Positions 1 through 53,064 of a stretch of DNA of 53,064 bases are shown here, piece after piece (positions within the stretch are counted from its first letter, which is position 1; the number at the start of each line of letters is the position of its first letter). Position numbers and translations under genes: made by a program. Source of the stretch: an uncultured Planctomycetaceae bacterium (GTDB lineage Bacteria; Planctomycetota; Planctomycetia; Pirellulales; Thermoguttaceae); contig CAZDHR010000002.1 of NCBI GenBank assembly GCA_964505295.1, forward strand, positions 1 through 53,064, written 5' to 3'. Below the pieces are notes generated by a model. That model did no database searches and was not told where the DNA came from. It saw only the letters and a list, made by a program, of their open reading frames with translations.

Positions 1-202
1 CCTCTTTTCCATTTTCCCTCTTCTTACATCTACTTCAGATGGCTGAGCAGATACGGAAATAATAAGTTGACCAAATTGGGTGACACGCCCTGAGAAACGA
101 AGGGGGGCTGAGTTCGCAAAGCACGCCCTTCGCCCCGTTTCACTTCATCCTACCGCAGCGGGCACCGCTTTGGAACGTCTGGTCCCTTGCAGGTGGACCG
201 GT

Positions 203-230
203 GCCGGCGAACGTGCAAGCACGTGCCGGC
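203..230. other. Imperfect palindrome/hairpin GCCGGC-GA-ACGTG-CAAG-CACGT-GCCGGC
   Basis: Read directly: 6-bp outer stem (203-208/225-230), 2-nt bulge, 5-bp inner stem (211-215/220-224), 4-nt loop. Lies ~240 nt downstream of the stop of the 467-5137 gene. No U-tract follows, so function is unknown. Confidence 0.3.
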
Positions 231-466
231 TCGTGGGGACTGCGTTGAGGCGATCATGCCGCGGGGTCCGGCGCGTCGCTGCAAACTGTTGCAGCACTTG
301 ACGTTGCGTCGACACGCTTGATTTGGGTGGCGGCCCGACTGCCCGTCGGAGAGACGCGGCTTGGGACAACTGTCGGAGGCTGGGAATGAGCCGAACGGCG
401 GGTGCCTGGTGCGACGCGTATCGGGTGCCGCGTGCTCGTCCGCATCGGTCGGCAACCGCGCGCGGC

Positions 467-3400
467 TCAGAGCTCGGTCCACGGGCCTTGGGTCTGGAGC
501 ACGAAGTCGATCGATGCGACGTGCTTCGTGTCGGTCCCACCTTGCGATGAGGTCGCCGATACCCGAGCGAAGTCATACGCCCAGACGCTCAGGTCGGCGT
601 TGAACAGAGCGGCCGTACTGCCGGAAGCCTCCAGGTGGTCGTCGCCCGCCGAGTCGTACAGGTAGGCTCGGTCATATCCGCCTGCACCGGCGTAGGCCTC
701 GACACTCTCGAACGAGACGGCGCGGTGATAGAATCCGTAGCCCCAGATCTTGGCGTAGTCGGGCGTGGCCACGAATCGATCGTCACCGGCCGAGTCGTAC
801 AGATTGACCGTGTCGTTGCCGCCGGCCGTCGCGTAGGCCTCGACGTAGCGGAACCCCACGGCGCGATTGGAGAACCCGGTGCCATACAGCTTGCCGTCGT
901 CGGGCGTGCCCACGAACACGTCGTCGCCCGAGGAGTCGTACAATTTGGCCAGGTCGGTGCCGCCGGCCGTCGCGTAAGCATGGACGTAGCGAAACGCGAC
1001 GGCGAGATGGTAGAACTCGCTGCCGTAGATCTTGGCGTAGTCGGGCGTAGCCACAAATCGATCGTCGCCGGGCGAGTCGTACAGCCTGGCCTCATCGTTG
1101 CCGCCGGCCGTCGCGTAGGCAAGCACATAGCGGAACGCCACGGCCCGATTGTAGAACCCGTCGCCCGAGAGCGCGGCGTCATCGGGCGTGCCCGTGAAGA
1201 GGTCGTCGCCGGCCGAGTCGTACAGCCGGGCCAGGTCGCTGCCGTCCCCGGTTGCGTAGGCGTGGACCTGATCGAATGACACGGCGCGATTGAAGAACGC
1301 GTAGCCGTAGAGCTTGGCCTCGTCGGGCCAGGCCCTGAATTGGTCGTTGCCGGTCGAGTCAGACAGTGTGGCCACATCGCTGCCGCCGGCCGTCGCGTAG
1401 GCGTGGACCCAGCGGAATCCCACGGCCCGGTTGAAGAACCCGTCGCCGTAGAGCTTGGCCTCGTCGGGCGTGGCCACGAAGTCGTCGTCGCCGGCCGAGT
1501 CGTACAGGGCGACGACGTCGTTGCCGCCGGCCGTCGCGTAGGCATGCACCTGGGCAAACGACACGACGCGGTTGAAGAAGCCGTCGCCGTAGAGCTTGGC
1601 GTACTCGGGCGCGGCCATGAAGGAGTCGTTTCCGGCCGAATCGTACAACTCGGCGACGTCGGTGCCGCCTTCTCTGGAAAAAGCATGCACCTGGCCGAAA
1701 GCGTAAAGTTGGTTGTCGAACCCATCGCCGTAGAGTCGGGCGTGCGTCGTGGTCGCGACGAAGGTGTCGTCGCCGGCCGAGTCGTAGAAACACCCGACGT
1801 CGTCTCCCCCCTGTCCCATGACGGTGACGTCGGCCGTGTTGGCCACCGCGACCTCATACCCGGGACCGCTCAGGGTGGCCCGGGACGGGTGCAACACGGC
1901 GGTATCCGCGCCGGCGGAGCCCAGGAGGACGGCCGCATCGTCGCCCGCCCCGCCGTCGAACTCGAAAGAGCTGACCGCCGAGACCTGGAACTCGTAGTGG
2001 ACGCCGTTGATGGTCACCTGGTGCCACTCGCCGGCCGCGAATTCGAGGCGGTCGTCGCCGTCGGTGCCGTAGACGGACACGCCGGCGCCGTCGTAATGGA
2101 CCAGGTTGGCCAGGCGCAGGTCCACGTCGGCGGCGTCGCCGGTGACGCTCAAGTAGAACGTCTGGCCGGCGTCGACGTCCCAGTCGATCCGCTCGCCGCC
2201 GTCGCTCACGGTCGACGCGGCCAACTCGTTGCGGTCTGCGTCGTAGAGCCGGACCTCCAGGCTCGCGGCCTCTTGGAAGAGGGCTTCGATCGTCAAGTAG
2301 CCCTGCCGGGCCGTCTGGCAACTATACCAGTGCTCGGCGCCGGCCAGGTTCAGGTCGGCGATCTGGAGGAAATCGACCTCGCCCAACTCGGTGGCGGGCG
2401 TCGCTTCGCTGGCCAGGAAATCGACGCCCTGGACCGTCTCGCCCTGCTGGACGCTGACGACTTGGACGCCGTCGACCGGGTTGGTGTGCTCCCAACCGGA
2501 CGACAACGCGTGGCGAACGCGGTAGGTGCCCTCGGGCAAGTCGGTGAACACGAACGTGCCGTCGGCGCCGGTTTGCGTGTACGGCTCGTCAAACGCGATC
2601 TCCAGCGACCAGGCGTTCAAGGTGCCGGTGTCGGCGGTCATCGTGTCGGTGATCTCGAGCGTCCACGTGCCCGTGGCGAGCTCGCCGTCGAACCTCGACA
2701 ACCGGCCTTCCGGGCGGAAGGTTCCCGAGAAGGGAGCGGCGGCATCGGCAATCGAGGTGCCGGCTTCGTCGTCGAGCGTCGTGTCGGTGAAGTTATCGCC
2801 CCAGCTCCCCACGTTGGTGAACAGCTCGACTTTGGTCCCCGAGGGGCTGACGAGGTAGACTTTCAGGTCGCCGTCGTAAGTGTGCGTGATGTCGAGGGTT
2901 ACGTTGACGTCGGCGACCCGGGCCCCGCTGGCGATTAGCAGCGAGGAGGTCACGGTCGTGTTGTCCACGACGTCGACCGGCACGTCGTTCGACGCCACGG
3001 TGATCGTGCCGACGTCGAGCACGCCGTTATCGTTGAGATCGAGGAACACGGTCTCGCCGACGAGGACGGCCTCGCCCGGTTGTTGCTGGCCGTCGCCGTT
3101 GACGTCCTCCACGAGGACGCCTTCGATCTCGCCGTTGGTGACGGCGTCTTCTCCGATCTGAAGCGGGGTCTCGGGGTCGCCGAACAGGTTGGTTTCGAAG
3201 TGAATCCAGCGATACACCCCCGTGGAGCCGACGCGAAACAGACTGTCGTCCTTCGAGTCCTGATTGGCCTCGCCGAGGTGGGTCAACCCCTCGTTGAACG
3301 CGGCGTCCCAGAACTCCAGGGCGTAGTGGTGGCTTGCGCCGGGCGTGTCGCCGGGCACGTACCAGCCGTATCGCGAGTTCATCACCACGCCGAAGGCACC

Positions 3401-5137
3401 GTACTCGGCGACCACGTGCTGCTCCGCGATCGACCGATCGTGCGTATCGAACGACCCGGACATGCATCCCTGCGAATACATGAAGTAGGGATCCGTATTC
3501 GTCAGGCTGGCGACGGTCGAGTTCACGAGTCGCGCGTTGTACGTTTCGTTGGCGTGGCCCAGGTGGTTCACCAGGTGGGGACTGTCCTGCAAATCGCCGG
3601 CGAATTGCGAGCCGCTCCATCCGCCGTCCGAATCGTACCGCTCGATGACGGTCCAGTCCTCGGGAATGCACTGATCCGCAATGGGGATGCCAGAGTAGCT
3701 GCCCCACGTCGAGTCGTCGAGCTGCTCTCCCAACCAGACGGCCGTGGTGGCGTTGGCGTGGCCCGTGGTCTCGTACTGGATCGTCTTGGAGACGAAGTTG
3801 GCCGCCTCGGTCACGTTGCTTGTCGGGGCCCGACCGACGTAAACCTCCGCCGTCAGATCCACGTCGCCGCCGCCGGTCCCGTCGTTCGACTCGCCCCAGA
3901 GCCCGTCGCCGTCGCCGTTCCAAGTGCCTTCGAGGCAGGCGTAGTACATGTCCGTGGGCAGGCTGTACTCCACGGTGGAGCCGACGCTGGCGTAGACGCC
4001 TCGGTACGGAATCACCTCCGAATCGCCGCCGAGCAACACCCACTGAGTACCCCAGTTGGCGTAGGCGTCGGCGATGAAGTTGCGAATTCTGTCGGCGCCG
4101 TCGCCGGTCTCCGTGCCCGAGTAGTTGGCGTAGATGTACTCCGTCGTGACGATCGTGGCCGAGATTCCGCGACTGATTTTCTGGCTTGCCAGGGGCTGGA
4201 AGCTGTCTTCCAGCGCGCTGCTGGTGACGATCACGTACTCGTACTGGCCGGCCGCGGGGAGCATCGTCGAGGCGTCTTCGGAAGTCGACGCCGCCGTGGT
4301 GTAGAGGCTGATCGCCTCGGGATTGTCGACCAGCTCGATCACGCGCTCCCGGTCCGGCTCGGAGTCGCGGGGCGAAACGGCCTCGTCGGCCTCGACGGCG
4401 GCGGTCACCACCACGGAGACCTCGGAGTGGTAGATCAGAACGTCGGCGGCCGCGTCGTACTCGACGGGAAAGACCGTCAGCGTGGCCAGGTCGTAGCCGC
4501 AGAGGGTGTGGTTCGAGTATTCGACGGCTTCTTGCTGGCCGAATGAGGAAGAGACGAAGGCCACCGACTCGACGGCAAGGTCGCTCGTGCTGCTAAGAGG
4601 CACGGCCACGGGAGTTGCCAGCAACTGCACGCCCTCGGCGATGACGACGCCGGCGTCGAGGTACTGCGCGTCGATCGACGTGACTGCCATGCCTTGGGGC
4701 AGAAGGATCATCGACTCGCGGACCGGCATCAGGGGATCGCCCGTCGAGACCCAAGTCTCCTCGCCTTCCAGACTGACGATCGCGCCGCCGTCGATCTCTT
4801 CCACCGTGGGCACGCCGTCGAAGACGAATTCGAATATCGCGGTCTGGCCGTTGCCGTCTCCGCTGAACACGCCGCAGGCACCGCACGCCAACCAAGCGTC
4901 CTGGCTCGCGTCCACCGGCTGTTCAATCGCCGATGCGACGGACAGCAGGAATCGCTGCTCCAGCGGCTCGAATCGGCAGCGGCGACCGCCGCGCATCGAA
5001 GACCGGGCTCGCCCGGTCGACGGGAGCCCCGATGTTCGTCGGGGTGATTCGTTCGGATTGGCTTTAAGACGACGGGTCGTTGGGGCTACCGTGGTGCGGC
5101 TTCGACGTTGTCGGCGCATGGTAAACCTCGGGTGCAT
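467..5137 (-). CDS. Secreted gingipain-like cysteine peptidase (family C25) with P-domain, PPC-like domain and C-terminal 47-aa repeat module
   Basis: 1,556-codon ORF. Leader RCRFEPLEQRFLLS. C25-type motifs WVLLGGDSEVIPYR and TDMYYACLEG, with His in VNHLGHAN (His528, nt 3554-3556) and Cys in YSQGCMSGSF (Cys558, nt 3464-3466). P-domain-like THTYDGDLKVYLVSPSGTKVELF. Nine 47-aa repeats at the C-terminus. Start uncertain: ATG 5137 has no SD, while in-frame ATG 5119 has GAGG about 7 nt upstream. Confidence 0.85.
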   Translation of the reverse strand: MHPRFTMRRQRRSRTTVAPTTRRLKANPNESPRRTSGLPSTGRARSSMRGGRRCRFEPLEQRFLLSVASAIEQPVDASQDAWLACGACGVFSGDGNGQTAIFEFVFDGVPTVEEIDGGAIVSLEGEETWVSTGDPLMPVRESMILLPQGMAVTSIDAQYLDAGVVIAEGVQLLATPVAVPLSSTSDLAVESVAFVSSSFGQQEAVEYSNHTLCGYDLATLTVFPVEYDAAADVLIYHSEVSVVVTAAVEADEAVSPRDSEPDRERVIELVDNPEAISLYTTAASTSEDASTMLPAAGQYEYVIVTSSALEDSFQPLASQKISRGISATIVTTEYIYANYSGTETGDGADRIRNFIADAYANWGTQWVLLGGDSEVIPYRGVYASVGSTVEYSLPTDMYYACLEGTWNGDGDGLWGESNDGTGGGDVDLTAEVYVGRAPTSNVTEAANFVSKTIQYETTGHANATTAVWLGEQLDDSTWGSYSGIPIADQCIPEDWTVIERYDSDGGWSGSQFAGDLQDSPHLVNHLGHANETYNARLVNSTVASLTNTDPYFMYSQGCMSGSFDTHDRSIAEQHVVAEYGAFGVVMNSRYGWYVPGDTPGASHHYALEFWDAAFNEGLTHLGEANQDSKDDSLFRVGSTGVYRWIHFETNLFGDPETPLQIGEDAVTNGEIEGVLVEDVNGDGQQQPGEAVLVGETVFLDLNDNGVLDVGTITVASNDVPVDVVDNTTVTSSLLIASGARVADVNVTLDITHTYDGDLKVYLVSPSGTKVELFTNVGSWGDNFTDTTLDDEAGTSIADAAAPFSGTFRPEGRLSRFDGELATGTWTLEITDTMTADTGTLNAWSLEIAFDEPYTQTGADGTFVFTDLPEGTYRVRHALSSGWEHTNPVDGVQVVSVQQGETVQGVDFLASEATPATELGEVDFLQIADLNLAGAEHWYSCQTARQGYLTIEALFQEAASLEVRLYDADRNELAASTVSDGGERIDWDVDAGQTFYLSVTGDAADVDLRLANLVHYDGAGVSVYGTDGDDRLEFAAGEWHQVTINGVHYEFQVSAVSSFEFDGGAGDDAAVLLGSAGADTAVLHPSRATLSGPGYEVAVANTADVTVMGQGGDDVGCFYDSAGDDTFVATTTHARLYGDGFDNQLYAFGQVHAFSREGGTDVAELYDSAGNDSFMAAPEYAKLYGDGFFNRVVSFAQVHAYATAGGNDVVALYDSAGDDDFVATPDEAKLYGDGFFNRAVGFRWVHAYATAGGSDVATLSDSTGNDQFRAWPDEAKLYGYAFFNRAVSFDQVHAYATGDGSDLARLYDSAGDDLFTGTPDDAALSGDGFYNRAVAFRYVLAYATAGGNDEARLYDSPGDDRFVATPDYAKIYGSEFYHLAVAFRYVHAYATAGGTDLAKLYDSSGDDVFVGTPDDGKLYGTGFSNRAVGFRYVEAYATAGGNDTVNLYDSAGDDRFVATPDYAKIWGYGFYHRAVSFESVEAYAGAGGYDRAYLYDSAGDDHLEASGSTAALFNADLSVWAYDFARVSATSSQGGTDTKHVASIDFVLQTQGPWTEL
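520..1795 (-). repeat. Nine tandem 141-nt coding repeats (47 aa: LYDSAGDDxFxAxPDxAKLYGDGFFNRAVxFxxVHAYATAGGxDxA)
   Basis: The GAGTCGTACAG-like landmark recurs at ~655, 796, 937, 1078, 1219, 1360, 1501, 1642 and 1783, a period of 141 nt. Protein copies are clearly alignable and the last copy is degenerate. Confidence 0.9.
2105..2390 (-). other. PPC-like (pre-peptidase C-terminal type) beta-sandwich domain
   Basis: GEVDFLQIADL...HWYSCQTARQGYLTIEA...LEVRLYDADRNELAAS...GQTFYLSVTG. This has the PPC pattern (D-x-Y-x-F ... L-x-L-Y-D ... G-x-Y-Y-L-x-V). Assigned from memory of the family, no search run. Confidence 0.5.
2590..2965 (-). other. Proprotein-convertase P-domain-like module
   Basis: VADVNVTLDITHTYDGDLKVYLVSPSGTKVELFTNVG...FSGTFRPEGRLSRFDGELATGTWTLEITDTMTADTGTLNAWSLEI, the classic P-domain signature. 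Confidence 0.7.
3150..4250 (-). other. Peptidase C25 (gingipain-type) catalytic domain
   Basis: Runs from YEYVIVTSSALEDSF to NLFGDPETPLQ. His528/Cys558 dyad is 30 residues apart in the G-H-A-N / Q-G-C-M-S-G contexts expected for clan CD C25 enzymes. Confidence 0.7.
4940..4972 (-). other. N-terminal leader motif FEPLEQRFLLS
   Basis: Follows a ~55-aa Arg-rich N-terminus. Same motif class as VEQFEERMLLS in the giant protein (40261-40293). Confidence 0.7.
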
Positions 5138-5539
5138 ATCTCATGGTGCGTAGAATCATCGAGTCGTCGGACTGGGCAGAGACCGGCGATGCGCGCGCGG
5201 ACTTGGAACGGACGGTCTACCGACGGCTGCACGGGTGGTGAACCGAGGGCGGCCGACGGGAGCCCGGTTTTTCGGGCATTCGCGTTTGACGCACCGACAA
5301 TCAACAATGGAGCAGACTTCAATAGATGCAGACGATGCAAACTGCCTTCCCTCACGCGAGACGGGAAGCGCGTTGAGCGACGCCCAGACGAGAACCGGAG
5401 AAGTGACGGATGGGGAGAAGAGAGACGGAGTCCTCCGCCTTCAAAAGGACTATAGGTCGATTTGCCCGTGGCGTCCGAGCCCCTTTAGGGAATCCCCGGG
5501 AAACCTCCGAGGAATCCCTGTCTCACTGGGGAAGAGGCG

Positions 5540-5557
5540 GACTTTGCCGACTTTGCC
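5540..5557. repeat. Perfect tandem duplication GACTTTGCC x2 in the intergenic spacer
   Basis: Read directly (5540-5548 and 5549-5557). Confidence 0.9.
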
Positions 5558-5868
5558 GGGCACTCGCGACGGCCGGAGAGGATGGGGTCGCGGCAAAGTG
5601 GCGTTGCACCAAGGCAACCAAGTTGCCGAAACACGACGGGAGCCGAATCGGGAGGGTGCTGTCCGGAAGGGGACGGCGACGCCCCGGAAGTTCAATCCGG
5701 GCGCGTTTGGCAAAGACCCGCGCAAGCGCGTATGCACCGCCGGGGACGAAAAGTTGCCGCCTACCGGGAAGGAGAGTCCTTGCGGACGGCCGCTAAGCGA
5801 GGTTCCTCGCCCCGGCGTTCGGCGGCCAAGACGCGGATGTTCGCCGCGGCAGGGCGAGTCGCAACCTA

Positions 5869-7290
5869 TCAGTAGTCCCGGTTCATGTTCAGGATGAAAT
5901 CGACGGCGTCCGGATCCGGGTCGACGTCCTCGGTGTCGCCCAGATTGCTCCGGTCGGCGTCCACCTCCTCGAAGTCCGACACGGCGAAGTAACAGCCGAG
6001 CACCTCGTTGGACAGGCGGGCCCAGTTGTCCGCGGCCTCGAAGTGGTCGGGAGAGGTCTCGATGATCGAGTCGTGCAGGTAAGCGTGGTCATACCCGCCG
6101 GGCGTGGGCTCGGCGTCGGCGTGGCCGATCACTCGGTCGAAGTACCTTGCCCGGTTGAAGAACCCGTCGCCATAGAGCCTCGCCTGGTGGGAGTCGGCCA
6201 AAGCCTCGAACACGTCGTCGCCCGGCGAGTCGTAGAGGTGGGCCAGGTCGCCATTGCCCTGCGTGGCGTAGGCGTACACGGCATCGAACGACTTCACCCG
6301 GTTGAAGAACCCGTCGCCATAGAGCTTGGCTTCGTCGGGCCAGGCCTTGAAGGTGTCCGGCGAGGTCGGGTCATCGTAGAGCACGGCCGAGTCGCCGCTA
6401 CCCGCGGTCGAGAAGGCGTGCACTTCGTCGAACGACTTCGCTCGGTTGAAGAATCCCTTGCCGTAGAGCTTGGCTTCGTCAGGCCAGGCCTTGAGCGTGT
6501 CCGCTTCGGTCGGGTCGTCGTAGAGCACGGCCATGTCGCCGCTGCCGGGGGTCGAGAAGGCGTACACGGCGTCGAACGACTTCGCCCGATTGAAGTACCC
6601 GTCGCCGTACATCTTGGCCTGCTCGGGCCAAGCCTTGAACGTATCCGCTCCGTCCGGGTCGTCGTAGAGCCTGGCGATGTCGCCATCACCCGGCGTGGCA
6701 TAGGCATGCACCTCGTCGAACGACTTGGCCTGGTTGAAGAAGCCATCGCTGAACAGTTTGCCGAGGGTGGGCGTCGCCCAGAAGGTATCCTTGCTGCCGG
6801 CACGGTCGCGCAACACGCCCACGTCGCCGTTGCCCTGGGTGCCGTAAGCGAGCACCTGCCCGAAGGAGTAAACGCGGTTGGTGAATCCCTCGCCGCTGAG
6901 CTTGGCAAACTCGGGCGTGGCCAGGAAGGTATCGCGTCCCAGGGGATCGTCCCGGAGAATCGCGATGTCCTTTCCGCCACCGCCATCCGCCGTGACGAAC
7001 TCCGCTCCGGCGATTGCTACCACGAAGCCGGGGCCGAAGAACGCACCGTAGTCGGACCTCAGGTTGGCCGTCTCGTCGGCACTGGTGCCTTGGAAGACGA
7101 CTGCGTCGATGCCCTCCCCGGCGTTGAAGCTCACGTAGTCTACGTCCGCTGCGGCGAAGCTGTAGGTCTCGCCGTTGATGAAGGCGGTATAGGCTTCGCC
7201 CTCAAGGCCGCCGGTGAAACGGAACACGTCGGTCCCCTCGGTGCCCACGATGATCACCCTCCGGCCGTCCTGCGTGACGCTACCCGGTTC
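5869..7290 (-). other. C-terminal module homologous to the C-terminus of the 467-5137 protein
   Basis: VGTEGTDVFRF...INGETYSF...FNAGEGIDAVVFQGTSADETANL...GGGGKD, then 48-aa repeats, ending DAVDFILNMNRDY. It parallels YGTDGDDRLEF...INGVHYEF...FDGGAGDDAAVLLGSAGADTAVL...GQGGDD, then 47-aa repeats, ending ASIDFVLQTQGPWTEL. Confidence 0.85.
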
Positions 7291-10200
7291 CCAATTGACG
7301 GTCGGGACCTCGATTCGATAGTCTTCCACCTCGCCGTCCGGGGCGGTGCCGGTGTACGGCACGTCTTGCCATGTGTTCTCGTCGTACAGCCGCACGACGC
7401 TGTCATCCTCCCAGGTCCACTGCCACGTGCTGAAGCGGAATCGGGCGTAGGTGTCTCCGGGCATTGCATCGGCCGGGACATCGAAGGTGACGTAGTTTGT
7501 GACGCTGGGGCCCGGGGCGAGCTGCACGGCGTAGCCCGTGCCGTTCGGCCCCTGCATATCCAAGTGTTCCCCGGGATCGTCCCAGTCTCCGTCCCGGTTA
7601 AAATCGATCCAGGCACTGAGCCATGCCCCCTCGGTGGTGACGTTGTCGGTAGTGACAACCTGCAACGTGAGGGGCATGCCGGGCGTGATGCCCTCCAGCC
7701 CGAACACGCCGTTCTCGTCGTCGTGGTCAGGGTCCGGGTCGGCGTCGTCCCCGGTCGCGGCTTCGCTGGGAATCCCGTCGTCCTCGACGTCCAGGCTCGA
7801 GCCGTCCGGAGCTTCCGCACCCAGGTACAGCTCCTTGTTTTGCAGATGACGGGCGCCGTTGTCGGCCAGCAAGGTCGGATAAGGCGCCGGCGCGTCGCCG
7901 AAGTCCATGTCGCCGTCGTCGTTGAGGATTGCGATCACCGCCTCGGTCTCGTCGACGGCCACGCTCTGCGTGCCGGGAGTCACCACGACAACCTGCGCCT
8001 CGGCACTGAGAACCTCCAAGAGGAAGGTCTCATCCAGTTCGACGTCCGTATCGCCGTTGATCTCCAAAGTGACCGTGAAGGTCAGCGCGGGCTCGGCCTT
8101 GGTGGCGACGAGGATCTCGAAGTCCTCGCCGTCGTGGTACCTCCAAGCCATCATTTCTTCGGAGATCTGCGGATACCAGTCGAACGCGTCGTTGTCCGAC
8201 AGGTTGATCGGGATCCGGTCGGCGCCGAACTCGTAGTAGTAGACCTCCCAATCCGTGCCGTCCCAGGTGTGCCAGACCGCGTAGTTGCCGGCCACCCGAG
8301 GATGCTCGTCGCTCAACGAGCTGTTGGAGATGTTCACGGCCGCGGCGCCCGAGGCGGCGTTGGCGACGTTGCTGTAGAAGATTTCCCAGTTCGTGCCGAC
8401 TAGGCCCTGCCAGACCACGTTGTTACCGGAGATGTGCGGATCGATGTCATCCGCGGCGTCGTCGGTGAGCTGGAACGTGGCGCCGAAACCCGTGTTGGGA
8501 TCGAACGAATGGAGGAAGACCTCGTCGTCCACCCCGTCGTCGGCGACCCAGAGGATGTTGTTGCCGTCGATCGATACGGAGTGTTCCGAGAGCGTGTTGT
8601 TGGTCACCTGGGTCTTCACTCCGGAGGCGCCGGCTTCCGCCCGGAACAGATACACCTCCAGGTCGGTGCCGTCGCTGCCGTACCAGGCGACGTTCGAGCC
8701 GGAGATTCGAGGATCGTAGTCATCGAAGTTGTTGTTGGAGATGTCCTGCGGCGCGCCGGCGGCGGCGATGTCGTAGAGGAAGATGTCCTGGTCGGTGGGC
8801 GTGTGGCCCGTCCAGGCCACATGCGAATCAGATACCTGCGGCATCTTGTCGTCGTAGTCGTTGTCCGTCAGTCGGACGGTCGTCGACGTCGTCGTTTGAG
8901 TCGTCAGGTCCGTCACTCGGGTGCACAGATAAATCTCATAGTCCCCGGCGTTCGGGTCTACGGGGTCTTCGCCCTCTGGGATACCCGCCCAGACGACGTG
9001 GATGGTCTGCGTCGTGCCCTCGGTGAACTTGTACACGCTGGCAAGTTTGTCGTCCGTGCTGTTATTGGTGAGCCGTTCAGGCGACTCCATCGTCGTGGCG
9101 TCGTACAGGAAGATCTCCCAGGTCTCCCCGACGCCGACCGGGGACTCGTAGACGAGGCTATCGCCGGAGATCTGGTAATCGTAGTCGTTGGATCGGTCAC
9201 TCGTGATCGTCTCGGTGGTCCACTCTTCCAGAGGTTGACCGTGTGGGTCAATCGTGATCGACGAGTCGACGACAGTGTGGTAATCTGCATCGCTGGGATC
9301 GGGCGCCGTCGGCCCGACGAGATCGCCGCCTCGGGCCGCGGTGGGGTCGGTATCCGGGTTGCCGGTCTGCTGGGTTTGGTACTCGATCGTGATGGGAGCA
9401 CCGAAGGACTCCGTCACCTGGAACGTGACTTCAACCGTCGTGGTCGGATCAATGCCCGAATTCCCTTCCACCACGGTCGCGTCGGCGACCGTGACGTGCG
9501 GGACCTTGTAGTTGCCGAAGTTGACGCCCGCCAGCGCCTCGCCCGAGCTTAGCTCCACGGTGTAGTAGCCGGCCTCCCGGCTATGGGAGCCGGCGTTGGA
9601 CGTCAGCCGCGTGGTTCCGGCGTCGAACGTCACGAGGTCCCCGGTCAGCGTGACGGTTCCGCCGATCGAGCTGGCAGTGATCAGGAAGGACGCGCTCGAC
9701 ACCGAATTCACGGCCGTCCGAATCGCCCTGGCCACCGTCGTTCTCGAATCGCCGGGCGTGAACGGCACCCGCACCGCCGAGGCGTTGCTTACCACGTTGT
9801 CACTATCCAACTCGAACACGACCATGGCATCGCCGTCGCCGATGGAGAAGGTTTGCCGGTCGGTGACGTTGGCCACCTGAGAAGTGCCGACGCCCGGGAC
9901 GGCGACGTCCATGCTGCCGCCGGCCAGATAGAGGTCGTCGCTGTTGGGGGCCGTCTGGAGCCAACCCGACGGAACGACTTCGTTAACCGTGTAGGACCCG
10001 TCGAACAGTCCTGGGAATTCGTAGAACCCCGTCTCGTCGACGCCCGTCGTCAACGGGTCGTCCGCCATGGTGACCGTCGACTTGCCGTCCAATTCGATGG
10101 TCACGCCGGCCAAGCCGGGCTCGATTCCCAGCGGGAGGCCGGTGCTCGGATCGAATCGGAACGCGTACTGGACGTTCATGGCGTCCAGGTCCGCCTGGCT

Positions 10201-13200
10201 CGACGGACGAGCCAGGCTGTAGTAATCGGTGAAGTTGCCGCTGTCGAAGCCGATTTCGGCCCCGCCCCCGCCGAATCCCCCCGCGCCGCCGTCACTGTCA
10301 CCCGTCGTCCACGACAGATCGACCACGTTGTCGCCGTTGGCGTCGTAGTAGTGGAACGCGACGATGTCGCCGCCGAGATCGTCCTCGATATGGAGCGCGA
10401 AGCTGTTGCGTGCGTCGGTATTGCTTCCACTCGTGCGATCGTTGTAGCCGACGTTGACCCAGTCCACCTGGACGAACGGGTTACCGCGCTCGGTGGTTCC
10501 GGTGGCCAGGTGGACGCTGCCGCCGTTGTCGCGCGTGTCCACGTCGGCCCAGAACGGGGCGATCATGGGCATGTACTGCGCGAACCCGGCGACTCCGGGA
10601 GTCCTCTGGTAAGGCCCGAGGAACGTGATGTTCCCGTTGTTGTTGATGTAGAACCGGTCGTACGTCTGCCCGTAGAACTCGAAGTCGAACCCGAACGAAA
10701 TCGCGCTGGAGTAAAGGTTGTCGTTGGCCGACACGTTGTTATACGGCACGCCGTCGCTGTCGTAGCCCGACATCAGGACGCCGACGCCCGGGGAGACCGG
10801 CTCGATCACGGGAGCAACCCCGCTGGAGGCCGGCTCTTGATCCCAAACGCCGTCGCCGTCCAGGTCGTTGAACACGTAACCGCCGATCGACGCGTCGCCG
10901 ACCTCGATGTGGACTCGATAGTCCTCGACCTCGCCGGGGGCGTCGGACCCACCCGTCGGAGACTCGACTTCGGTGTCAACCGAACTGAACCGGAACCGAG
11001 CGAAGGTCGTCAAGGCGTTCAGGCTCGACGGCACGACCAGCCTTTGCGCGTCCACTTCCGGCATCGCGAGCAAGTCGGCCAGATCGTAAGTCGTCGTGAC
11101 TCCCGTCGTCCCCAAGGGCACCGCGGAGAGAATCTCTTCCCAGATCTCGTTGCCTTGGGCGTCGGTGTAGGCACTCTCGGCCCAAACGTTGTCTTGGTTG
11201 TAATCAACCCAAGCGCTTAGGTAGCCCTCGCCGGTGACCGTTACCTGCAAGCCCTCGATATGGTTGCCCACAGCGAACCGGGTCCAGGTAACGCCGTCTT
11301 CGTCGTCGCCGTACGCTGGGTCCGCGGCGAACTCATCGTTGTCGTCGCCCTCGGCGATCGCGTCCGGCTGGCCGTCGGCCTCGGGGTCGACCAAGTAACC
11401 GAGGTATATCTCTTCCGAAACCGCATGGCTGGCACCGTCGTCGGCAGCCAGCGTCACATAGGGCAGGGGCGCGTCGCCGAAATCGAGCCCACTATCATCG
11501 TTGAGGATCACGATCTCGGCTTCGTCTTGCTCGATTACGACTTCCTCGACGGCGACCGTGTTCAGGTCCACCACGTCGGCGCCGTCGATGATCAGGCTGA
11601 ACGGCTCATCGTACTCGACGTCCGTGTCGCCGAATACGACCAGCGGAATCGTGACCGTCACTTCCGGCTTGGCCCGCGTGGCCACGATCAGCCGGTACAC
11701 TTCGCCGTCCAAGGCCCGCCAAACCACCAAATCCTCACTGACGACAGGATATCGGTCTTCCAGGTCGAAATCGGCGGAAACGTTCTGTGAAGCCATCGCC
11801 GTATCCAACCCGCGGTACATGACTTCCCAGTTGCCCCCGAGTTGCTCCGACTCCCACACGACCTGATCGCCTTTGATCTGGGGATTCCCGTCGTCGAAGT
11901 AGGCATTGGCGGAGACGTTGACCTTCGCCCCGGAAGACACTTGGTAGCGGAAGATGTCCCAGTCTCCGCGGCCGCTCGGATCGGAGTCGTAGCCCTGCCA
12001 CACCACGTTGTCCCCAGACACCTCGGGCGTGTTGTCGTTGTACGCGTTATCCGTGATCCGGGTGAACGTCTCCGATTCGATCTGGTAAAGGAAGATCTCG
12101 TAGTCGCCGCCGTCGTGGCCTCTCCAAACCACGTTGGAGCCGTCGATCCGAGGCGAGCGATCCGTCAAGGTGTTGGTGGTGATCGCAGTAACGGCGGGCG
12201 TGCTGGAATCGCCGTCGGTATCGTTGTGCAGATTGTAGAGGTAGATCTCGAAGTCCTTGCCGTCGTCCCCGTACCACACGACGACGGTATTGGTGACCGC
12301 CGCGCCGCCGGAGCCTATCTGGTAGCTGGAAATCTGCGGCTCGAAGTCGTCCAGACCGGCATGGTCGTAGATCCGGTCGGAGAGGTTGGCTATCCCACGC
12401 GTGCCGACGTCGTAGAGGTAGACTTCACGGTCGGTAGCGGTCTCGCCCCACCACGTCACGTAGGAGCCCGACACCTGGGGGTCGCCCACCTCAAAGAGAG
12501 TGTGGGTCACTTGGGTCGTGGCCCCGGTGTTGATGTCGTAAAGGAAGATCTGCGAATCGTCGCCCGTACCGCCGGTACCGAACACGCCGTCGTGGCCGAC
12601 CCAGGTCACGTAGCCAGTCGCCCCGTCCTCCGACACGTACATGTTCACGGCGTAATCGTCCGTGTCATTACGGGTGATCTGGATGACGGCGTCGGTCTTG
12701 GCGTCATAGAGGAAGATTTCCGTATCCTCGGTGCCGGTGCCACTGCTCCAAACGACGTAGTCCTCTGAGACGGCGTACGACGACACTCCTCCCGGAAGCT
12801 GGATGGAGCCGTCCCGCGTCGCCGGGGATGTCGTGTCTTCCTTGGTACGAAAATAGCGCGGCGCGTCCTTCTCCTCGACCGGGCCCGACGTGCCTCCCGC
12901 GGAATGGGAAACGACCATTTGCTGAAGGAAGTCGTCCCACTGCGTGTCGGCGACGAACTCCAGGGTCGAGTTGTATGCGGAGTGGACCGTGTCGCCCTCA
13001 GCGGGCAGGTAAATCGACAAACCGGTCGCGGTGTAGTACGCGCCGGAGTACACCTCCACCACGGCGGCGTCCACCGCCGCCTTCACCTGGCCCGCGGCCG
13101 TGACGATCGCCGGAGCCACCGACGCGGCCTCCACCAGGCTCATGAAATGGCCCAGATCGCGGAACTCGGGATCGCCGAACCCCTGGGCCGCGTCGCGCGC

Positions 13201-16200
13201 GGCTTGCACGGCATTCCAGTCCGCCGTGGTGGCCGACGTAATCATCAATTCGGCGAACCCCTCCAACTCGCCGACCAAACCCGTGGTTGCGCTGCCGAGT
13301 TGGCTGAGGTCCGTCGCCGTGAACGTATCCGTCGGATATCGCAACGCGTAGGCGTCGACGATCACGCTTCCCAGCGCGGCGGCGTCCATTCCGGGGTCGC
13401 TCACCAGCGGCCCGAGGATGTTCTGATACTCCCATCCGTCCCAGGGCTCCGTCTCCTCGCAGGCCGCCATGACGTCCGCCTCGTTGCCAAGCTGATAGGC
13501 GATTTCGGTCATGCTCATCAAGCAGGCGTCGAAACCAACGACCTGCAAGTGGGGAAGTGCGTCCATCGCCACGGCCAACTCGTCCATTTCGAGATTGTCG
13601 AAACTCGTGTCGTCGTAGCAGAAGCCGTAATACCCGCTCCCATGGTCCCAGAACACCAGAGCGTAATTCGACGACGGGTACTCGGTCATCGCCCAGTCGA
13701 CGAAGTCGACGACCGTGTCCGGGTTGCCCATGTTGACCTCTCCAAGGCCGATGCCCCAGTTGCCGTCGGGGACATCGCCGGCCTCGACCAGGCCTCGCCG
13801 CGCGCCGGTCCAGTTGCCGTATCGGGTGTCATAACCGAAGATGCGGTCGAACTGGACGACGACGTTCACGTCGCCAGTGGAGCCGACGCTGGCCATTTCC
13901 AGGAAGTCGTCGATCGCGGCGTCCTCCAGGTTGCAGTCGCCGTCCAGGTAGACCATGAACGTCCAACCGACCGCCGCCGCCGAGCTTCCCCCGCCGAGCA
14001 CCGCGATCGATTCCGAGGTCCACGCTCCCAGCGGCGGACTCTGCGGGTCGATGGTGACCTGCTCCGCGTACGCCGGATCCGACGGAAGCACCGCCGTATC
14101 GGCGTCCTGGTAGTCGTCGCCGCCCTCGGCGCCATTGGGCGGATCGCCGTCTTCGGTGTGGTAGTCAAGCGTGATCTCGGCCCCGAACGATTCGGTCACG
14201 TGTACCGTGACCTCGACCGGCGTTTCTCCCAAGTCTCCTTCGCCCACCCAAACGTCGGAGACCGCGATCACGGGCTTCCGGAAGTTGCCGAAGTTCGCGA
14301 TGCTGAACAGCTCTCCGTCCTCCAGGTAAACCCCGTAGGACCCTTCTCCCGTCGTCCCGTCCACTTGACTGAACGACGTAATGTCTTCCAGCGGGCTGCT
14401 GGTGTGCTGGGAGAACTCTACGGCGGCGTCGCCGACAGCCCTCAAGATTACGGAATTACCCGTTACCGATGCGGAGACGTCCAGCCTCCCCACACGGTTC
14501 ACCGCGCCTGCGATGGCCGTGGCGACCTGCGCCGCGGTGGTGGCGCCGCTCACGTTGACGAGCACGTTGGTCGAACCCGAGTTCCCGTCGCCGTTCAGGT
14601 CGAACTCGAACCGGACGCGGTCAGTCCCGTCGAACACCTCGAACCACTCGGATTCCTCGAGGTCCTGCTTCTCGACGGTCTGGATTTGCAGGACGCCGGT
14701 AGGCACGTACTCGTCTTGATTCGGATACGTCTGAAGCCAGTCGCTCCAGGCATCCAGACCCGGAATCTCGGCCTGAAGCCGTCCGAGTTCCGTGGGCTCG
14801 ATGTCTACTTCCTCGCGGACCACGAAATAAGGCGTCGCGAGGCCCGGATACTCGCTGCTGGCCAACAGCCTGTCGAACTCATAGTAGCCCGTTTCGTCCA
14901 CGTCGGACGTGGACAGATCGTCCTCCGTGGTGAGCGTCCACGGTTCCGGGACTACACCGTTCGGGAGGTCGTAATCGAAGTCGAGACTTCCGTTGTCGTT
15001 GAGGTCCAGGTAAACGAGCGCGCCGGCCAAGCCGGGCTCGGGGTCAATGGGCACGCCGGCGGTCGGGTCGATCCGGAAGGAGTACTGCTCGATCTGAAGC
15101 AATTCCGACAGGGTCATTGGATCGTCGGGCCGCATCACGCTGAGGTAGTGAGCGCCGTCGCCGGCGTCGAACCCGATCTGAGCGCCCTGCCCTCCGAACC
15201 CGTTGCCGGTCCCCGACCGGTCGCCGGTGGTCCACTCCATCGCCGCGTACTGGAAGATCACAATATCGCCTGCCGCATCGTCCTCGATGTACACCGAGAA
15301 CGTGTTGCGAGCGTCCGTGTTGCCCGAGTCGGTCTGATCGTAGTATCCCACGTCGATCCAGTCGACCTGGACGTACGGCTTGTCGCGCTCGCTGGTCCCC
15401 GTCGACCACCGCACTTCGCCGGCCCCGTTTCGCGTGTCCACGTCGGCCCAGAACGGAGCGATAATCGGGGTGGACTGGGGGAATCCGTCCGGCGAGAAGT
15501 CGCCCAGCGAATCCTCGAACGTGATGTTCCCGTTGTTGTTGATGTAGAACTGGGTGTACGTATTCCCATAGAACTCGAACGAGAAGCCCAGGTCGAGAAG
15601 ATCCGACGACAGGTCGTCGTTCGGGCCGACGTTCGTGTGGATCATACCGTCGCTGTCCCTGCCCGACATGAGCACCTGTTGGCCCGACCCGAGCGTGTTC
15701 AACGTGACCGCCGGCACGGAGATCGGCTTGCCCTCGGTGTTCCAGACGCCGTCGCCATTGACGTCGTCGAACTTGTAGCCGCTAATCTTGCCCTCGCCGA
15801 CCTCGATCGGGACCTGATAGTCCTCCACCTCGCCGAACGCCACCTCAAATCGCTCGGTGTCGGAATTCCAGAACCAGTATGCTGCGGTCGGAGATGCAAC
15901 GGCTTCCTCGATCGAACTGAGCCGGAACCGGGCATACGTGGTCATGTCGCCCAACTCGGCCGGGATGTAGACGTAGAACGTGCGAGTTGGCTGGCTGCCG
16001 TCGAAGTACCGTTGGTCTTCAGGGATAATCTCTTCGGAGATCGGGTTGCCGTCGGGGTCGAGATAGCCCGTGTCACCGTCCCAGACGCCGTCCCCGTTGA
16101 AGTCGATCCACGCATTCACGTAGCCGACGCCCGTCACGGTCACCTCGAACGTGGCGATCTGGCCCGGTGCCAGCCGGTCCCAGGTGACTCCGTCCTCGTC

Positions 16201-19200
16201 GTTTTCGCCGAGCTGCTGCCAGTAGACGTCCCGGTCGTCGCCCAGCGCGTTGCCGGCGGATAGCTGGCCGTCGGACTCGGGGTCGAGCAACGTGCCCAGG
16301 CACAACTCGACGTTTTCGTAGTTGCTGTCCCATTTGATTTGATGGTAGGCGCCGCCGTCGGCCAACAAGGTGGCATAGGGCGCCGGCGCGTCCCCGAAGT
16401 CCAATCCGACGTCGTCGTTGCGAATCTCGATTTCGGCCGTTCCGTCGTCGACCAGCACACTGCCGGTAATCGTGGTGCCGTCCTCAGGATCGACGACTTC
16501 CGCTCCCGTAACGTGCAGCAAGAACCATTCGTCCGGCTCCGGCGTGTAGTCGCCGATGACGTTCAACTGGATGGTCGCGGTCACAACCGGCTCAGCCTGC
16601 CTGGCCACCATCAGCCGATAGTCCGCGCCGTCGTAGGCTCGCCACACGACGAGGCTGTCGCTGAGGAGCGGATAGCGGTCCTCGCCGGCCGAATCCTGCG
16701 ATACGTTCTGCGGGATCGCTTCGGATCCCAGCCTGGTGTGCATGATCTCCCAGTTGTCGCCCAGGTGGTTCGACTCCCAAACTACCTGGTCGCCGATGAT
16801 TTGGGGATTGGCGTCCTCCAGCGAGGCGTTCGACGAGACGTTCGTCCTTGCCCGAGTGGGAATGTGATAACGGAAGATGTCCCAGTCACCGCGGTCGCCG
16901 GGCAGCACGCCGTCGTAGCCCTGCCAGACGACGTTGGAGCCGGAAATCTGTGGCGTATTGTCGTCGTTGTCGTTGGGGAGGTTGACCTGGGTGGTCGTGC
17001 CGGTGCCCGTGGCCGGGTCGTACTCGAACAGGAAGATCTCGTAGTCGTTGCCGTCGTAACCTCTCCAGACCACGTTGTTTCCGTCGATTTGCGCCCAGCC
17101 GTCCGTCACCGTATTGCGGGTCACCTCGACCACGCGATCGGCACCGGCGTCGTACAGGTAGATCTCGTAGTCCTTTCCATCGTATCCCTGCCAGACGACG
17201 TTGGAACCGGAAATCTGCGGGTCGTAATCGTCCAGCCCGGCGTGATCGTAGACCTCTGCTGAGATGTTCAGGGTGGTGTCTGCGGCAATGTCGTACAGAT
17301 AGATTTCCCGGTCGAGCGCCGTATCGCCCCACCAGACCACGTGCGTACCCGACACTTGCGGATCGCCGACGGCATAGGGGGTGTCGGTAAGCTGGGTACT
17401 CAGCCCCGTGTTGACGTCGTATAGGTAGATCTGGGAATCGTCGCGGGTCCCGCCGGCGCCGAGGTCGCCGTCGTGGCCGACCCAAACCACGTACGAGCCG
17501 GAGATTCGCGGCGACTCGTCGTCCGTTTCGTTGGCGGTAAGCTGGCGCATCGTCTCGGTGGCGGCGTCGTAAAGGAAGATGTCCAGGTCGTCTCCGTCCG
17601 TGGCCTCCCAGACGACGCGATCGCCGGATACGTCGTAGTAATACTCCGCCTCCGCCTCCTCCTCCATGATCAGCCCGGTGGTCGGATCGATCCGGACGAC
17701 CCACTGGCCCATCGCGTTGAGCACGTCCAGGTCCGCCCGGCTGTTGGGCCGCGGCAGGCCCTGGTAGTTGAGCCCGTCGCCGGAATCGAAGCCGATCTGG
17801 GCGCCTTCTCCGCCGAAGCCGCCCATCCCCTCGGCGTCGCCGGTGGTCCACTCCATGTTGTCGTACACGAAGGCGACGATGTCGCCCATCGGGTCATCCT
17901 CGATATAGAGCGTGAACGTGTTCGACCTGTCGGTCGTCGCATAGTAGTAGCCCACGTCGATCCAGTCGACCTGGATGTAGGCGTGGCCGTCGGCCGTCAC
18001 GCCCTGGGCTAACCGGACCTCTCCGCCTAGCTCACCGGTCTGCCAATCGGGGCGGGTGTCGACGTCGGCCCAGAACGGGGCGACGATCGGCGTGCTCTGC
18101 GGGAACCCGGCCGCTACGTAGGTCCCCAACGCCTGCGTGAACGTGATGTTGCCGTTGTTGTTGACGTAGAACTGCGTGAAGTTATTGCCGTAGAACTCGA
18201 ACGTGAAGCCCAGGTCAAGAAGCGCCGACGACAAATCGTCATTGGCGTACACGCCGGTGTACTGGAAGCCGTCACTGTCCCAGCCGGACATAGGAACCTG
18301 ACTACCTGGGGCCACGAGTTCGAAGTCAGGCGCTCCGGCGACCGCCTCCCGGGGATAAAGATTCCCGAGCGCTTCGGAACTCCAGACGCCCAGCGGCTCC
18401 TCCTGCGGTTCGATGATGAACGACTCGTAGTCCGGGTCCGTGGGATCCACCGCTTCGTAGTCGGCATCCGGATCGGGATAGGGGTCCTCCGTTTCGTTGT
18501 CGATCCCGTCGACGGCCGTGTCGTCCTCGGTCTGGTAGTCGATCTGGATCGTCGAGCCGAACGACTTGGTCACGTTGACCGTCACGTCGACCGTGGTCAC
18601 TCCCACGTCGCCTTCGTCCACCGAAACGTCGTCGATGCTCACGTGCGGCTTCCGGAAGTTGCCGAAGTCGGCGCCGTAGCCGGGTCCGTCCGCCCCGAAG
18701 TGCTCGCCCGCACCCAATCGGACCACGTACGCGCCTCCGAGAGTGTACGAGCTGATGAGGGCGATCGGACTGGTCTCTTGCTCGTAGACAAGCGACGCGT
18801 CCTCGTCCGTGGCCGTCAGCCTCAAGGTCACCACGCCGGCCGACGCCACGGCGGAAACCTGGAGATTCGTCGCCGTGCCGACCGCCGTGGCGATCTTCCG
18901 CGCCACGTCGTCCACCATATCGGCATCGGTAACGCTGATTGCAATGCGCCCGCTCAAAACGTCCGCATTCCACGAAGGATCATCGGTCTTCTCGAACTCG
19001 AACTCCTGCGTCACGGTCCCGTCGCTGATCGAGAACCACTGACCGTCTCTCAGAGGCGAATCGGGGTCGTTCGCGGCAACGGCGTTGAGTTCCAGCGTGC
19101 CTTCCGGCACGTAGTCCGGCTCGCTGGAGAGGGGGTCCGGATACGTCTGGAACCACTCACTGAACCACTCACTGAAATTCACGAATTCTTCCGGCACAAA

Positions 19201-22200
19201 CGGGGCCAACTGCGCCAACTCCGCGGGATTCAGCTCCTCGCGGACGGTGTAGTTCCCGGCGAACAGCCCGGCGAACTCGTAGTAGCCCGTCTCGTCGACC
19301 CCCGGCGTGGACGGGTCGTCGTCCAGGGTGATCGTCCAGGGCTCGCTCGGCTCATCCTGGCCGTCTCCGTCGAGGTCTTCGAACGTGAGTTCCCCGTCGT
19401 TGTCGAGATCGAGGTAGACGACCGCTCCGGCGACGCCCGGCTCGGCCTCGACCGGCGTGCCCGTCGAGGGATCGATCCGGTATTCGTACCGCTCCACCTG
19501 CAGTAGCTCGGAGAGGTCCTCCAGGCTGGTGGGCCGCATCTCGCTGATCTCGCGGCCGGATCCATCGCCGGGATCGAAGCCGATCTGGGCGCCCAGCCCG
19601 CCCAAGCCGTCGGTGCCCGTCGTGTCGCCTGTGGTCCACTCCATCGCGTAGTACTGGAAGATGACGACGTCGCCGCGGGGGTCGTCTTCGATGTACAGCG
19701 AGAAGGCGTTGCGGGCGTCGGTGTTGTCGGGGTCGGTTCGATTGTAGTAGCCGACGTCGACCCAATCGACTTGGACAAACGGCCCGCCGCCCGACCTGGT
19801 GCCCTTGACCATCCGCACTTCGCCGCCCGTGTTCCCGGACGCGTCAGGCCGCGTGTCCACATCGGCCCAGAAGGGCGCCACGACCGGCGTCGACTGCGGG
19901 AAGCCCTGCGGGATGAACGTGCTCAACTCGTTTCCGAACGAAACGTTCCCGTTGTTGTTAACGAAGAACTGGGTGTAGGTGTTTCCGTAGAACTCGAACG
20001 AGAAGTCCAGGTCGAGCGGTAGCGACGACAGATCGTCGTTGGCGTACACGTCCGTGTACTCAACCCCATCGCTGTCCCACCCGGACATCGGCACGAGTGT
20101 ACCCGACCCGAAAGGCTCCAGGTTGATCACGGGAACCGTGCTGCCTTGGATCTTCCACTCGCCGTCGGCGTTTTCGTCGTCGAACTTCCACCCGCTGATC
20201 TTGCCGTAGCCCAGGCTAATCGTAACCTGGTAGTCCTCGACCTCGCCATCGGGCAAGTCTTCCTCCGCGGTGTCGGCCGGCGTGGTGGGTTCGAGCCCGG
20301 GCACGCTCGAGAAGCGGACCCGCATGAAGGTATCGATTGGGGTCAGGTCATCAGGCAACGGAAGAAGATCGATCTGTTGATTCGGGTCTTCGCTAGTGAG
20401 TTCGTAGTCCGGCGCGATTACCTGCTCGGAAACGAAGTTGCCGGTTTCTACGTCGTCGTATCCCGCCCAACTGCCGTCGCCGTTCAAATCGACCCAAACG
20501 TTGAGATAGCCGGGATGGTCGGCGTCCACCCCCACCGGGGTCACGAAGATTGAATTCGTCTCGGTGCTTCCCGCCCTGAGCAAATTGGCCAACAAGGGCT
20601 CCTTGGCCGGGTCGTCCGTCCCGATAAGCACGCCGTCCTCGTCGTCCAGATTGTCGTTGTCGTCCCCGGTGGCCGTGTCGTCCCACACGGCGTCGATCTC
20701 GGGGTCCAAACGTTCTCCCAGGTAGACGCTGGACGAGTGCGTGTGCCGCGCGCCGTCTTGCGCCTTGAGGGTCGGATAGCGAGGATCGCCATTCGGCCAG
20801 TAGGCCGGTGCATCGCCGTAGTCCATCACGTCGGAGGGCAGGATGGTGACCTGGTAGTCCTCGACCTCCCCGGTCTCGGCCTCGCCGAACGGCGTCAGCG
20901 TCACGAAGCCGGTGTCGCCGGGTTGGCCGGAGACGACGCGGAATCGGGCGATCGTGTCGCCCGTGCTCAGCCAACCCGTGGGATCAACAGCGTTATCATC
21001 GGTCGGCAGGGAGATCGTCAACGTATCGTACGCGGCGCTGCCGTCGAGAACGAGCCCCCCCGGAGTGATGAACTCGCTGTACCACTGGCCGCCGATCTGG
21101 ACTCGGTCATAGGCGCTCAGGTCGTTCGGATCGTAGTTCGGATCGAAGTCGTCATGGTCCGGGTCGAAGCGGTCCTCCTCCGCCATGAAGTTGCCATCGC
21201 CGTTGAGATCGATCCAGGCGTAGAGCGTGGCGTCCGTGCCCGACGCGATCGTGCTGTAAACCCGAACGTCCACGTCCTCACCGGCAATCAACGGCTCGTA
21301 GGAGAAATCGATGCCGTCCTCGTCGTTGATCGCGGAATCGTCGTCGTCACCGGTTGCGTCCGAGGTCGGGATGCCGTTGGTCTCCGCGTCGATTTGCGAC
21401 CCCAGGTAGACCGTGTCCGCGACGATCTTGTGGCTGGGACCATCCCAACCGGTCTGACCCTCCACGAGCAGTCTGGTCACGTAGCTGTTCGGGGCGTCGC
21501 CGAAGTCGCGCAAGGCCGTGACGATATCGAGCTGGTAGTCTTCCACTTCGCCGTCGGGCAAGTCTTCCACCTCGGCGCCGGCCGGCGTGGTGGGAGCAAG
21601 AGGGCCATGTTCCTGGTAATACTCATCGCTATAGAAGCGGAAGCGGCCGAACGTGGCCATCTCCTCCTGCGTGTCGTTCGCCTCCAAGACGAGGTAGAAG
21701 CGGTTTTTGCCTGCGATGACCTGGATGGAGTCGGCACTGGTGTATTCGGTCTCACCCGTCTGGAAGTCCCCGTCCTGGTTCAAGTCGGTCCAGACGTGGA
21801 TCTTTTCGCTGTCCGTGCCGTCGTTGTCCCAGATGCCGTCGCCGTTGAGGTCGATCCAGGCGTCCAACCACCCGTCGGCCGAGGCGGTCACCGTAAACCC
21901 GACGTAGTTCGTCACGTCGGTGATCAACAGGCCGCTGTCGAACTTGATGCCGTCGTCGTACGAGTCGCCGGAGGCGTCCGCGTTCGGCTGGCCGTCGGCC
22001 TCGAAACTGACCCCACTGCCCAGGTACATGTTGGGAACGACGCGGTGCCGGGCGCCGTCGTTTTCGAGAAGGGTCGGATACTGCCCCGGAGTCACGTCGA
22101 GCGGATCGGGCGCGTCGCCGTAGTCGAAGCCCAAAAGGCTGACGAGGAACTGCGTCGAGCCGGCGGCGAGCGGGTCGCTCGTGCTGTTCGGCCGGGTCGG

Positions 22201-25200
22201 TTGCAGCAGGTTGTTCGCCAAATCCCGAATGGCCGCCGTGTTCGAGAAGGTCGTGTCGGGATTGAGCGGGTCGCTGTTGTCGTTGTTGTCGAGCACGATC
22301 CGGTAGACGTAGCCCGTCAGCCAGACGCCCGGCGCGGGCAGCAGGCGGATCAGGTTGTTGGTCGAGTTGTAGATGTACAGGTAATCCGTGCCCTGGTTCA
22401 ACAGGACGCCGTTGGTGTAGCCGGCGTCGCTCGGATCGTGTCGCCAGACTTGGACCGTCGACCCGTCCGCCAGGACCGAGTCGTCGATGCCGACGCCGCC
22501 CTCGTCCTGGAGTTGAATGGCGAACTCTTGGACCTCTTCTCCGATCAGGGAGACGTCGTGGCGTCTGCGCACCAGGTCCTTGTTATCCGGGTCGTTGTCC
22601 GCCGGCACGACGAGTTCCGCGGTGGGCCCGCTGAAGTCGACGCGGTCGATGGCCCCGCGATCGATGAACACGTCGCTTCCGAGGCCTTCGCCGGGCGTGT
22701 AGCTCGCATCGTCGAGGCGCTCCTGGCCGTACATGTCGAGCCCCGGCGCCACGATCGCCGACCCGGAAATCCCGACCGGGGCGAGCACCTGGTTCAAGTA
22801 CGTGGAACGCTCCTCCTTTTTGTCCTCGGAGCTGTCAATCGCCTGGGAGCCGGACGCCAGGTAGAAGTTGCCGTTGGCCGGATCGACGAACAGCGGATCG
22901 GTGTCGGCGATCACGAGTTCGAAGTCGTCGTATTCGCCGGGGACCGGCTTATCGCCGACGTTCTGATAGAGATTGGAGCCCAAAACCGTGTTGGCACTGG
23001 ACGAGGCGTCGACGCCAATGCCGGTATCGAGATTGGCCAAGATGTTGTTCATAATCGTCGGGCCGGCGTTGTCCGTCACCTCGACCCCCACGCCCGACAG
23101 GCCGTAAATCGTGTTGTTCACGATCCGCCCGAACGGAATCGCCCCCACCGGCTCGCCCGCCGCGTTCGTCTGGCCGCTGAACAGGATCCCCCCGTCGCCG
23201 CTGTAGGCCACCAGGTTGTTCTCGATCTGGATACCCGAGACGAGATCGTTGGGCGAATTGAGCGTTCGCCCCGACCCCGGGTGCGGCGAGTTGGACGTCG
23301 CATCGCGATCACCCGGCGCTATGGAGATCCCGTACTCGTCGGAGTACATGATGCTGTTGGCTTCGATCGTGATCTGCCCCTTCAGACGCTCCGAGTTCTC
23401 GTCGCCGCCGTACCGGGCGTCGAGGAACTCGGCCACGACCGTGCTGGTTCCGGTATCCACGGAGACGGCGTCCCACAGGTCGACCCGCTCGCTCCCCTCG
23501 AACTCGACGTAGTATTCAGCCATCCCCTTATTGGAGGCGTCGCCCTCGGTGATGCTGATCGACGAGGCCGTCACGTTGAGCAGGGTGGAGCTGTGGATGG
23601 CGTCGACCATCTTGTCGGCAACGTCGCTGGCGGTGTCGTCGGCGTCGTAGAAGATGGCGATCGCGTTGCCGCTGTCGCCGTCCAGCTCCGAGTCGAGGAA
23701 CATGAACGACTGGCTGTTCAGGCCGTCGTAGATCGAGAACTCGTCGCGATGGCCGATCTCCGTCGCCGGCGGGGCGAAGAGGGACCAGCCCTCGGTGAGC
23801 CGGTCGTTCGTGTGCATCCGTCCCTCGTTCGTGTACATCCCCGCGGAAACGGAAGCGTCGGCAAGGGACTCGTAGGTATCGATGCTGAGATACGGGCCGT
23901 CCGGCGGCGGAATGTAGTACGCGTAGTCGTCGGCGCGGCGGATCTCCACCTGGTAACTGCCTTCGAGAACGACGGGGGTGTCGTAGGGTCCCGGTGCCGC
24001 CTCGAAGGCAAAGGTCGGATCGTCGTCGGTCGGGGCCGCGGCGACCATCTGTCCGCGCTCGGCGAAGCCGATGATCACGTCGTCAATGTAGAAGCCCTCG
24101 TGGAGATTGTCCTGCCCCCGGTCGAACTGATTGAAACGGTTGGGGTGCGGCCAGCCGTAGTTGACGTTCGGGAAATCCCCGTCCAGGTCGCCGACCCGGT
24201 CGCCGAAATCCGTTCCCTGCATCCACCGCCCCTTCCCAAAATCACCCACCGCGTCCCGCGGCCCGGTCGTCGCGCCCAAGGGCCCTGGGTCCCAGACGTG
24301 GTGGCCGACCAGGTGCATCAGGTATCCGAGCGTGTCGTCGCGCTTGATCGTCGTCTCATCGTAGTTGCGTACGTCGCTGGTGCCGTCCCGATAGGCAGTC
24401 AGCGGCCCGGTCAGTATGACCCACTCGTCGTCCGCGCTGGTGGCGGTCACGTCGAGATCCAGCAACGTCCCGTCCGTGTCGATCGGCGTGTTGATCGCGG
24501 CCGCCATGCTCGCCGCGACCTCTTCCACCGTATCGCCGTAGTCGAACGATACGGCGACGCGGCCTGCCGCGACTTGGGAATTCCTGTCGAACTCGAAAAC
24601 GACCTCCATCGGCGTGCCGCCCGAGTCGACCCCGATAATCGTGAACGTGTCGCCGTCCGAGATATAGTTGTCGTAGTAGTTACTCTCGACGGCCAGAATC
24701 CGGTCGTCGTCGCCGCTGTAGTGGCGGTTGACCACGGCCGTTACGATCTCGGCGACCTCCACGTCGCTCATGTCGGCGCGGACGGGCACGCGCACGTTCC
24801 CCGGCGTGGTTAGCGTGCCCGGCGCATCGCCTTCCAGCTCCAGGGTCCGGACGGCCCCGCGCGGGACGGCCTGGGCGCCGATCAGCCATACCCGGTGGTC
24901 GTCGGGATACTGGTTGGCGGGCGCCCGGTACGCGAGCACGTCGAGCCCCGCCGCCGAGTTGATCCTGGCGGCCACGGCGTCGGCCACCTCCTGCGACGTG
25001 TCGGTGGCCGTGAAGGGGATCAGCACGTCGCTACTCGGCGACCCGCTCGGCGGGAAGTCGCTGTCGAACTCGAAGCGGACGGTGTTCCCGTCCTTGTCGA
25101 CCAGGTCGAAGTATTCCCCATCCTGGACCTTGGCCCCGGCGGCGTTGGGTACCAGGAACGAAAAGCCCATGTCGAACTCGAACGTGTCCGTCGAGCCGTC

Positions 25201-28200
25201 GAGGTTTCGGAGCGAGAACGTGTCCCCGTCCATGATCCGGACGGCGTCGACCGACGTGACGTACTCGCCGGTGGTCATCGGCATGCCGACGTCCATGTCG
25301 CCGGCCGTGTTGACCTCGAAACGGATTTGGAGCTCGTCCTCGCCGGCCCAGTTGCTCAGGTCGATCACGGCCTGGTGCCAACTGTCGCCCGTGTCGATGA
25401 TCTCCTTCATATACGTATCGGGCTCGCCGGGAGTCTCGATCCGAGGCGCGACCGAGGGGCGGCCGCGATCCGTGTTGGTGGCCAGCATCGTCCACTGGGC
25501 CCCGTCGGTCGAAATGTAGGCGCGGAGGCTGTCGTAGTTGTTGCTGTTTTCCGTCTCGGCGTAGTAGTTGAAGGTCAAGGTGGGCTTGTCGTGGCGGCTG
25601 TAGCCCTCGAGGCTGAACGTGCCGCTGGTCAGGGCGCCATAGGTCCCGCCGGGCATGTTGTACGTCTCGAAGAACTCAGTCTCGTCCGTATTGGGCCCCC
25701 GCCGGTAATTCTCTGCGCCGTTCTGGTCCTCGTTCCAGAGATTGTCGTTGTCCTTATTCAACCCGAAGTAGTAGCTGTGCCATCCAGAGACCCGGCCCGG
25801 GCCCGTATCCGTGTAACCGCGCGTGTAATTCAGGTAGCGGGAGTCGTTCACGCGGCTGTAGTCGAAGGTGGTCAGGACCGCGTGCCCCACGTCGTAGCGG
25901 CGGTGCTCGGTCTCGTGCCACAGGTTGTAATCGTTGGGTGCGAAAGTGACGCCCGCCGCACCCCACACGCCCGTATGGACGCGGTCGGCGCCGTCGAGGA
26001 AGATCGGTTGCAGCTCCCCTTCCGTGTTGAAGCAGTACAGGTAGCCGCTCGAGTCGGTGGCGAACAGCCATTCGGAATACCGTCCGTCTTCCACCGTTCG
26101 CGGCCCCGTGGTTAGGCCGCTGAACTGGATCGGCGAACCGTCGTGCTCGATGGTGGCGACGTAGGTGGTTTGTGGTCCGGCCGAGGCGTTGTACGAGATG
26201 TACTTGTAGCCTGATTGCGGGTCGACGAAGTGGAAGGAGTAACTGTTTCGGCCGATGTTGTCGACGGTGACCAATTCGCCCAGGTTGCTGACGGCATACA
26301 GCGTGTTGCCCACAAACGACATACCGGTCACTCTGCCCTGGGTGTTGATCACACCGTGCGGTATGATGCTGCTGAACATCCGCGGCGGACCGGTGGCGCC
26401 GCTTTGCTGGATCGCATCGCCGTCCGCGTCGTACATGTAGAGCAGGTTTTCGGTCGTGGGGATGTAGCCTCCCGGGTCGTACGGATTGCCGATGTCGCCG
26501 CAGACGTAGATGTATCGGGTGGTCCATGCCGCATCCGGCTCATGGGCCATCGCGTGGGGCTCGAAGCCGGAATTGGAACCGGTGTCTACTCGCAAAGACG
26601 TCGGATTATCAGGGTCGACTTCATAGATCACGATCCCTTCATCGTCATCCGTATAGGTGCCGCTCGTGCTTCGCGCGTCGCCCGTATCGAGGCGGCGGAA
26701 GTTGCCGACGCTCGGATTCTGATTGTAAGTGCCGCCGACATTGGTCATGCGCCCGGTGGCGGTGTACAGCCGGCCGTCGTTTCGCATGGCGATGTCGTCG
26801 TACCGCCGGTTCTGCCCGTTCGGCAGGTAGCCGTCCGGGGTCAAGTCGGTCTCCCGATAGCCGGTAAGGGGATCTACCGTGTAGAGGTCGTTCGTATCGT
26901 TGACAAACATCACGACGTCGCTGAGCGTGAACTCGTCCGGCGTCAGGGTCAGCCGCTGCGTATTGGAGGGCGTGTGAGCGTATGAGCTTGAGTAGTCTTC
27001 GACGTGCTCATCCGCGACGCGCTCCAAGCTGTCGATCGACTCGACCCGGACCAGCGGATTGGTGGCCGGATTGAGGGCCTCGGGCGTGGCCAGCGTCGAG
27101 GTGACGGCCATGTAGTACGTGCCTTCGGGCAGATAGACGGGGCCGATGTACGGGTCGGACACTCCCATCGAGCCCCGGCTGAGATCGTCGAGGTCGGAAT
27201 CGCCCGACTGATCGGGAAGGTCGTCCGCCACGTGCGATTGGTCGGAATAGAGGATCAGGCGTCCCGCGGAGTCGTAGATCGACACCTTGACGTCGGCCCG
27301 ACCCATGCCGTTGGCGTAATCGACGTCGATCGTCACGGGGAACACGTTGCCCGAGTCGCTTCCCGGAAGGCCCGGCACCGACTGAATCCCGTCGTAATCG
27401 ACTCGGAAGGTGTACCAGTCCACGTCCCTCCTTCCGTTGAGGTACCCGTCGAGCGCAATCGTGTTATTGTTGCTGGCCAACAGGTTCCCGATATCTTGGG
27501 CCAGGTCTCCAATTTGCCCCCCGGCACTTGTCAGGGTGTTGCTGGCGTCGCCGGCCTCGCCGGTCTCGGCCAGTAGCGGCGAATTGACCGGGAATCCCTT
27601 CACTTCGATGCCGTTGGTGGCGTAGCGGATGTCGGCATAACGGACGGTCGAGCCGGGCACTTCCTGCTTCTCTCGCAACCGCACCTGCAACTGGTACGTG
27701 CCGGAGGTGTTCGCCAGGTTGTCTAGGGGGCTGGTCGACGGATTGAACTGAACGTGGTACCCGTCCAGCCGCACCTTGTACTCGCCGCCACCGAGGTCCA
27801 CAACCGTAGCGTCGACGCCCACCGCGGGGTCGATCGCCGGGTTGGTCACCGACAAGCGATTGTTGATTGCGTCGGCGACTTCCTGGGCGACCTGGGCGGC
27901 CGTGTCGGCATCGCTGACGTCGATTTGAACCGCACCGCTGCCCGGATCCGAAAGGCCAAGCACGTACCCGGGTTGGTCGTCCGGATTGTCGAACTCAAAA
28001 GTGATCCGCGTTCCTTCGCCATTGGTGACCGTGAACTGCATTCCGTCGGCGATCCGGTCGCCCGGGACGATGCCGATGGCGAGGGTGCTGCGGACACGGA
28101 CGTAGTAGGTGCGCACTTCCCCTTCCGCGCCGGGAAGGACGAGCCGCATGCCCGCGTCGCGCTGGTTCGTGGTGTGAAAATCCTGATGCTGCCACTGGTC

Positions 28201-31200
28201 GCGATCCATCGTCTTGACGTGCAGGTCCGGGTCGGACTCGTAGAGCAGGCCGGTGTCGCCAAATTCGTCCTGGTCCGCCTCCTCGGCGACCGAGTTGTCG
28301 GACCGCGCCAGCACGTTGCCGTCGGCGTCGATCAGCTCGATCACGGTATCCAGGGCGTGGGTGGTGTAGTCGACGTCGATCCAGATTTCCGTGCCGGGCG
28401 TGGCGTCGAAACTGTACACGTCGGCGTCGGCCGGGTCGTCGTAGCGGATGTAACCGTGCACCTCGAACCCAAGCCGCTTGTTGTCGTCGCCGTCGGTCTC
28501 TTCCGTGGCGAGTTCGCCCAGGTGCTGGGGTTCCTGTGACGTGCCGTTGACGTCCTCGTGGGCGCCGTACGCCTGCTCCTCCTCGTTGATGATCGCCACG
28601 TTGCGATCGTTGCCGTATCGGTCGAGCCGCACGCTTCGCCAATGGCCGGGGGAGGGCATGCTCTCCGCGCCGTCGCCGTTGGTGTCGAACTGCGGCTGAT
28701 CGTCCAGGTCGAATCCGGCCCCGACCGTGTCGTCGGCCAGGGACGTGAGGACAACCGGATAACCGGGCATGCCCACGATGTAGAGGCTGCCGCCGATCCG
28801 ATCGTCGATTTCCAGCGGGCGGCCCGAGGCCGTGAAGCCGGCATCGTTGCCCGAAAGCTTGACCACGAGGCTCTCGCTCGAACTGCTCTGGAGCGTCAGC
28901 CCGCCCTCGTGGTGGTAGTTGGGGAGGGCGATCTCGCCGCGCAGCACGTGGACGACGTCGGTATCGTCCCAGATCGACTCGGTGGTCAGCGTCTCGTCGC
29001 GGATCTCGATGCCGTTGATGCCGTTGTCGGTCATCCGGTTATCGCGCACGAGCGGGCCGTGGTTGTCGTCGTAGGCGTCAAAGGCCGCCAGGCCGCCCGT
29101 CGTGCGGCCCCAATCGGACACGACCTCGGAAATCAGCGAGTTCGCGTTGATGCTGACGATCGGGCCGTCGTTGTCGATGAAATCGTTGCTCGCGATGACC
29201 GGCTGCGCGCCGCGCACGAAAATCGTCGCCGTTTGCACGGTACCGCGCCCGTTGCGGGTACCCCCTGCGCTGCCGCCGGTGTTGTGCTCGAACCGGGTGT
29301 TGGTAACCCGGACATGCGCCTGCTGGATCTCAACCGGATCGAAGCTGGCGTACCCCTCGCCTTCGATGGCCGACCGGCCGCCGGCGTACGCGATGATTGC
29401 CTGGTCGATGCTGGCCTCCGAAGCGGGCCCGAACCACAGGCCGGCCCAATCGCCCGCTCTCGGCGACCGCTGCGGGTCGTCGGGATCGTAGCCGTCCTCG
29501 GTCGTGTCGAACGTCCCGCCGGCCCCGTACCGGTCGTCTTCCAGCGAGGTGAACACGACTTTGTAGCCGGGGGCCCCGTCGACCGAGCCGGTGCGTCCCT
29601 CGGCGATGAACTGGGCGCTGGCCTCCGCCTCGATGCGGCTGCCGTCCAGCTTGACGACCAGACCGGGATCGATCCGCAGGCGGGCGTCGGTCCGCGCGGT
29701 GAGCGTGCCGGCGTCGTGCAACGAGTTGAGTCCCTCGGTGGAAATCATCGGCCCTTCGAGGACCAACTCGACGACGTCGCCCTCAGGCACCGTGTCGACG
29801 CGGACGTCGAGCCCTTGCGTGTCGTGCGCGCCGTTGATCGCGTCGCGGACGGCCAGCGCAACGTCGTTCGCCGAGCTGTCCTGGCTGAAGAAGACGGGCG
29901 TATGACCTCGCGCGATCACGTCGGAGCCGTCGCCCAACTCGAACTCGAAGACGACCTTCGTGCTGCCGTCGAAGATGGAGAACGTGTGGCCGTCGAGCAC
30001 TCCGCCGGCCCCGGGAAGCGAAGCGGCCGCCGTCTGGATGCGGTTCCCGTCCAAGAGCCGCACCGGTAGAGCGCTGCCGTCGGAAAGCGTATCGACCGCC
30101 GACAACTCGGGCCCACCCGGCGTCCCGCTGATGACCAACGTTTCCGAAAGGACGTGGACGATGTCGAGGTCGTCAAACCGGGCACACACCTCCAACTCAA
30201 TCGCGGAGCCGTCAGACGCCTCAATCCGCACGAACAGGCCGTTCGTCGAGTTCATGTGGACTTCGATGGGCAACGTGGGGTCCTCGGCGTACTCGGCGAC
30301 GAGTTTGTTGCCGTGGATTTCGGGCCCGACGCGATCGTAGTCGGCGGTGAACGGCTCGCTCCCATCCCAGTTCTCGAACTTCGTGTCGGCAAAACTGTTC
30401 GGGTCGGCCGACATCGCCGCGTCGGCGCTGTTGGTGATCGTGTTGTGTACGATGGTGGGACGGGCTTCCGTCATGTCAATCGGGTTGGCCACGGTGGACT
30501 GCCCGTCGATGACCACTTCGCCGCCGCCGTAGCGGACGTCGGCAAAAGCGACGTAGTTCAGGAAAATGCCCTGCACTTCCAGGACTTCTCGCGTGGCCAG
30601 ACCGCTGGACGGGTCGTAATCCTCGATGAAGTCGTAGTCGAGGTCGTTGCGGAAAATGAGCCCGCCCCAGTCCCCTTCCTCGGGAGCCGTATTGATCGTC
30701 GGCTCCGAGTCGACGCCCAGAGTCTCGTCGAAGTGGGAGGTGAAGTTCACCGATACGTCCGGGGTTCCCAGCACCTGCAAGGCGCCCTCGCTCCGGTCGA
30801 TACCCTCCGCCGAGCTGCCGACGCTGACGTAGCCTTCGGGCAGATTCGTGCGATCGCCCAGCTTCAACAGCGCCCCGGCGTCGATCATCAGCGTCGTCGA
30901 CCTGGGCACTTCCAGGGCCGTCCCGTCGTCGAGCGCATTGCCGAACGAATCGCGCCCGACCTCGTAGGGAACGTTGTCCAGATAGCTGGACGGATCGTTC
31001 GGATCGTCGTTCTCGTAGTTGTTACCCACCACTCGCACGATCAGGTTCTGATCCGGATCGGCCGCCACCCGCGCCTCGGCGTCCGCCAAGGCGACGTCGA
31101 TCGTCAAGTAGGGAGCTTCCAGCGAACCGTCGCGCCCGGCGGCATCAACGTCCTCGTGAAGCTTGTCGACGTTGTCGACGTAAATCGTGTTCGCTTCCGT

Positions 31201-34200
31201 CTCGACGTTGAACCAGAAGTTGTAGACGCCGCCGGGCACTCCGTCGGCGTCGCCGTCAAACCGAACGTTGTTGTCGGCGTCGACCAGGTACGTCGAGCCG
31301 TCGCCGATGAACGTGGACGGGTCGTCCGGATCGACCCCCTCGGGCGTGAAGTTCAGCCGCAGATCGTAGCGCCCCTGGGTAACGCCGCCGATACCCGTGT
31401 CGTCGATATTGGCGTCGTACATGTCGTTGCCGCTGGCCGTCACGCCGATGTAGTACGTGCCGGCCTCCAGGTACATCTCGAGGTAGGAGTCCTCGCTGTA
31501 GTAATCGTCGTTCTGGGCGAGCGCCCGATAGGTGGCCACCGGCTCTCCGTCCACGAAGGTCACGTACTGCTCGTACAAGACCAGCGTGGCGTCGAGCAGG
31601 CTCGAATCGTCCATGCGCTCGGCGAAGACCTCGGCGCTGAACACGCCGTCCTCGCCCAGCTCGAACTGGTACATGTCGATGTCGATACTCTCCGGACGGT
31701 AGAGGTGCCGCCCATGCACGACGTCGTTATCGCCCGGGTAGACCGAGTCGGCCGTGCTGGTGTAGTTCTCAATGTCCTCGTATCCCCCCATGATCGTTCC
31801 GATCGGCAGGTCGTACGCGTGCCCGAACCCGAGGTTGTGCATGATCTCGTGCATCGCCACGTTGAACCAGCGTCCGCCGTAGTGGCCGGGATCGGTGCGA
31901 AAATCCTCGAAATCCATCAGGGCCAATCCGTTCCCACCAACCCCCGCCACCTCCCCGGGACCCGACTCCAAGCCCACCGCGATCAAGTCGCCGGTTGCCA
32001 CTTGAATCCCCAGACTCTCCGTTTCGTAGAACTGGACCCCGAGGTAGTAGCCGAGCAGCTCGAAGATCTCCCGGGCGCGGTCCTTCTGCGCTTCGGTAAT
32101 CAAGTTGTGAAGCGGCTTGCCTTGCGCATCGTACCCGTACACGTCGGCGAAGTTGTACGGGATGGTCGTGACGCCGTCGACCGAATCGGCGTTGATGTCC
32201 GGGATATAGCTGCCCAGGAAGTCCGCGAAGTGATCTTCGATGGCGATGCCTTCGTGCCACGACAGGTCGCGGTGGCCGGGCTCGTCGATGGCCCCCGGCC
32301 ACTCCAGGCCGTAGGGCTGCGCGTCGATACCCGCCGAAATGATCAGGCTCTGCGGCGAGTCGCCGGTTCCGAAACCGCCCAGCCCCTGCGCTTCGTGGAA
32401 CGTGTCGCCCGCGTCGACCGGAAGCGACAAGACCACCGCGTCGTCCACGGTGATCTCGTTGTTCAGATTGACCAGCGCGACGTCGGCCGCGTCGAGACCC
32501 TCGTAGTTGGGGTCCGAGCTGGTGGCCGCCGCCGTCATCGCCAAGAAGAGAACGTCGCCATCATCCTCCAGATCGTCGACACCCGTCACGGTCACGGTTT
32601 GGGGCACGTTCCAGTTGGCCGGCGTGAACGTGAGGGTCGCCGGCCCGACCGTCCCCTCGGTCAGGTCGTTGGAGGATAGCTCGATTGCGACGTCGGCCGC
32701 CGGCTCCGAGTCCAACACGACCGTGAACACGGCCGACCCGCCACGCTCCGTGGTCTCCAAGCCGGAGACCGGCGTGACCGTGATCCCCGCCGTGTCGTCA
32801 TCGAGATTGGTCACCGAGACGTTGGGCGGGTTGATCCCGTCATAGTTCGGATCGTCGCTGGAGGCGGCGCCGGTGATGATGGAGTACGCGATGTCCCCGT
32901 CGTCGACGAAATCATTCTGCCCGGTCACGTACACCAGTTGCGGCACGTTCCAGAGGTTCGCGTCGTCGAACGTCAAGCTCGAAACCGACACGGTCCCTTC
33001 TGCGGTGTTGCTCGACGCGATGGGAATGGTGACCGACGTGCCGGCCTCCAGCGCGAAATCGAGGACCACGCTGAACACGGCCTGCTCGCCCGACTCGGTC
33101 GTCACCAAGTCCGGAGTCTGCCGGACGGTGATCCCGGGGACGTCGTCGTCCTGATTGATCACCCAGACGTTGTCGGCATCAATGCCGTCGTACAACGGGT
33201 CGTTGCTCACCGCCGGGCCGGTCAGGATGGTATAGAGAGCGTCCCCGTCGGCGATCAGGTCGTCGACGCCCGTGACGGTGACCCCTTGGGGTACGTCCCA
33301 GTTGGCGGACGTAAACGTCAGGAAGGCCGGGCTGACCGTGCCTTCCGTGAGGTCGTTGGAATGAATCTGGATGGTCACGTCCTGGGTGGGCTGCGAGTTC
33401 AGAACCACGGCGAACGTGGCCACGTCGCCCGACTCGGACGTCAGAAGCGCGGAATTCACCTGCGGCCCTTGATACTGTAGGACCCGGTTGTTCCACATGC
33501 TCGCGACGTAGAGGTCGCCGTCCACCCCGAAAGCCAACCCGCGGGGCCCGTTCAGTCCGCCGCTTCCGCCGGTCACAAAAGTGTCGATCAACGCGCCGGA
33601 GTTGACGTCGTAGCGCAGGACGCGATTGTTGTTATCGCTGCTCACGTACAGATTGCCGTCGGGCCCGAACTGCAAATCGGTGGGGCCGCTCAGCCCGCCG
33701 CCCGACGCGAAGACGCCCAGGGAGGTCCCCGTTGCATCGTAACGGAACACTTGATTGGTCCCGTGGCTGGCCACGTAGAGGTCGCCGGTCGGGCTGAAAA
33801 CAAGCCCCCAGGGCTGAGAGACTCCATTAACAAAATCGTCGATCCACGCGCCCGTCGTTCCGTTATAGCGGCGCACCTGGTCGCTACCGAAACTCGACAC
33901 GTAAAGGTTGCCGTCGCCACCGAAGGCCAACGCCGTGGGAGTGGTCGGCCCATTAACACCGGCCGCTACAAACACCCCGTCAAACCCGGTCGTCAGGTCA
34001 TAGCGAAGCACGTTGTCCGAACCGAGGCCGGAGACATACAGCTTGCCGTCCGGCCCGAACGTCAGGCCCGAAGGCTGGGTGAGCCCGTCCGTGGCGGTAT
34101 CGGCGAAGACCCCGACGAATGCGCCCGTCGTTCCGTCATAGCGGAGAACCTGATTGGTTCCAGAACTGGCGACGTACAAGTCGCCGTCGGGCCCCCCGAA

Positions 34201-37200
34201 GACGGCGCCGCGGGGCGCACTGAGGCCGCCGCTGGCGAACGTGCCGAGGGACGTGCCGCCGCCGGCCAGCGTGCCGGTCGGAACGACGGTGAAGCCTGGG
34301 GCAAGCCCGTTGAGCCAAACCTTGTTCGGCTGATTGGCGTTGGTCACGAAGGCATCGGAGTCCCCGTCGCCGTCCAGGTCGCCCATCGCCACGTCGGTAC
34401 TGTTAGAGCTACCCAGCGGCGGCCACTGGCTGATCGTGAAGCCTGCGGAGCCGTTATTCAGCCAAACCTGATTGGCTTGGTTGTTCGTGTTCACCACAAA
34501 CGCATCGAGGTCGAAGTCGTCGTCCAAGTCACGGAGGGCGACCGCTTGGCCAAACGAGCCGCTCAGTCCCCCGCCGTAGAGTGTGAATATCCCTGCCCCG
34601 TCGTTCCGCCACACGCGGTCGGCTTGACCGCGGTGAACGGTAAAGGCATCGATGTCGCCGTCGCCGTCCAGGTCGCCGAGGCCGACGTCGGCCGTGTTAT
34701 AGGAGCCCAGGGTCTGGCTGGTATTGGTAAAGGTGGCGGCCCCGTTGTTCCGCCAAACCGTATCGGCCTGGGAACTGTTGTTCCCGACGAACGCATCCAG
34801 GTCGCCGTCGCCGTCCAGGTCCGCAACCGCCACCGACTGAGTGTTGCCGGCGCCGAACGAACTGTCCAGGGTAAAGGTTAAGCCGGTCGAGAGCCAAACC
34901 TCTTCGGCCTGCCCGGAATCGTTGCCGACCAGCACTTCCCAAGCGGAACCGGGGGCCAGGTTCGCCACGACGACGGAAGTGGTCGCGGCACTGCCCAACC
35001 TCTCGGTCGTCTCCAAGAACGTGCCACTAACCGCGTCGTATTCCCAGACCATGTTGGGCTGCGAATAGTTGCCGACAAAGGCATCCAGGTCCCCGTCGTT
35101 GTCGAAGTCCTCCAACGCCACGTCTCGGGTAGCGTAATACGCGTCGGCGAAGGTCAGCGTCTGCGCAAGGGTGAAATTACCCGTCCCGTCGTTAAGCCAC
35201 ACCTCATCCGGGGCCCCGTCGTTTCCGACGAAGGCGTCCAGATGCCCGTCGCCGTCGATGTCTCCCAACGCGACCGAAGAGCTTGGCCTGTTGACGACGT
35301 CCTCCCACCCACCGACAAACACGGCCCCGCCGCTTCCGCTCTTCGCCTTGCCGGTGCTTCCGGCGTCGTAGATAACGCGGATTTCGCTCGCCGACAACGC
35401 GCGGTCGTAGACGGTCACCTCGTCGGCCCGCCCATCCAGCGCCCAGTCGGTGCCGAGCGAGAACGGGGTTCTCCCGATATAAAACGTGGAGCCCGCCGAC
35501 GTGTCGAGGGCCACGGTGCCACTCCAGCCGAAGGAGTTGCCGTTCAAGTAGAGGGTGACTTGGTTGCCGACATTCGTTACCGCCACGTGGTACCACCGGT
35601 TTGTCGACAGAGTGGGGCCCGTAACGGTGCTCCCCCCCTGAGAGAAAATGAGCCGCCTGCCCTGCGTGCCGAGCCAGTAGGACTCGCCGAAGTCGTTGAA
35701 GTCGCCGTAGCCGGCGAAAAAGGCCCCCTCGGTGGGTTGGGAGGGCAACGAGTCGGCCCTGATCCACATTTCGATGGTCCGATCCTCGTTCCCCGTGGGC
35801 AGCAAGGCGGTCGGGGCCCGCACATAGTCGCGCACCGCGCTGGCCGTGTCGAACTGGAACGCCTCGCCCACGTTCCCCGTGTTGAACGTGGTATTGCCGA
35901 CCAGGTTCCCCTCGTTCGGGCCCGAGATGTCTTCCGCGTCCCCCTCGCCGGGCCACCAACTCACCAACCCGTCCGGGAGCTGTATCGAGGCCGGCGCCTC
36001 GTCGTCCAGGTTGGTCAGCGACACGTCGTCCGGGTCCAGGCCGCTGTAGGCCGAATCAGCGCTCGTGGCCGCGCCGATCACCACCGTGAAGCCAATGTCG
36101 CCATCCGGGATCGAGTCATCGACGCCTGTGACCGTAACGACGTGCGGCACGTCCCAACCCAACGTCCCGCCGGAAGTCGGCAGGAAGTGCAAGCTCCCCG
36201 GCGAGACGGTGCCCTCGGTGATGTCGCTCGATGACAGCGGCCAGAACCAGACGTCGCTCGTCGGTTGGCAGTCGAGTACGACGCTGAATTGCGCCACGCC
36301 GCCCTGCTCAGTGGTCACCGGAGCCGTGATCGGCGTAATCGTCACCCCGGCGTCGTCGGCGTCGAGGTTGGTTACCGTCAGGTCCGGGGCGAGCATGTTG
36401 TTGTAGTTCGCATCGGGACTGGAAGCCTGGCCCCTGACGATATAGGGGCGGTCACCGTCGGCAATCGGGCCCTCCGGGTCGGCCAGCCCGGTCACCGTCA
36501 CCGTCTGGGGCACGTTCCAGTCGGCTGAGGTGAATACAACCCGCCCGACGAAGGTACCAAGGATGGGATCGGTGACATCTCCTTCCGAGAAGTCCAAGGA
36601 AGAGAAGTCGATGGTCACGTCCGCCGTCGGCTCGACCGTGAGCACCACGTCGAACTGGGCCGTGCCGCCCTGCTCCGTCGTAAACAGGCCCGAGGTCGGC
36701 GTGATCTGGATGCCGGAGATGTCGTCGTCGAGGTTGGTGACGGTCACCTCCGAGTAGTCGGTCCCGTGGTACGCCGCGTCCATCCCGTGGTAGGGAGATG
36801 ACGTGTCGCTGCTGGAAGCCGGCCCCACGGCAATCGTGTAGACCTGGTCGCCGTCGTCGAGGTCCGGATCGTCATCGACCCCGGTGACGGTCACCGTCTG
36901 GGACACGTTCCAATTCGTCGAGTCGAACGTGAGCGTCGACCCCGAAACGGTGCCCTCGGTCTCGTCGCTGGAACTGATCGGAATGGTGACCGTCTCCCCG
37001 ACCCCCGGCTCCGACGTGAGCGTCACGGTGAACTGGGCCGTGTGGCGCGGGTCGTTCCCATCCTCCGTGGTCGTCAGCCCTGAAATCGGCGTGACCACAA
37101 TGCCAGGCTCGTCCTGCTCAACGGCCACGGGCCCCACCGCGGCGACCAAGTACAAGCCCTGCGTTTCGTTGGCCAGGTTGATCGCCTCCTCAATCGCCTG

Positions 37201-40200
37201 AGCCATTTCGGCGACGGTGTACCCCGGCTGGGCGGGCGAGACCCACGGAAGGAACCCAACCGGCACGGCGCCCGGTGTTACCAACCCGTTCGGCGCGGTC
37301 AGGTCCTCGAACTCGAACACCACCACCGCCGAGCCGTCGCTCAGCTCGAAGGTGACCCCGTCAGAGATCTTGCTCGGGTCGAAGTAGTTGGGATTGCCGG
37401 GATCGGGCGGGACGGAGAGGGCGCTGCCATTGAGGACGTCCAGCGGGCCGGCGTCGACGACCTCGGCGGCCATCGCCGTCGTGTCCACCACGTGATACTC
37501 GGTGCCGATCCGCAGACGAAACGCCCCGGTGCCGTAAGTGGCCAAATCGAACTCGAACGTCAGCACGGCCATGTTGGCGTCGGCATCGTAGCTGACGTCG
37601 ATCGGCAAGATCGGCGTGCCGTCGTCGTCGGGCCTGGCCGTGTCTTGCGTCACCAGGAGTTGGTAGAACTCCACCGTCTCGGCCGCGTCCAGGTCCAATT
37701 CGTCGTCGTTGAAGTAGACTTCGATCGTGTCGCGTTTCTGGGTGAGACTCTCCACCGTGAACGGCAGCGCGCCGGGGAAGAACCTCGCGCCACCTCCGGC
37801 CAACACGACGACGTCGGCCCCCGCATCGGGGACGAGGGTCACGGTGACGTTCTCGAGCGCGCCCGCCGTGATTTGAGCATCGATGGCGGCCACCATCGCC
37901 GCGGCCACGGCGTCCGCGTCCGCGGCGCCTTGAATATCGACGATCCCCAAGCCGGTCGTGCCGTCGTCGCGGAACTCGAAGACCGCCGTGTTGTCGCCGT
38001 CGTACACGCTGAACGTGTCGCCCGTGCTGATCAAGACCGGATCGATCCCGGCGACCCGGACGTCCCCTCGCTCGATCGGTTGCGGGACCACGGCGACGAC
38101 CTGCGAGCCGAGATCGAGCTCGAAGTCGAAAACGAGGTCTTCCCCATCGCGGAAATTCATCCCGTAGACGTTCGTCAACGCCGGCACCGCCACGCCTTCG
38201 ATGTCGGTGTAGCCGTCGGCTCCCACAATGATCATTTGGTAAAGATCATCGGGGAGCGTTTCGGCGAATCGCACGATCACCTCGTTCTCGTTATCGCCGA
38301 TCCCGATCCACCCGATTTCCACGATCTGGTCGTCGCCGTCGCCGAAGGTGCCGTTCACGCTGCGAATAAACTGAATCGACGGTTGGCCCGTGGTATCGCC
38401 CAACGTGACCCGCGACTCCTCAATCTGCGTTCCCTCGTTGAACCGGAGCAGAAGCTCCTTCGGGGCGATGTTCAAGACGTCGCCCTCGTCCATCAGGTCA
38501 CCCTCGTTGGGAATGACGGCGATCAAGTCCGGTGCCGAAACGCCCAAGGGGGCCGCGCCCGCCAACAACGTAAAGTCTTGATCCGTGACGTTTCCGGTAT
38601 GGCCGACGTGAATCGTGTACGTTCCGGCGACCGGCACGTCGATGACGACCTGCTCCACGTTATCAATATGGTTTGCCGTGGTGCGGACCGCGGCGGCCGA
38701 AGGATTCGCCGGGTCGAGTGTCCACGGGTAATGGGTCCCGTCGGGCCCGGTCACCCACAGGTCCAGGTCGTTCACCAGCACCGACGTGGAGACGTCCAAG
38801 CCGGCACCCTGGTCGGTCCCGGCCGGGTCGGTCCAGACGAGGGTGGCCTTTAGCTGCGTGCTTCCATCGGAAACGATGTCCGCCGTCCATCCCGTGCCGT
38901 CGTAGTTCGCCTCCTGCAACACGTAAGTCGACGCCCCCGTGGCCGAGCTGGTGACGAACTCCGCCGCGTCGGCGACGTTCACCAGCCCCCAGCCGTACGT
39001 GTAGTCCGGACCGACGTTTCCGGCGTCCGTGGCCATGTGGATCAGCAAGCCTTTGGTGGTCGCGCTAAGCGGGGCGGAGCCACGCTCGTTCTCGAAATGC
39101 TCGGCAAGCAACACGGCCGACCCCGTCACGTTCGGAGCCGACATCGAGGTGCCGCTCCAATCGTAGGTGTCTCCCTGCGCCGGATCGCCGTCGTAGGCCG
39201 TGTTGCTGAGAACGCCGCTGGTGTCGTACGCCACCGACGAGTGAACCTGGTAGCCGTTGCCGACGACGTCGGGCTTGATCCGCCCATCGTCGGTCGGTCC
39301 ATAGCTGGAGAACGACGTGACGTTGACGTCGGCGGCCGTATACGGATCGGCAGTCACGTCCTCGACGGCCCCCACCACCAACGAGTTCTTGGCCGTCTGC
39401 ATGTTCGACAGCGTGTCGTAGCCGCCGTCGGCCACCCCGTCCCTGCCGGGCGCGGAGACGTCCGAATCGAGGACCAGGTACCAGTCGGCTCCGGCCCAAC
39501 CGGCCAGGCCGGGATCGACCGAGAAGTAGGTTATGTAGGCGCCGTCCCCGTTGACGTCGTAGAAGAAGCCGTCCCCGTCGGAATCGAAGAACTCCTCATT
39601 TCGATCGTTTCCCGCCGCCCAAACGCTCAGCAAAGTCGGGTTGGCGTAAAGGACTTGGTCCAGATTGGCGGTAAACGAGTCGTATTTCCCAAAGCCTTCG
39701 TCTTCCGTGCCCAAGGACCGATCGCCGTACCATACGGCGATCCAGCCGGTCGTCGTCGAGACGCCCGGCCAATTCGCCACCGGCTCGATGGTCCAACCGC
39801 GAACGTATCCGTACGAGTGGTTCGACGCATCGATCAGCGACGCCTCGCTGGCCAACTCGGCGACGTCGTCGCCGGGATTGGCGTCGTTGAAGATGTTGTA
39901 ACTGAGGAGGTTGATGTCGATCCCCATCCCCTTCGCGCTCGAATCGACGCCGGAGGCCGCGATCGTCCCGGCGACATGCGTCGGGTGGTCCTCGTAGGTC
40001 CCGCTGTCGGCGAGCGTGACGCGGCTCCCGCCCGTCCCGTCGCCGAATTCCTGATGGGTTTCCAGGATCAGCCCGCCGTCCCAGACGCCGACGGTGTATC
40101 CGTCGCCCTCCAGGCCCAAACCGGACACGCCCCCGACCTTGAGCTGGTCGGCGTTGGTCGTGTCGGCGGCGTTCACGTTGTACAGCACGTGAACCGGCTC

Positions 40201-40410: not shown

Positions 40411-40417
40411 GGATCAG

Positions 40418-40424
40418 CCTCCTT
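40418..40424 (-). promoter_or_regulatory. Shine-Dalgarno AAGGAGG of the giant gene
   Basis: Minus-strand TAAGGAGGCTGATCCATG, with 7 nt between the SD and ATG 40410. Confidence 0.8.
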
Positions 40425-40576
40425 AGAGCTGCGCTAGGCAATTCGGCCCAGTTCACCTGCCTGTTCGACCCGTCCTTGGTAGATTGGAAAACCAAATCCT
40501 TCAAACAAATTGTCGGAAGATCTTGCAAGAAAAGCGCAAAACGATCCGCCCGACAAAACGATCAGGAGTCGATTCG

Positions 40577-40605
40577 ATTAAAACCCGAATGGGGCCGAAA
40601 ATCAA
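40577..40605 (-). promoter_or_regulatory. Candidate sigma70-like promoter (TTGATT-17 nt-TTTAAT) for the giant gene
   Basis: Read on the minus strand in the only AT-rich stretch upstream of the gene. It would give a ~160-nt leader. Planctomycete promoter rules are poorly known, so this is weak. Confidence 0.3.
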
Positions 40606-41655
40606 CCCCCAATTTACCTAATTCGCACATTTACCTTCGCTTCCCCAAGGTGACACTCCGGTCTGCAACACGGGTAGTTTCCCCTAAGGACAAACCCAAA
40701 CAGAATGCGCATGAGCGAAGCCCAACACTAAGGGAGGGCAACCGTACTCAATCTGGTCGTCGTGCGCACAAGAGGTAATGGAAAGGGAGGCCACCTTGTC
40801 GAAGCTCTCTCGCGTCATCACCACCCAGTTGGCAATCCCCAAGCTTGCGTTCACGCATCAGACTTACAGCACCTCTCCAAAACACACTCTTCCTGACGGC
40901 CAGCAATCCCCCCGTGGGCCAGGGTGTCGCCCGCATCGTGCGAGTCATAACCGGCAAAAGGCGCAGAGCCGGCCTCCAGACACGCCTGCACTCCTTGTGC
41001 CATTCCCGGCCAAACCCCAGCCGATAGCTGAACACCTCAGATCATCCGACGTAAGTCACTTTAGTCGAAGTCTTTACATCGCTCCATTTGGAGCGGATCG
41101 CACCCTTTCTTCGGGGCGAAGCTACGTCGGCCGCCCTGTAGCGTTTTGCTACGAATGGGGCGTTTTCGCGCGGCAACCGCCCCCACCAACGGGTGTCATG
41201 GCTGCGGTCCGGCTTGCCGACGGGGGCCCCGCGACGTGGCCCCAAATCGGCCAACCCAATGCCGTGCGCCCGTCTCATCCTGCGTCCATCGCGTTCAGCC
41301 TTGGCCACGGCACGTCCCGTACACGTAGGGGAGGTCAAGATACTGCGCTTGTGTGGATAAGAGACGGCGGGATGAGCCCAACTCGCCGCTCTCTGGCGGC
41401 CACGGCGACACCTACGAAAGCGGCGACCTTCCGGCATCCGTCAACAGACACGTGGGCCTACGAGGTGAGGACACACGTACTGTTGCGAGTTTGCGGCCGA
41501 TCTGCGATGTGGAAATCGGCCACCGCACGATGACCGTCTGCCACCTGGGCAACATCGCCTACCAGCTCCGCCGGCTGCTTGGAAGTTCCCCCCGCCCGGA
41601 AGTCATCGGGCGCGGTTCGCGGCGCCGGCCTCACGCCTCGACCGCGGGGTTTCGC

Positions 41656-41691
41656 CACGAAGGCCCGGCGGCACGGGTCGTCGTCTTCGTG
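41656..41691 (-). terminator. Hairpin directly after the priA stop codon
   Basis: CACGAAG (41656-41662) pairs with CTTCGTG (41685-41691), with an inner GCCCG/CGGGT helix. No U-tract follows, so terminator function is uncertain. Confidence 0.3.
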
Positions 41692-41692
41692 C

Positions 41693-43978
41693 TCACAGCA
41701 TGTCGAGCGGGTCGACGTCGACGATCCACTGAATCTCTTCCGGCCGTTTCAGCTCGGCGGTCGCTTCGCGCACACACGTGCGGAGCTGCTCGCCGTCGGC
41801 GGCCTGGAGCTGGATCTGGAAGCGGTACTTACCCCGCAGCTTGCTGAACGGGCACGGCGCGGGGCCGAGCACCCGGGCTCGCGTTTGGTGACGATCGATC
41901 GCGGCCGTGAGCAGCTCGGCCACGTGAGCCGCGAACTGGGCAGTCGCCTTCTCGGCCGGACCGCGGATGACCAAGCGGATCATTCGCGAGAACGGCGGGT
42001 ACGAGTACGTCTTGCGCATGGGCGCCTCGGCCTGGGCGAAGGCGATGTAGTCGTGCCGGGCCGCCGCCTGAATAGCCGGATGGTCGGGATTGAACGTTTG
42101 CACGAGCACGCGGCCCCCTTTCTCGCCGCGCCCGGTCCGCCCGGCCACTTGCGTGACGAGCTGGAACGTCCGCTCGGCGGCGCGGAAGTCGGGCAGGTGC
42201 AAGGCGGTGTCGGCGTTGATCACGCCGACCAGCGTCACGTTGGGGAAGTCGAGCCCCTTGGCGATCATCTGGGTGCCGAGGAGGATCTGCACCTCGCCGG
42301 AGCGGAAGGCGGCCAGCGCCCGCTCGTGGGCCCCGCGCCCCTGCATCGTGTCGGTGTCCATGCGCAGGCAGCGGACGTCCGGGAATCGGCGTCTCACCTC
42401 GGCCTCCAATCGCTGGGTGCCCAGGCCGCCGTAGCGGATCCCGGCGAAGTGGCACTTGGGGCATTCCGTCGGGGCCGGCACCTGGTAGTCGCAATAGTGA
42501 CACAGGGCGATCTCCTCGGTGCGATGGTGCGTCAGCGCGATCTCGCACTGCGGACATTCGACGACCTCGCCGCACGCCGGGCACTGAATGTGCGTCGAGA
42601 ACCCCCGCCGGTTCAACAGCAGGATCACCTGTCCGCCTTCGGCCAGGGCCGCGCGCACGGCCACGTGGAGCTGCCGGCTGATGGCCCCACGGAAGCCTCG
42701 CGTGGCCGCGTCGCCGCGGAGGTCGAGCGTTCCCACGGCCGGCAACGGGCGGCCCAGCACGCGCCGCGGCATGCGCACCAGCTTGTACTCGCCCGATTGG
42801 GCCCGGTGCCAGCTCTCCAGCGACGGCGTGGCCGAGCCGAGCACCAGCGGGATGCCCTCCATTCGGGCGCGGGCCAGGGCCACGTCGCGGGCGTGATACC
42901 GCGGGGCGATCTCCTGCTTGAACGACGTCTCGTGCTCCTCGTCCAAGATGATCAGGCCCAGGTCGGTTGCCGGAGCGAACACGGCGCTTCGGGCCCCGAC
43001 GACCACCTGTACCTGGCCGTCGGCGATCCGCTGCCACTGGCGGTGGCGGTCCGCGTCGCTCAGATGGCTGTGCAACACGGCCACCTGGGGGAAGCGCGAG
43101 CGGAACCGCTCCACGGTCTGCGGCGTCAGGCTGATCTCCGGCACCAGCACGATCGCCTGGCGACCGAACGCGACCACCTCCCGAATCGCCTGGATGTAGA
43201 CCTCCGTCTTGCCGCTGCCGGTCACGCCGTGGACGAGGATCGTCTGGTGGCGCCGGGCGCCCAGCGCGTCGACGATCGCCAAGAGCGCCACCTTCTGCTC
43301 GCGATTGAGCGTCAAGTAGGCCTCCCGCTCCACGGTCGGCTCCGCGGGGCCGGCCGCTTGGACACGCTCGGAGCGGGCCACGATCAGGCCCTTCCGTCGC
43401 AGCGCATGGATCGGCGCCACGGTGCACTTGGCCGCGCGGGCCAGCTCGGTCGGCATGAGAGGACCGTCGGCCGCGGCCAGGGCCTTGACCACCTGGGCCT
43501 GCTTCTTGGGCAACTCCAGTTGGTGGACTCGGCCGGCGACCTCCGGCGCGAGGCTCAGCACGGTGACCTTTCGCGTGCCGGCCTGGGCGCGCACGCCCGC
43601 CGGAACGACCGCTTCGAGCACTTGCCCCCATTCGCACAGGTAGTGGTCGGCGATCCACTCGGTCAGCCGGAGCATCGGGCCGGTCAGCAGACTGCGACGA
43701 TCGACCACGCTCCGCAACGGCTTGAGCGGACGGCCGCCCGTCGGCTTCGTGGCCACTTGCACGCAGTAGCCGGTGACGATGCGATTCCCTCGTCCCAACG
43801 GTACCTTAATCCGGCGGCCCGGCTCCACCTCGTCGACCAGCGCGTCGGGCACCAGGTAGTCGAACCGGCCGCTCGGCCCGCCCACGAACACCAGCGTGGC
43901 GACCCGCTGCTCGGCCTGATCGGCCATTTCCCAGGGCTCGGGCTCCTTGTCGAACAGGCTCTGTTGTTGGTCGGGCAT
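41693..43978 (-). CDS. priA: Primosomal protein N' (replication restart helicase PriA)
   Basis: 761 aa from ATG 43978. Walker A HGVTGSGKTEVY, DEAH-type ILDEEHE, zinc-binding Cys cluster CPACGEVVECPQCEIALTHH...CHYCDYQVPAPTECPKCH, and C-terminal WIVDVDPLDML. The ORF-track entry 41693-45754 over-extends upstream. Confidence 0.93.
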   Translation of the reverse strand: MPDQQQSLFDKEPEPWEMADQAEQRVATLVFVGGPSGRFDYLVPDALVDEVEPGRRIKVPLGRGNRIVTGYCVQVATKPTGGRPLKPLRSVVDRRSLLTGPMLRLTEWIADHYLCEWGQVLEAVVPAGVRAQAGTRKVTVLSLAPEVAGRVHQLELPKKQAQVVKALAAADGPLMPTELARAAKCTVAPIHALRRKGLIVARSERVQAAGPAEPTVEREAYLTLNREQKVALLAIVDALGARRHQTILVHGVTGSGKTEVYIQAIREVVAFGRQAIVLVPEISLTPQTVERFRSRFPQVAVLHSHLSDADRHRQWQRIADGQVQVVVGARSAVFAPATDLGLIILDEEHETSFKQEIAPRYHARDVALARARMEGIPLVLGSATPSLESWHRAQSGEYKLVRMPRRVLGRPLPAVGTLDLRGDAATRGFRGAISRQLHVAVRAALAEGGQVILLLNRRGFSTHIQCPACGEVVECPQCEIALTHHRTEEIALCHYCDYQVPAPTECPKCHFAGIRYGGLGTQRLEAEVRRRFPDVRCLRMDTDTMQGRGAHERALAAFRSGEVQILLGTQMIAKGLDFPNVTLVGVINADTALHLPDFRAAERTFQLVTQVAGRTGRGEKGGRVLVQTFNPDHPAIQAAARHDYIAFAQAEAPMRKTYSYPPFSRMIRLVIRGPAEKATAQFAAHVAELLTAAIDRHQTRARVLGPAPCPFSKLRGKYRFQIQLQAADGEQLRTCVREATAELKRPEEIQWIVDVDPLDML

Positions 43979-43988
43979 GGGGAAAGTA

Positions 43989-44034
43989 GGGAGTTGGGAG
44001 TTGGGAGTTGGGAGTCGGGAGTGGGGAGCTTGGG
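43989..44034 (+). repeat. Tandem heptamer (GGGAGTN)x6 plus TGGG. G-quadruplex-type motif on the plus strand, C-rich leader of priA on the minus strand
   Basis: Units at 43989, 43996, 44003, 44010, 44017 and 44024. Seven G3-4 tracts are separated by 3-5 nt. The repeat starts 11 nt upstream of the priA ATG. Confidence 0.9.
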
Positions 44035-44251
44035 TAATTGGCGGACGTCCGTTGTGCGCGTCGCGAGCACGGCAAGCGCAATATAGGGCCAGACGGGCGG
44101 ACAATGCAACGCTCGCGGCGCCGAAGGGCATGTGGACGGGCCACTGCCGGCCGCGTATCCTGGAACCCACCGTACGGGACGCCGGCTGCCGTCGTCTATA
44201 CGGCACCGTGTCCTTCTTGAGAACCCTGCTTCCGACGGGAGGGACGAATCC

Positions 44252-46780
44252 ATGGGAACTCTGCTCGTAAGCCTTCTGCCGGCGATCGTCGCACTCGGGC
44301 CGCAGAGTCCGGTCGTGTACCAGGAGGGATTCGAGTCGGGCGAGCCCTCTTGGGCCATCTGGGCGAAGAGCGTCGCGGACCCCTGCGAGGTCAATTTCCT
44401 CGGCCCCACCGACGAGAAGGCGTTTGCCGGCAAGCGATCGCTGAAACTCGACCTCACCTTTCACGACGGCTCCTACTGCTACTTCGGCACGCCCGTCAAG
44501 CTGCCGGCGGCGGGCGATCTGAAGCTCCGCGGGTATCTGTGCGTCGAGCAGATTCCCGACAAGGTGCGCGTGGGGCTCGGCTGGAACGTGAACCTGCCGC
44601 CGTCGGGTCACAGCGGGTGCTCCGCGATCGAGACGCTCTCGAAACCGACCGACGGCTGGCAGCCGTTCGAGGTCGATCTGGCCGCGATCGGCGACCGGAC
44701 GGCCGAAGGGGTCCTGGGCACGCCCGACGTGCTCCGCTACCTCGACCGCATCGCCGTGATGTTCACCGGCCGATTTCCGCCCGGCGGACGGGCCGTCGTC
44801 TACCTCGACGAGCTGACGATCACCGGACACGTGCCGGCGGATTACGAGGGCTCGATGCGGGCACGGGTCGAAAAGGCCGTGGCGGAACAGCGCGACCGGA
44901 TTGCCGGTTGGGCCACGCGCGCCCGGGAGGCGCAAGCCGCCCTGGAGAAGCTGCGATCTGATGCCGACGGCCTGCCCGAGCCGATCCGCCGACACGCGAC
45001 GCAGGTCGCCGCGGGGGCGAAAACGGCCATCGACTCGGTCCTCGCCGAGAGCGAGCAGCGCCTCGCGGGGGCTCGCTGGCTGCGGCCGGCCGAGCAGCGC
45101 GAGTGGACCGGGCACGTTGCGGCCGTCCGGTCGGCGGTCGAGACGCTCCGCGGCCTGTCGGAGTACGCTCGCGAGCATGACGCGCCGTACGTGATCTACA
45201 CCCGACCGGCCATCCACGACCATCCCTTGCTTCCCGACGTGGTGCCGGTTCCCGCCCAGGTGGGAGATACGATCTCGCTTTGGGCCACGCCCGGCGAATA
45301 CGAGCCGGCCACGTTTGCCATCTTCGCCTGCCGCGACCTCGACGACGTGCGGCTGGCGGCCACCGACCTGGAAGGCGACGCCGGCAAAATCCCCGGCGCG
45401 GCCGTCGACCTGCACGTGGTCAAGGTCTGGTATCAGGCGGGCATGGGATCGATCGGGGCCGGGGCCCACAAGCCGCAACTCGTGCCCGAGCTGCTCGTCA
45501 AAGACGACGCCCTGATCCGCGTCGACACCGAAGCCAAGCGGAACCTGATGCGGCACACGGGCGACGACGGGCGCGAGACCTACGTGTGCATCTCCGATCT
45601 CGATCCGGAGAAAATGCCCAACGTGGCCCCGCGCGACGCCGAGACCCTGCAGCCCTTCGACGTGCCGGCCGACTCGCTCAAGCAGATCTGGGTCACGGTG
45701 CAGGTGCCCGACCCGACCCCGCCCGGAACGTACCAGGGGGCCGTTCGGATTCAACCGCGCGGCGAGCCGGAAGCCCGGGTCTCGGTCCGGCTTCGCGTGC
45801 TGCCGTTTCGGCTACGGCCGACGATGCTCGTCCAGTCGATCTACTACCGCGGTCGTTTGGCGCCGAACCGGCATGCGCACGCGGTCAACAGCGAGTACAG
45901 GACCCCGGCGCAGCTCGAGGCCGAGATGCGCGACATGGCCGCCCACGGACTGAACTCCCCGACCACGTATCAGCCGTTCGACGCCGAGCTGCCGACCGTG
46001 CTGGCGATCCGCAACCGTGCCGGGTTCCGCTCCGGTCCGCTGTTCACGCTCGGCCAGAGCACCGGCTCCTCGTCGGATCCGGGCCGGCTCGCTTCGCTTC
46101 AGGCCGCCGTGCGCAAGTGGCTGGAGCTGGCCGGGCGGCACGGCCACTCGAGCGTCTACTTCTACGGCGAAGACGAAGCTCGGGGCGAGCGGCTCGCCGC
46201 GCAGCGCCCCGCGTGGCAAGCGGTCCGGGAGGCCGGCGGCAAGACGTTCGTGGCCGGCTATCACGGTTCGTTCGAGTCGGTGGGCGACTTGCAGGACGTG
46301 CTGGTGTTCGCCGGCCCGCCCGACGCCGAAGAAGCCGCCAAGTATCACGGCCTCGGCCACCAAGTCTTCAGCTACGCCAATCCGCAATGCGGTTGCGAAC
46401 AGCCCGAGCGATATCGCCGCAATTTCGGCCTGCTGTTGTGGAAAAACGACTTCGACGGCGCGATGGACTACGCCTACCAACACTCGTTCGGACACATCTG
46501 GAACGACTTCGACCATCGCACGTACCGGGATCACGTGATGGCCTATCCGACGGTGGACGGCGTGGTCGACACGCTTCAGTGGGAGGGCTACCGCGAGGGC
46601 GTCGACGACACCCGCTACCTGGCAACGCTCCTCGACCAGTTGCGCACGGCCCCACCCGAACGGGCGTCGGTCGCCAACGCGGCCCGGAAGTGGCTCGACG
46701 AGCTGGACGTCGACGGCGACCTCGACGCCATCCGGCGGCGAATGATCGACTGGATCCTCGAGCTCCAAACCGGAAACTGA
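44252..46780 (+). CDS. Secreted hypothetical protein (842 aa), possibly glycoside-hydrolase-like (DUF4091/GH123-like by loose pattern)
   Basis: ATG 44252 is preceded by GGGAGGG about 8 nt upstream. The N-terminus MGTLLVSLLPAIVALGPQ is signal-like. Protein-like composition throughout. The ORF-track start 44132 (GTG) adds 40 non-signal residues and has no SD. Functional guess is from memory only. Confidence 0.75.
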   Translation: MGTLLVSLLPAIVALGPQSPVVYQEGFESGEPSWAIWAKSVADPCEVNFLGPTDEKAFAGKRSLKLDLTFHDGSYCYFGTPVKLPAAGDLKLRGYLCVEQIPDKVRVGLGWNVNLPPSGHSGCSAIETLSKPTDGWQPFEVDLAAIGDRTAEGVLGTPDVLRYLDRIAVMFTGRFPPGGRAVVYLDELTITGHVPADYEGSMRARVEKAVAEQRDRIAGWATRAREAQAALEKLRSDADGLPEPIRRHATQVAAGAKTAIDSVLAESEQRLAGARWLRPAEQREWTGHVAAVRSAVETLRGLSEYAREHDAPYVIYTRPAIHDHPLLPDVVPVPAQVGDTISLWATPGEYEPATFAIFACRDLDDVRLAATDLEGDAGKIPGAAVDLHVVKVWYQAGMGSIGAGAHKPQLVPELLVKDDALIRVDTEAKRNLMRHTGDDGRETYVCISDLDPEKMPNVAPRDAETLQPFDVPADSLKQIWVTVQVPDPTPPGTYQGAVRIQPRGEPEARVSVRLRVLPFRLRPTMLVQSIYYRGRLAPNRHAHAVNSEYRTPAQLEAEMRDMAAHGLNSPTTYQPFDAELPTVLAIRNRAGFRSGPLFTLGQSTGSSSDPGRLASLQAAVRKWLELAGRHGHSSVYFYGEDEARGERLAAQRPAWQAVREAGGKTFVAGYHGSFESVGDLQDVLVFAGPPDAEEAAKYHGLGHQVFSYANPQCGCEQPERYRRNFGLLLWKNDFDGAMDYAYQHSFGHIWNDFDHRTYRDHVMAYPTVDGVVDTLQWEGYREGVDDTRYLATLLDQLRTAPPERASVANAARKWLDELDVDGDLDAIRRRMIDWILELQTGN

Positions 46781-46784
46781 CCGG

Positions 46785-46803
46785 CCCGCGCGCTGTGCGC
46801 GGG
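46785..46803 (+). terminator. Hairpin CCCGCGC-GCTGT-GCGCGGG 5 nt after the stop of the 842-aa gene
   Basis: 7-bp GC stem with a 5-nt loop, followed by a second 6-bp hairpin (46812-46828). No clear U-tract. Confidence 0.4.
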
Positions 46804-46882
46804 TCTCCCGACCCCGCACACGGCGGGGACCGAAGGTTTCCTGCGAAAGGGAATCCCCTCCTCCACGCCGGCGCCCACGCGC

Positions 46883-46928
46883 AAAAAAGGGCCGGGAGCG
46901 CCAAAAAGGGGAGAAAGGCGCTCCCGGC
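46883..46928 (-). terminator. Intrinsic terminator for the minus-strand small gene (12-bp stem plus U6)
   Basis: GCCGGGAGCGCC (46891-46902) pairs with GGCGCTCCCGGC (46917-46928). On the minus strand the stem is followed after 2 nt by TTTTTT (46883-46888). Confidence 0.7.
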
Positions 46929-46930
46929 AG

Positions 46931-46952
46931 GTTCCCCGGCAAACCGGGGAAC
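46931..46952. terminator. Hairpin GTTCCCCGG-CAAA-CCGGGGAAC
   Basis: Perfect 9-bp stem with a 4-nt loop between the convergent genes, just upstream (minus sense) of the 46883-46928 terminator. Confidence 0.45.
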
Positions 46953-46981
46953 GGGCCAGTTCGTGCACCGTGGGGCGGAGG

Positions 46982-47284
46982 CTAGAGCACGGGCACACTC
47001 GCGGGAGGAAGCAGTTCGGTCGTGGGCGAATCGAAATCGAGTGCGTACGCGAAATCCGTGGTCGATGGGGACCACAAAAGCGGCGACCCGCCGTCTTGGG
47101 GCTCGACGCGCTCGGCGCTCGTTACCACGTCGCTCGTCATCGCCACGTCGTCGGTAAGCTGGAGGTCGCACGCCGCGGCGGCCATCCCGACGCCAAGCAC
47201 GCAGACGATGCCCAGGGCAACGAGTGCCGCGAAAAAGACGCCGGCGCCGAAAAGCGTCAAGCCGAGGCTTGCGAGAATCTTCAT
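46982..47284 (-). CDS. Small membrane-anchored/secreted hypothetical protein (100 aa)
   Basis: AAGGAG lies 8 nt upstream of ATG 47284. Hydrophobic N-terminus MKILASLGLTLFGAGVFFAALVALGIVCVLGVGMAAAA. Followed by a textbook intrinsic terminator. Confidence 0.65.
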   Translation of the reverse strand: MKILASLGLTLFGAGVFFAALVALGIVCVLGVGMAAAACDLQLTDDVAMTSDVVTSAERVEPQDGGSPLLWSPSTTDFAYALDFDSPTTELLPPASVPVL

Positions 47285-47487
47285 GGGTCTTGCTCCTTGA
47301 ACCTACCCCGTTTCCGACCTTCTATACCCGGCCGCCAGCTCCATCCTGCGCCGATTGAGGACTTTTTTCCGGTGACGCCGGAGTATCTGCCGTAAGTGCT
47401 TGCTTCCAAATGGCTTAGCGGCTACAGTAGCGACAATCGCGGCGTGCGACCTTGACAAACCTAGCCTGGCAAGCCGGAACACGGACG

Positions 47488-48093
47488 ATGCGTTTGGGAC
47501 TGTTTGGCGGGAGCTTCGACCCGGTTCACTACGGACACCTGCTGTTGGCCGAGTGCTGTCGCGAGCAGTGCCGGTTGGACGAGGTGTGGTTTGTCCCGGC
47601 GGCAGTCCCCCCACACAAGCAGGGTCGCCGGTTGAGCCCGGCCAAGGCGCGGGTCGAGATGCTCGAACTGGCCATTGCCGGCCACGAGCCGTTCTCGGTG
47701 AATCGGTATGAGGTCGATCGCGGCGGGGTGAGCTACACGGTCGACACGCTCCGGCATGTGCGCGCGGAACACCCCGAGGGCGAGCCGTTCCTGCTGATGG
47801 GGGCCGACATGCTCCACGACCTGCCGCACTGGCGCGAGGCCGACCAGATCTGCCGGCTGGCGATCCCGGCCGTCGTTAGCCGGCCCGGGCCCGGGCGGCC
47901 CAATTTCGAATGCCTGGCCGGGCTTACCCCCCCCGAACGGATCGCGATGGCCCGGCAGCATGAGGTCGACATGCCGCAGATCGAGCTAAGCGGCAAGGAG
48001 ATCCGGCGCCGCGTCGCCGACGGCCTGAGCATCCGCTATCAGACCCCCCGGGCGGTAGAGAAGTACATCGAGACCCATCAACTCTATCGTTGA
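47488..48093 (+). CDS. nadD: Nicotinate-nucleotide adenylyltransferase
   Basis: MRLGLFGGSFDPVHYGHLLLAE (the (H/T)xGH nucleotidyltransferase motif), VWFVPAAVPPHKQ and SGKEIRRR. ATG 47488 is chosen over the TTG at 47452 because homologues start at M-R-x-G-x-F-G-G-S-F-D-P. Confidence 0.9.
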   Translation: MRLGLFGGSFDPVHYGHLLLAECCREQCRLDEVWFVPAAVPPHKQGRRLSPAKARVEMLELAIAGHEPFSVNRYEVDRGGVSYTVDTLRHVRAEHPEGEPFLLMGADMLHDLPHWREADQICRLAIPAVVSRPGPGRPNFECLAGLTPPERIAMARQHEVDMPQIELSGKEIRRRVADGLSIRYQTPRAVEKYIETHQLYR

Positions 48094-48135
48094 GGCCTCA
48101 GGCCGCCCGGGTCCACTGCCCGTCGCCGCGCCAGC

Positions 48136-48396
48136 TCACGCGCTCTTGCGTACGCCGAGCAGCTCGCGCAACGGATACGGCATCGGCGCCGAGACGACGG
48201 CCGGCTCCCGTCGCAAGACGTCGAGCAGAAGCTCCAGTTGGTCCAACGGCCCGACGGCCAGGTCGAGGAAGACCAGCTTCTGGCCGCGGATCTCGCAGTC
48301 GCCCCCCCCGCTGCCGTCGAGCCATTCCTGCCGTACCCGATACCCTACTTGCTCAGCCAGCGCAATCGCTGCCTCCAAGAGCTCTACTGTGTGCAT
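48136..48396 (-). CDS. Hypothetical protein (86 aa)
   Basis: ATG 48396 with GGAGAA about 8 nt upstream. Balanced amino-acid composition. Convergent with nadD. No family recognised. Confidence 0.5.
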   Translation of the reverse strand: MHTVELLEAAIALAEQVGYRVRQEWLDGSGGGDCEIRGQKLVFLDLAVGPLDQLELLLDVLRREPAVVSAPMPYPLRELLGVRKSA

Positions 48397-48799
48397 CCCA
48401 GCTTCTCCAGATCGCCAGCCGCCGTGCCGAACGAGACGAAGTCCGGCGGATTATATCGGCTTGCGTTTCAGTTGCCGAGACGTGTTCGACGATAGGGTCC
48501 ATACAGGCTAACCCTTTATGTTGTTTAGAGTTAAGACGCGGCTTCCCGGCAAGGCAGTGAGAACAACGGCAATCGGATAAAGCGGCGAGTCTGGCGTCGT
48601 CAACGCAGGTTTAACGGTCAGGAACTTCAGCCAAGACGGAAAGGCTGTCCGTCAAGCCCATCCGTAGCAACCGCAGGTGCCATCCCGGAGGCCGCCGCGG
48701 CGTGCTACATCGGTGCAAGGAACCGACGCATCGGCTGACGACGGACGAGCCGGTCGACGTTAGCGCACTGTCCGACACGCTTCGAAATCGGAGGTACCC

Positions 48800-49642
48800 G
48801 TGACACCCGCCCCAGACAGCGACGGCCCGAGCCTCGAGCAACAGAACCAGATGCTCATCGAACAGTTGATGCAGGCGCAGAAACTGACCGCGTTGGGCGA
48901 GTTGGTCGGCACCACCACGCACGAGTTCAACAACATCCTGATGACGATTCTCAACTACGCGAAGCTGGGGCTCCGCCACAAAGACGCGGCCACGCGGGAA
49001 AAGGCATTCGAAAAGATCCTTGCGGCCGCCAATCGGGCGGCCAAGATCACCAACAGCGTGCTGGGCATCGCCCGAAATCGCTCGGCCGGCCAGGAAGCCA
49101 CCGACCTGACGGTGTTGGTCAACGACACGCTGGTGCTCCTAGAACGGGAGATGAACAAGTTCCGCGTCAAGGTCGACCGGCAGTTCCAGCCGATCCCGGA
49201 AGCCTACGTCAACGGAAACCAGATCCAGCAGGTCCTGCTCAACCTGCTGATCAACGCCCGGCAGGCCATGCCCCACGGCGGGCGCCTGATCATCAAGCTC
49301 TTGCACGACGCCGAACACGACATGATCGACATGGTGGTCCGCGACTTCGGCTCCGGCATCCCCCCAGAGAAGCTCCCGCACATCTTCGATTCCTTCTACA
49401 CCACCAAGGCGGGCCCCGACGCCAGCGGCAAGGGGGGCACCGGCCTGGGCCTCTCGATGTGCAAGGAGATCATCGAAGCCCATCACGGACGGATCCGCGT
49501 CGATAGCACCGTCGGCAAGGGCACCGCCTTCACCTTGAAGCTCCCCACCGTCGCCAAGGCCGCTGCCCGACAACGCCCGACAACGCTCCCCCTCACCCCG
49601 CAACCCAACGTCCCCAATCAACCCACCGTGGGCACAACCTGA
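48800..49642 (+). CDS. Cytoplasmic histidine kinase lacking a sensor domain
   Basis: GTG 48800 with GGAGG about 7 nt upstream. H-box LGELVGTTTHEFNNIL (His41, nt 48920-48922), N-box LLNLLINARQAM, G1 VRDFGSGIP, F-box FDSFYTTK, G2 GTGLGLSMCKEI. Only ~30 residues precede the DHp helix and there is no TM segment. Confidence 0.88.
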   Translation: MTPAPDSDGPSLEQQNQMLIEQLMQAQKLTALGELVGTTTHEFNNILMTILNYAKLGLRHKDAATREKAFEKILAAANRAAKITNSVLGIARNRSAGQEATDLTVLVNDTLVLLEREMNKFRVKVDRQFQPIPEAYVNGNQIQQVLLNLLINARQAMPHGGRLIIKLLHDAEHDMIDMVVRDFGSGIPPEKLPHIFDSFYTTKAGPDASGKGGTGLGLSMCKEIIEAHHGRIRVDSTVGKGTAFTLKLPTVAKAAARQRPTTLPLTPQPNVPNQPTVGTT

Positions 49643-49701
49643 CGTGAGTTGAGCGACGCCAACCGCGGCCGCCCCACACGCCCGGGCGGTTGTCGCACGG
49701 C

Positions 49702-50466
49702 CTATCCCGGGGCGGAACTTGGCTGCCACGTGCCGGTCGGCTGGCTTCCCGAGGGGTTCGTCGCCGGCGGGCTCGGAAGAGACAGCACGCCCGGCGCGGT
49801 CTGCGGCTGGAGCGTCTGGACCGGTGGGCACGTCGCCGGCATCGCCGGTCCCCACTCTGGCACGCCCACTCCCGCTCGGGCCATGAGTTTCTGGATGATC
49901 CGCTGCTCCAGCGCCGTATCGCGCCCCATCGGGATCCAGCCCTCGTGAACCTCCTGCTCGCCCACCGGGCTGACCACCCGTGTGAGTGACGAATCGTTGC
50001 GGAAGGTGGCCGCGCCGGCCGTCGCGTGCGCCGGCCGGACCACGTCCTCCAACTCCTTGAACACAGCCACGTCGACCAGATAGCCGCCCTGGGCCGGTCT
50101 CACGCGAACCGTCGCGTGGCGCCGCATCGACTGGAGCGTGCTTTCCAGCTTCTCATAAGGGTTGGCCGAATCGCGTCGCCAAGGCTCGAACATCGTCGAG
50201 CCGACCGCCGGAAACGTGTCCAGGCGCCCCTCCGTCACCACGTTCCCCACCAGCCGCACCGGCTCCTCCTGCTCGATCTTGAAGTAGTCGTCCACCACGT
50301 CGACCACCAACTCCCAGGCACGCTCGTGATCGCCGACCGGCAACAGCACCGGGTTGTTCTGGAAGACGTTCGTCGTCTCCCACACTGGGCTCGTCACCGG
50401 CGGAGCCACCGAGCAGCCGCTGATGGCAAGCAACGTAAGTCCAACCGCAATGAAGCGACGCATCAC
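49702..50466 (-). CDS. Lipoprotein, function unknown (254 aa)
   Basis: MMRRFIAVGLTLLAISGC carries a lipobox (L-A-I-S-G-C). The remainder is protein-like (EPWRRDSANPYEKLESTLQSMRR...). Confidence 0.7.
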   Translation of the reverse strand: MMRRFIAVGLTLLAISGCSVAPPVTSPVWETTNVFQNNPVLLPVGDHERAWELVVDVVDDYFKIEQEEPVRLVGNVVTEGRLDTFPAVGSTMFEPWRRDSANPYEKLESTLQSMRRHATVRVRPAQGGYLVDVAVFKELEDVVRPAHATAGAATFRNDSSLTRVVSPVGEQEVHEGWIPMGRDTALEQRIIQKLMARAGVGVPEWGPAMPATCPPVQTLQPQTAPGVLSLPSPPATNPSGSQPTGTWQPSSAPG

Positions 50467-51435
50467 GACCCGTTGTAGGCGAGAGTCCGGCTCGTAAGAG
50501 GGGGGCTACACCAGCCCATGAGGCATCCCTAGAGACAATGGGGGGCGTAGTTTCCCAAGATGCCCGCCCGACCGCAAGGTCAACTCGGGCCACCTGAGCC
50601 TGCCTAAGCTGCGCTCCCCTGCCAGTTTCACACAGTCCAGGCGGCGCTGTTTTGGTCAACGATTCGCCGTTTTTCCGTGTTGGGGGCCCCGTCGGCCAAA
50701 TGCCCTTTCTTCATTTCTGGGCCCTCCCTCAGCAAATCCGTCCCGTCCTCCGTCGCGCCTTCTCGGCACGACAACCGCGGCACAGGCGCCCGTGCGTGCG
50801 ATTTCCACTCCAGTACACGTCGTAGGGCACCACGGTCCCTTGCCCACCTACCGCCCCCGCCGACGCCGACGCCAATTCGACCCCAAGAATGGCCACCCGC
50901 CGAACGGGGGGCAAGGGGCAAAAGGATGAATGTGTGAGGATTGGGCGAAAGCCAACATCCCCACTTCCCCAAGGGGACCGGGCCGGTACAGGGATCGCGG
51001 GGACACAGAACGGGTCCGGAATGCAGAGCGACGGGTCTCGTTTTGCTCGTCAGCGATGGATCTTCGGGGCACTGATTGAACAAACCAGTTTCGGCCAGTG
51101 GCAATGCTTGGGTACCCCTCTCGTCGCTTGGAGCGGGGCTGGTCCTGAACGGGAAACGCATGTTGACACCCGGCACCGTCCCGCCAAACTGAGGGGACCG
51201 TGGGTCTCCGGCGTTCCTGCAAACCAACGTTCTGCTGGAAAGCTGTTCAGCGTGCCGTGCCTCCTGCGCGCGTGCCCCCACCATGGCAGAGTCAGGGTCA
51301 CAGTGGGAATCAGGATTCCTATCAGTGGCTTGGACGCGGAGAACTGTTTCTGGCACCGACGGGTGGCAATGGCATCTGGCAATTGCCTATCCCAGTGATC
51401 TCAAGAAGTCCACCGCGGGGCCGGCCCAGGGGACG

Positions 51436-51894
51436 TTACCGCGCGTGGGCCGGGCGGCGGCCGGGTTGGGCCTTCTTGCGGCGGGCGTGGTTGTTTTCGC
51501 CGAGGATCTTTTGGGCCTTGGCGGGGTTGTTCACCTTGACCACGGCGAGGCCGCCGCCTTTGGACCCGCTCTGGCTGGCGAAGGAGCTGTAGGCGTAGTC
51601 GATGTTGAGGTGCTCCGCCGCCAGGCGCTCGCAGACATTGCGGAACGCTCCCGGCTGCTTGGGGACGTCGACCAGCAGGACGTCGGCCACGTCGTAGCGG
51701 ATATTGATCTTGTCGAGGACTTTGGTCGCCGCCGCCGCGTCGTCGGGCACGAAGCGGACCGTGCCCCGGTCGCCGGAATCCATGACCACCAGCGCCCGGA
51801 AGTCCACCTTGCCTTTGTGCAGGGCCTCGAGCATCGAGGCGAGTCGACCCGGCTTGTTCACTAGACGGACCGAGATTTGCTTGGCCGTTTGCAT
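51436..51894 (-). CDS. ACT domain-containing protein (152 aa)
   Basis: AAGGAGG lies 6-7 nt upstream of ATG 51894. Two ACT-like halves (ISVRLVNKPGRLASMLEAL...VRFV and LLVDVPKQPGAFRNVCERLAAEHLNIDYAY...VVKV). Confidence 0.75.
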   Translation of the reverse strand: MQTAKQISVRLVNKPGRLASMLEALHKGKVDFRALVVMDSGDRGTVRFVPDDAAAATKVLDKINIRYDVADVLLVDVPKQPGAFRNVCERLAAEHLNIDYAYSSFASQSGSKGGGLAVVKVNNPAKAQKILGENNHARRKKAQPGRRPAHAR

Positions 51895-52499
51895 CCCGTG
51901 CCTCCTTTCCTAGGTCGTGGTTGTGAGTCGCTGCGAGAGATTCTCCTAACAACGCAGCCACCGGCACCTTTCCGAGTGGTCGATGGGGAGATTTCCCAGA
52001 GAGCCGAGAATGCAGGGCGCCCGACATGCGCCCTTGCACGGCAGAAGAGAAGAGAGTTGCGCAACGGTGCGTCTCATGTACGCTACCCGTATTGGCGAAA
52101 CGGACCGGAAGGCCGTAGTATTATGCTAACATGCCGGCGGCCCGGGTCAATCAAATCCTGGGAAAGGGGGGCGGAATCGGACCGGCGAGTGAAGGGGACC
52201 GGGACTGGACAGTTTGCCAGGGCCTCCACGATTGCGCAGGCCCCCCTCCTGTTGGGGGTTGTCGCGAGTGGCCCCCCTCCAGAGAGCCGTCCCCGAGGAG
52301 ATGGTATGCTCCAGGGACCAACCGGTTCCCATTGGGTGATTGCCAGGGCCGGAACTTTCTGGTCGATTGGATCGTCTCACCAGATAGACGGCCTCGCCGG
52401 CCGTTCGTCCGAGGCGATTTTCCTGGGGGACGGCCCGGTCGCCGCGGCACTCGTTCGCACGTCCCGCCGACCACGTCTGGCAAATAGAGGAGACTTGCC

Positions 52500-53064
52500 A
52501 TGAACCGGTTCGTGAGCCTTCTGACGGCACTGGTGTTGCTCGTGCTTCCGGGCCTGGCCTGGGGGCAGGGGTTGTTGGTCGTGGTCGACCCGAACCAGCA
52601 GGTCCGCCTGCCGCGGCCGATCATCATCTGGCCCCCGCACCCTCCCCGGCCTCCGCGGCCGATCCCCCGCCCGGTGCCTCCGCCGGCGACCTACAAGATC
52701 CAGGAGTTGGACGTCAACGCCCGGCTCATCGATCAGGTGGCCCAGGTCCGAGTTTCGCAGTCGTTTGTGAACACGGGCAGCCGGCAGCTCGAGGTTGCGT
52801 TCATCTTCCCGCTGCCCTACGACGGCGCGGTCGACCGGATGACGCTCCTGGTCGACGGCAAGGAGTATCCGGCCAAGCTGATGGAGGCCGACGACGCCCG
52901 GCGCATGTACGAAGAGATCGTCCGCAAGAACAAGGACCCCGCGCTGTTGGAGTGGATGGGCACCGGGCTGTTCAAGACGATCGTCTTTCCGGTGCCGCCC
53001 GGCGCGAAGCGGACCGTCTCGCTCCGCTACTCGCAGCTTCTGCGCAAGCAGGAGGGGCTAACCG
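52500..53064 (+). CDS. VIT (vault protein inter-alpha-trypsin) domain protein, 5' partial, continues beyond the window
   Basis: Not in the ORF track because there is no stop in the window. ATG 52500 with AGAGGAG 7 nt upstream. Signal peptide MNRFVSLLTALVLLVLPGLAWG, Pro-rich linker, then YKIQELDVNARLIDQVAQVRVSQSFVNTGSRQLEVAFIFPLPYDGAVDRMTLLVDGKEY. I translated 188 codons by hand and found no stop. Confidence 0.8.
   Translation, partial: MNRFVSLLTALVLLVLPGLAWGQGLLVVVDPNQQVRLPRPIIIWPPHPPRPPRPIPRPVPPPATYKIQELDVNARLIDQVAQVRVSQSFVNTGSRQLEVAFIFPLPYDGAVDRMTLLVDGKEYPAKLMEADDARRMYEEIVRKNKDPALLEWMGTGLFKTIVFPVPPGAKRTVSLRYSQLLRKQEGLT

Follow-up and report, generated by a model that had tools for sequence, protein, structure and literature searches.

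A large uncurated family of C-terminal repeat modules in Planctomycetota, probably a Ca2+-dependent beta-solenoid scaffold of exported proteins

Among the proteins that Planctomycetota secrete are many large enzymes and giant surface proteins, and the routes by which these are exported and retained are poorly understood. In the stretch of planctomycete DNA analyzed here (53,064 nucleotides; referred to as the window), a gene for a peptidase (A) and a neighboring gene for a giant protein (B) both end in a long module of acidic repeats, which raises the question whether this module is a known domain, a tag that marks its carriers for a particular pathway, or a structural element. The initial annotation of the window favored a dedicated sorting, anchoring or assembly module shared by the cargo proteins of one pathway.

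The features of the two genes are collected in Table 1. Protein A spans the whole PF01364 profile (positions 1-374 of 374 in Pfam) and accordingly belongs to peptidase family C25. Protein B combines S8, FG-GAP, LamG, NHL, beta-helix, NIDO, GEVED, C11 and SdrD_B domains. Scans for Rfam families, tRNAs, promoters and terminators added nothing further to the annotation of the window.

Table 1. Positions in the window of the genes for proteins A and B and of their parts
Feature	Coordinates	Strand	Basis or remarks
ORF A, Peptidase_C25 protein, 1556 aa: LEPR-XLL-type leader, Peptidase_C25, P-domain, C-terminal repeat module	467..5137	minus	ORF list and domain matches
LEPR-XLL-type N-terminal motif of A (FEPLEQRFLLSV)	4940..4975	minus	NF012209; long basic stretch before the motif
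Peptidase_C25 domain of A, aa 301-659	3161..4237	minus	Pfam, E = 1.5e-53
Proprotein-convertase P-domain of A, aa 742-846	2600..2914	minus	E = 3.2e-19
Module A, N-cap, module aa 1-45	1967..2101	minus	holds RTX-like turn GTDGDDRLE and INGxxYxF motif
Module A, degenerate first repeat, module aa 46-104	1790..1966	minus	register by eye and DSSP
Module A, 8 canonical 47-aa repeats (141-nt period)	662..1789	minus	HMM i-E 1e-24 to 1e-28
Module A, degenerate last repeat	527/530..661	minus	HMM i-E 2e-7; DSSP
Module A, C-terminal cap (TKHVASIDFVLQTQGPWTEL), predicted beta-hairpin	470..529	minus	alignments and model
ORF B, giant protein, 11,513 aa: LEPR-XLL-like leader at N-terminus, repeat module at C-terminus	5869..40410	minus	ORF list and domain matches
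LEPR-XLL-like motif of B (LRVEQFEERMLLS)	40261..40299	minus	9.8 bits against NF012209 cut-off of 17
Module B, head (N-cap and degenerate repeat)	6958..7290	minus	sequence and A/B alignment
Module B, 6 canonical repeats (144-nt period)	6079..6957	minus	Tandem Repeats Finder and HMM
Module B, degenerate last repeat and tail (...DAVDFILNMNRDY)	5872..6078	minus	sequence and A/B alignment

The C-terminal 544 aa of A (nt 470-2101) are collinear with the C-terminal 473 aa of B (nt 5872-7290) and, in an alignment that includes the head region, 47% identical to them (E = 8e-99), so the two modules are homologous. This relationship had already been noticed in the initial annotation, and the extent that it assigned to module A stands except that the frame edge lies at 2101 rather than at 2100. 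Tandem Repeats Finder detects the 141-nt period at 710-1786 in A and the 144-nt period at 6270-6749 in B, and a repeat HMM run over all six frames of the window matches only these two modules. The earlier counts of 9 x 47 aa in A and 6-7 x 48 aa in B prove correct to within one copy (HMM combined with DSSP or inspection by eye); among the canonical copies of B, one is longer (53 aa) than the other five (~48 aa). The degenerate first repeat of module A falls below significance for the repeat HMM; by eye, it is in gap-free register with the canonical units, and it shows the same five-strand DSSP pattern. At the other end, the Trp of the cap is invariant in an alignment of 38 C-terminal sequences and at least 90% conserved in an alignment of 40 modules. 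The tail motif initially given as D-F-[VI]-L is indeed kept across the family, as D-[FY]-[VIL]-L and mostly in the form ..VD[YF]xLxxxGxW, the G-x-W part of which is absent in B and in its ortholog.

A search with the repeat profile retrieves 3,086 protein clusters (50% identity level) at E <= 1e-3, with 1,270 of them reaching E <= 1e-30, so that the module is by no means restricted to A and B, a restriction that would have counted against the initial reading. Every named carrier belongs to Planctomycetota. The regions upstream of the module are highly diverse and include S8, C25 and M10 peptidases, phosphatases, sulfatases, lyases, cyclophilins, CAP domains and giant adhesin-like proteins. Of 250 carriers, 236 (~94%) have the module at their very C-terminus and the remaining 14 have it N-terminally or internally, and some carriers consist of a leader and the module with nothing else; given that it also occurs N-terminally or alone after a leader, the module constitutes an independent domain. 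A scan of genome contigs with a single protein yielded seven related loci, and carriers tend to cluster in tandem, with A next to B both here and in L001 and with trios of carriers in L002 and L003. Thus, the module represents a large uncurated family that is known so far from Planctomycetota alone, and it ranks among the most frequent building blocks of the exoproteome of this phylum. A defined family would improve the annotation of thousands of proteins that are currently labeled hypothetical.

Pfam and NCBIfam scans of the whole proteins, the isolated modules and a three-repeat piece, extended down to E = 10, assign the module to no family, and searches of PDB sequences with a single module, the repeat profile and a C-terminal profile return only chance-level matches. 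Literature searches on LEPR-XLL, on giant genes or calcium binding in Planctomycetes, and on beta-solenoids, beta-rolls or RTX in this group turned up no paper on the module. The module is therefore without a Pfam or NCBIfam model or a solved relative, and the view of it as an unannotated, mostly C-terminal element common to varied cargo, with no confident match to a characterized repeat family, holds for thousands of proteins.

AlphaFold2 models of the 544-aa module of A (pLDDT 97.4, pTM 0.91) and of its last 205 aa (pLDDT 98.0, pTM 0.93) are both all-beta with a regular five-strand period, in line with the beta-solenoid that had been suggested as a possible outcome of modeling, and the tail is modeled as a structured hairpin. 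From these models, the module is predicted to be a self-contained, rigid and acidic beta-solenoid domain, although acidity is not peculiar to the repeats as the whole carrier proteins have a pI of ~4.1. A closed beta-propeller was considered as well since a 47-aa unit of 4-5 strands resembles a propeller blade, and was rejected on account of the copy number, which runs from 3 to over 20, and of the solenoid nature of the structural matches. With pLDDT values of 97-98, the module appears to be a well-behaved target for work on Ca2+-dependent folding and for export or anchoring reporters.

The consensus of 1,258 repeats, LYDSxG[DN]DxFxAxPxxAxLxGxGFxNxAxxFxxVxAYAxxGGxDxAx, agrees with the one originally derived from the two proteins. 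Within strands, conservation follows an alternating i/i+2 pattern; the highest values fall on three Asp residues and the Gly residues of two turns, D3-S4-x-G6-[DN]7-D8 and G41-G42-x-D44, the conserved turn residues being D3, D8 and D44 together with G6, G41 and G42. The conserved inward-facing core, made up of small and aromatic residues, comprises L1, F10, A12, L19, G21, F24, N26, A28, F31, V34, A36 and A46. The outward-facing positions are variable, with the exception of the semi-conserved Y2 and Y37 that lie beside the acidic turns.

The best PDB matches of the full-length model in Foldseek are Ca2+-loaded RTX rolls, namely CyaA (E = 4e-6 and 7e-6, probability 0.99-1.0, with a TM-score of just 0.16-0.23) followed by the MIS38 lipase, serralysins and RsaA. 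For the 205-aa model, Foldseek returns nothing better than E = 0.09, with query-normalized TM-scores of at most 0.33, and the rmsd to the closest RTX domains is 7-8 Å. Within every 47-aa unit, one stretch has the form of an RTX-like nonapeptide, xSxG(D/N)Dx(F/L)x, and GGxDxAx makes up a second turn. A PSSM derived from 26 nonapeptides of CyaA has its maximum at repeat positions 3-11 (+2.7 SD over shuffles), with a secondary peak at positions 39-47 (+1.8 SD), but scores the repeat at 2.7 bits compared to 20 bits for true nonapeptides. PF00353 (HemolysinCabind) matches neither module nor the three-repeat piece at E <= 10. The resemblance to RTX is thus weak. The original statement that the repeat is not the RTX unit stands for sequence and probably for global fold; it was too strong insofar as every unit includes an RTX-like nonapeptide and the closest structural matches of the full-length model are RTX beta-rolls.

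The module shares with the RTX beta-rolls of CyaA, serralysins such as AprA, family I.3 lipases, RsaA and RTX adhesins the Gly/Asp-rich acidic repeats, the presence in exported proteins, the usually C-terminal position, the predicted all-beta solenoid, one turn per unit that fits the nonapeptide G(N/D)Dx(F/L), and a conserved C-terminal cap, for which block V of CyaA offers a precedent (PMC9120197). In contrast, the RTX unit is 9 or 18 aa long as opposed to the five-strand unit of 47 aa, the tandem nonapeptides GGxGxDxUx are missing from the module, and its carriers differ by an LEPR-XLL-type leader, by the lack of T1SS genes nearby at the loci inspected and by their occurrence, so far, in Planctomycetota alone. 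In architectural logic, the closest analogs are the R-modules of AlgE mannuronan C5-epimerases, which likewise are Ca2+-associated beta-roll units present in variable copy number C-terminally to secreted enzymes. However, these are ~150 aa long, contain genuine nonapeptide runs and are found by a synthetic RTX query, unlike the module, which is undetected by every RTX-derived search. In its distribution, a single module attached to numerous unrelated secreted enzymes of one phylum, the module resembles sorting tags such as the T9SS CTD and dockerins, yet it is much larger, variable in length and not strictly terminal. The T9SS CTD is a beta-sandwich of ~80-100 aa in a Bacteroidota context, in contrast to a long predicted solenoid in Planctomycetota, and NCBIfam scans detect no T9SS CTD (TIGR04183 and relatives); the sole T9SS-related match is to PorU, by the catalytic C25 domain of A, and reaches 60 bits where the cut-off is 420. 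Dockerins consist of a Ca2+-binding pair of 22-aa EF-hand-like segments of loop-helix structure, whereas the module is modeled as all-beta and has no Pfam match to PF00404.

The N-termini of the carriers provide a second common element. The first 100 aa of A, taken alone, score 18.8 bits against NF012209, the model for LEPR-XLL proteins (giant Planctomycete proteins), with a cut-off of 17, and thus contain an LEPR-XLL domain, whereas the whole protein scores 13.3 bits. Among the other carriers, one (P0003) also exceeds the cut-off (18.2 bits), and B (9.8 bits) and others (12.8-13.1 bits) fall below it, with the motif recognizable by eye. B and most carriers share [LF]E.[LF]E.R.LLS after a basic stretch, and a leader of the LEPR-XLL type is present in most full-length carriers. 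A Sec or Tat signal peptide was rejected as an explanation of this leader upon inspection because the basic stretch is not followed by a hydrophobic core. NF012209 covers the N-terminal motif only, and the C-terminal repeat module is included in no curated model; together with the leader, a defined module family would give a handle for predicting the planctomycetal secretome.

Several functional readings of the module have to be weighed. The RTX-like repeats and the VD[YF]xLxxxGxW tail might constitute a type I-like secretion module, that is, an export signal combined with a Ca2+ folding ratchet, with an ABC/MFP/TolC-type exporter as for RTX toxins, serralysins and giant RTX adhesins, and with the basic LEPR-XLL N-terminus as a possible retention element. 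The predominance of the extreme C-terminal position, the fact that the top structural matches of the full-length model are all T1SS substrates, the conserved Asp followed by three hydrophobic residues in the tail, the leader devoid of a Sec-type core and the layout of the giant adhesin-like carriers, which is that of RTX adhesins, all speak for this possibility. We nevertheless consider it distinctly unlikely: no ABC, MFP or TolC genes were identified in the window or within ~10 kb of the carriers in L002, L003, L008 and L009, classic T1SS substrates do not have a conserved N-terminal leader, in 14 of the 250 carriers the module is N-terminal or internal, the tail is modeled as a structured cap with no disordered signal beyond it, and there are no bona fide nonapeptide arrays. 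Alternatively, the caps or the stacked Ca2+/Tyr edge might bind an envelope component or a scaffold protein, in which case the module would be a functional analog of a dockerin, SLH domain or T9SS CTD that keeps exo-enzymes at the cell surface. Such surface anchoring or assembly, suggested by the attachment of the module to dozens of unrelated enzymes, the tandem arrangement of carriers, the strongly conserved head and tail motifs and the outward orientation of Y2 and Y37, seems unlikely given that, apart from these two residues, the exposed side of the repeats varies, that the size of the module (250-550+ aa) and its variation in length are far greater than those of known sorting tags, that N-terminal modules also exist, and that no recurrent transporter, sortase or candidate partner gene is found in the right flank of the window or near the carriers in L002, L003, L008 and L009.

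AlgE mannuronan epimerases carry RTX-type R-modules that bind alginate. By analogy, the repeats might hold anionic polysaccharides, either algal or the own EPS of the bacterium, via Ca2+ bridges and so target enzymes to their substrates; a true RTX sequence has AlgE R-modules among its relatives in the PDB, the repeats are multivalent and present stacked acidic turns as well as Tyr residues, and hydrolases, lyases, sulfatases or phosphatases are frequent among the carriers. However, the cargo is chemically so diverse (proteases, a cyclophilin, CAP) that a single shared ligand is unlikely, the exposed positions are poorly conserved, and no CBM in Pfam resembles the module, so we regard polymer binding as quite improbable. 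A broader possibility is that the module and the LEPR-XLL leader mark the substrates of an undescribed, Planctomycetota-specific pathway of export and surface display, in which the module or its cap would be recognized for translocation or envelope attachment, as a planctomycetal equivalent of either the T9SS CTD or the T1SS combination of RTX and signal; we hold this to be a minority option. The dedicated sorting or anchoring pathway initially proposed is not supported by the gene neighborhoods, with no transporter genes beside the carriers, or by the presence of modules outside the C-terminus.

The reading that we prefer, with about even confidence, is that the module is probably a Ca2+-dependent beta-solenoid scaffold of exported proteins. 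It is built of an N-cap, 3 to ~30 five-strand units of 47 aa and, usually, a conserved C-terminal hairpin cap ending in G-x-W, and the two Gly/Asp turns of each unit resemble the Ca2+-binding turns of RTX rolls. Ca2+ binding by this D/G-rich module is plausible. At the low Ca2+ concentration of the cytoplasm, the acidic module would stay unfolded; upon export of the proteins with LEPR-XLL leaders, it would fold as Ca2+ occupies the stacked Asp turns, with nucleation from the C-terminal cap. [quoted passage not shown] Once folded, the module might serve as a rigid, stable stalk or a folding lock that bears the upstream enzyme or adhesin. Judging from the conservation pattern, the variable exposed faces of the repeats appear to fit a scaffold better than a receptor-binding tag. 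A pure scaffold role leaves unexplained both the strong preference for the extreme C-terminus and the strong conservation of the linear tail motif. The length of the proposed scaffold would be set by the number of repeats: among the 250 carriers, the HMM detects from 3 to 21 copies per protein, an exhaustive search finds up to 31 matched stretches, and the count varies even between orthologs (6 versus 5), as expected of a length-tunable scaffold.

Two neighboring genes at the left end of the window (ORF A and ORF B) encode proteins that terminate in the same kind of repeat module, and the last 544 aa of ORF A are collinear with the last 473 aa of ORF B from the head (the N-cap and a degenerate repeat) through the repeats (47% identity, E = 8e-99). 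Tandem Repeats Finder detects periods of 141 nt and 144 nt, and a repeat HMM made from the array copies and run over all six frames confines the repeats to nt 527-1789 and nt 6079-6957 of the window, with eight canonical 47-aa copies and one degenerate copy in ORF A and six canonical copies in ORF B. A further degenerate copy, identified by eye in the head of ORF A, is in gap-free register, and its five-strand pattern matches in the structure model. Given the alignment, the periods, the HMM copies and the head copy, the two collinear C-terminal repeat modules proposed in the initial annotation stand, except that a one-base frame slip placed one boundary at 2100 instead of 2101 and the copy numbers hold only to within one copy. 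Two plus-strand ORFs antisense to the modules, 1340-2938 (532 aa) and 6043-8403 (786 aa), are probably composition artefacts.

Genes encoding proteins with the repeat module in the window and in three related loci from other genomes
Feature	Location	Coordinates	Strand	Product
ORF A	window, left end	467-5137	minus	1556 aa
ORF B	window, left end	5869-40410	minus	11,513 aa
Giant-protein and C25-protein genes	L001	3-6167 and 6716-10867		
Module-gene trio	L002	4538-14395		
Module-gene trio	L003	1404-11617		

The N-terminus of ORF A is basic and includes the motif FEPLEQRFLLS, and the first 100 aa match the LEPR-XLL leader family NF012209 of NCBIfam (18.8 bits, above the curated cut-off of 17). The leader is followed by a Peptidase_C25 domain (E = 1.5e-53); a proprotein-convertase P-domain is also present. 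The best NCBIfam similarity of the C25 domain is to the T9SS sortase PorU, at 60 bits, far under the cut-off of 420. ORF B encodes a giant, multi-enzyme surface protein whose leader is LEPR-XLL-like (VEQFEERMLLS, which scores under the NF012209 cut-off). It contains two distinct peptidase domains, S8 near the N-terminus and C11 clostripain near aa 8,820-9,160, along with FG-GAP, LamG, NHL, beta-helix and SdrD_B domains, at least two NIDO domains and several GEVED domains.

No relatives of the module were found in Pfam, NCBIfam or PDB sequence searches with single sequences and profiles. When module A was the query in a word-indexed search, 727 of the 8,000 scored candidates matched significantly. 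A profile of 98 diverse repeats, run exhaustively with HMMER, retrieved 3,086 cluster representatives (50% identity) at E <= 1e-3; 2,436 of them reach E <= 1e-10 and 1,270 reach E <= 1e-30, and single proteins have as many as 31 repeat stretches. All matches with a named organism come from Planctomycetota (Thermoguttaceae, Pirellulales/Pirellulaceae, Gemmataceae or 'Planctomycetaceae'), and no source has a name for the module. The repeat-domain family that the module represents is large and uncurated, has so far been seen only in Planctomycetota and merits a definition of its own. The domains upstream of the module vary widely; the most common is the S8 peptidase, in an architecture of about 930 aa with 4-5 repeats. 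Other upstream domains include M10 and reprolysin peptidases, alkaline phosphatase, sulfatase/phosphodiesterase, GDSL lipase, SASA esterase, transglutaminase and cyclophilin as well as pectate-lyase-type beta-helices, CAP, cadherin/Big_9 and GEVED.

In a set of 1,258 repeats of exactly 47 aa, the positions that carry information are L1, Y2, D3, S4, G6, [DN]7, D8, F10, A12, P14, L19, G21, G23, F24, N26, A28, F31, V34, A36, Y37, A38, G41, G42, D44 and A46. Conservation in the strands alternates in an i/i+2 pattern that indicates an inward-facing core, with the alternate, outward-facing positions nearly free; the core and the acidic turns are conserved, and the surfaces vary. AlphaFold2 models built with homolog alignments have very high confidence (pLDDT 97.4 and pTM 0.91 for the 544-aa segment; 98.0 and 0.93 for the last 205 aa) and contain five strands per 47 aa and a beta-hairpin tail, that is, a predicted capped beta-solenoid. 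In Foldseek comparisons, the best match of the long model is the CyaA RTX domain (E = 4e-6 and 7e-6, probability 0.99-1.0), followed by weaker matches to MIS38 lipase, serralysins, AprA, RsaA and other solenoids, with TM-scores of only 0.1-0.2. The 205-aa model has no match better than E = 0.09, and its best query-normalized TM-score is 0.33, to CyaA block V and serralysin. On these results, the best description of the modeled module is a beta-solenoid that is RTX-like locally and lacks a close solved homolog.

The segment D3-S4-x-G6-(D/N)7-D8-x-F10-x fits positions 4-8 of the RTX nonapeptide GGxG(N/D)DxUx. A PSSM derived from 26 CyaA nonapeptides peaks in this register (+2.7 SD over shuffles), with a second maximum at positions 39-47 (+1.8 SD), but the absolute score is 2.7 bits compared to 20 bits for true RTX repeats. 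None of the tests run placed the module in the RTX, T9SS-CTD or dockerin families; it belongs with the Gly/Asp-rich beta-solenoid repeats, presumably Ca2+-binding, that occur in exported bacterial proteins.

In 236 of a set of 250 carriers, the module lies within 130 aa of the C-terminus; in the other 14, it is N-terminal or internal, ahead of beta-helix, sulfatase or other regions. In one group of proteins, 437-523 aa long, there is only a leader before the module and a short tail after it. Among the 214 carriers with an initial Met, 145 show a [LF]E.[LF]E.R.LLS-type motif preceded by a basic stretch. The module is a modular domain, mostly C-terminal in proteins with LEPR-XLL leaders. We also observe two variant architectures among homologs (P0017, P0027, P0031, P0035, P0048, P0052; P0055, P0076, P0105, P0107), namely, small proteins in which the LEPR-XLL leader and module precede a different tail (…FEAVFVMNDNGGYDP…), and proteins in which the module comes straight after the leader and is followed by a parallel beta-helix (pectate-lyase-like) domain, the G-x-W cap being absent.

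The order of the giant and C25 proteins is retained in L001 (Thermoguttaceae MAG, DATKZH010000032), where the counterpart of module A is 83% identical. The module of the giant ortholog has five repeats, two with 4-aa insertions, versus six in the window, indicating that repeat number changes between close relatives. In L002 and L003, a trio of consecutive genes, each encoding a protein that ends in the module, is kept in two MAGs; the products are an unknown protein of ~820-840 aa, a cyclophilin/He_PIG protein of ~1400 aa and an alkaline phosphatase of ~1010 aa.

The reading to which we give about an even chance is that the stacked Asp/Gly turns would bind Ca2+ and the module would fold only after export, serving as a rigid stalk or folding lock with a length set by repeat number. 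Folding might be nucleated by the conserved C-cap, by the precedent of CyaA block V, where the C-terminal cap is reported to be critical if the RTX domain as a whole is to fold (PMC9120197). A tag, either a dockerin- or CTD-like surface anchor, as initially proposed, or a T1SS-like export signal, would also fit the strong preference of the module for the C-terminus and the conservation of its linear tail motif. However, the N-terminal and stand-alone occurrences of the module, its variable surface and its variable length argue against such roles, as does the lack of linked transport genes: no ABC/MFP/TolC, sortase-like or other recurrent partner genes were seen in the inspected neighborhoods of carriers. 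We consider the anchor unlikely and the export signal somewhat less likely still; a polymer-binding module is the most improbable of these alternatives. About as unlikely as the anchor is a planctomycetal export pathway, so far undescribed, in which the module would serve for recognition or anchoring.

Elsewhere in the window, the heptamer AGTTGGG, repeated in tandem about seven times (43985-44034), lies directly upstream of the likely true priA start, the ATG at 43978 on the minus strand (MPDQQQSLFDKEP…), so that the listed PriA ORF (41693-45754, 1353 aa) is probably over-extended at the 5' end. As listed, it overlaps a plus-strand ORF (44132-46780) with weak GH123_N matches.

What the first reader, a model, noticed from the sequence alone, without database searches (positions are those of the whole stretch)
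5869..40410. 34.5-kb uninterrupted ORF (11,513 codons) with a consensus SD, one of the very large bacterial genes
Seen in sequence. There is no stop for 34,542 nt in one frame and AAGGAGG lies 7 nt upstream of the ATG. Domain-like sequence is present from the first to the last 100 residues, which argues against a chance GC-rich open frame. The internal repeats are diverged rather than identical, which argues against an assembly-collapse artefact. Established knowledge: giant genes have been reported repeatedly in Planctomycetota and other phyla, but most are uncharacterised. How such a protein is exported without a classical signal peptide, and whether it is processed by its own protease domains, is open.
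Basis: partly seen in the sequence, partly recalled or inferred. Interest (0 to 1): 0.75.

Follow-up and report, generated by a model that had tools for sequence, protein, structure and literature searches.

The report
Giant planctomycete surface-protein gene, 34.5 kb
This is a real, intact 34.5-kb gene of a Thermoguttaceae-like planctomycete that encodes a 1.24-MDa secreted or surface protein built from proteases, propellers and sugar-binding-like modules; it is a large example of a known kind of gene rather than something new.

Summary
Window 5869-40410 on the minus strand is one stop-free frame of 11,513 codons, starting at an ATG with AAGGAGG 7 nt upstream. GC3 is 0.79-0.93 in every 200-codon block. 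Collinear orthologues in three other assemblies show dN/dS of 0.16-0.44 along about 9,500 codons.

The product is a 1.24-MDa, acidic, almost cysteine-free multidomain protein. It has:
- an S8 subtilase head with an intact catalytic triad;
- LamG, FG-GAP and NHL propellers and beta-helix regions;
- a super-repeat of about 1,620 aa (propeller, GEVED, NIDO);
- an embedded C11 peptidase with an intact His/Cys dyad.

- The N-terminus carries the planctomycete export motif RRLxxExLExRxLLA (LEPR-XLL type).
- The last 470 aa form a 48-aa-repeat beta-solenoid with no Pfam or NCBIfam model. This module also ends the downstream C25 peptidase and about 4,700 other protein clusters, many of them giant.

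The giant-plus-protease gene pair is conserved. The C11 domain is absent from two orthologues.

Two related assemblies carry frame-breaking indels. Internal paralogy and intact orthologues support the window's version.

Giant genes are well documented in Planctomycetota, so this is a new member of a known kind and of moderate interest.

The parts
5869..40410 (-). Giant gene: 11,513 codons plus stop. Product is 1,235.6 kDa with pI 4.05; D 11.4%, G 10.6%, K 0.9%, and only 11 Cys.
40418..40424 (-). Shine-Dalgarno AAGGAGG, 7 nt before the ATG. It is conserved in relative L025.
40577..40605 (-). Candidate promoter: TTGATT, 17 nt, TTTAAT. Both hexamers are conserved in L025 while the spacer diverges. 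This is an inference; the consensus scan did not report it.
40258..40305 (-). N-terminal motif, aa 36-51, PRDLRVEQFEERMLLS. It is preceded by a very basic stretch (13 K/R in 36 aa). It is of the planctomycete RRLxxExLExRxLLA / LEPR-XLL type.
   Evidence: NF012209 aligns at profile positions 1-13 but scores only 8.4-12.8 bits against a cutoff of 17. The motif is conserved in P0038 and P0042. Literature: PMC8567305.
38611..40143 (-). S8 subtilase head (Pfam hit aa 134-475) plus a KP-43/SubHal-like C-terminal barrel and a weak PPC hit. Catalytic residues D111, H145 and S422 are present.
35944..37374 (-). Tandem units of about 115-130 aa with no Pfam family (aa 1013-1489; motif FTxxNWNVPQTVTVTGVDD).
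35380..35829 (-). Laminin_G_3 / concanavalin-like lectin domain, aa 1528-1677.
34246..35280 (-). FG-GAP repeats (8 stretches), a beta-propeller, aa ~1711-2055.
33481..34182 (-). NHL / SGL / ScyE-like beta-propeller, aa 2077-2310.
32410..33453 (-). Second array of the same unannotated units of about 115 aa (aa 2320-2667).
28561..31113 (-). The most conserved stretch (aa 3100-3950; dN/dS 0.16-0.19). It is a right-handed beta-helix region with a Pfam Beta_helix hit at aa 3672-3806. The predicted fold resembles polysaccharide lyases and AlgG only weakly.
23461..28560 (-). aa 3951-5650: no confident family (weak PPC and MAM-like hits only) and no internal repeats, but under purifying selection against L002.
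22843..23379 (-). Second Beta_helix plus DUF5123, aa 5678-5856.
7300..20511 (-). Super-repeat region, aa 6634-11037. Units of about 1,620 aa contain an Msarc-type beta-propeller, GEVED, NIDO and an Ig-like (SdrD_B) spacer. Paralogous copies are 35-60% identical. GEVED at aa 6635, 8097, 9730, 10931. NIDO at aa 6814, 7413, 8287, 9919. Propellers at aa 7590, 9212, 10409.
12922..13953 (-). Peptidase_C11 (clostripain family), aa 8820-9163, covering the full Pfam profile at E 4e-45. H8923 (WDHGSG) and C8963 (FDAC) are present. The domain is absent from orthologues L003 and L004.
5872..7293 (-). C-terminal module, aa 11040-11513. It consists of a small beta domain, about six 48-aa repeats (GGxDxAxLYDxxGxDxFxAxPxxAKLYGDGFFNRAKSFDxVxAYA) and a tail, ...AVDFILNMNRDY. 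AF2 predicts an all-beta solenoid with pLDDT 93.6. No Pfam or NCBIfam model matches.
467..5137 (-). Partner gene of 1,556 aa: LEPR-XLL motif (RRCRFEPLEQRFLLS), Peptidase_C25, proprotein-convertase P-domain, and the same C-terminal 48-aa-repeat module (47% identical to the giant's). It lies directly downstream of the orthologous giant gene in L003 and L004.

Best explanation
This is a single, intact, functional gene of a Thermoguttaceae-like planctomycete (order Pirellulales). It encodes a 1.24-MDa extracellular or cell-surface multi-tool protein.

Shown:
- The frame is real coding sequence under purifying selection along nearly its whole length.
- The domain order is: N-terminal planctomycete export-type motif; active-site-intact S8 subtilase; lectin-like and propeller modules (LamG, FG-GAP, NHL); two beta-helix regions of the polysaccharide-lyase-like fold class; four rounds of a propeller-GEVED-NIDO-Ig super-repeat with an embedded active-site-intact C11 cysteine peptidase; and a C-terminal 48-aa-repeat beta-solenoid.
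- Both ends are shared with the conserved downstream C25/P-domain peptidase and with a large family of other big planctomycete proteins.

Inferred:
- The basic N-terminus with the LExxExR-LLS motif directs export in place of a classical signal peptide.
- The acidic, Gly/Asp-rich, Cys-free body folds outside the cell, probably with Ca2+.
- The C-terminal solenoid serves secretion and/or attachment to the cell envelope.
- The binding modules hold particles, polymers or other cells while the protease domains, and possibly the glycan-active beta-helix domains, act on them.
- The partner protease may trim or release the giant protein.
For: - ORF, SD and coding statistics.
- Collinear orthologues. 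L002 covers aa 1521-8592 at 69-76% identity. L003 and L004 cover aa 7572-11512 at 59-73%. P0038 covers aa 1-~700 at 52%.
- dN/dS is 0.16-0.44 in every 400-codon block compared, including stretches with no Pfam hit.
- Domains.
- Catalytic residues.
- N-terminal motif. PMC8567305 states that RRLxxExLExRxLLA is thought to be an export signal, and found 20 of 52 Tuwongella proteins carrying the equivalent motif in the proteome, 8 of them only in the SDS-soluble fraction.
- A homologous S8 head with a classical signal peptide at the same place: P0117.
- C-terminal module. It is shared with the neighbour. It occurs in 37 close relatives, several with PF07595 or S8 domains. There are 4,697 cluster representatives, mostly C-terminal and in proteins up to 7,237 aa. 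The solenoid model is confident, and the weak best structural matches are RTX beta-rolls.
- Taxonomy and gene pairing. All 22 genomic loci are Planctomycetota MAGs, mostly Thermoguttaceae. Seven module-bearing ORFs run off the 10-kb flank at over 3,400 aa. The C25 gene lies directly downstream in L003 and L004. Paralogous giants in L005 and L006 are followed by an S8 plus P-domain protease with the same module.
Against: - There are no expression, proteomic or localisation data for this gene.
- The giant's own N-motif scores below the NF012209 cutoff, and PF07595 did not hit it.
- No secretion-system genes lie in the window or in the flanks examined.
- Two related assemblies carry frame-breaking indels, so broken alleles may exist.
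- About 40% of the length has no recognisable family, and the fold matches for the beta-helix region and the C-terminal module are weak (E >= 1e-3, TM < 0.3).
- aa ~800-1520 are not covered by any independent sequence.
Confidence: 0.8

Rival explanations
1. Assembly artefact or pseudogene: the 34.5-kb frame is a chimera of several genes or repeats, or the real locus is broken by frameshifts, as in the related contigs.
For: L001, at 99.5-99.8% identity, has four frame-breaking indels within aa 10170-10669 and was called as ORFs of 2051, 125 and 822 aa. L002 has an 8-nt deletion at aa ~7457. The L025 gene call ends after 811 aa. No independent sequence covers aa ~800-1520.
Against: - An assembler cannot create a stop-free frame of 11,513 codons when about 311 stops are expected.
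- GC3 is uniform along the frame.
- There are no near-identical repeats to mis-join.
- Domain order is collinear with L002, L003 and L004 across all module junctions covered.
- Paralogues align in frame across three of the four L001 indel sites.
- L003 and L004 are open over 3,680 and 3,792 codons there.
- dN/dS of about 0.3 continues on both sides of the L002 deletion.
Confidence: 0.06
2. Type-1-secretion-style giant RTX-like adhesin. The C-terminal repeat solenoid plus tail is an uncleaved C-terminal secretion signal used by an ABC/MFP/TolC system encoded elsewhere, as in LapA/MpIBP-type adhesins and the Vibrio LEPR-XLL...RTX giant protein.
For: - The best, though weak, structural matches of the module are RTX beta-rolls: CyaA 7rah_E at E 1.5e-3, then LipA, AprA, PrtC and RsaA.
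- The composition is acidic, G/D-rich and Cys-free, and there is no N-terminal signal peptide.
- The tail has a conserved D followed by hydrophobic residues near the C-terminus.
- PMC10868602 reports a protein of about 8,000 aa with an N-terminal LEPR-XLL and a C-terminal RTX.
Against: - There is no HemolysinCabind or RTX Pfam hit in the module.
- TM-scores are 0.23-0.28.
- No ABC, HlyD or TolC genes occur in the window or in ten flanking genes of related loci.
- The repeat is 48 aa, not a nonapeptide.
- A conserved N-terminal motif is not a T1SS feature.
Confidence: 0.15
3. Polyprotein. The giant product is mainly a precursor that is cut into separate enzymes and binding proteins by its own S8 and C11 domains and/or by the conserved neighbouring C25/P-domain protease.
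For: - The active sites are intact.
- A protease gene with a proprotein-convertase P-domain follows two different giant-gene lineages: window/L003/L004, and L005/L006.
- Another paralogous giant embeds trypsin and P-domains.
- The same idea has been proposed for Omnitrophota giants (bioRxiv 10.1101/2023.11.21.568195).
Against: - No cleavage sites have been identified.
- C11 is missing from orthologues L003 and L004, so it cannot be essential for maturation.
- The partner protease has its own promoter-like region and conserved leader, and could simply be a co-exported enzyme.
- Pairing is not universal; L013 and L015 lack it.
Confidence: 0.2

Closest known systems
Planctomycetal 'giant genes' (Reva & Tummler 2008; Kohn et al. 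2016, PMC5177795; Planctomycetota proteins of 10,000 aa or more in West-Roberts et al. 2023, bioRxiv 10.1101/2023.11.21.568195)
   Same: Same phylum and same size class; the largest Fuerstia gene is 36,239 bp. The predicted role is also cell-surface or adhesion, with multidomain repeats and large unannotated parts. S8 domains near the N-terminus are noted in other giant proteins.
   Different: This lineage (a Thermoguttaceae-like MAG) and this domain order are not described in the papers read here. The shared C-terminal 48-aa-repeat module and the conserved partner protease are not mentioned there either.
Proteins with the planctomycete N-terminal motif (Pfam PF07595 Planc_extracel; NCBIfam NF012209 LEPR-XLL / 'LEPR-8K')
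   Same: A basic N-terminus followed by xLxxExLExRxLLS, about 35-65 residues from the start, with no hydrophobic core, on large extracellular-type proteins. The neighbouring C25 protein passes the NF012209 cutoff (18.4 vs 17 bits).
   Different: The giant's own motif (VEQFEERMLLS) is divergent and below both models' thresholds. The function of the motif has never been demonstrated experimentally in the papers I could read.
Giant RTX adhesins and T1SS substrates (LapA, MpIBP, CyaA-type RTX blocks)
   Same: Megadalton, acidic, Cys-poor repetitive extender modules; a C-terminal parallel-beta repeat domain at the extreme C-terminus; no Sec signal peptide.
   Different: No RTX nonapeptides, no nearby T1SS genes, a different repeat length, and only weak fold similarity.
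T9SS cargo and the PorU sortase (Bacteroidota)
   Same: The logic is similar: many cargo proteins share a conserved C-terminal domain, and a C25-family peptidase carries the same C-terminal domain itself. The neighbour hits the PorU model NF033707 at 60 bits.
   Different: The score is far below the cutoff of 420, which reflects only the shared C25 catalytic domain. The C-terminal module is a long solenoid, not the T9SS beta-sandwich CTD. No T9SS genes were seen, and T9SS is not known in Planctomycetota (from my own knowledge).

Membership tests
Bacterial giant gene (>5 kb per Reva & Tummler; 'very large' at 10,000 aa or more) | A single uninterrupted coding frame above the size threshold with a coding signature | tested here: met
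   34,542 nt; GC3 0.79-0.93 throughout; about 311 stops expected by chance
Bacterial giant gene | Conserved as one collinear gene in relatives (not a chimera) | tested here: met
   L002, L003 and L004 are collinear, with dN/dS 0.16-0.44. aa ~800-1520 are not covered, and L002 has one 8-nt deletion.
Bacterial giant gene | Transcribed and translated as one product | not testable with these tools
   No transcriptome or proteome is available.
LEPR-XLL / Planc_extracel N-terminal motif proteins | Match to NF012209 or PF07595 above the curated cutoff | tested here: not met
   The giant scores 8.4-12.8 bits against a cutoff of 17, and has no PF07595 hit at E<=1. The neighbouring C25 protein scores 18.4 bits and is met.
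LEPR-XLL / Planc_extracel N-terminal motif proteins | Consensus RRLxxExLExRxLLA near the N-terminus after a basic stretch | tested here: met
   R-D-L-R-V-E-Q-F-E-E-R-M-L-L-S at aa 37-51; 13 K/R in aa 1-36; conserved in P0038 and P0042
Peptidase S8 (subtilase) | Pfam PF00082 above cutoff and the Asp-His-Ser triad | tested here: met
   110.7 bits against a cutoff of 21.8; D111, H145, S422
Peptidase C11 (clostripain) | Pfam PF03415 over the full profile and the His-Cys dyad | tested here: met
   155.3 bits over profile positions 1-357 of 359. H8923 and C8963 align with the WSHG and FDAC motifs of 6n9j and 6mzo.
RTX / T1SS substrate | GGxGxDxUx nonapeptide repeats (PF00353) | tested here: not met
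   No PF00353 hit anywhere in the protein
RTX / T1SS substrate | Cognate ABC transporter, MFP and TolC | tested here: inconclusive
   None in the window or in the flanks examined. The rest of the genome was not available.
T9SS cargo / PorU system | T9SS CTD on the cargo; PorU equivalog score | tested here: not met
   No CTD family hit. NF033707 scores 60 bits against a cutoff of 420.

The most novel reading that the evidence does not exclude
The LEPR-type N-terminal motif, the unannotated C-terminal 48-aa-repeat solenoid (about 4,700 protein clusters, many on giant proteins) and the recurrent downstream P-domain protease carrying the same two ends may together mark an undescribed planctomycete pathway. 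That pathway would export, anchor and process megadalton surface proteins. It would be analogous in logic to T9SS CTD/PorU or T1SS/RTX, but unrelated in sequence.
Probability: 0.15. Interest if true: 0.7.

Novelty: new member of a known kind. Interest (0 to 1): 0.38.

Why it matters
Giant surface proteins are a hallmark of Planctomycetota, but none has a demonstrated function or export route.

This locus provides a full-length, apparently intact example with orthologues available for comparison. It also shows three concrete, testable features:
- a defined pair of terminal signatures (N-motif and C-terminal solenoid) shared with a neighbouring protease and thousands of other proteins;
- a conserved giant-plus-protease gene pair;
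- a cassette-like C11 domain that is present or absent among orthologues.

These are useful handles for asking how planctomycetes export and anchor megadalton proteins. The existence of the giant ORF is not itself surprising.

Tried and rejected
- Exact 38-mer and 42-mer searches in genome contigs and metagenome contigs found nothing, so the source contig itself was not located.
- The C25 product is not on record under this exact sequence.
- Rfam had no hits in the window.
- Sigma-70 and terminator consensus scans at both gene ends found nothing.
- Pfam at E<=1 on the first 104 aa and the last 200 aa found nothing.
- PDB sequence searches for aa 620-1500, aa 3951-5650 and the C25 domain found nothing.
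- Fold searches of both AF2 models gave only weak matches, so I do not assign a catalytic function to the beta-helix region or call the C-terminal module an RTX domain.
- The first attempt to scan genomes with the 29-sequence alignment failed because there was no conserved 7-10-column stretch. It was repeated with 5 sequences.
- I considered that the segment replacing C11 in L003 and L004 is a vWA domain, because of a DxSGS motif. Pfam does not confirm this.
- Long antisense ORFs inside the gene (for example 20737-24813 +, 12904-16263 +) were rejected as genes, because they fail the GC3 test.
- RNAalifold on the conserved leader upstream of the C25 gene had too few sequences to give covariation.
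Full report
**1. Observation**

The ORF listing gives one ORF at 5869..40410 on the minus strand: 11,513 aa, starting at an ATG. The minus-strand sequence reads ...CTCTAAGGAGGCTGATCCATGGGG, so AAGGAGG is followed by a 7-nt spacer and the ATG. In-frame stops lie 2 and 5 codons upstream, so no earlier start is possible.

With this base composition about 311 stops are expected in 11,513 codons. The other five frames contain 31-397 stops. GC at codon positions 1/2/3 is 0.62/0.44/0.86, and GC3 (0.79-0.93) is the highest position in every 200-codon window. The long antisense ORFs in the region fail this test.

Internal repeats are 35-60% identical at protein level. At DNA level they never exceed about 75-89% over stretches shorter than 300 nt. 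That argues against collapse or duplication by an assembler.

**2. Independent sequences**

- **L001.** A JGI metagenome contig (Ga0366834_1045473, 14.3 kb) matches window 1569-15962 at 99.5-99.8% identity. It carries four indels (-2, -34, -38, +26 nt) between aa 10170 and 10669, so the gene was called there as three ORFs. The window's frame is the one that aligns in frame with the protein's own paralogous repeats across three of the four sites, and on both sides of the fourth.
- **L002.** Contig Ga0307379_10001563 holds a collinear orthologue: 68.6% identity over aa 1521-7457 and 76% over aa 7458-8592. One 8-nt deletion relative to the window switches its frame.
- **L003 and L004.** These come from Thermoguttaceae MAG SMAG_U14240 and a 'Planctomycetaceae' MAG. 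They are orthologous over aa 7572-8802 and 9212-11512 (59-73% identity). Their frames are open for 3,680 and 3,792 codons until the 10-kb flank ends, and the C-terminal tail is nearly identical (...DPDAVDFILNMNRE).
- **P0038/L025.** This 52%-identical relative shares the N-terminus MGIWDSFR...LQMEQFEERQLLS, the SD and the ATG.

Nei-Gojobori dN/dS against L002 is 0.315 overall and 0.16-0.44 in each 400-codon block from aa 1515 to 8459. Against L003 it is 0.27-0.44 for aa 7572-8802 and 9212-11512. The gene is therefore a conserved, selected, single collinear unit.

Two caveats remain. The related short-read assemblies carry frame-breaking indels, and aa ~800-1520 lack independent coverage.

**3. 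Anatomy**

| Residues (aa) | Feature |
|---|---|
| 1-36 | Very basic stretch, 13 K/R |
| 36-51 | PRDLRVEQFEERMLLS |
| ~90-600 | S8 subtilase of the KP-43/SubHal type, with D111, H145, S422 |
| 1013-1489 and 2320-2667 | Arrays of an unannotated unit of about 115-130 aa |
| 1528-1677 | LamG_3 |
| ~1711-2055 | FG-GAP propeller |
| 2077-2310 | NHL/ScyE-like propeller |
| 3100-3950 | The most conserved part: a beta-helix region (Pfam Beta_helix; AF2 pLDDT 73). Only weak fold matches to polysaccharide lyases and AlgG |
| 3951-5650 | No confident family |
| 5678-5856 | Beta_helix plus DUF5123 |
| 6634-11037 | About 1,620-aa super-repeats of Msarc-type propeller, GEVED, NIDO and Ig-like spacer |
| 8820-9163 | Complete C11 (clostripain-family) domain with H8923 and C8963 |
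| 11040-11513 | C-terminal repeat module |

Four of the protein's 11 cysteines lie in the C11 domain. The product is 1,235.6 kDa with pI 4.05. D plus G make up 22% of residues. There is no hydrophobic segment compatible with a signal-peptide core or a membrane helix.

**4. The two ends**

*N-terminus.* The N-terminal motif fits RRLxxExLExRxLLA. According to PMC8567305, Studholme et al. 2004 proposed this motif as a planctomycete-specific export signal (Pfam PF07595). In Tuwongella, 20 of 52 proteins carrying the equivalent motif were detected in the proteome, 8 of them only in the SDS-soluble fraction.

NCBIfam's LEPR-XLL model (NF012209) aligns to the giant's motif below its cutoff (8.4-12.8 bits against 17). 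It passes for the neighbouring gene (18.4 bits). A homologous S8 head (P0117) carries an ordinary signal peptide at the same position. This is consistent with the motif standing in for one.

*C-terminus.* The last ~470 aa consist of about six 48-aa repeats plus a conserved tail. No Pfam or NCBIfam model matches. AF2 predicts a regular all-beta solenoid with pLDDT 93.6 and pTM 0.90. The best structural matches are weak and are RTX beta-rolls.

A profile search finds 4,697 cluster representatives (2,207 at E<=1e-30). Nearly all carry the module at the C-terminus, on proteins up to 7,237 aa among the best 150. Close relatives include ~470-aa proteins consisting of just an N-motif plus the module, and S8-plus-module proteins. 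In genomes the module was found only in Planctomycetota MAGs. There were 11 loci in one Thermoguttaceae MAG, and seven of the 22 ORFs ran off the 10-kb flank.

**5. Neighbourhood**

The next gene downstream (467-5137, minus strand) encodes a protein with a LEPR-XLL motif, Peptidase_C25, a proprotein-convertase P-domain and the same C-terminal module. It follows the orthologous giant gene directly in L003 (81% identity) and L004 (68%).

A paralogous giant gene in L005 and L006 is followed by an S8 plus three P-domains protease with the same module.

No ABC, HlyD, TolC or other secretion genes were seen in the window or in ten flanking genes of related loci.

In L003 and L004 the C11 domain is replaced by a shorter, unrelated ~230-aa stretch. 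C11 is therefore a lineage-specific cassette.

**6. Interpretation**

The best-supported reading is a giant exported or cell-surface protein that combines binding modules with proteases, typical of planctomycetal giant genes.

The coding reality, architecture, catalytic residues, shared termini and synteny are shown. Export through the N-motif, Ca2+-assisted extracellular folding, anchoring or secretion through the C-terminal solenoid, and processing by own or partner proteases are inferred.

The rivals are listed with their tests: an assembly artefact or pseudogene, a T1SS/RTX-like route, and a polyprotein.

**7. Comparison and novelty**

- All 29 planctomycetal genomes examined in PMC5177795 have genes over 5 kb, and 15 of them have genes over 20 kb. 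Its largest gene is 36,239 bp.
- West-Roberts et al. report that proteins of 10,000 aa or more are frequently detected in Planctomycetota. The 7,478 gap-free sequences kept from the 10,000 longest public proteins in BV-BRC are at least 10,624 aa long. They also note N-terminal S8 domains in other giants.
- A Vibrio protein of about 8,000 aa with an N-terminal LEPR-XLL and a C-terminal RTX has been noted.

The finding is a new member of a known kind. The unannotated but very widespread C-terminal module and its pairing with the N-motif and a partner protease are the parts worth following up. Interest is 0.38.

Noticed in passing
window 5138-5868 (minus strand), especially ~5340-5540 and 5140-5200: The 730-nt spacer between the giant gene and the C25 gene is strongly conserved in L003 and L004, in places more than the coding DNA. 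It contains a -10-like CCTATAGT (5456-5449) followed by a nearly invariant stretch of about 110 nt. The window has an extra ~93 nt that the others lack. This suggests the C25 gene has its own promoter and a conserved 5' leader. There is no Rfam match, and three sequences are too few for covariation.
   Followed up: partly
window 8400-9900 vs L001 6060-7511: A 99.5-99.8% identical JGI contig differs by four indels that are not multiples of 3 (-2, -34, -38, +26 nt; sum -48), all inside the last propeller-bearing super-repeat. The +26 is a tandem duplication of the adjacent 26 nt. These could be assembly errors or real broken alleles in the population.
   Followed up: partly
window 12922-13953 vs L003 ~3640-4320 and L004: The C11 peptidase domain is replaced in two orthologues by an unrelated ~230-aa stretch beginning DIVFLFDISGSM (MIDAS-like, but with no Pfam hit). 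This is a domain-cassette swap at a fixed position in an otherwise collinear giant gene.
   Followed up: partly
window 40411-41692: The intergenic region upstream of the giant gene is unusually long at 1.28 kb and is mostly not conserved in L025. The exceptions are a TTGATT, 17 nt, TTTAAT promoter-like pair (40605-40577) and the SD/ATG. The 251-aa ORF on the plus strand here (40778-41533) has no family hit and no coding signature.
   Followed up: partly
window 41693-46780: The 1,353-aa minus-strand ORF has PriA domains only in its C-terminal ~730 aa. Its upstream half overlaps a plus-strand ORF (44132-46780, 882 aa; weak GH123_N hit) that has a better coding signature. The true PriA start is therefore probably internal.
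   Followed up: no
L005 2-11257 and 11731-19913; L006: A paralogous giant ORF of over 3,700 aa embeds trypsin and P-domains. It is followed by an S8 plus three P-domains protease with the same C-terminal module, and then by a planctomycete BBP7 beta-barrel porin gene.
   Followed up: partly
window 47431-53064: The remaining genes are ordinary: a cytidylyltransferase-like (NadD-type) gene, a histidine kinase, an ACT-domain protein, and a VIT-domain protein that runs off the window end.
   Followed up: no

What the first reader, a model, noticed from the sequence alone, without database searches (positions are those of the whole stretch)
9691..38022. Eleven copies of a ~55-aa 'FEFD' module that I cannot assign to any known domain family
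Seen in sequence. The copies are at 37861-38022, 37165-37359, 29821-29991, 27850-28044, 25162-25227 (half), 24946-25119, 24478-24654, 23581-23745, 18865-19044, 14482-14652 and 9691-9858. They share the consensus G-x-x-F-x-[ILV]-x-[DN]-G-x(3-7)-[VIT]-x-F-E-F-[DE], then 15-35 variable residues, then an amphipathic segment [DT]-x-x-x-[VI]-A-x-x-[IMV]-x-x-A-[IV]-[NDH]. Examples are GHTFSIFDGSTKVVFEFELG...DVALAVRDAINGA and GEYFDLVDKDGNTVRFEFDSD...EVADAVAARINSA. The copies are scattered through the whole protein, usually between larger domains. Each super-module has exactly one. Inference: a small beta-hairpin-plus-helix domain, possibly a linker or interaction unit, that may be undescribed.
Basis: seen in the sequence. 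Interest (0 to 1): 0.7.

Follow-up and report, generated by a model that had tools for sequence, protein, structure and literature searches.

The report
Unannotated repeat domain in planctomycete giant protein
The 'FEFD' repeats are a real, widespread protein domain of about 80-120 residues that current family databases do not model; it sits between the working domains of giant secreted proteins of Planctomycetota, most likely as a structural building block.

Summary
All listed copies lie in frame in one 11,513-aa ORF (window 5869-40410, minus strand). Held-out profile scores are 24-45 bits, against at most 1.6 bits in shuffled controls.

Its predicted layout is a beta-hairpin (DGxTFxIxDG...VxFEFD), a variable loop, a strand, a 14-19-residue helix ending in A-I-N, then two or three more strands (AlphaFold2 pLDDT 82.5).

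The "half copy" is not a remnant. It is the front of a split module that carries a complete second module in its variable loop (pLDDT 89, pTM 0.82). This arrangement is conserved in orthologues and seen 37 times in 151 proteins.

The family has at least 2,010 representative clusters. Most top hits are 2-8 kaa proteins, and every named one is from Planctomycetota. Copies are often tandem with a 90-120-aa period.

No Pfam-A or NCBIfam model covers it, and Foldseek finds no significant PDB match. Weak but recurrent local similarity links the strand-helix-strand half to surface-exposed outer domains: the Flagellin_IN motif (19.7 bits, cut-off 22.7), flagellin and FliD, and phage tail sheath. One uncharacterised phage family matches better (phrog_18828, E=1e-5).

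Best reading: an undescribed extracellular structural or scaffold domain. This function is inferred, not shown.

The parts
5869..40410 (-). Host gene: 11,513-aa giant secreted multidomain protein. It has an N-terminal basic stretch plus FEERMLLS (LExRxLL[AS]-type planctomycete leader). Pfam domains: Peptidase_S8, Laminin_G_3, FG-GAP, NHL, Beta_helix, PPC, GEVED, NIDO, SdrD_B, Calx-beta, Peptidase_C11.
   Evidence: orthologues at 35-58% identity and a 99.7%-identical database fragment, P0117
37795..38031 (-). FEFD module 1 (aa 794-872)
   Evidence: family HMM 40.1 bits; held-out score 24.1 bits
37114..37377 (-). FEFD module 2 (aa 1012-1099), with a longer b3-helix loop
   Evidence: 47.1 bits; held-out 30.7 bits
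29707..30015 (-). FEFD module 3 (aa 3466-3568), the copy that was modelled
   Evidence: 62.6 bits; AlphaFold2 pLDDT 82.5, pTM 0.77, layout b1 b2 b3 helix b4 b5 b6
27700..28065 (-). FEFD module 4 (aa 4116-4237)
   Evidence: 61.1 bits; held-out 38.7 bits
25168..25245 (-).
   Evidence: N-half HMM 14.0 bits; family HMM positions 4-28; strands E24-28 and E34-40 in the model
24871..25143 (-). FEFD module 5 (aa 5090-5180), nested inside the variable loop of the split module
   Evidence: 60.6 bits; AlphaFold2 of aa 5041-5340 gives pLDDT 89.1, pTM 0.82; arrangement conserved in 14 orthologous or paralogous regions
24721..24840 (-). Strand b3 plus helix (aa 5191-5230) that completes the split outer module.
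   Evidence: family HMM positions 25-61, 10.4 bits; C-half HMM 12.2 bits; E166-169 and H176-192 in the model
24400..24666 (-). FEFD module 6 (aa 5249-5337)
   Evidence: 55.7 bits; matches phrog_18828 at E=2.4e-5
23482..23772 (-). FEFD module 7 (aa 5547-5643), degenerate motif (FMFL)
   Evidence: 42.0 bits; held-out 28.0 bits
18811..19059 (-). FEFD module 8 (aa 7118-7200), in super-module copy 1
   Evidence: 57.6 bits; super-module duplication
14392..14667 (-). FEFD module 9 (aa 8582-8673), in super-module copy 2
   Evidence: 53.6 bits
9589..9879 (-). FEFD module 10 (aa 10178-10274), in super-module copy 3
   Evidence: 63.6 bits

Best explanation
The FEFD repeats are copies of an autonomous extracellular alpha/beta domain of about 80-120 residues. 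An N-terminal beta-hairpin (DG-x-TF-x-I-x-DG ... V-x-F-E-F-D) is followed by a variable loop. After the loop comes a strand-helix-strand-strand unit (V-x-I-x-F, [ST]-x-x-x-V-A-x-x-I-x-x-A-I-N, G-L-x-L-x-A, G-x-G-x-V-x-L-x-G).

Planctomycetota, here a Thermoguttaceae-like member of Pirellulales, use it as a structural building block in giant secreted or cell-surface proteins. It occurs singly between enzymatic and binding domains, as in this protein. Elsewhere it forms head-to-tail arrays with a 90-120-aa period, or is nested with one module inserted in the variable loop of another.

I infer that it acts as a rigid, solvent-exposed spacer or scaffold that positions the peptidase, lectin-like, propeller and beta-helix domains, and not as a catalytic unit. 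Its strand-helix-strand half resembles, and may share ancestry with, the dispensable surface-exposed outer domains of flagellin, FliD and phage tail sheaths.

Shown: the repeat is real; its true length; its predicted fold; the nesting; its abundance; the taxonomy of named members; the absence of a database model. Inferred: extracellular location, structural role, and any relationship to IN-type domains.
For: - Real repeat: held-out scores of 24-45 bits against at most 1.6 bits in shuffles.
- True unit size: conservation runs past the helix. Tandem start-to-start spacing peaks at 90-120 aa in 150 relatives. Family-HMM envelopes are 79-122 aa.
- Fold: AlphaFold2 pLDDT 82.5, pTM 0.77, layout b-b-b-helix-b-b-b.
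- Nesting: N-half, full module, then C-half in that order at aa 5056-5230. The order is conserved in orthologues. The N-N-C-C order occurs 37 times in 151 proteins. The 300-aa model has pLDDT 89.1, pTM 0.82 and matching secondary structure.
- Abundance: 2,010 representatives at E<=1e-3 and 181 at E<=1e-30, with 5-23 stretches per protein.
- Taxonomy: every named relative is from Planctomycetota. Of 89 N-complete relatives, 56 carry the LExRxLL[AS] leader.
- No model: no Pfam or NCBIfam hit on copies, consensus or FEFD-rich proteins. P0005 (2,649 aa) and P0067 have no family at all.
- Structural rather than catalytic: conserved positions are F, I, V, L, A and G in core and turn positions, plus D9, E25 and D27. 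There is no conserved H, C, S or K.
- Extracellular context: co-occurring domains are extracellular (S8, C11, LamG, FG-GAP, GEVED, NIDO, Calx-beta; dockerin and cadherin in P0001).
- Link to outer domains: Flagellin_IN is the top Pfam hit for the consensus (E=9.5e-4). Flagellin 4nx9, FliD 6iwy and tail sheaths top the PDB profile searches. phrog_165 (tail sheath) is hit by the consensus and by three natural copies, and phrog_18828 at E=1.3e-5.
- Parallel in flagella: FliD D3 is a loop insertion of D2 and the FliD head domains are dispensable (PMC8533109).
Against: - No experiment bears on function or location.
- The window protein has no canonical signal-peptide prediction here; secretion is inferred from the leader motif and the domain content.
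- Conserved exposed acidic residues (D9, E25, D27) could mark a binding or metal site rather than pure scaffolding.
- The link to IN-type domains is statistically weak. It is below Pfam's threshold (19.7 against 22.7 bits). The flagellin match has a compositional bias of 7.1 bits from the Ala-rich helix. hhalign against a shallow FliD alignment gave P=0.034, probability 0.8%. Foldseek against the PDB gave nothing below E=0.09.
- I could not inspect model coordinates, so the nesting rests on sequence order, secondary structure and pTM, not on contacts.
Confidence: 0.6

Rival explanations
1. The module is a binding unit, for a glycan, a surface, a protein partner or Ca2+. Its conserved exposed acidic residues (D9, E25, D27 and the DG turns) would form the site. 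Copies next to each catalytic or lectin domain would supply adhesion or avidity.
For: D9, E25 and D27 are conserved at 62-87%. E25 and D27 alternate with the core phenylalanines of strand b2 (V-x-F-E-F-D), so they should face outward (the side-chain orientation is my inference). FliD head domains have been linked to adhesion (PMC8533109). Many neighbouring domains (Calx-beta, dockerin, cadherin-like) depend on Ca2+ (established knowledge of those families).
Against: There is no match to any known binding-domain family. DG/NG turns are ordinary hairpin turns. There is no DxDxDG or other canonical Ca2+ motif. Long tandem and nested arrays are more typical of stalk domains. Nothing was tested directly.
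Confidence: 0.2
2. The module is simply a divergent member of the known Flagellin_IN family or tail-sheath outer-domain superfamily. On that reading it is a known domain in a new host, not a new family.
For: Flagellin_IN is the most frequent Pfam match (3 of 80 members) and the best one for the consensus (E=9.5e-4). Flagellin, FliD and tail sheath dominate the top PDB sequence hits. phrog_165 (tail sheath) is hit repeatedly at the same positions. E. coli FliD 153-183 aligns in register: helix-AIN, then GVSAS, then GNG, then a strand.
Against: Every score is below the family threshold or local, covering about 35-70 residues. hhalign gave P=0.034. Foldseek against the PDB was not significant, with TM at most 0.40. 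The most conserved part of the module, the FEFD hairpin, has no counterpart in the IN motif. The helix is about four residues longer than in FliD.
Confidence: 0.3
3. The module is an intramolecular chaperone, pro-domain or inhibitor that serves the peptidase domains (S8, C11) of the giant protein.
For: The host protein carries S8 and C11 peptidase domains, and the next gene encodes a C25 peptidase. Protease pro-domains are small alpha/beta units (established knowledge). The alpha-lytic protease pro-region appears far down the Foldseek list at E=2.4.
Against: There are ten or more copies for two peptidase domains, and most copies are far from them. FEFD-rich relatives such as P0005 and P0067 have no peptidase domain at all. 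The structural match is not significant.
Confidence: 0.03
4. The FEFD motif is a compositional coincidence in a low-complexity, Asp/Gly/Thr/Ala-rich giant protein.
For: One FEFD tetrapeptide (aa 952-955) does lie outside any module.
Against: Held-out scores are 24-45 bits against at most 1.6 bits in shuffles. An independent family HMM gives 40-64 bits. There are 2,010 relatives and confident AlphaFold2 models.
Confidence: 0.01

Closest known systems
Flagellin hook IN motif (Pfam PF07196) and the outer domains that carry it (flagellin D2, FliD head domains D2/D3)
   Same: Both have a strand, a helix ending in A-I-N, a G-[VL]-x-[AL]-[ST] strand, a G-x-G turn and a further strand, in the same order. 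Flagellin_IN is the top Pfam match of the consensus. Flagellin 4nx9 and FliD 6iwy are top PDB profile hits. Both are surface-exposed, non-catalytic domains. FliD D3 is inserted in a loop of D2, and FEFD modules nest in the same way (PMC8533109).
   Different: Scores stay below the Pfam cut-off (19.7 against 22.7 bits). hhalign and Foldseek are not significant. The FEFD hairpin, the best-conserved part, is absent from the IN motif. The helix is longer. The host proteins are non-flagellar giant multidomain proteins of Planctomycetota.
Outer (protruding) domain of contractile-phage tail sheath proteins (phrog_165; PDB 8fop, 9hz7, 9cb9)
   Same: There is a local match of strand b3 plus helix (module ~36-73 against sheath ~123-170). 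It is seen with the consensus (E=1.2e-4), three natural window copies (E=0.002-0.007) and PDB profile searches (E=0.011-0.11). Both are surface decorations of a large assembly.
   Different: Only about 35-50 residues align. The rest of the sheath protein is unrelated. There is no FEFD hairpin. tblastn of the consensus against 50,697 phage genomes found nothing.
phrog_18828 (phage protein family of unknown function) and large 'Baseplate protein J-like' phage proteins in BFVD
   Same: This is the best statistical match covering the hairpin through the helix: module 7-74 against profile 79-143 of 265, E=1.3e-5, and E=2.4e-5 for a natural copy. Foldseek against BFVD gives E~1e-3, probability 1.0 and TMq 0.5-0.6 to 0.8-1.3-kaa phage proteins.
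   Different: The function of these phage proteins is unknown. Identity is 17-24%. I could not retrieve their sequences to test reciprocity.
All-beta stalk repeats of giant bacterial adhesins (Ig-like Big, cadherin-like, Calx-beta, NCBIfam tandem-95 repeat)
   Same: They show the same deployment: units of about 100 aa, in tandem arrays or between functional domains of very large extracellular proteins. They co-occur in the same proteins (P0001, P0006).
   Different: The FEFD module has a 14-19-residue helix and an alpha/beta layout. The tandem-95 and cadherin hits lie outside the FEFD copies. Nested self-insertion is unusual for those repeats (my own knowledge).

Membership tests
Pfam Flagellin_IN (PF07196) | Score at or above the curated gathering threshold (22.7 bits) | tested here: not met
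   Ten window copies gave one hit, at E=5. Of 80 family members, 3 hit, best E=0.015. The family consensus scored 19.7 bits, E=9.5e-4.
Pfam Flagellin_IN (PF07196) | Sequence signature: strand, helix ending in I-N, then a G-V-x-A-S-type strand | tested here: met
   Family columns are A57 83%, I58 70%, N59 45%, then L64, A68, G73 and G75. The register matches E. coli FliD 140-185.
Pfam Flagellin_IN (PF07196) | Significant profile-profile similarity | tested here: inconclusive
   hhalign against a shallow, enterobacterial FliD alignment gave P=0.034, probability 0.8%. No deep Flagellin_IN alignment was available.
Pfam Flagellin_IN (PF07196) | Occurs in flagellar axial proteins (flagellin, FliD, hook and junction proteins) | tested here: not met
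   The host is an 11,513-aa protein with peptidase, LamG, FG-GAP, NIDO and other domains, and no flagellin N- or C-terminal domains.
Phage tail sheath (phrog_165; PDB 8fop, 9hz7) | Similarity over the sheath core domains | tested here: not met
   Only module 36-73 aligns, to positions 123-170 of 493.
phrog_18828 (unknown function) | Significant HMM match | tested here: met
   E=1.3e-5 for the consensus and 2.4e-5 for the window aa 5056-5337 region. The match is local, profile 78-143 of 265. The family has no known function, so membership says nothing about function.
NCBIfam tandem-95 repeat (NF012211) | HMM match over the repeat | tested here: not met
   A consensus FEFD dimer gives no hit. 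In P0006 and P0001 the tand_rpt_95 stretches (2755-2844 and 2094-2197) lie beyond the last FEFD copy.
Ig-like, cadherin-like and Calx-beta all-beta repeats | All-beta sandwich, no long helix | tested here: not met
   The predicted helix covers residues 48-66 of the module and is seen in all three modules of the 300-aa model. No Pfam hit to these families falls on FEFD copies.
Any solved fold (PDB) | Foldseek E<=0.001 or TM>=0.5 | tested here: not met
   The single module's best hit has E=0.53, TMq 0.40. The triple module's best hit has E=0.097, TMq at most 0.22.
InterPro member databases other than Pfam and NCBIfam (CDD, SMART, Gene3D, SUPERFAMILY, PANTHER) | Any model covering the module | not testable with these tools

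The most novel reading that the evidence does not exclude
The FEFD module is a previously unrecognised, phylum-wide domain family. It would be an evolutionary offshoot of the same strand-helix-strand 'IN-type' decoration unit found on flagellar filaments and caps and on phage tail sheaths. Here that unit is fused to a new beta-hairpin and able to insert recursively into its own variable loop, giving Planctomycetota a branching alpha/beta building block for giant surface proteins.
Probability: 0.3. Interest if true: 0.55.

Novelty: new variant of a known kind. Interest (0 to 1): 0.4.

Why it matters
Giant proteins of Planctomycetota are among the largest bacterial gene products and are largely unannotated. 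A model for this module would label ten or more stretches in this protein. It would also cover at least 2,010 cluster representatives, including proteins such as P0005 (2,649 aa) that now have no annotation at all.

The module also documents recurrent nested self-insertion of a small alpha/beta domain. If its weak link to flagellin, FliD and tail-sheath outer domains is confirmed, it would show that one decoration unit has been reused in flagella, phage tails and planctomycete surface proteins.

It is a domain-discovery result, not a new mechanism. No function is demonstrated.

Tried and rejected
- The search for homologous proteins with the copy alignments A1 and A2 gave nothing, then four short fragments. 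The word index plus the 5.8-billion-sequence E-value is too harsh for a 60-100-aa profile. The exhaustive representatives search was what worked.
A 301-aa segment was used instead.
- tblastn of the consensus against phage genomes found no match.
- A FliD-segment search meant to build a deep Flagellin_IN profile returned only close enterobacterial fragments. The hhalign test was therefore weak.
- A literature search for 'FEFD' or 'VTFEFD' found only unrelated acronyms. 'Flagellin hook IN motif' appears in one unrelated proteomics paper.
- 'Tandem-95 repeat', the name NCBI gives relative P0006, was considered as the identity of the module and rejected.
- The protease pro-domain idea was rejected on copy number and on FEFD-rich proteins that lack peptidases.
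- Compositional coincidence was rejected.
- I could not inspect model coordinates. Strand order, the position of E25 and D27, and inter-module contacts were therefore not examined.

Full report
**1. The observation**

The window holds one enormous ORF on the minus strand, 5869-40410, 11,513 aa. An HMM built from the copies finds ten full copies and the 'half' at aa 5058-5082. It also finds a weak helix-only piece at aa 5191-5230.

The repeat is far beyond chance. I held out each copy in turn, and held out the three paralogous C-terminal copies together. The held-out copy scored 24-45 bits. The best score in 20 locally shuffled versions of the protein was 1.6 bits. FEF[DE] occurs nine times against 0.16 expected. 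One FEFD, at aa 952-955, is a chance tetrapeptide in another domain.

**2. True size and shape**

Alignment with flanks shows that conservation continues after the helix, through 'L-x-V-x-A ... G-x-V-x-L-x-G'.

An exhaustive profile search of 1.84 billion representative proteins found 2,010 proteins at E<=1e-3, 741 at E<=1e-10 and 181 at E<=1e-30. The top hits are mostly 2-8 kaa long and carry 5-23 matched stretches. In those proteins the start-to-start spacing of successive copies peaks at 90-120 aa.

The consensus of 261 non-redundant instances is AGGGGGIADGETFTITDGTNTVTFEFDSDGGVTPGNVAIPFTATDTAAQVAAAIAAAINAAAGLGLTATALSGNGRVHLGGAANHTVDVSGTPSLTVSG. A family HMM built only from these foreign instances finds all ten window copies at 40-64 bits, with envelopes of 79-122 aa.

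AlphaFold2 was run on window aa 3467-3572 with an 80-sequence family alignment. It gave pLDDT 82.5 and pTM 0.77. The elements are b1 (10-14), b2 (19-25, carrying FEFE), b3 (38-41), helix (48-66), b4 (71-77), b5 (80-86) and b6 (91-93). The 'hairpin plus helix' is its front two thirds.

**3. The half copy is half of a split module**

Separate HMMs for the N-terminal hairpin and the C-terminal strand-helix-strand unit give this order in the window protein: N-half at 5059-5080, a complete module at 5090-5180, a C-half at 5191/5201-5230, then another complete module at 5249-5337.

Fourteen related regions, most from orthologous giant proteins, keep this order. After the inner module they have the typical 'G-x-V-T-P-G-x-x-P-V ... 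M-T-x-x-E-V-A-x-x-I-x-x-x-V-N' continuation of the outer module. The tightly spaced N-N-C-C order occurs 37 times in 151 proteins.

AlphaFold2 on aa 5041-5340 gives pLDDT 89.1 and pTM 0.82, with secondary structure that fits three modules, one of them split. I could not inspect coordinates. The nesting therefore rests on sequence order, conservation, secondary structure and the high pTM.

**4. Is it a known family?**

- Pfam-A (2025): nothing for the ten window copies apart from one Flagellin_IN hit at E=5.
- No family is shared by the 80 members. Flagellin_IN is the commonest match, in 3 of 80 members, best E=0.015.
- The whole giant protein shows S8, LamG, FG-GAP, NHL, beta-helix, PPC, GEVED, NIDO, SdrD_B, Calx-beta and C11. 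Nothing falls on the FEFD stretches.
- NCBIfam: nothing consistent on the copies or on aa 1-7000 of the host protein, which holds seven of the ten copies and the split module.
- FEFD-rich relatives P0005 (2,649 aa) and P0067 (510 aa, six copies) have no Pfam family at all, and P0005 has no NCBIfam family either.
- NCBI calls relative P0006 a 'tandem-95 repeat protein'. That repeat lies outside the FEFD copies, and a consensus FEFD dimer does not match it.
- Names given by sources to relatives (DVUA0089 family, choice-of-anchor L, PPC, GEVED, Ig-like, cadherin-like, VCBS, hypothetical) all come from other domains.
- The literature search found nothing.
- Foldseek against the PDB: best E=0.53, TMq 0.40 for the single module, and E=0.097 for the triple.

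**5. Weak but recurrent relatives**

The family consensus has Flagellin_IN as its top Pfam match. The score is 19.7 bits, E=9.5e-4, against a gathering score of 22.7. Module positions ~37-75 align to profile positions 13-47 of 55.

Profile searches of PDB sequences put the following at the top:
- P. aeruginosa flagellin 4nx9, E=0.0033, residues 152-221, with 7.1 bits of compositional bias;
- H. pylori FliD 6iwy, E=0.012 and 0.075;
- three phage tail-sheath proteins, E=0.011-0.11.

In PHROGs, the 'tail sheath' family phrog_165 is hit by the consensus (E=1.2e-4) and by three natural window copies (E=0.002-0.007), always at sheath positions ~123-170. The family of unknown function phrog_18828 matches module 7-74 at E=1.3e-5, and a natural copy at 2.4e-5. 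Foldseek against BFVD gives E~1e-3, probability 1.0 and TMq 0.5-0.6 to large 'Baseplate protein J-like' phage proteins.

Against homology with the IN motif, hhalign against a shallow FliD alignment is not significant (P=0.034). The register is nevertheless the expected one: strand, helix-AIN, GVSAS, GNG, strand.

For comparison, one paper states three things about FliD (PMC8533109). D3 is a loop insertion of D2. D3 resembles flagellin D2. The head domains are dispensable for filament formation. That is the same kind of nested, exposed, non-essential decoration.

I conclude that the strand-helix-strand half of the module resembles IN-type outer domains and may be related to them. The module fails the membership test for PF07196. 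Its most conserved part, the FEFD hairpin, has no counterpart there.

**6. Organism and context**

A 301-aa segment around copy 3 finds its best genomic relative (84% identity) in a Thermoguttaceae MAG. Further relatives are in Pirellulales, Pirellulaceae, Rhodopirellula baltica and Fuerstiella. The window protein starts with a basic stretch and FEERMLLS. The same LExRxLL[AS]-type motif is present in 56 of 89 N-complete relatives.

In the window protein the modules sit between larger domains. Three of them lie at the same place in a triplicated GEVED-NIDO-SdrD_B-FEFD-Calx-like super-module. The gene downstream on the same strand encodes a C25 peptidase with a P-domain.

**7. How it most likely works**

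Conserved positions are hydrophobic core and turn residues: F13, F24 (94%), F26, I/V39, A51, I54, A57, I58, L64, V77, L79, and G10, G18, G73, G75, G99. Three acidic positions are also conserved: D9, E25 and D27. There is no conserved His, Cys, Ser or Lys.

Four observations point the same way:
- the tandem and nested deployment;
- the extracellular partner domains;
- the resemblance to dispensable outer domains;
- the lack of catalytic-type conserved residues.

Together they suggest a self-folding structural spacer or scaffold exposed at the surface (confidence about 0.6). A binding role through the exposed acidic positions is the main functional rival (0.2). Whether the family is a divergent IN-type domain is a separate question of ancestry (0.3). 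A protease pro-domain role and compositional coincidence are rejected.

**8. Novelty and score**

This is an unmodelled, phylum-wide domain family with an unusual nested architecture. It is useful for annotating planctomycete giant proteins and modestly interesting for domain evolution. It is not a new kind of system, and no function is shown.

Rating: new variant of a known kind. Interest: 0.4.

Noticed in passing
window 467-5137 (-): The gene immediately downstream of the giant gene, on the same strand, encodes a 1,556-aa protein with Peptidase_C25 (gingipain-type), a proprotein-convertase P-domain and an SdrD_B-like stretch. With the S8 and C11 domains of the giant protein, the locus encodes three different peptidase clans.
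   Followed up: partly
window 35998-37122 and 32455-33453 (-), aa 1097-1471 and 2320-2652: At least seven copies of a repeat of about 110 aa, 42-63% identical, flank the LamG, FG-GAP and NHL region. Two representative copies have no Pfam match even at E<=1. This is another unassigned repeat family in the same protein.
   Followed up: partly
window 16606-17646, 11641-12777 and 8101-9213 (-), aa 7589-7935, 9212-9590 and 10400-10770: A further set of internal repeats, 26-53% identical, between the super-modules. No Pfam family was found for two sampled stretches.
   Followed up: partly
window ~18360-20610, ~14010-16170 and ~9210-11220 (-), aa ~6600-7350, ~8080-8800 and ~9730-10400: A super-module of about 700 aa is triplicated at 33-54% identity. 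Its order is GEVED, NIDO, SdrD_B-like, FEFD, Calx-beta-like. A Peptidase_C11 domain (aa ~8820-9163) follows the second copy.
   Followed up: partly
window 41693-45754 (-): A 1,353-aa ORF carries the full PriA helicase domain set only from residue ~629 onward. Either the TTG start is called too far upstream in this 69-70% GC stretch, or this PriA has an unusual N-terminal extension of about 600 aa.
   Followed up: no
window 37546-37557 (-), aa 952-955: An FEFD tetrapeptide in 'AVLTFEFDLATYG' lies in a different, beta-rich domain and is not a module (HMM score -2.8). The tetrapeptide alone is not diagnostic.
   Followed up: yes
loci L020 and L022 (NZ_JBIPLW010000056.1 and NZ_JBIPLW010000042.1): Two short contigs of a MAG labelled Flavobacterium sp. 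encode relatives of the planctomycete giant protein at 43% identity. This is most likely a binning contaminant rather than a true occurrence in Bacteroidota.
   Followed up: no
window 26830-33930 (-), aa 2161-4527: Database protein P0117 (2,385 aa) is 99.7% identical to this stretch of the giant protein. The same or a very close strain is therefore present in public data, but only as a fragment. The full 11,513-aa product was not returned by the searches made here.
   Followed up: no

Follow-up and report, generated by a model that had tools for sequence, protein, structure and literature searches.

How do four copies of the NIDO domain, a family first described in animals, come to lie in one bacterial protein, and what might they do there? 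NIDO occurs in proteins tied to hearing, basement membranes, and cancer invasion. We address the question for a 53,064-nt stretch of DNA, here called the window, from an uncultured Planctomycetaceae bacterium (GCA_964505295.1, CAZDHR010000002.1:1-53064). A preliminary description had picked out four segments of about 200 aa, taken them for a metazoan domain oddly placed in a bacterium, and held that the function of this domain is still unknown. On the last point, it agrees with the literature.

All four copies reside in a single minus-strand ORF that encodes 11,513 aa (Table 1). The protein also carries FG-GAP, LamG_3, NHL, and beta-helix domains, six GEVED domains, and peptidase regions of the S8, metzincin-motif, and C11 kinds, for a total of three or four peptidases. 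The metzincin region is recognized by its zinc-site motif; Pfam gives no M10 match in the protein at E<=0.01. By Pfam, the co-resident domains are all of extracellular types, and on this basis the giant protein is predicted to be a planctomycete surface or secreted protein. The N-terminus is an Arg-rich, non-classical leader, and the C-terminal end reads ...FILNMNRDY. [quoted passage not shown] The downstream neighbor gene encodes a C25-type peptidase with no NIDO.

Table 1. Positions of the giant ORF, its NIDO copies, flanking units, and peptidase regions, and of the neighboring gene, counted from the first nucleotide of the window
Feature	Position	Strand	Evidence
Giant ORF, 11,513 aa	5869-40410	(-)	
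N-terminal subtilase (S8) domain	38986..40008	(-)	Pfam PF00082 E=3.2e-29
Metzincin zinc-site motif HEIMHNLGFGH, aa 2854-2864	31819..31851	(-)	regex match
GEVED domain, ends ~60 aa ahead of NIDO copy 1	20221..20508	(-)	Pfam PF20009 E=8.8e-15
NIDO copy 1, aa 6790-7000	19411..20043	(-)	Pfam PF06119 E=2.2e-22, 80.4 bits
SdrD_B-like start of ~300-aa unit after copy 1	19222..19395	(-)	weak Pfam SdrD_B E=0.008
NIDO copy 2, aa 7389-7600	17611..18246	(-)	Pfam PF06119 E=8.5e-24, 85.0 bits, model positions 2-162/186
GEVED domain preceding NIDO copy 3	15811..16122	(-)	Pfam PF20009 E=2e-10
NIDO copy 3, aa 8263-8470	15001..15624	(-)	Pfam PF06119 E=1.3e-26, 94.2 bits
SdrD_B-like domain start after copy 3	14860..15024	(-)	Pfam SdrD_B E=3.5e-4, below cut-off
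Clostripain-type C11 peptidase, between copy 3 and copy 4 modules	12922..13953	(-)	Pfam PF03415 E=3.5e-44
GEVED domain preceding NIDO copy 4	10912..11223	(-)	Pfam PF20009 E=1.4e-9
NIDO copy 4, aa 9895-10110	10081..10728	(-)	Pfam PF06119 E=6.5e-15, 56.1 bits
SdrD_B-like domain after copy 4	9940..10122	(-)	Pfam SdrD_B E=1.9e-11, 44.6 bits
C25 (gingipain-type) peptidase and P-domain, 1,556 aa, downstream neighbor gene	467..5137	(-)	Pfam PF01364 E=1.5e-53

The segments are four copies, each of about 210 aa, of one domain. The preliminary description had put them in the right places, with the motifs inside its ranges; the domain limits given here lie about 50 nt further downstream on the coding strand. 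Three short motifs each occur exactly four times in the giant protein: NNNG (aa 6818, 7417, 8291, and 9923), PFWADVD (aa 6846, 7445, 8319, and 9952), and WTTG (aa 6925, 7521, 8393, and 10034). In the alignment, the other three share 54-67% identity with copy 1, and 81 columns are invariant. Copy 4 is the most divergent and has an 8-aa insert ahead of WTTGD. The core blocks of the longer patterns first quoted for these segments are present in every copy, with copy 4 departing from three of them (M-I-APFWADVDTR, N-S-F-A-L-H-IEDD, and S-WTTGD).

The copies sit in a repeated super-module with the order propeller, GEVED, NIDO, and SdrD_B-like unit. The units of about 300 aa that trail copies 1, 3, and 4 are homologous, as seen in self-similarity among aa 7026-7348, 8501-8802, and 10112-10402. 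For the same three copies, the Pfam GEVED domain ends about 60 aa upstream of NIDO. Copy 2 is the only one without a preceding GEVED and comes instead after the SdrD_B-like unit that trails copy 1; the earlier generalization that every NIDO has a GEVED or Calx-like unit ahead of it thus holds for three copies. A short fragment, GKISG[WY]KFDD.N.DG.W, also lies ahead of copies 1, 3, and 4 and is absent before copy 2. We considered whether NIDO might be inserted into an SdrD_B-like domain and rejected this reading: the SdrD_B-like domain downstream comes with a first strand of its own, and the fragment is missing at copy 2.

Are these domains NIDO in the sense of the animal family? The Pfam model (PF06119; SMART SM00539) has a cut-off of 25 bits, and the four copies score 56-94 bits in a search of the giant protein, with significant E-values (6.5e-15 to 1.3e-26). 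In copies 2-4, the alignment covers model positions 2-157 or 2-162 of 186, the last ~25 being unaligned, and the hallmark blocks occur in order in 4/4 copies (Y[VI]NNNG..SF, FWAD.D, W..V.YY, NTFQ/S). A six-frame search of the 7.4-Mb genome returned these four as its only NIDO matches. The reverse comparison used a profile of 200 positions built only from bacterial copies (A2), which aligns the window copies over positions 1-199. This profile retrieved NIDO arrays of Rana, Hyperolius, and Danionella, including Danionella proteins titled "NIDO domain-containing protein," and its best match among 1.84 billion representatives was XP_040182910.1 of Rana temporaria (15 NIDO, 2609 Pfam bits). Against the frog domains, it scores ~85-95 bits per domain over profile positions 2-184/200. 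The window copies and the NIDO of these three vertebrates have in common the blocks DD..S, Y[VI]NNNG..[ST]F, FWAD[VI]D, W..V.YY, and NTF. Homology with animal NIDO therefore holds in both directions: Pfam matches the copies, and the bacterial profile retrieves vertebrate NIDO. By these sequence criteria, the four segments are almost certainly true members of the NIDO family.

The bacterial setting is not exceptional. The profile search returned 20,896 representatives of 50%-identity clusters, distributed over many phyla, and among sampled species genomes NIDO is present in ~10% of Planctomycetota, 5% of Bacteroidota, and 2% of Pseudomonadota. Relatives, including those of Thermoguttaceae and Polystyrenella, already bear the NCBI label "nidogen-like domain-containing protein." Our literature search on bacterial NIDO found no paper. 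Since bacterial NIDO is widespread and has long since entered annotation, the window case is ordinary. The idea of a metazoan domain out of place is not borne out, and four copies in one chain are modest beside the 15 of the frog protein.

A recent acquisition from an animal, or eukaryotic contamination of the contig, would fit the first description of the family in animals, and is hardly conceivable on the remaining evidence. The tree, in which the animal NIDO are only the vertebrate multi-NIDO proteins retrieved by the bacterial profile, nests all four window copies in a planctomycete clade with support of 100/99 and gives the vertebrate copies a clade of their own, reached by a long branch. 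GC is uniform across the giant ORF (~63-65%), the frog domains are only ~26% identical to the window copies, and related MAGs carry orthologous copies. Together, these results effectively refute a recent transfer or contamination. In this phylogeny, the window copies fall in a branch, specific to planctomycetes, of the very large family of bacterial NIDO.

The orthologs also date the copies. Copy 1 is sister to L001, from a Thermoguttaceae MAG (87% identity), and copy 3 is sister to L003 (76% identity). L001 and L003 share one Thermoguttaceae contig and are spaced there as in the window protein, and copy 2 has an ortholog at matching spacing in L001 and L003. The dN/dS is 0.30-0.42. Judged from these comparisons, the four copies are old duplicates under purifying selection, and the duplications predate the split from the related Thermoguttaceae MAG.

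The fold is predicted with confidence. An AF2 model of copy 3 (pLDDT 88.7, pTM 0.88) is all-beta with one helix, and each copy is predicted to form a compact beta-sandwich of ~200 residues. Circular dichroism of a SNED1 NIDO fragment is consistent with such a beta-rich, one-helix model, and the beta-sheet-plus-helix model used to dock chitin to the NIDO of mosquito MESH is consistent with the copy 3 model. No solved relative of this fold emerged from Foldseek against the PDB (best E=0.22, TM <= 0.22, mostly coronavirus spike noise), and no solved lectin or carbohydrate-binding module was found to share it. PDB sequence searches with a single copy and with a 40-sequence profile returned no animal NIDO structure, only a RemA-family chain. 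As the Foldseek matches are uninformative, we draw no functional inference from the fold.

What role would such a domain play? We lean, by a little, towards an explanation that joins NIDO family membership to a binding-module role in a multi-protease exoprotein. Each copy would be a non-catalytic binding module whose putative site is formed by universally conserved Asp/Asn-rich loops (N-D-D, NNNG, and FWADVDT), perhaps stabilized by Ca2+. NIDO would keep the protein, protease domains included, attached to an extracellular polymer, for instance a matrix of polysaccharide or glycoprotein. Such a matrix- or glycan-binding tether is the most likely role, and we give the mechanism an even chance. 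In the literature, chitin or glycan binding by NIDO comes from docking only (mosquito MESH).

The same loops bear on a reading of the copies as inert structural spacers, whose only role would be to make the giant protein reach further from the cell. Giant surface proteins commonly contain beta-sandwich spacers, and here NIDO is embedded in repeated super-modules. However, NDD, NNNG, and WADVDT are invariant or nearly so in 40 sequences from eight bacterial phyla, and the same polar motifs, bar the final Thr of WADVDT, recur in frog NIDO. Such invariant polar loops are not what a mere spacer would show. In addition, small bacterial proteins have NIDO as their principal folded domain, positioned distally. 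We regard the spacer role as distinctly improbable.

Could the conserved cluster be an active site? An invariant acidic and amide set (D61, D63, N29-N31, and D3/D4 in copy 3 numbering) and the lack of a known fold match leave room for an enzyme or self-processing domain that has escaped recognition. Yet the invariant columns include no nucleophilic His, Ser, or Cys, and we found no likeness to catalytic families in Pfam, NCBIfam, or the PDB. We consider this reading very improbable.

Self-association is a stronger competitor to binding of a foreign ligand, if still an unlikely one: copies within one molecule or on adjacent molecules would pair up, giving rise to a protein meshwork or to cell aggregation. 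The N-terminal NIDO fragment of SNED1 runs at ~2x its theoretical mass in SEC-MALLS, although glycosylation may account for part of the excess. Long tandem arrays (15 NIDO in Rana, 6-12 per protein in Hyperolius and Danionella) would suit a meshwork; most bacterial carriers, however, have a single NIDO. The commonest of these carriers, the PEP-CTERM proteins, include the flocculation-associated PepA (NCBIfam; weak C-terminal matches only).

In a broader view, animal NIDO would be a small offshoot of a larger and older family of bacterial and phage surface heads, with one shared, glycan-binding, possibly Ca2+-dependent ligand site (N-D-D/NNNG/FWAD-x-D). We consider this quite unlikely as a whole. 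If a shared site did exist, small bacterial NIDO would reveal the function of the domain in nidogen, alpha-tectorin, MUC4, and SNED1. Because the WTTGD block occurs in bacteria alone, any site may be partly different in animals. The window locus itself matters little, as a routine Pfam or InterPro scan gives the same call. The wider interest is in the thousands of simple, cysteine-poor, single-domain NIDO that bacteria offer and that should express easily. The giant MAG protein, once put forward as a tractable context for studying NIDO, is a poorer experimental model than the ~400-aa NIDO and PEP-CTERM proteins of cultured bacteria (Agarivorans, Methyloversatilis, Methylophilus, and Sphingomonas azotifigens) or than the Polystyrenella longa protein.

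Known systems place the window protein among several kinds of NIDO carrier. In bacteria, the signal peptide is typically followed at once by NIDO, and the C-terminus bears a PEP-CTERM or T9SS sorting signal; NCBIfam has no model for NIDO itself and matches only these tails. Proteobacterial, cyanobacterial, and acidobacterial homologues run from signal peptide to NIDO, ~170 aa, and PEP-CTERM; in one case, an exosortase gene follows 200 nt further on. In homologues such as those of Agarivorans sp. DSG3-1, Methyloversatilis universalis EHg5, and Plectonema cf. radiosum, NIDO is 40-47% identical to copy 3 and fits the Pfam model better than the window copies do (E 1e-37 to 1e-44, positions 2-185/186). 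Unlike the giant protein, such proteins are small, have a single NIDO, and are exosortase-sorted. Bacteroidota homologues combine an N-terminal NIDO with a T9SS C-terminal domain, and T9SS cargo of Bacteroidota and Cloacimonadota bears NIDO at the N-terminus of adhesin-type surface proteins whose CHU_C or Por_Secre_tail is absent here. A more distant NIDO-like head is the N-terminus of RemA/RemZ, which is matched by the 40-sequence profile (PDB 8gl6 chain D, a RemA-family gliding adhesin, E=8.7e-9) and not by Pfam NIDO. This N-terminus is unresolved in the cryo-EM structure, and a reference cited in PMC10994853 describes RemA as a mobile surface lectin.

Planctomycete relatives recurrently carry PPC or Calx, NIDO, and SdrD_B beside a secreted protease, which may be matrixin, M36, or S8. 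The NIDO subclade of the window copies takes in Thermoguttaceae MAG proteins (MHB8897801.1) and the Polystyrenella longa protein WP_144996292.1/QDU81071.1 ("Matrixin," 1,988 aa). In these nidogen-like exoproteins and in the window protein alike, the local arrangement runs from protease through PPC or Calx/GEVED and NIDO to an SdrD_B-like domain; the window protein is far larger and has four NIDO and several peptidase types per chain.

Metazoan NIDO (nidogen-1/2, alpha-tectorin, mucin-4, SNED1, Drosophila mesh, and C. elegans DEX-1) belongs to the same curated-HMM family and is extracellular and mostly beta, as is predicted for the window copies. Our direct comparisons cover the multi-NIDO proteins of Rana, Hyperolius, and Danionella; in these vertebrate copies, the bacterial WTTGD...GFGG block is absent and an insert of ~20 aa, missing from the bacterial copies, is present. 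Partner domains also differ: GEVED, SdrD_B-like domains, and peptidases in bacteria and EGF, AMOP, and vWD in metazoans. The internal position of the window copies (aa 6,800-10,100) speaks against a strict analogy with the distal-tip NIDO of small bacterial proteins. The proposed role would parallel that of the membrane-distal NIDO heads on PEP-CTERM and T9SS surface proteins of other bacteria, as well as the part that animal NIDO proteins play in the matrix.

A single very long minus-strand ORF (5869-40410; 11,513 aa), with an even GC content of ~0.62-0.67, encodes four copies of the nidogen-like (NIDO) domain, Pfam PF06119. The preliminary description had placed four such segments here, and the ranges that we located overlap all of its ranges. 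The giant protein has 4 occurrences each of NNNG, PFWADVD, and WTTG and no more, and a six-frame search across the full 7.4-Mb assembly confines NIDO to this ORF. Against copy 1, the other copies show 54-67% identity, and 81 alignment columns are invariant in all four. Copies 1 to 3 fit all the motif patterns first quoted for the domain; copy 4 departs from them by 1-3 residues in 3 of the 4 blocks and carries an 8-aa insert ahead of WTTGD.

The identification of these segments as NIDO is correct. In the Pfam search that had been suggested as a check, the copies scored 56-94 bits against a cut-off of 25 bits, with significant E-values (from 1.3e-26 for copy 3 to 6.5e-15 for copy 4), and copies 2 to 4 align to model positions 2 to ~160 of 186. 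We also searched 1.84 billion representative proteins with a profile, A2, built from the four window copies and 36 other bacterial domains. Its top match is a 4,253-aa protein of the frog Rana temporaria with 15 tandem NIDO domains, each scoring 80-96 bits over profile positions 2-184 of 200; proteins of Hyperolius and Danionella, the latter titled 'NIDO domain-containing protein' in UniRef, are close behind. Aligned directly, copy 3 and the frog domains are ~26% identical and have in common the blocks DD..S, Y[VI]NNNG..[ST]F, FWAD[VI]D, W..V.YY, and NTF; in this alignment, WTTGD is limited to the bacterial sequences. Since the Pfam matches are significant and A2 retrieves vertebrate NIDO proteins, homology holds both ways, and by sequence the four segments are members of the family.

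Pfam places an S8 subtilase, LamG_3, FG-GAP repeats, NHL repeats, and a beta-helix region, in that order, in the N-terminal part of the giant protein. Three tandem GEVED domains then lead to NIDO-1, a ~300-aa SdrD_B-like unit, and NIDO-2. These are followed by a repeat block (a putative propeller), GEVED, NIDO-3, the same kind of ~300-aa unit again, and a clostripain (C11) domain, and then by a recurrence of the putative propeller block, GEVED, NIDO-4, and the ~300-aa unit once more. The C-terminal part comprises the putative propeller block, GEVED, and an acidic repeat module. The claim that NIDO always follows a GEVED or Calx-like unit stands for copies 1, 3, and 4, where ~60 aa separate the end of GEVED from the start of NIDO; copy 2 is preceded by an SdrD_B-like unit, so the rule covers 3 of the 4 copies. 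A conserved ~20-aa lead-in, V.MSG.DSDG..Y..V, stands just ahead of the N-D-D start in every copy and stretches the NIDO unit ~20 aa past the Pfam N-terminal border; with it, copy 3 spans aa ~8243-8470. An orphan SdrD_B-like first-strand motif, GKISG[WY]KFDD.N.DG.W, lies between GEVEDY and the N-D-D start in copies 1, 3, and 4 only.

Features of the giant protein and its neighbors
Feature	Protein residues	Window position	Strand	Basis or context
C25 (gingipain-type) peptidase with proprotein-convertase P-domain, 1,556 aa		467-5137	-	downstream of giant ORF
PriA primosomal helicase, 1,353-aa frame		41693-45754	-	upstream of giant ORF
HEIMHNLGFGH metzincin motif	2854			regex; between NHL repeats and first beta-helix
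First beta-helix region	~3670-3810			Pfam
PPC match, weak, sub-threshold	~4000-4050			Pfam
Second beta-helix region	~5680-5820			Pfam
GEVED-NIDO linker, copy 1		20044-20220
NIDO copy 1	6790-7000	19411-20043	-	motif strings; PF06119 E = 2.2e-22
Lead-in, copy 2		~18247-18310
NIDO copy 2	7389-7600	17611-18246	-	motif strings; PF06119 E = 8.5e-24
GEVED-NIDO linker, copy 3		15625-15810
NIDO copy 3	8263-8470	15001-15624	-	motif strings; PF06119 E = 1.3e-26
GEVED-NIDO linker, copy 4		10729-10911
NIDO copy 4	9895-10110	10081-10728	-	motif strings; PF06119 E = 6.5e-15

The C25 neighbor and the S8, metzincin motif, and C11 of the giant protein bring four peptidase clans together in two adjacent genes; no secretion or sorting genes adjoin the giant ORF. 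In the PriA frame, the Pfam PriA domains start only at about residue 629; the long N-terminal part before them, in a region of 69-70% GC, has no assigned domain and may reflect either an ORF called too long or a genuine extension.

As the preliminary description stated, the function of NIDO is unassigned; the literature agrees, describes no NIDO structure, and offers just two hints at a role, the MESH docking and the SNED1 dimer cited below. The AlphaFold2 model of copy 3, from the 40-sequence alignment, is confident and has twelve strands and one helix (residues 169-178), with pLDDT 88.7 and pTM 0.88. Foldseek did not find this fold among solved structures (best E = 0.22, TM <= 0.22). Among predicted viral structures, a few uncharacterised tailed-phage proteins matched it, the best at E = 3.3e-6 (TM 0.58) and one from a Synechococcus phage at E = 2e-4. 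Such proteins with the predicted NIDO fold, of 286-507 aa, include the BFVD entries A0A6J5P7T5, A0A879R3E6 (Synechococcus phage S-SRM01), and A0A6J5KVM1 (E 3e-6 to 2e-3, TMq 0.41-0.58).

In a maximum-likelihood tree, the window's copies fall within an 18-sequence clade (100/99 support) with 13 other planctomycete sequences and a single sequence whose MAG bears the label Gammaproteobacteria; nine vertebrate NIDO domains branch off separately, as a clade with a long stem. The sister of copy 1 is L001 (87% identity), and that of copy 3 is L003 (76%); these two domains lie in one open frame on a Thermoguttaceae MAG contig, where an equivalent of copy 2 is also present with identical spacing. The duplications are thus older than that species split. 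Between orthologous copies, dN/dS is 0.30-0.42, indicating purifying selection at the sequence level. Even GC, tree position, and orthologous copies give no sign of recent animal transfer or contamination. The Gammaproteobacteria-labelled MAG carries its planctomycete-type NIDO in an open frame of >2,200 aa (L011), and a MAG labelled Henriciella pelagia encodes a NIDO and CHU_C T9SS protein (L052) with a close Crocinitomicaceae sister (100/99, short branches); mis-binning of the contig or recent transfer seems to account for both.

The surprise initially expressed at NIDO in a bacterium is unwarranted: the bacterial family is large and already annotated. Two short peptide patterns alone recover at least 329 confirmed relatives from one-genome-per-species bacterial contigs, spanning Planctomycetota, Alpha-/Beta-/Gammaproteobacteria, Cloacimonadota, Bacteroidota, Cyanobacteria, Acidobacteriota, Myxococcota, and Clostridia. 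An exhaustive A2 search yields 20,896 clusters (50% identity) at E <= 1e-3, of which 2,822 reach E <= 1e-30. PF06119 exceeds its cut-off in 28 of 301 Planctomycetota species genomes, 13 of 250 further Bacteroidota genomes (14/251 with the genome on which the sample was centered), 6 of 300 further Pseudomonadota genomes (7/301 likewise), and 0 of 14 classic control genomes. NCBI already uses the name 'nidogen-like domain-containing protein' for relatives in Phycisphaerae, Thermoguttaceae, Bacteroidota, Crocinitomicaceae, and Flavobacteriales, and for one in the cultured planctomycete Polystyrenella longa. Our literature search found no paper on bacterial NIDO, which is known at database level only. 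Small proteins from cultured strains are a better place to study it.

These NIDO domains keep extracellular-type domain company, are old and under purifying selection, and have a compact predicted beta fold. Across eight bacterial phyla, D3/D4, N29-N31, D61, D63, and T64 (copy 3 numbering) vary little or not at all, and the frog domains keep all of these polar residues except T64, where Asn stands. A mere spacer would not need such conserved polar loops, and we therefore doubt that NIDO is inert. In simple bacterial proteins, NIDO would cap a surface-anchored chain at its membrane-distal end; this position and the polar loops favor a binding module. NIDO may be non-catalytic, possibly Ca2+-stabilised, and attach its protein to a polymeric matrix such as a polysaccharide or glycoprotein, a role to which we give an even chance; chitin binding has been suggested from docking for the NIDO of mosquito MESH. 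Here, with four such modules in one chain, the several peptidase domains of the giant protein would be anchored on a substrate surface. The main rival, that NIDO mediates self-association, seems unlikely to us, though less so than the spacer; an N-terminal fragment of SNED1 is an apparent dimer. That NIDO is an unrecognised enzyme is highly improbable.

NIDO architectures differ among lineages. The usual carrier in Proteobacteria, Cyanobacteria, and Acidobacteriota has ~400 aa (~300 aa in an acidobacterial example): a Sec signal peptide, ~20 aa, NIDO, ~170 aa, and a PEP-CTERM sorting signal whose tail is rich in Arg. Its NIDO matches essentially the full Pfam model (E 1e-37 to 1e-44). An exosortase (EpsH) gene lies 200 nt 3' of the NIDO-PEP-CTERM gene in Plectonema (L048:4316-5203), an IalB-family gene lies ~30 nt 3' on the same strand in Agarivorans (L043:4143-4625) and Vibrio (L035:4154-4699), and in Methylophilus a GGDEF/EAL gene lies upstream of the NIDO gene. 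Carriers in Bacteroidota and Cloacimonadota are T9SS cargo of 750-1,850 aa that have NIDO close to the N-terminus, along with PKD and CHU_C or Por_Secre_tail domains. A gliding adhesin of the RemA family from Flavobacterium johnsoniae (PDB 8gl6 chain D) matches A2 at its N-terminus (residues 52-183; E = 8.7e-9) and has no Pfam NIDO match; by profile similarity, this N-terminus is distantly related to NIDO. The chain is deposited as RemA, the trapped substrate is given in the paper as RemZ (Fjoh_0803), and the cryo-EM map resolves the CTD of the chain alone. Planctomycete relatives recurrently combine a secreted protease (matrixin, M36, or S8) with PPC or Calx, NIDO, and SdrD_B. The 'uncharacterized' vertebrate proteins P0121 (Rana temporaria XP_040182910.1), P0123 (Hyperolius), and P0138 and P0249 (Danionella) consist almost wholly of 6-15 tandem NIDO domains. 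Such proteins outscore most bacterial ones against the bacterial profile A2, and their architecture is unlike that of nidogen, TECTA, MUC4, or SNED1.
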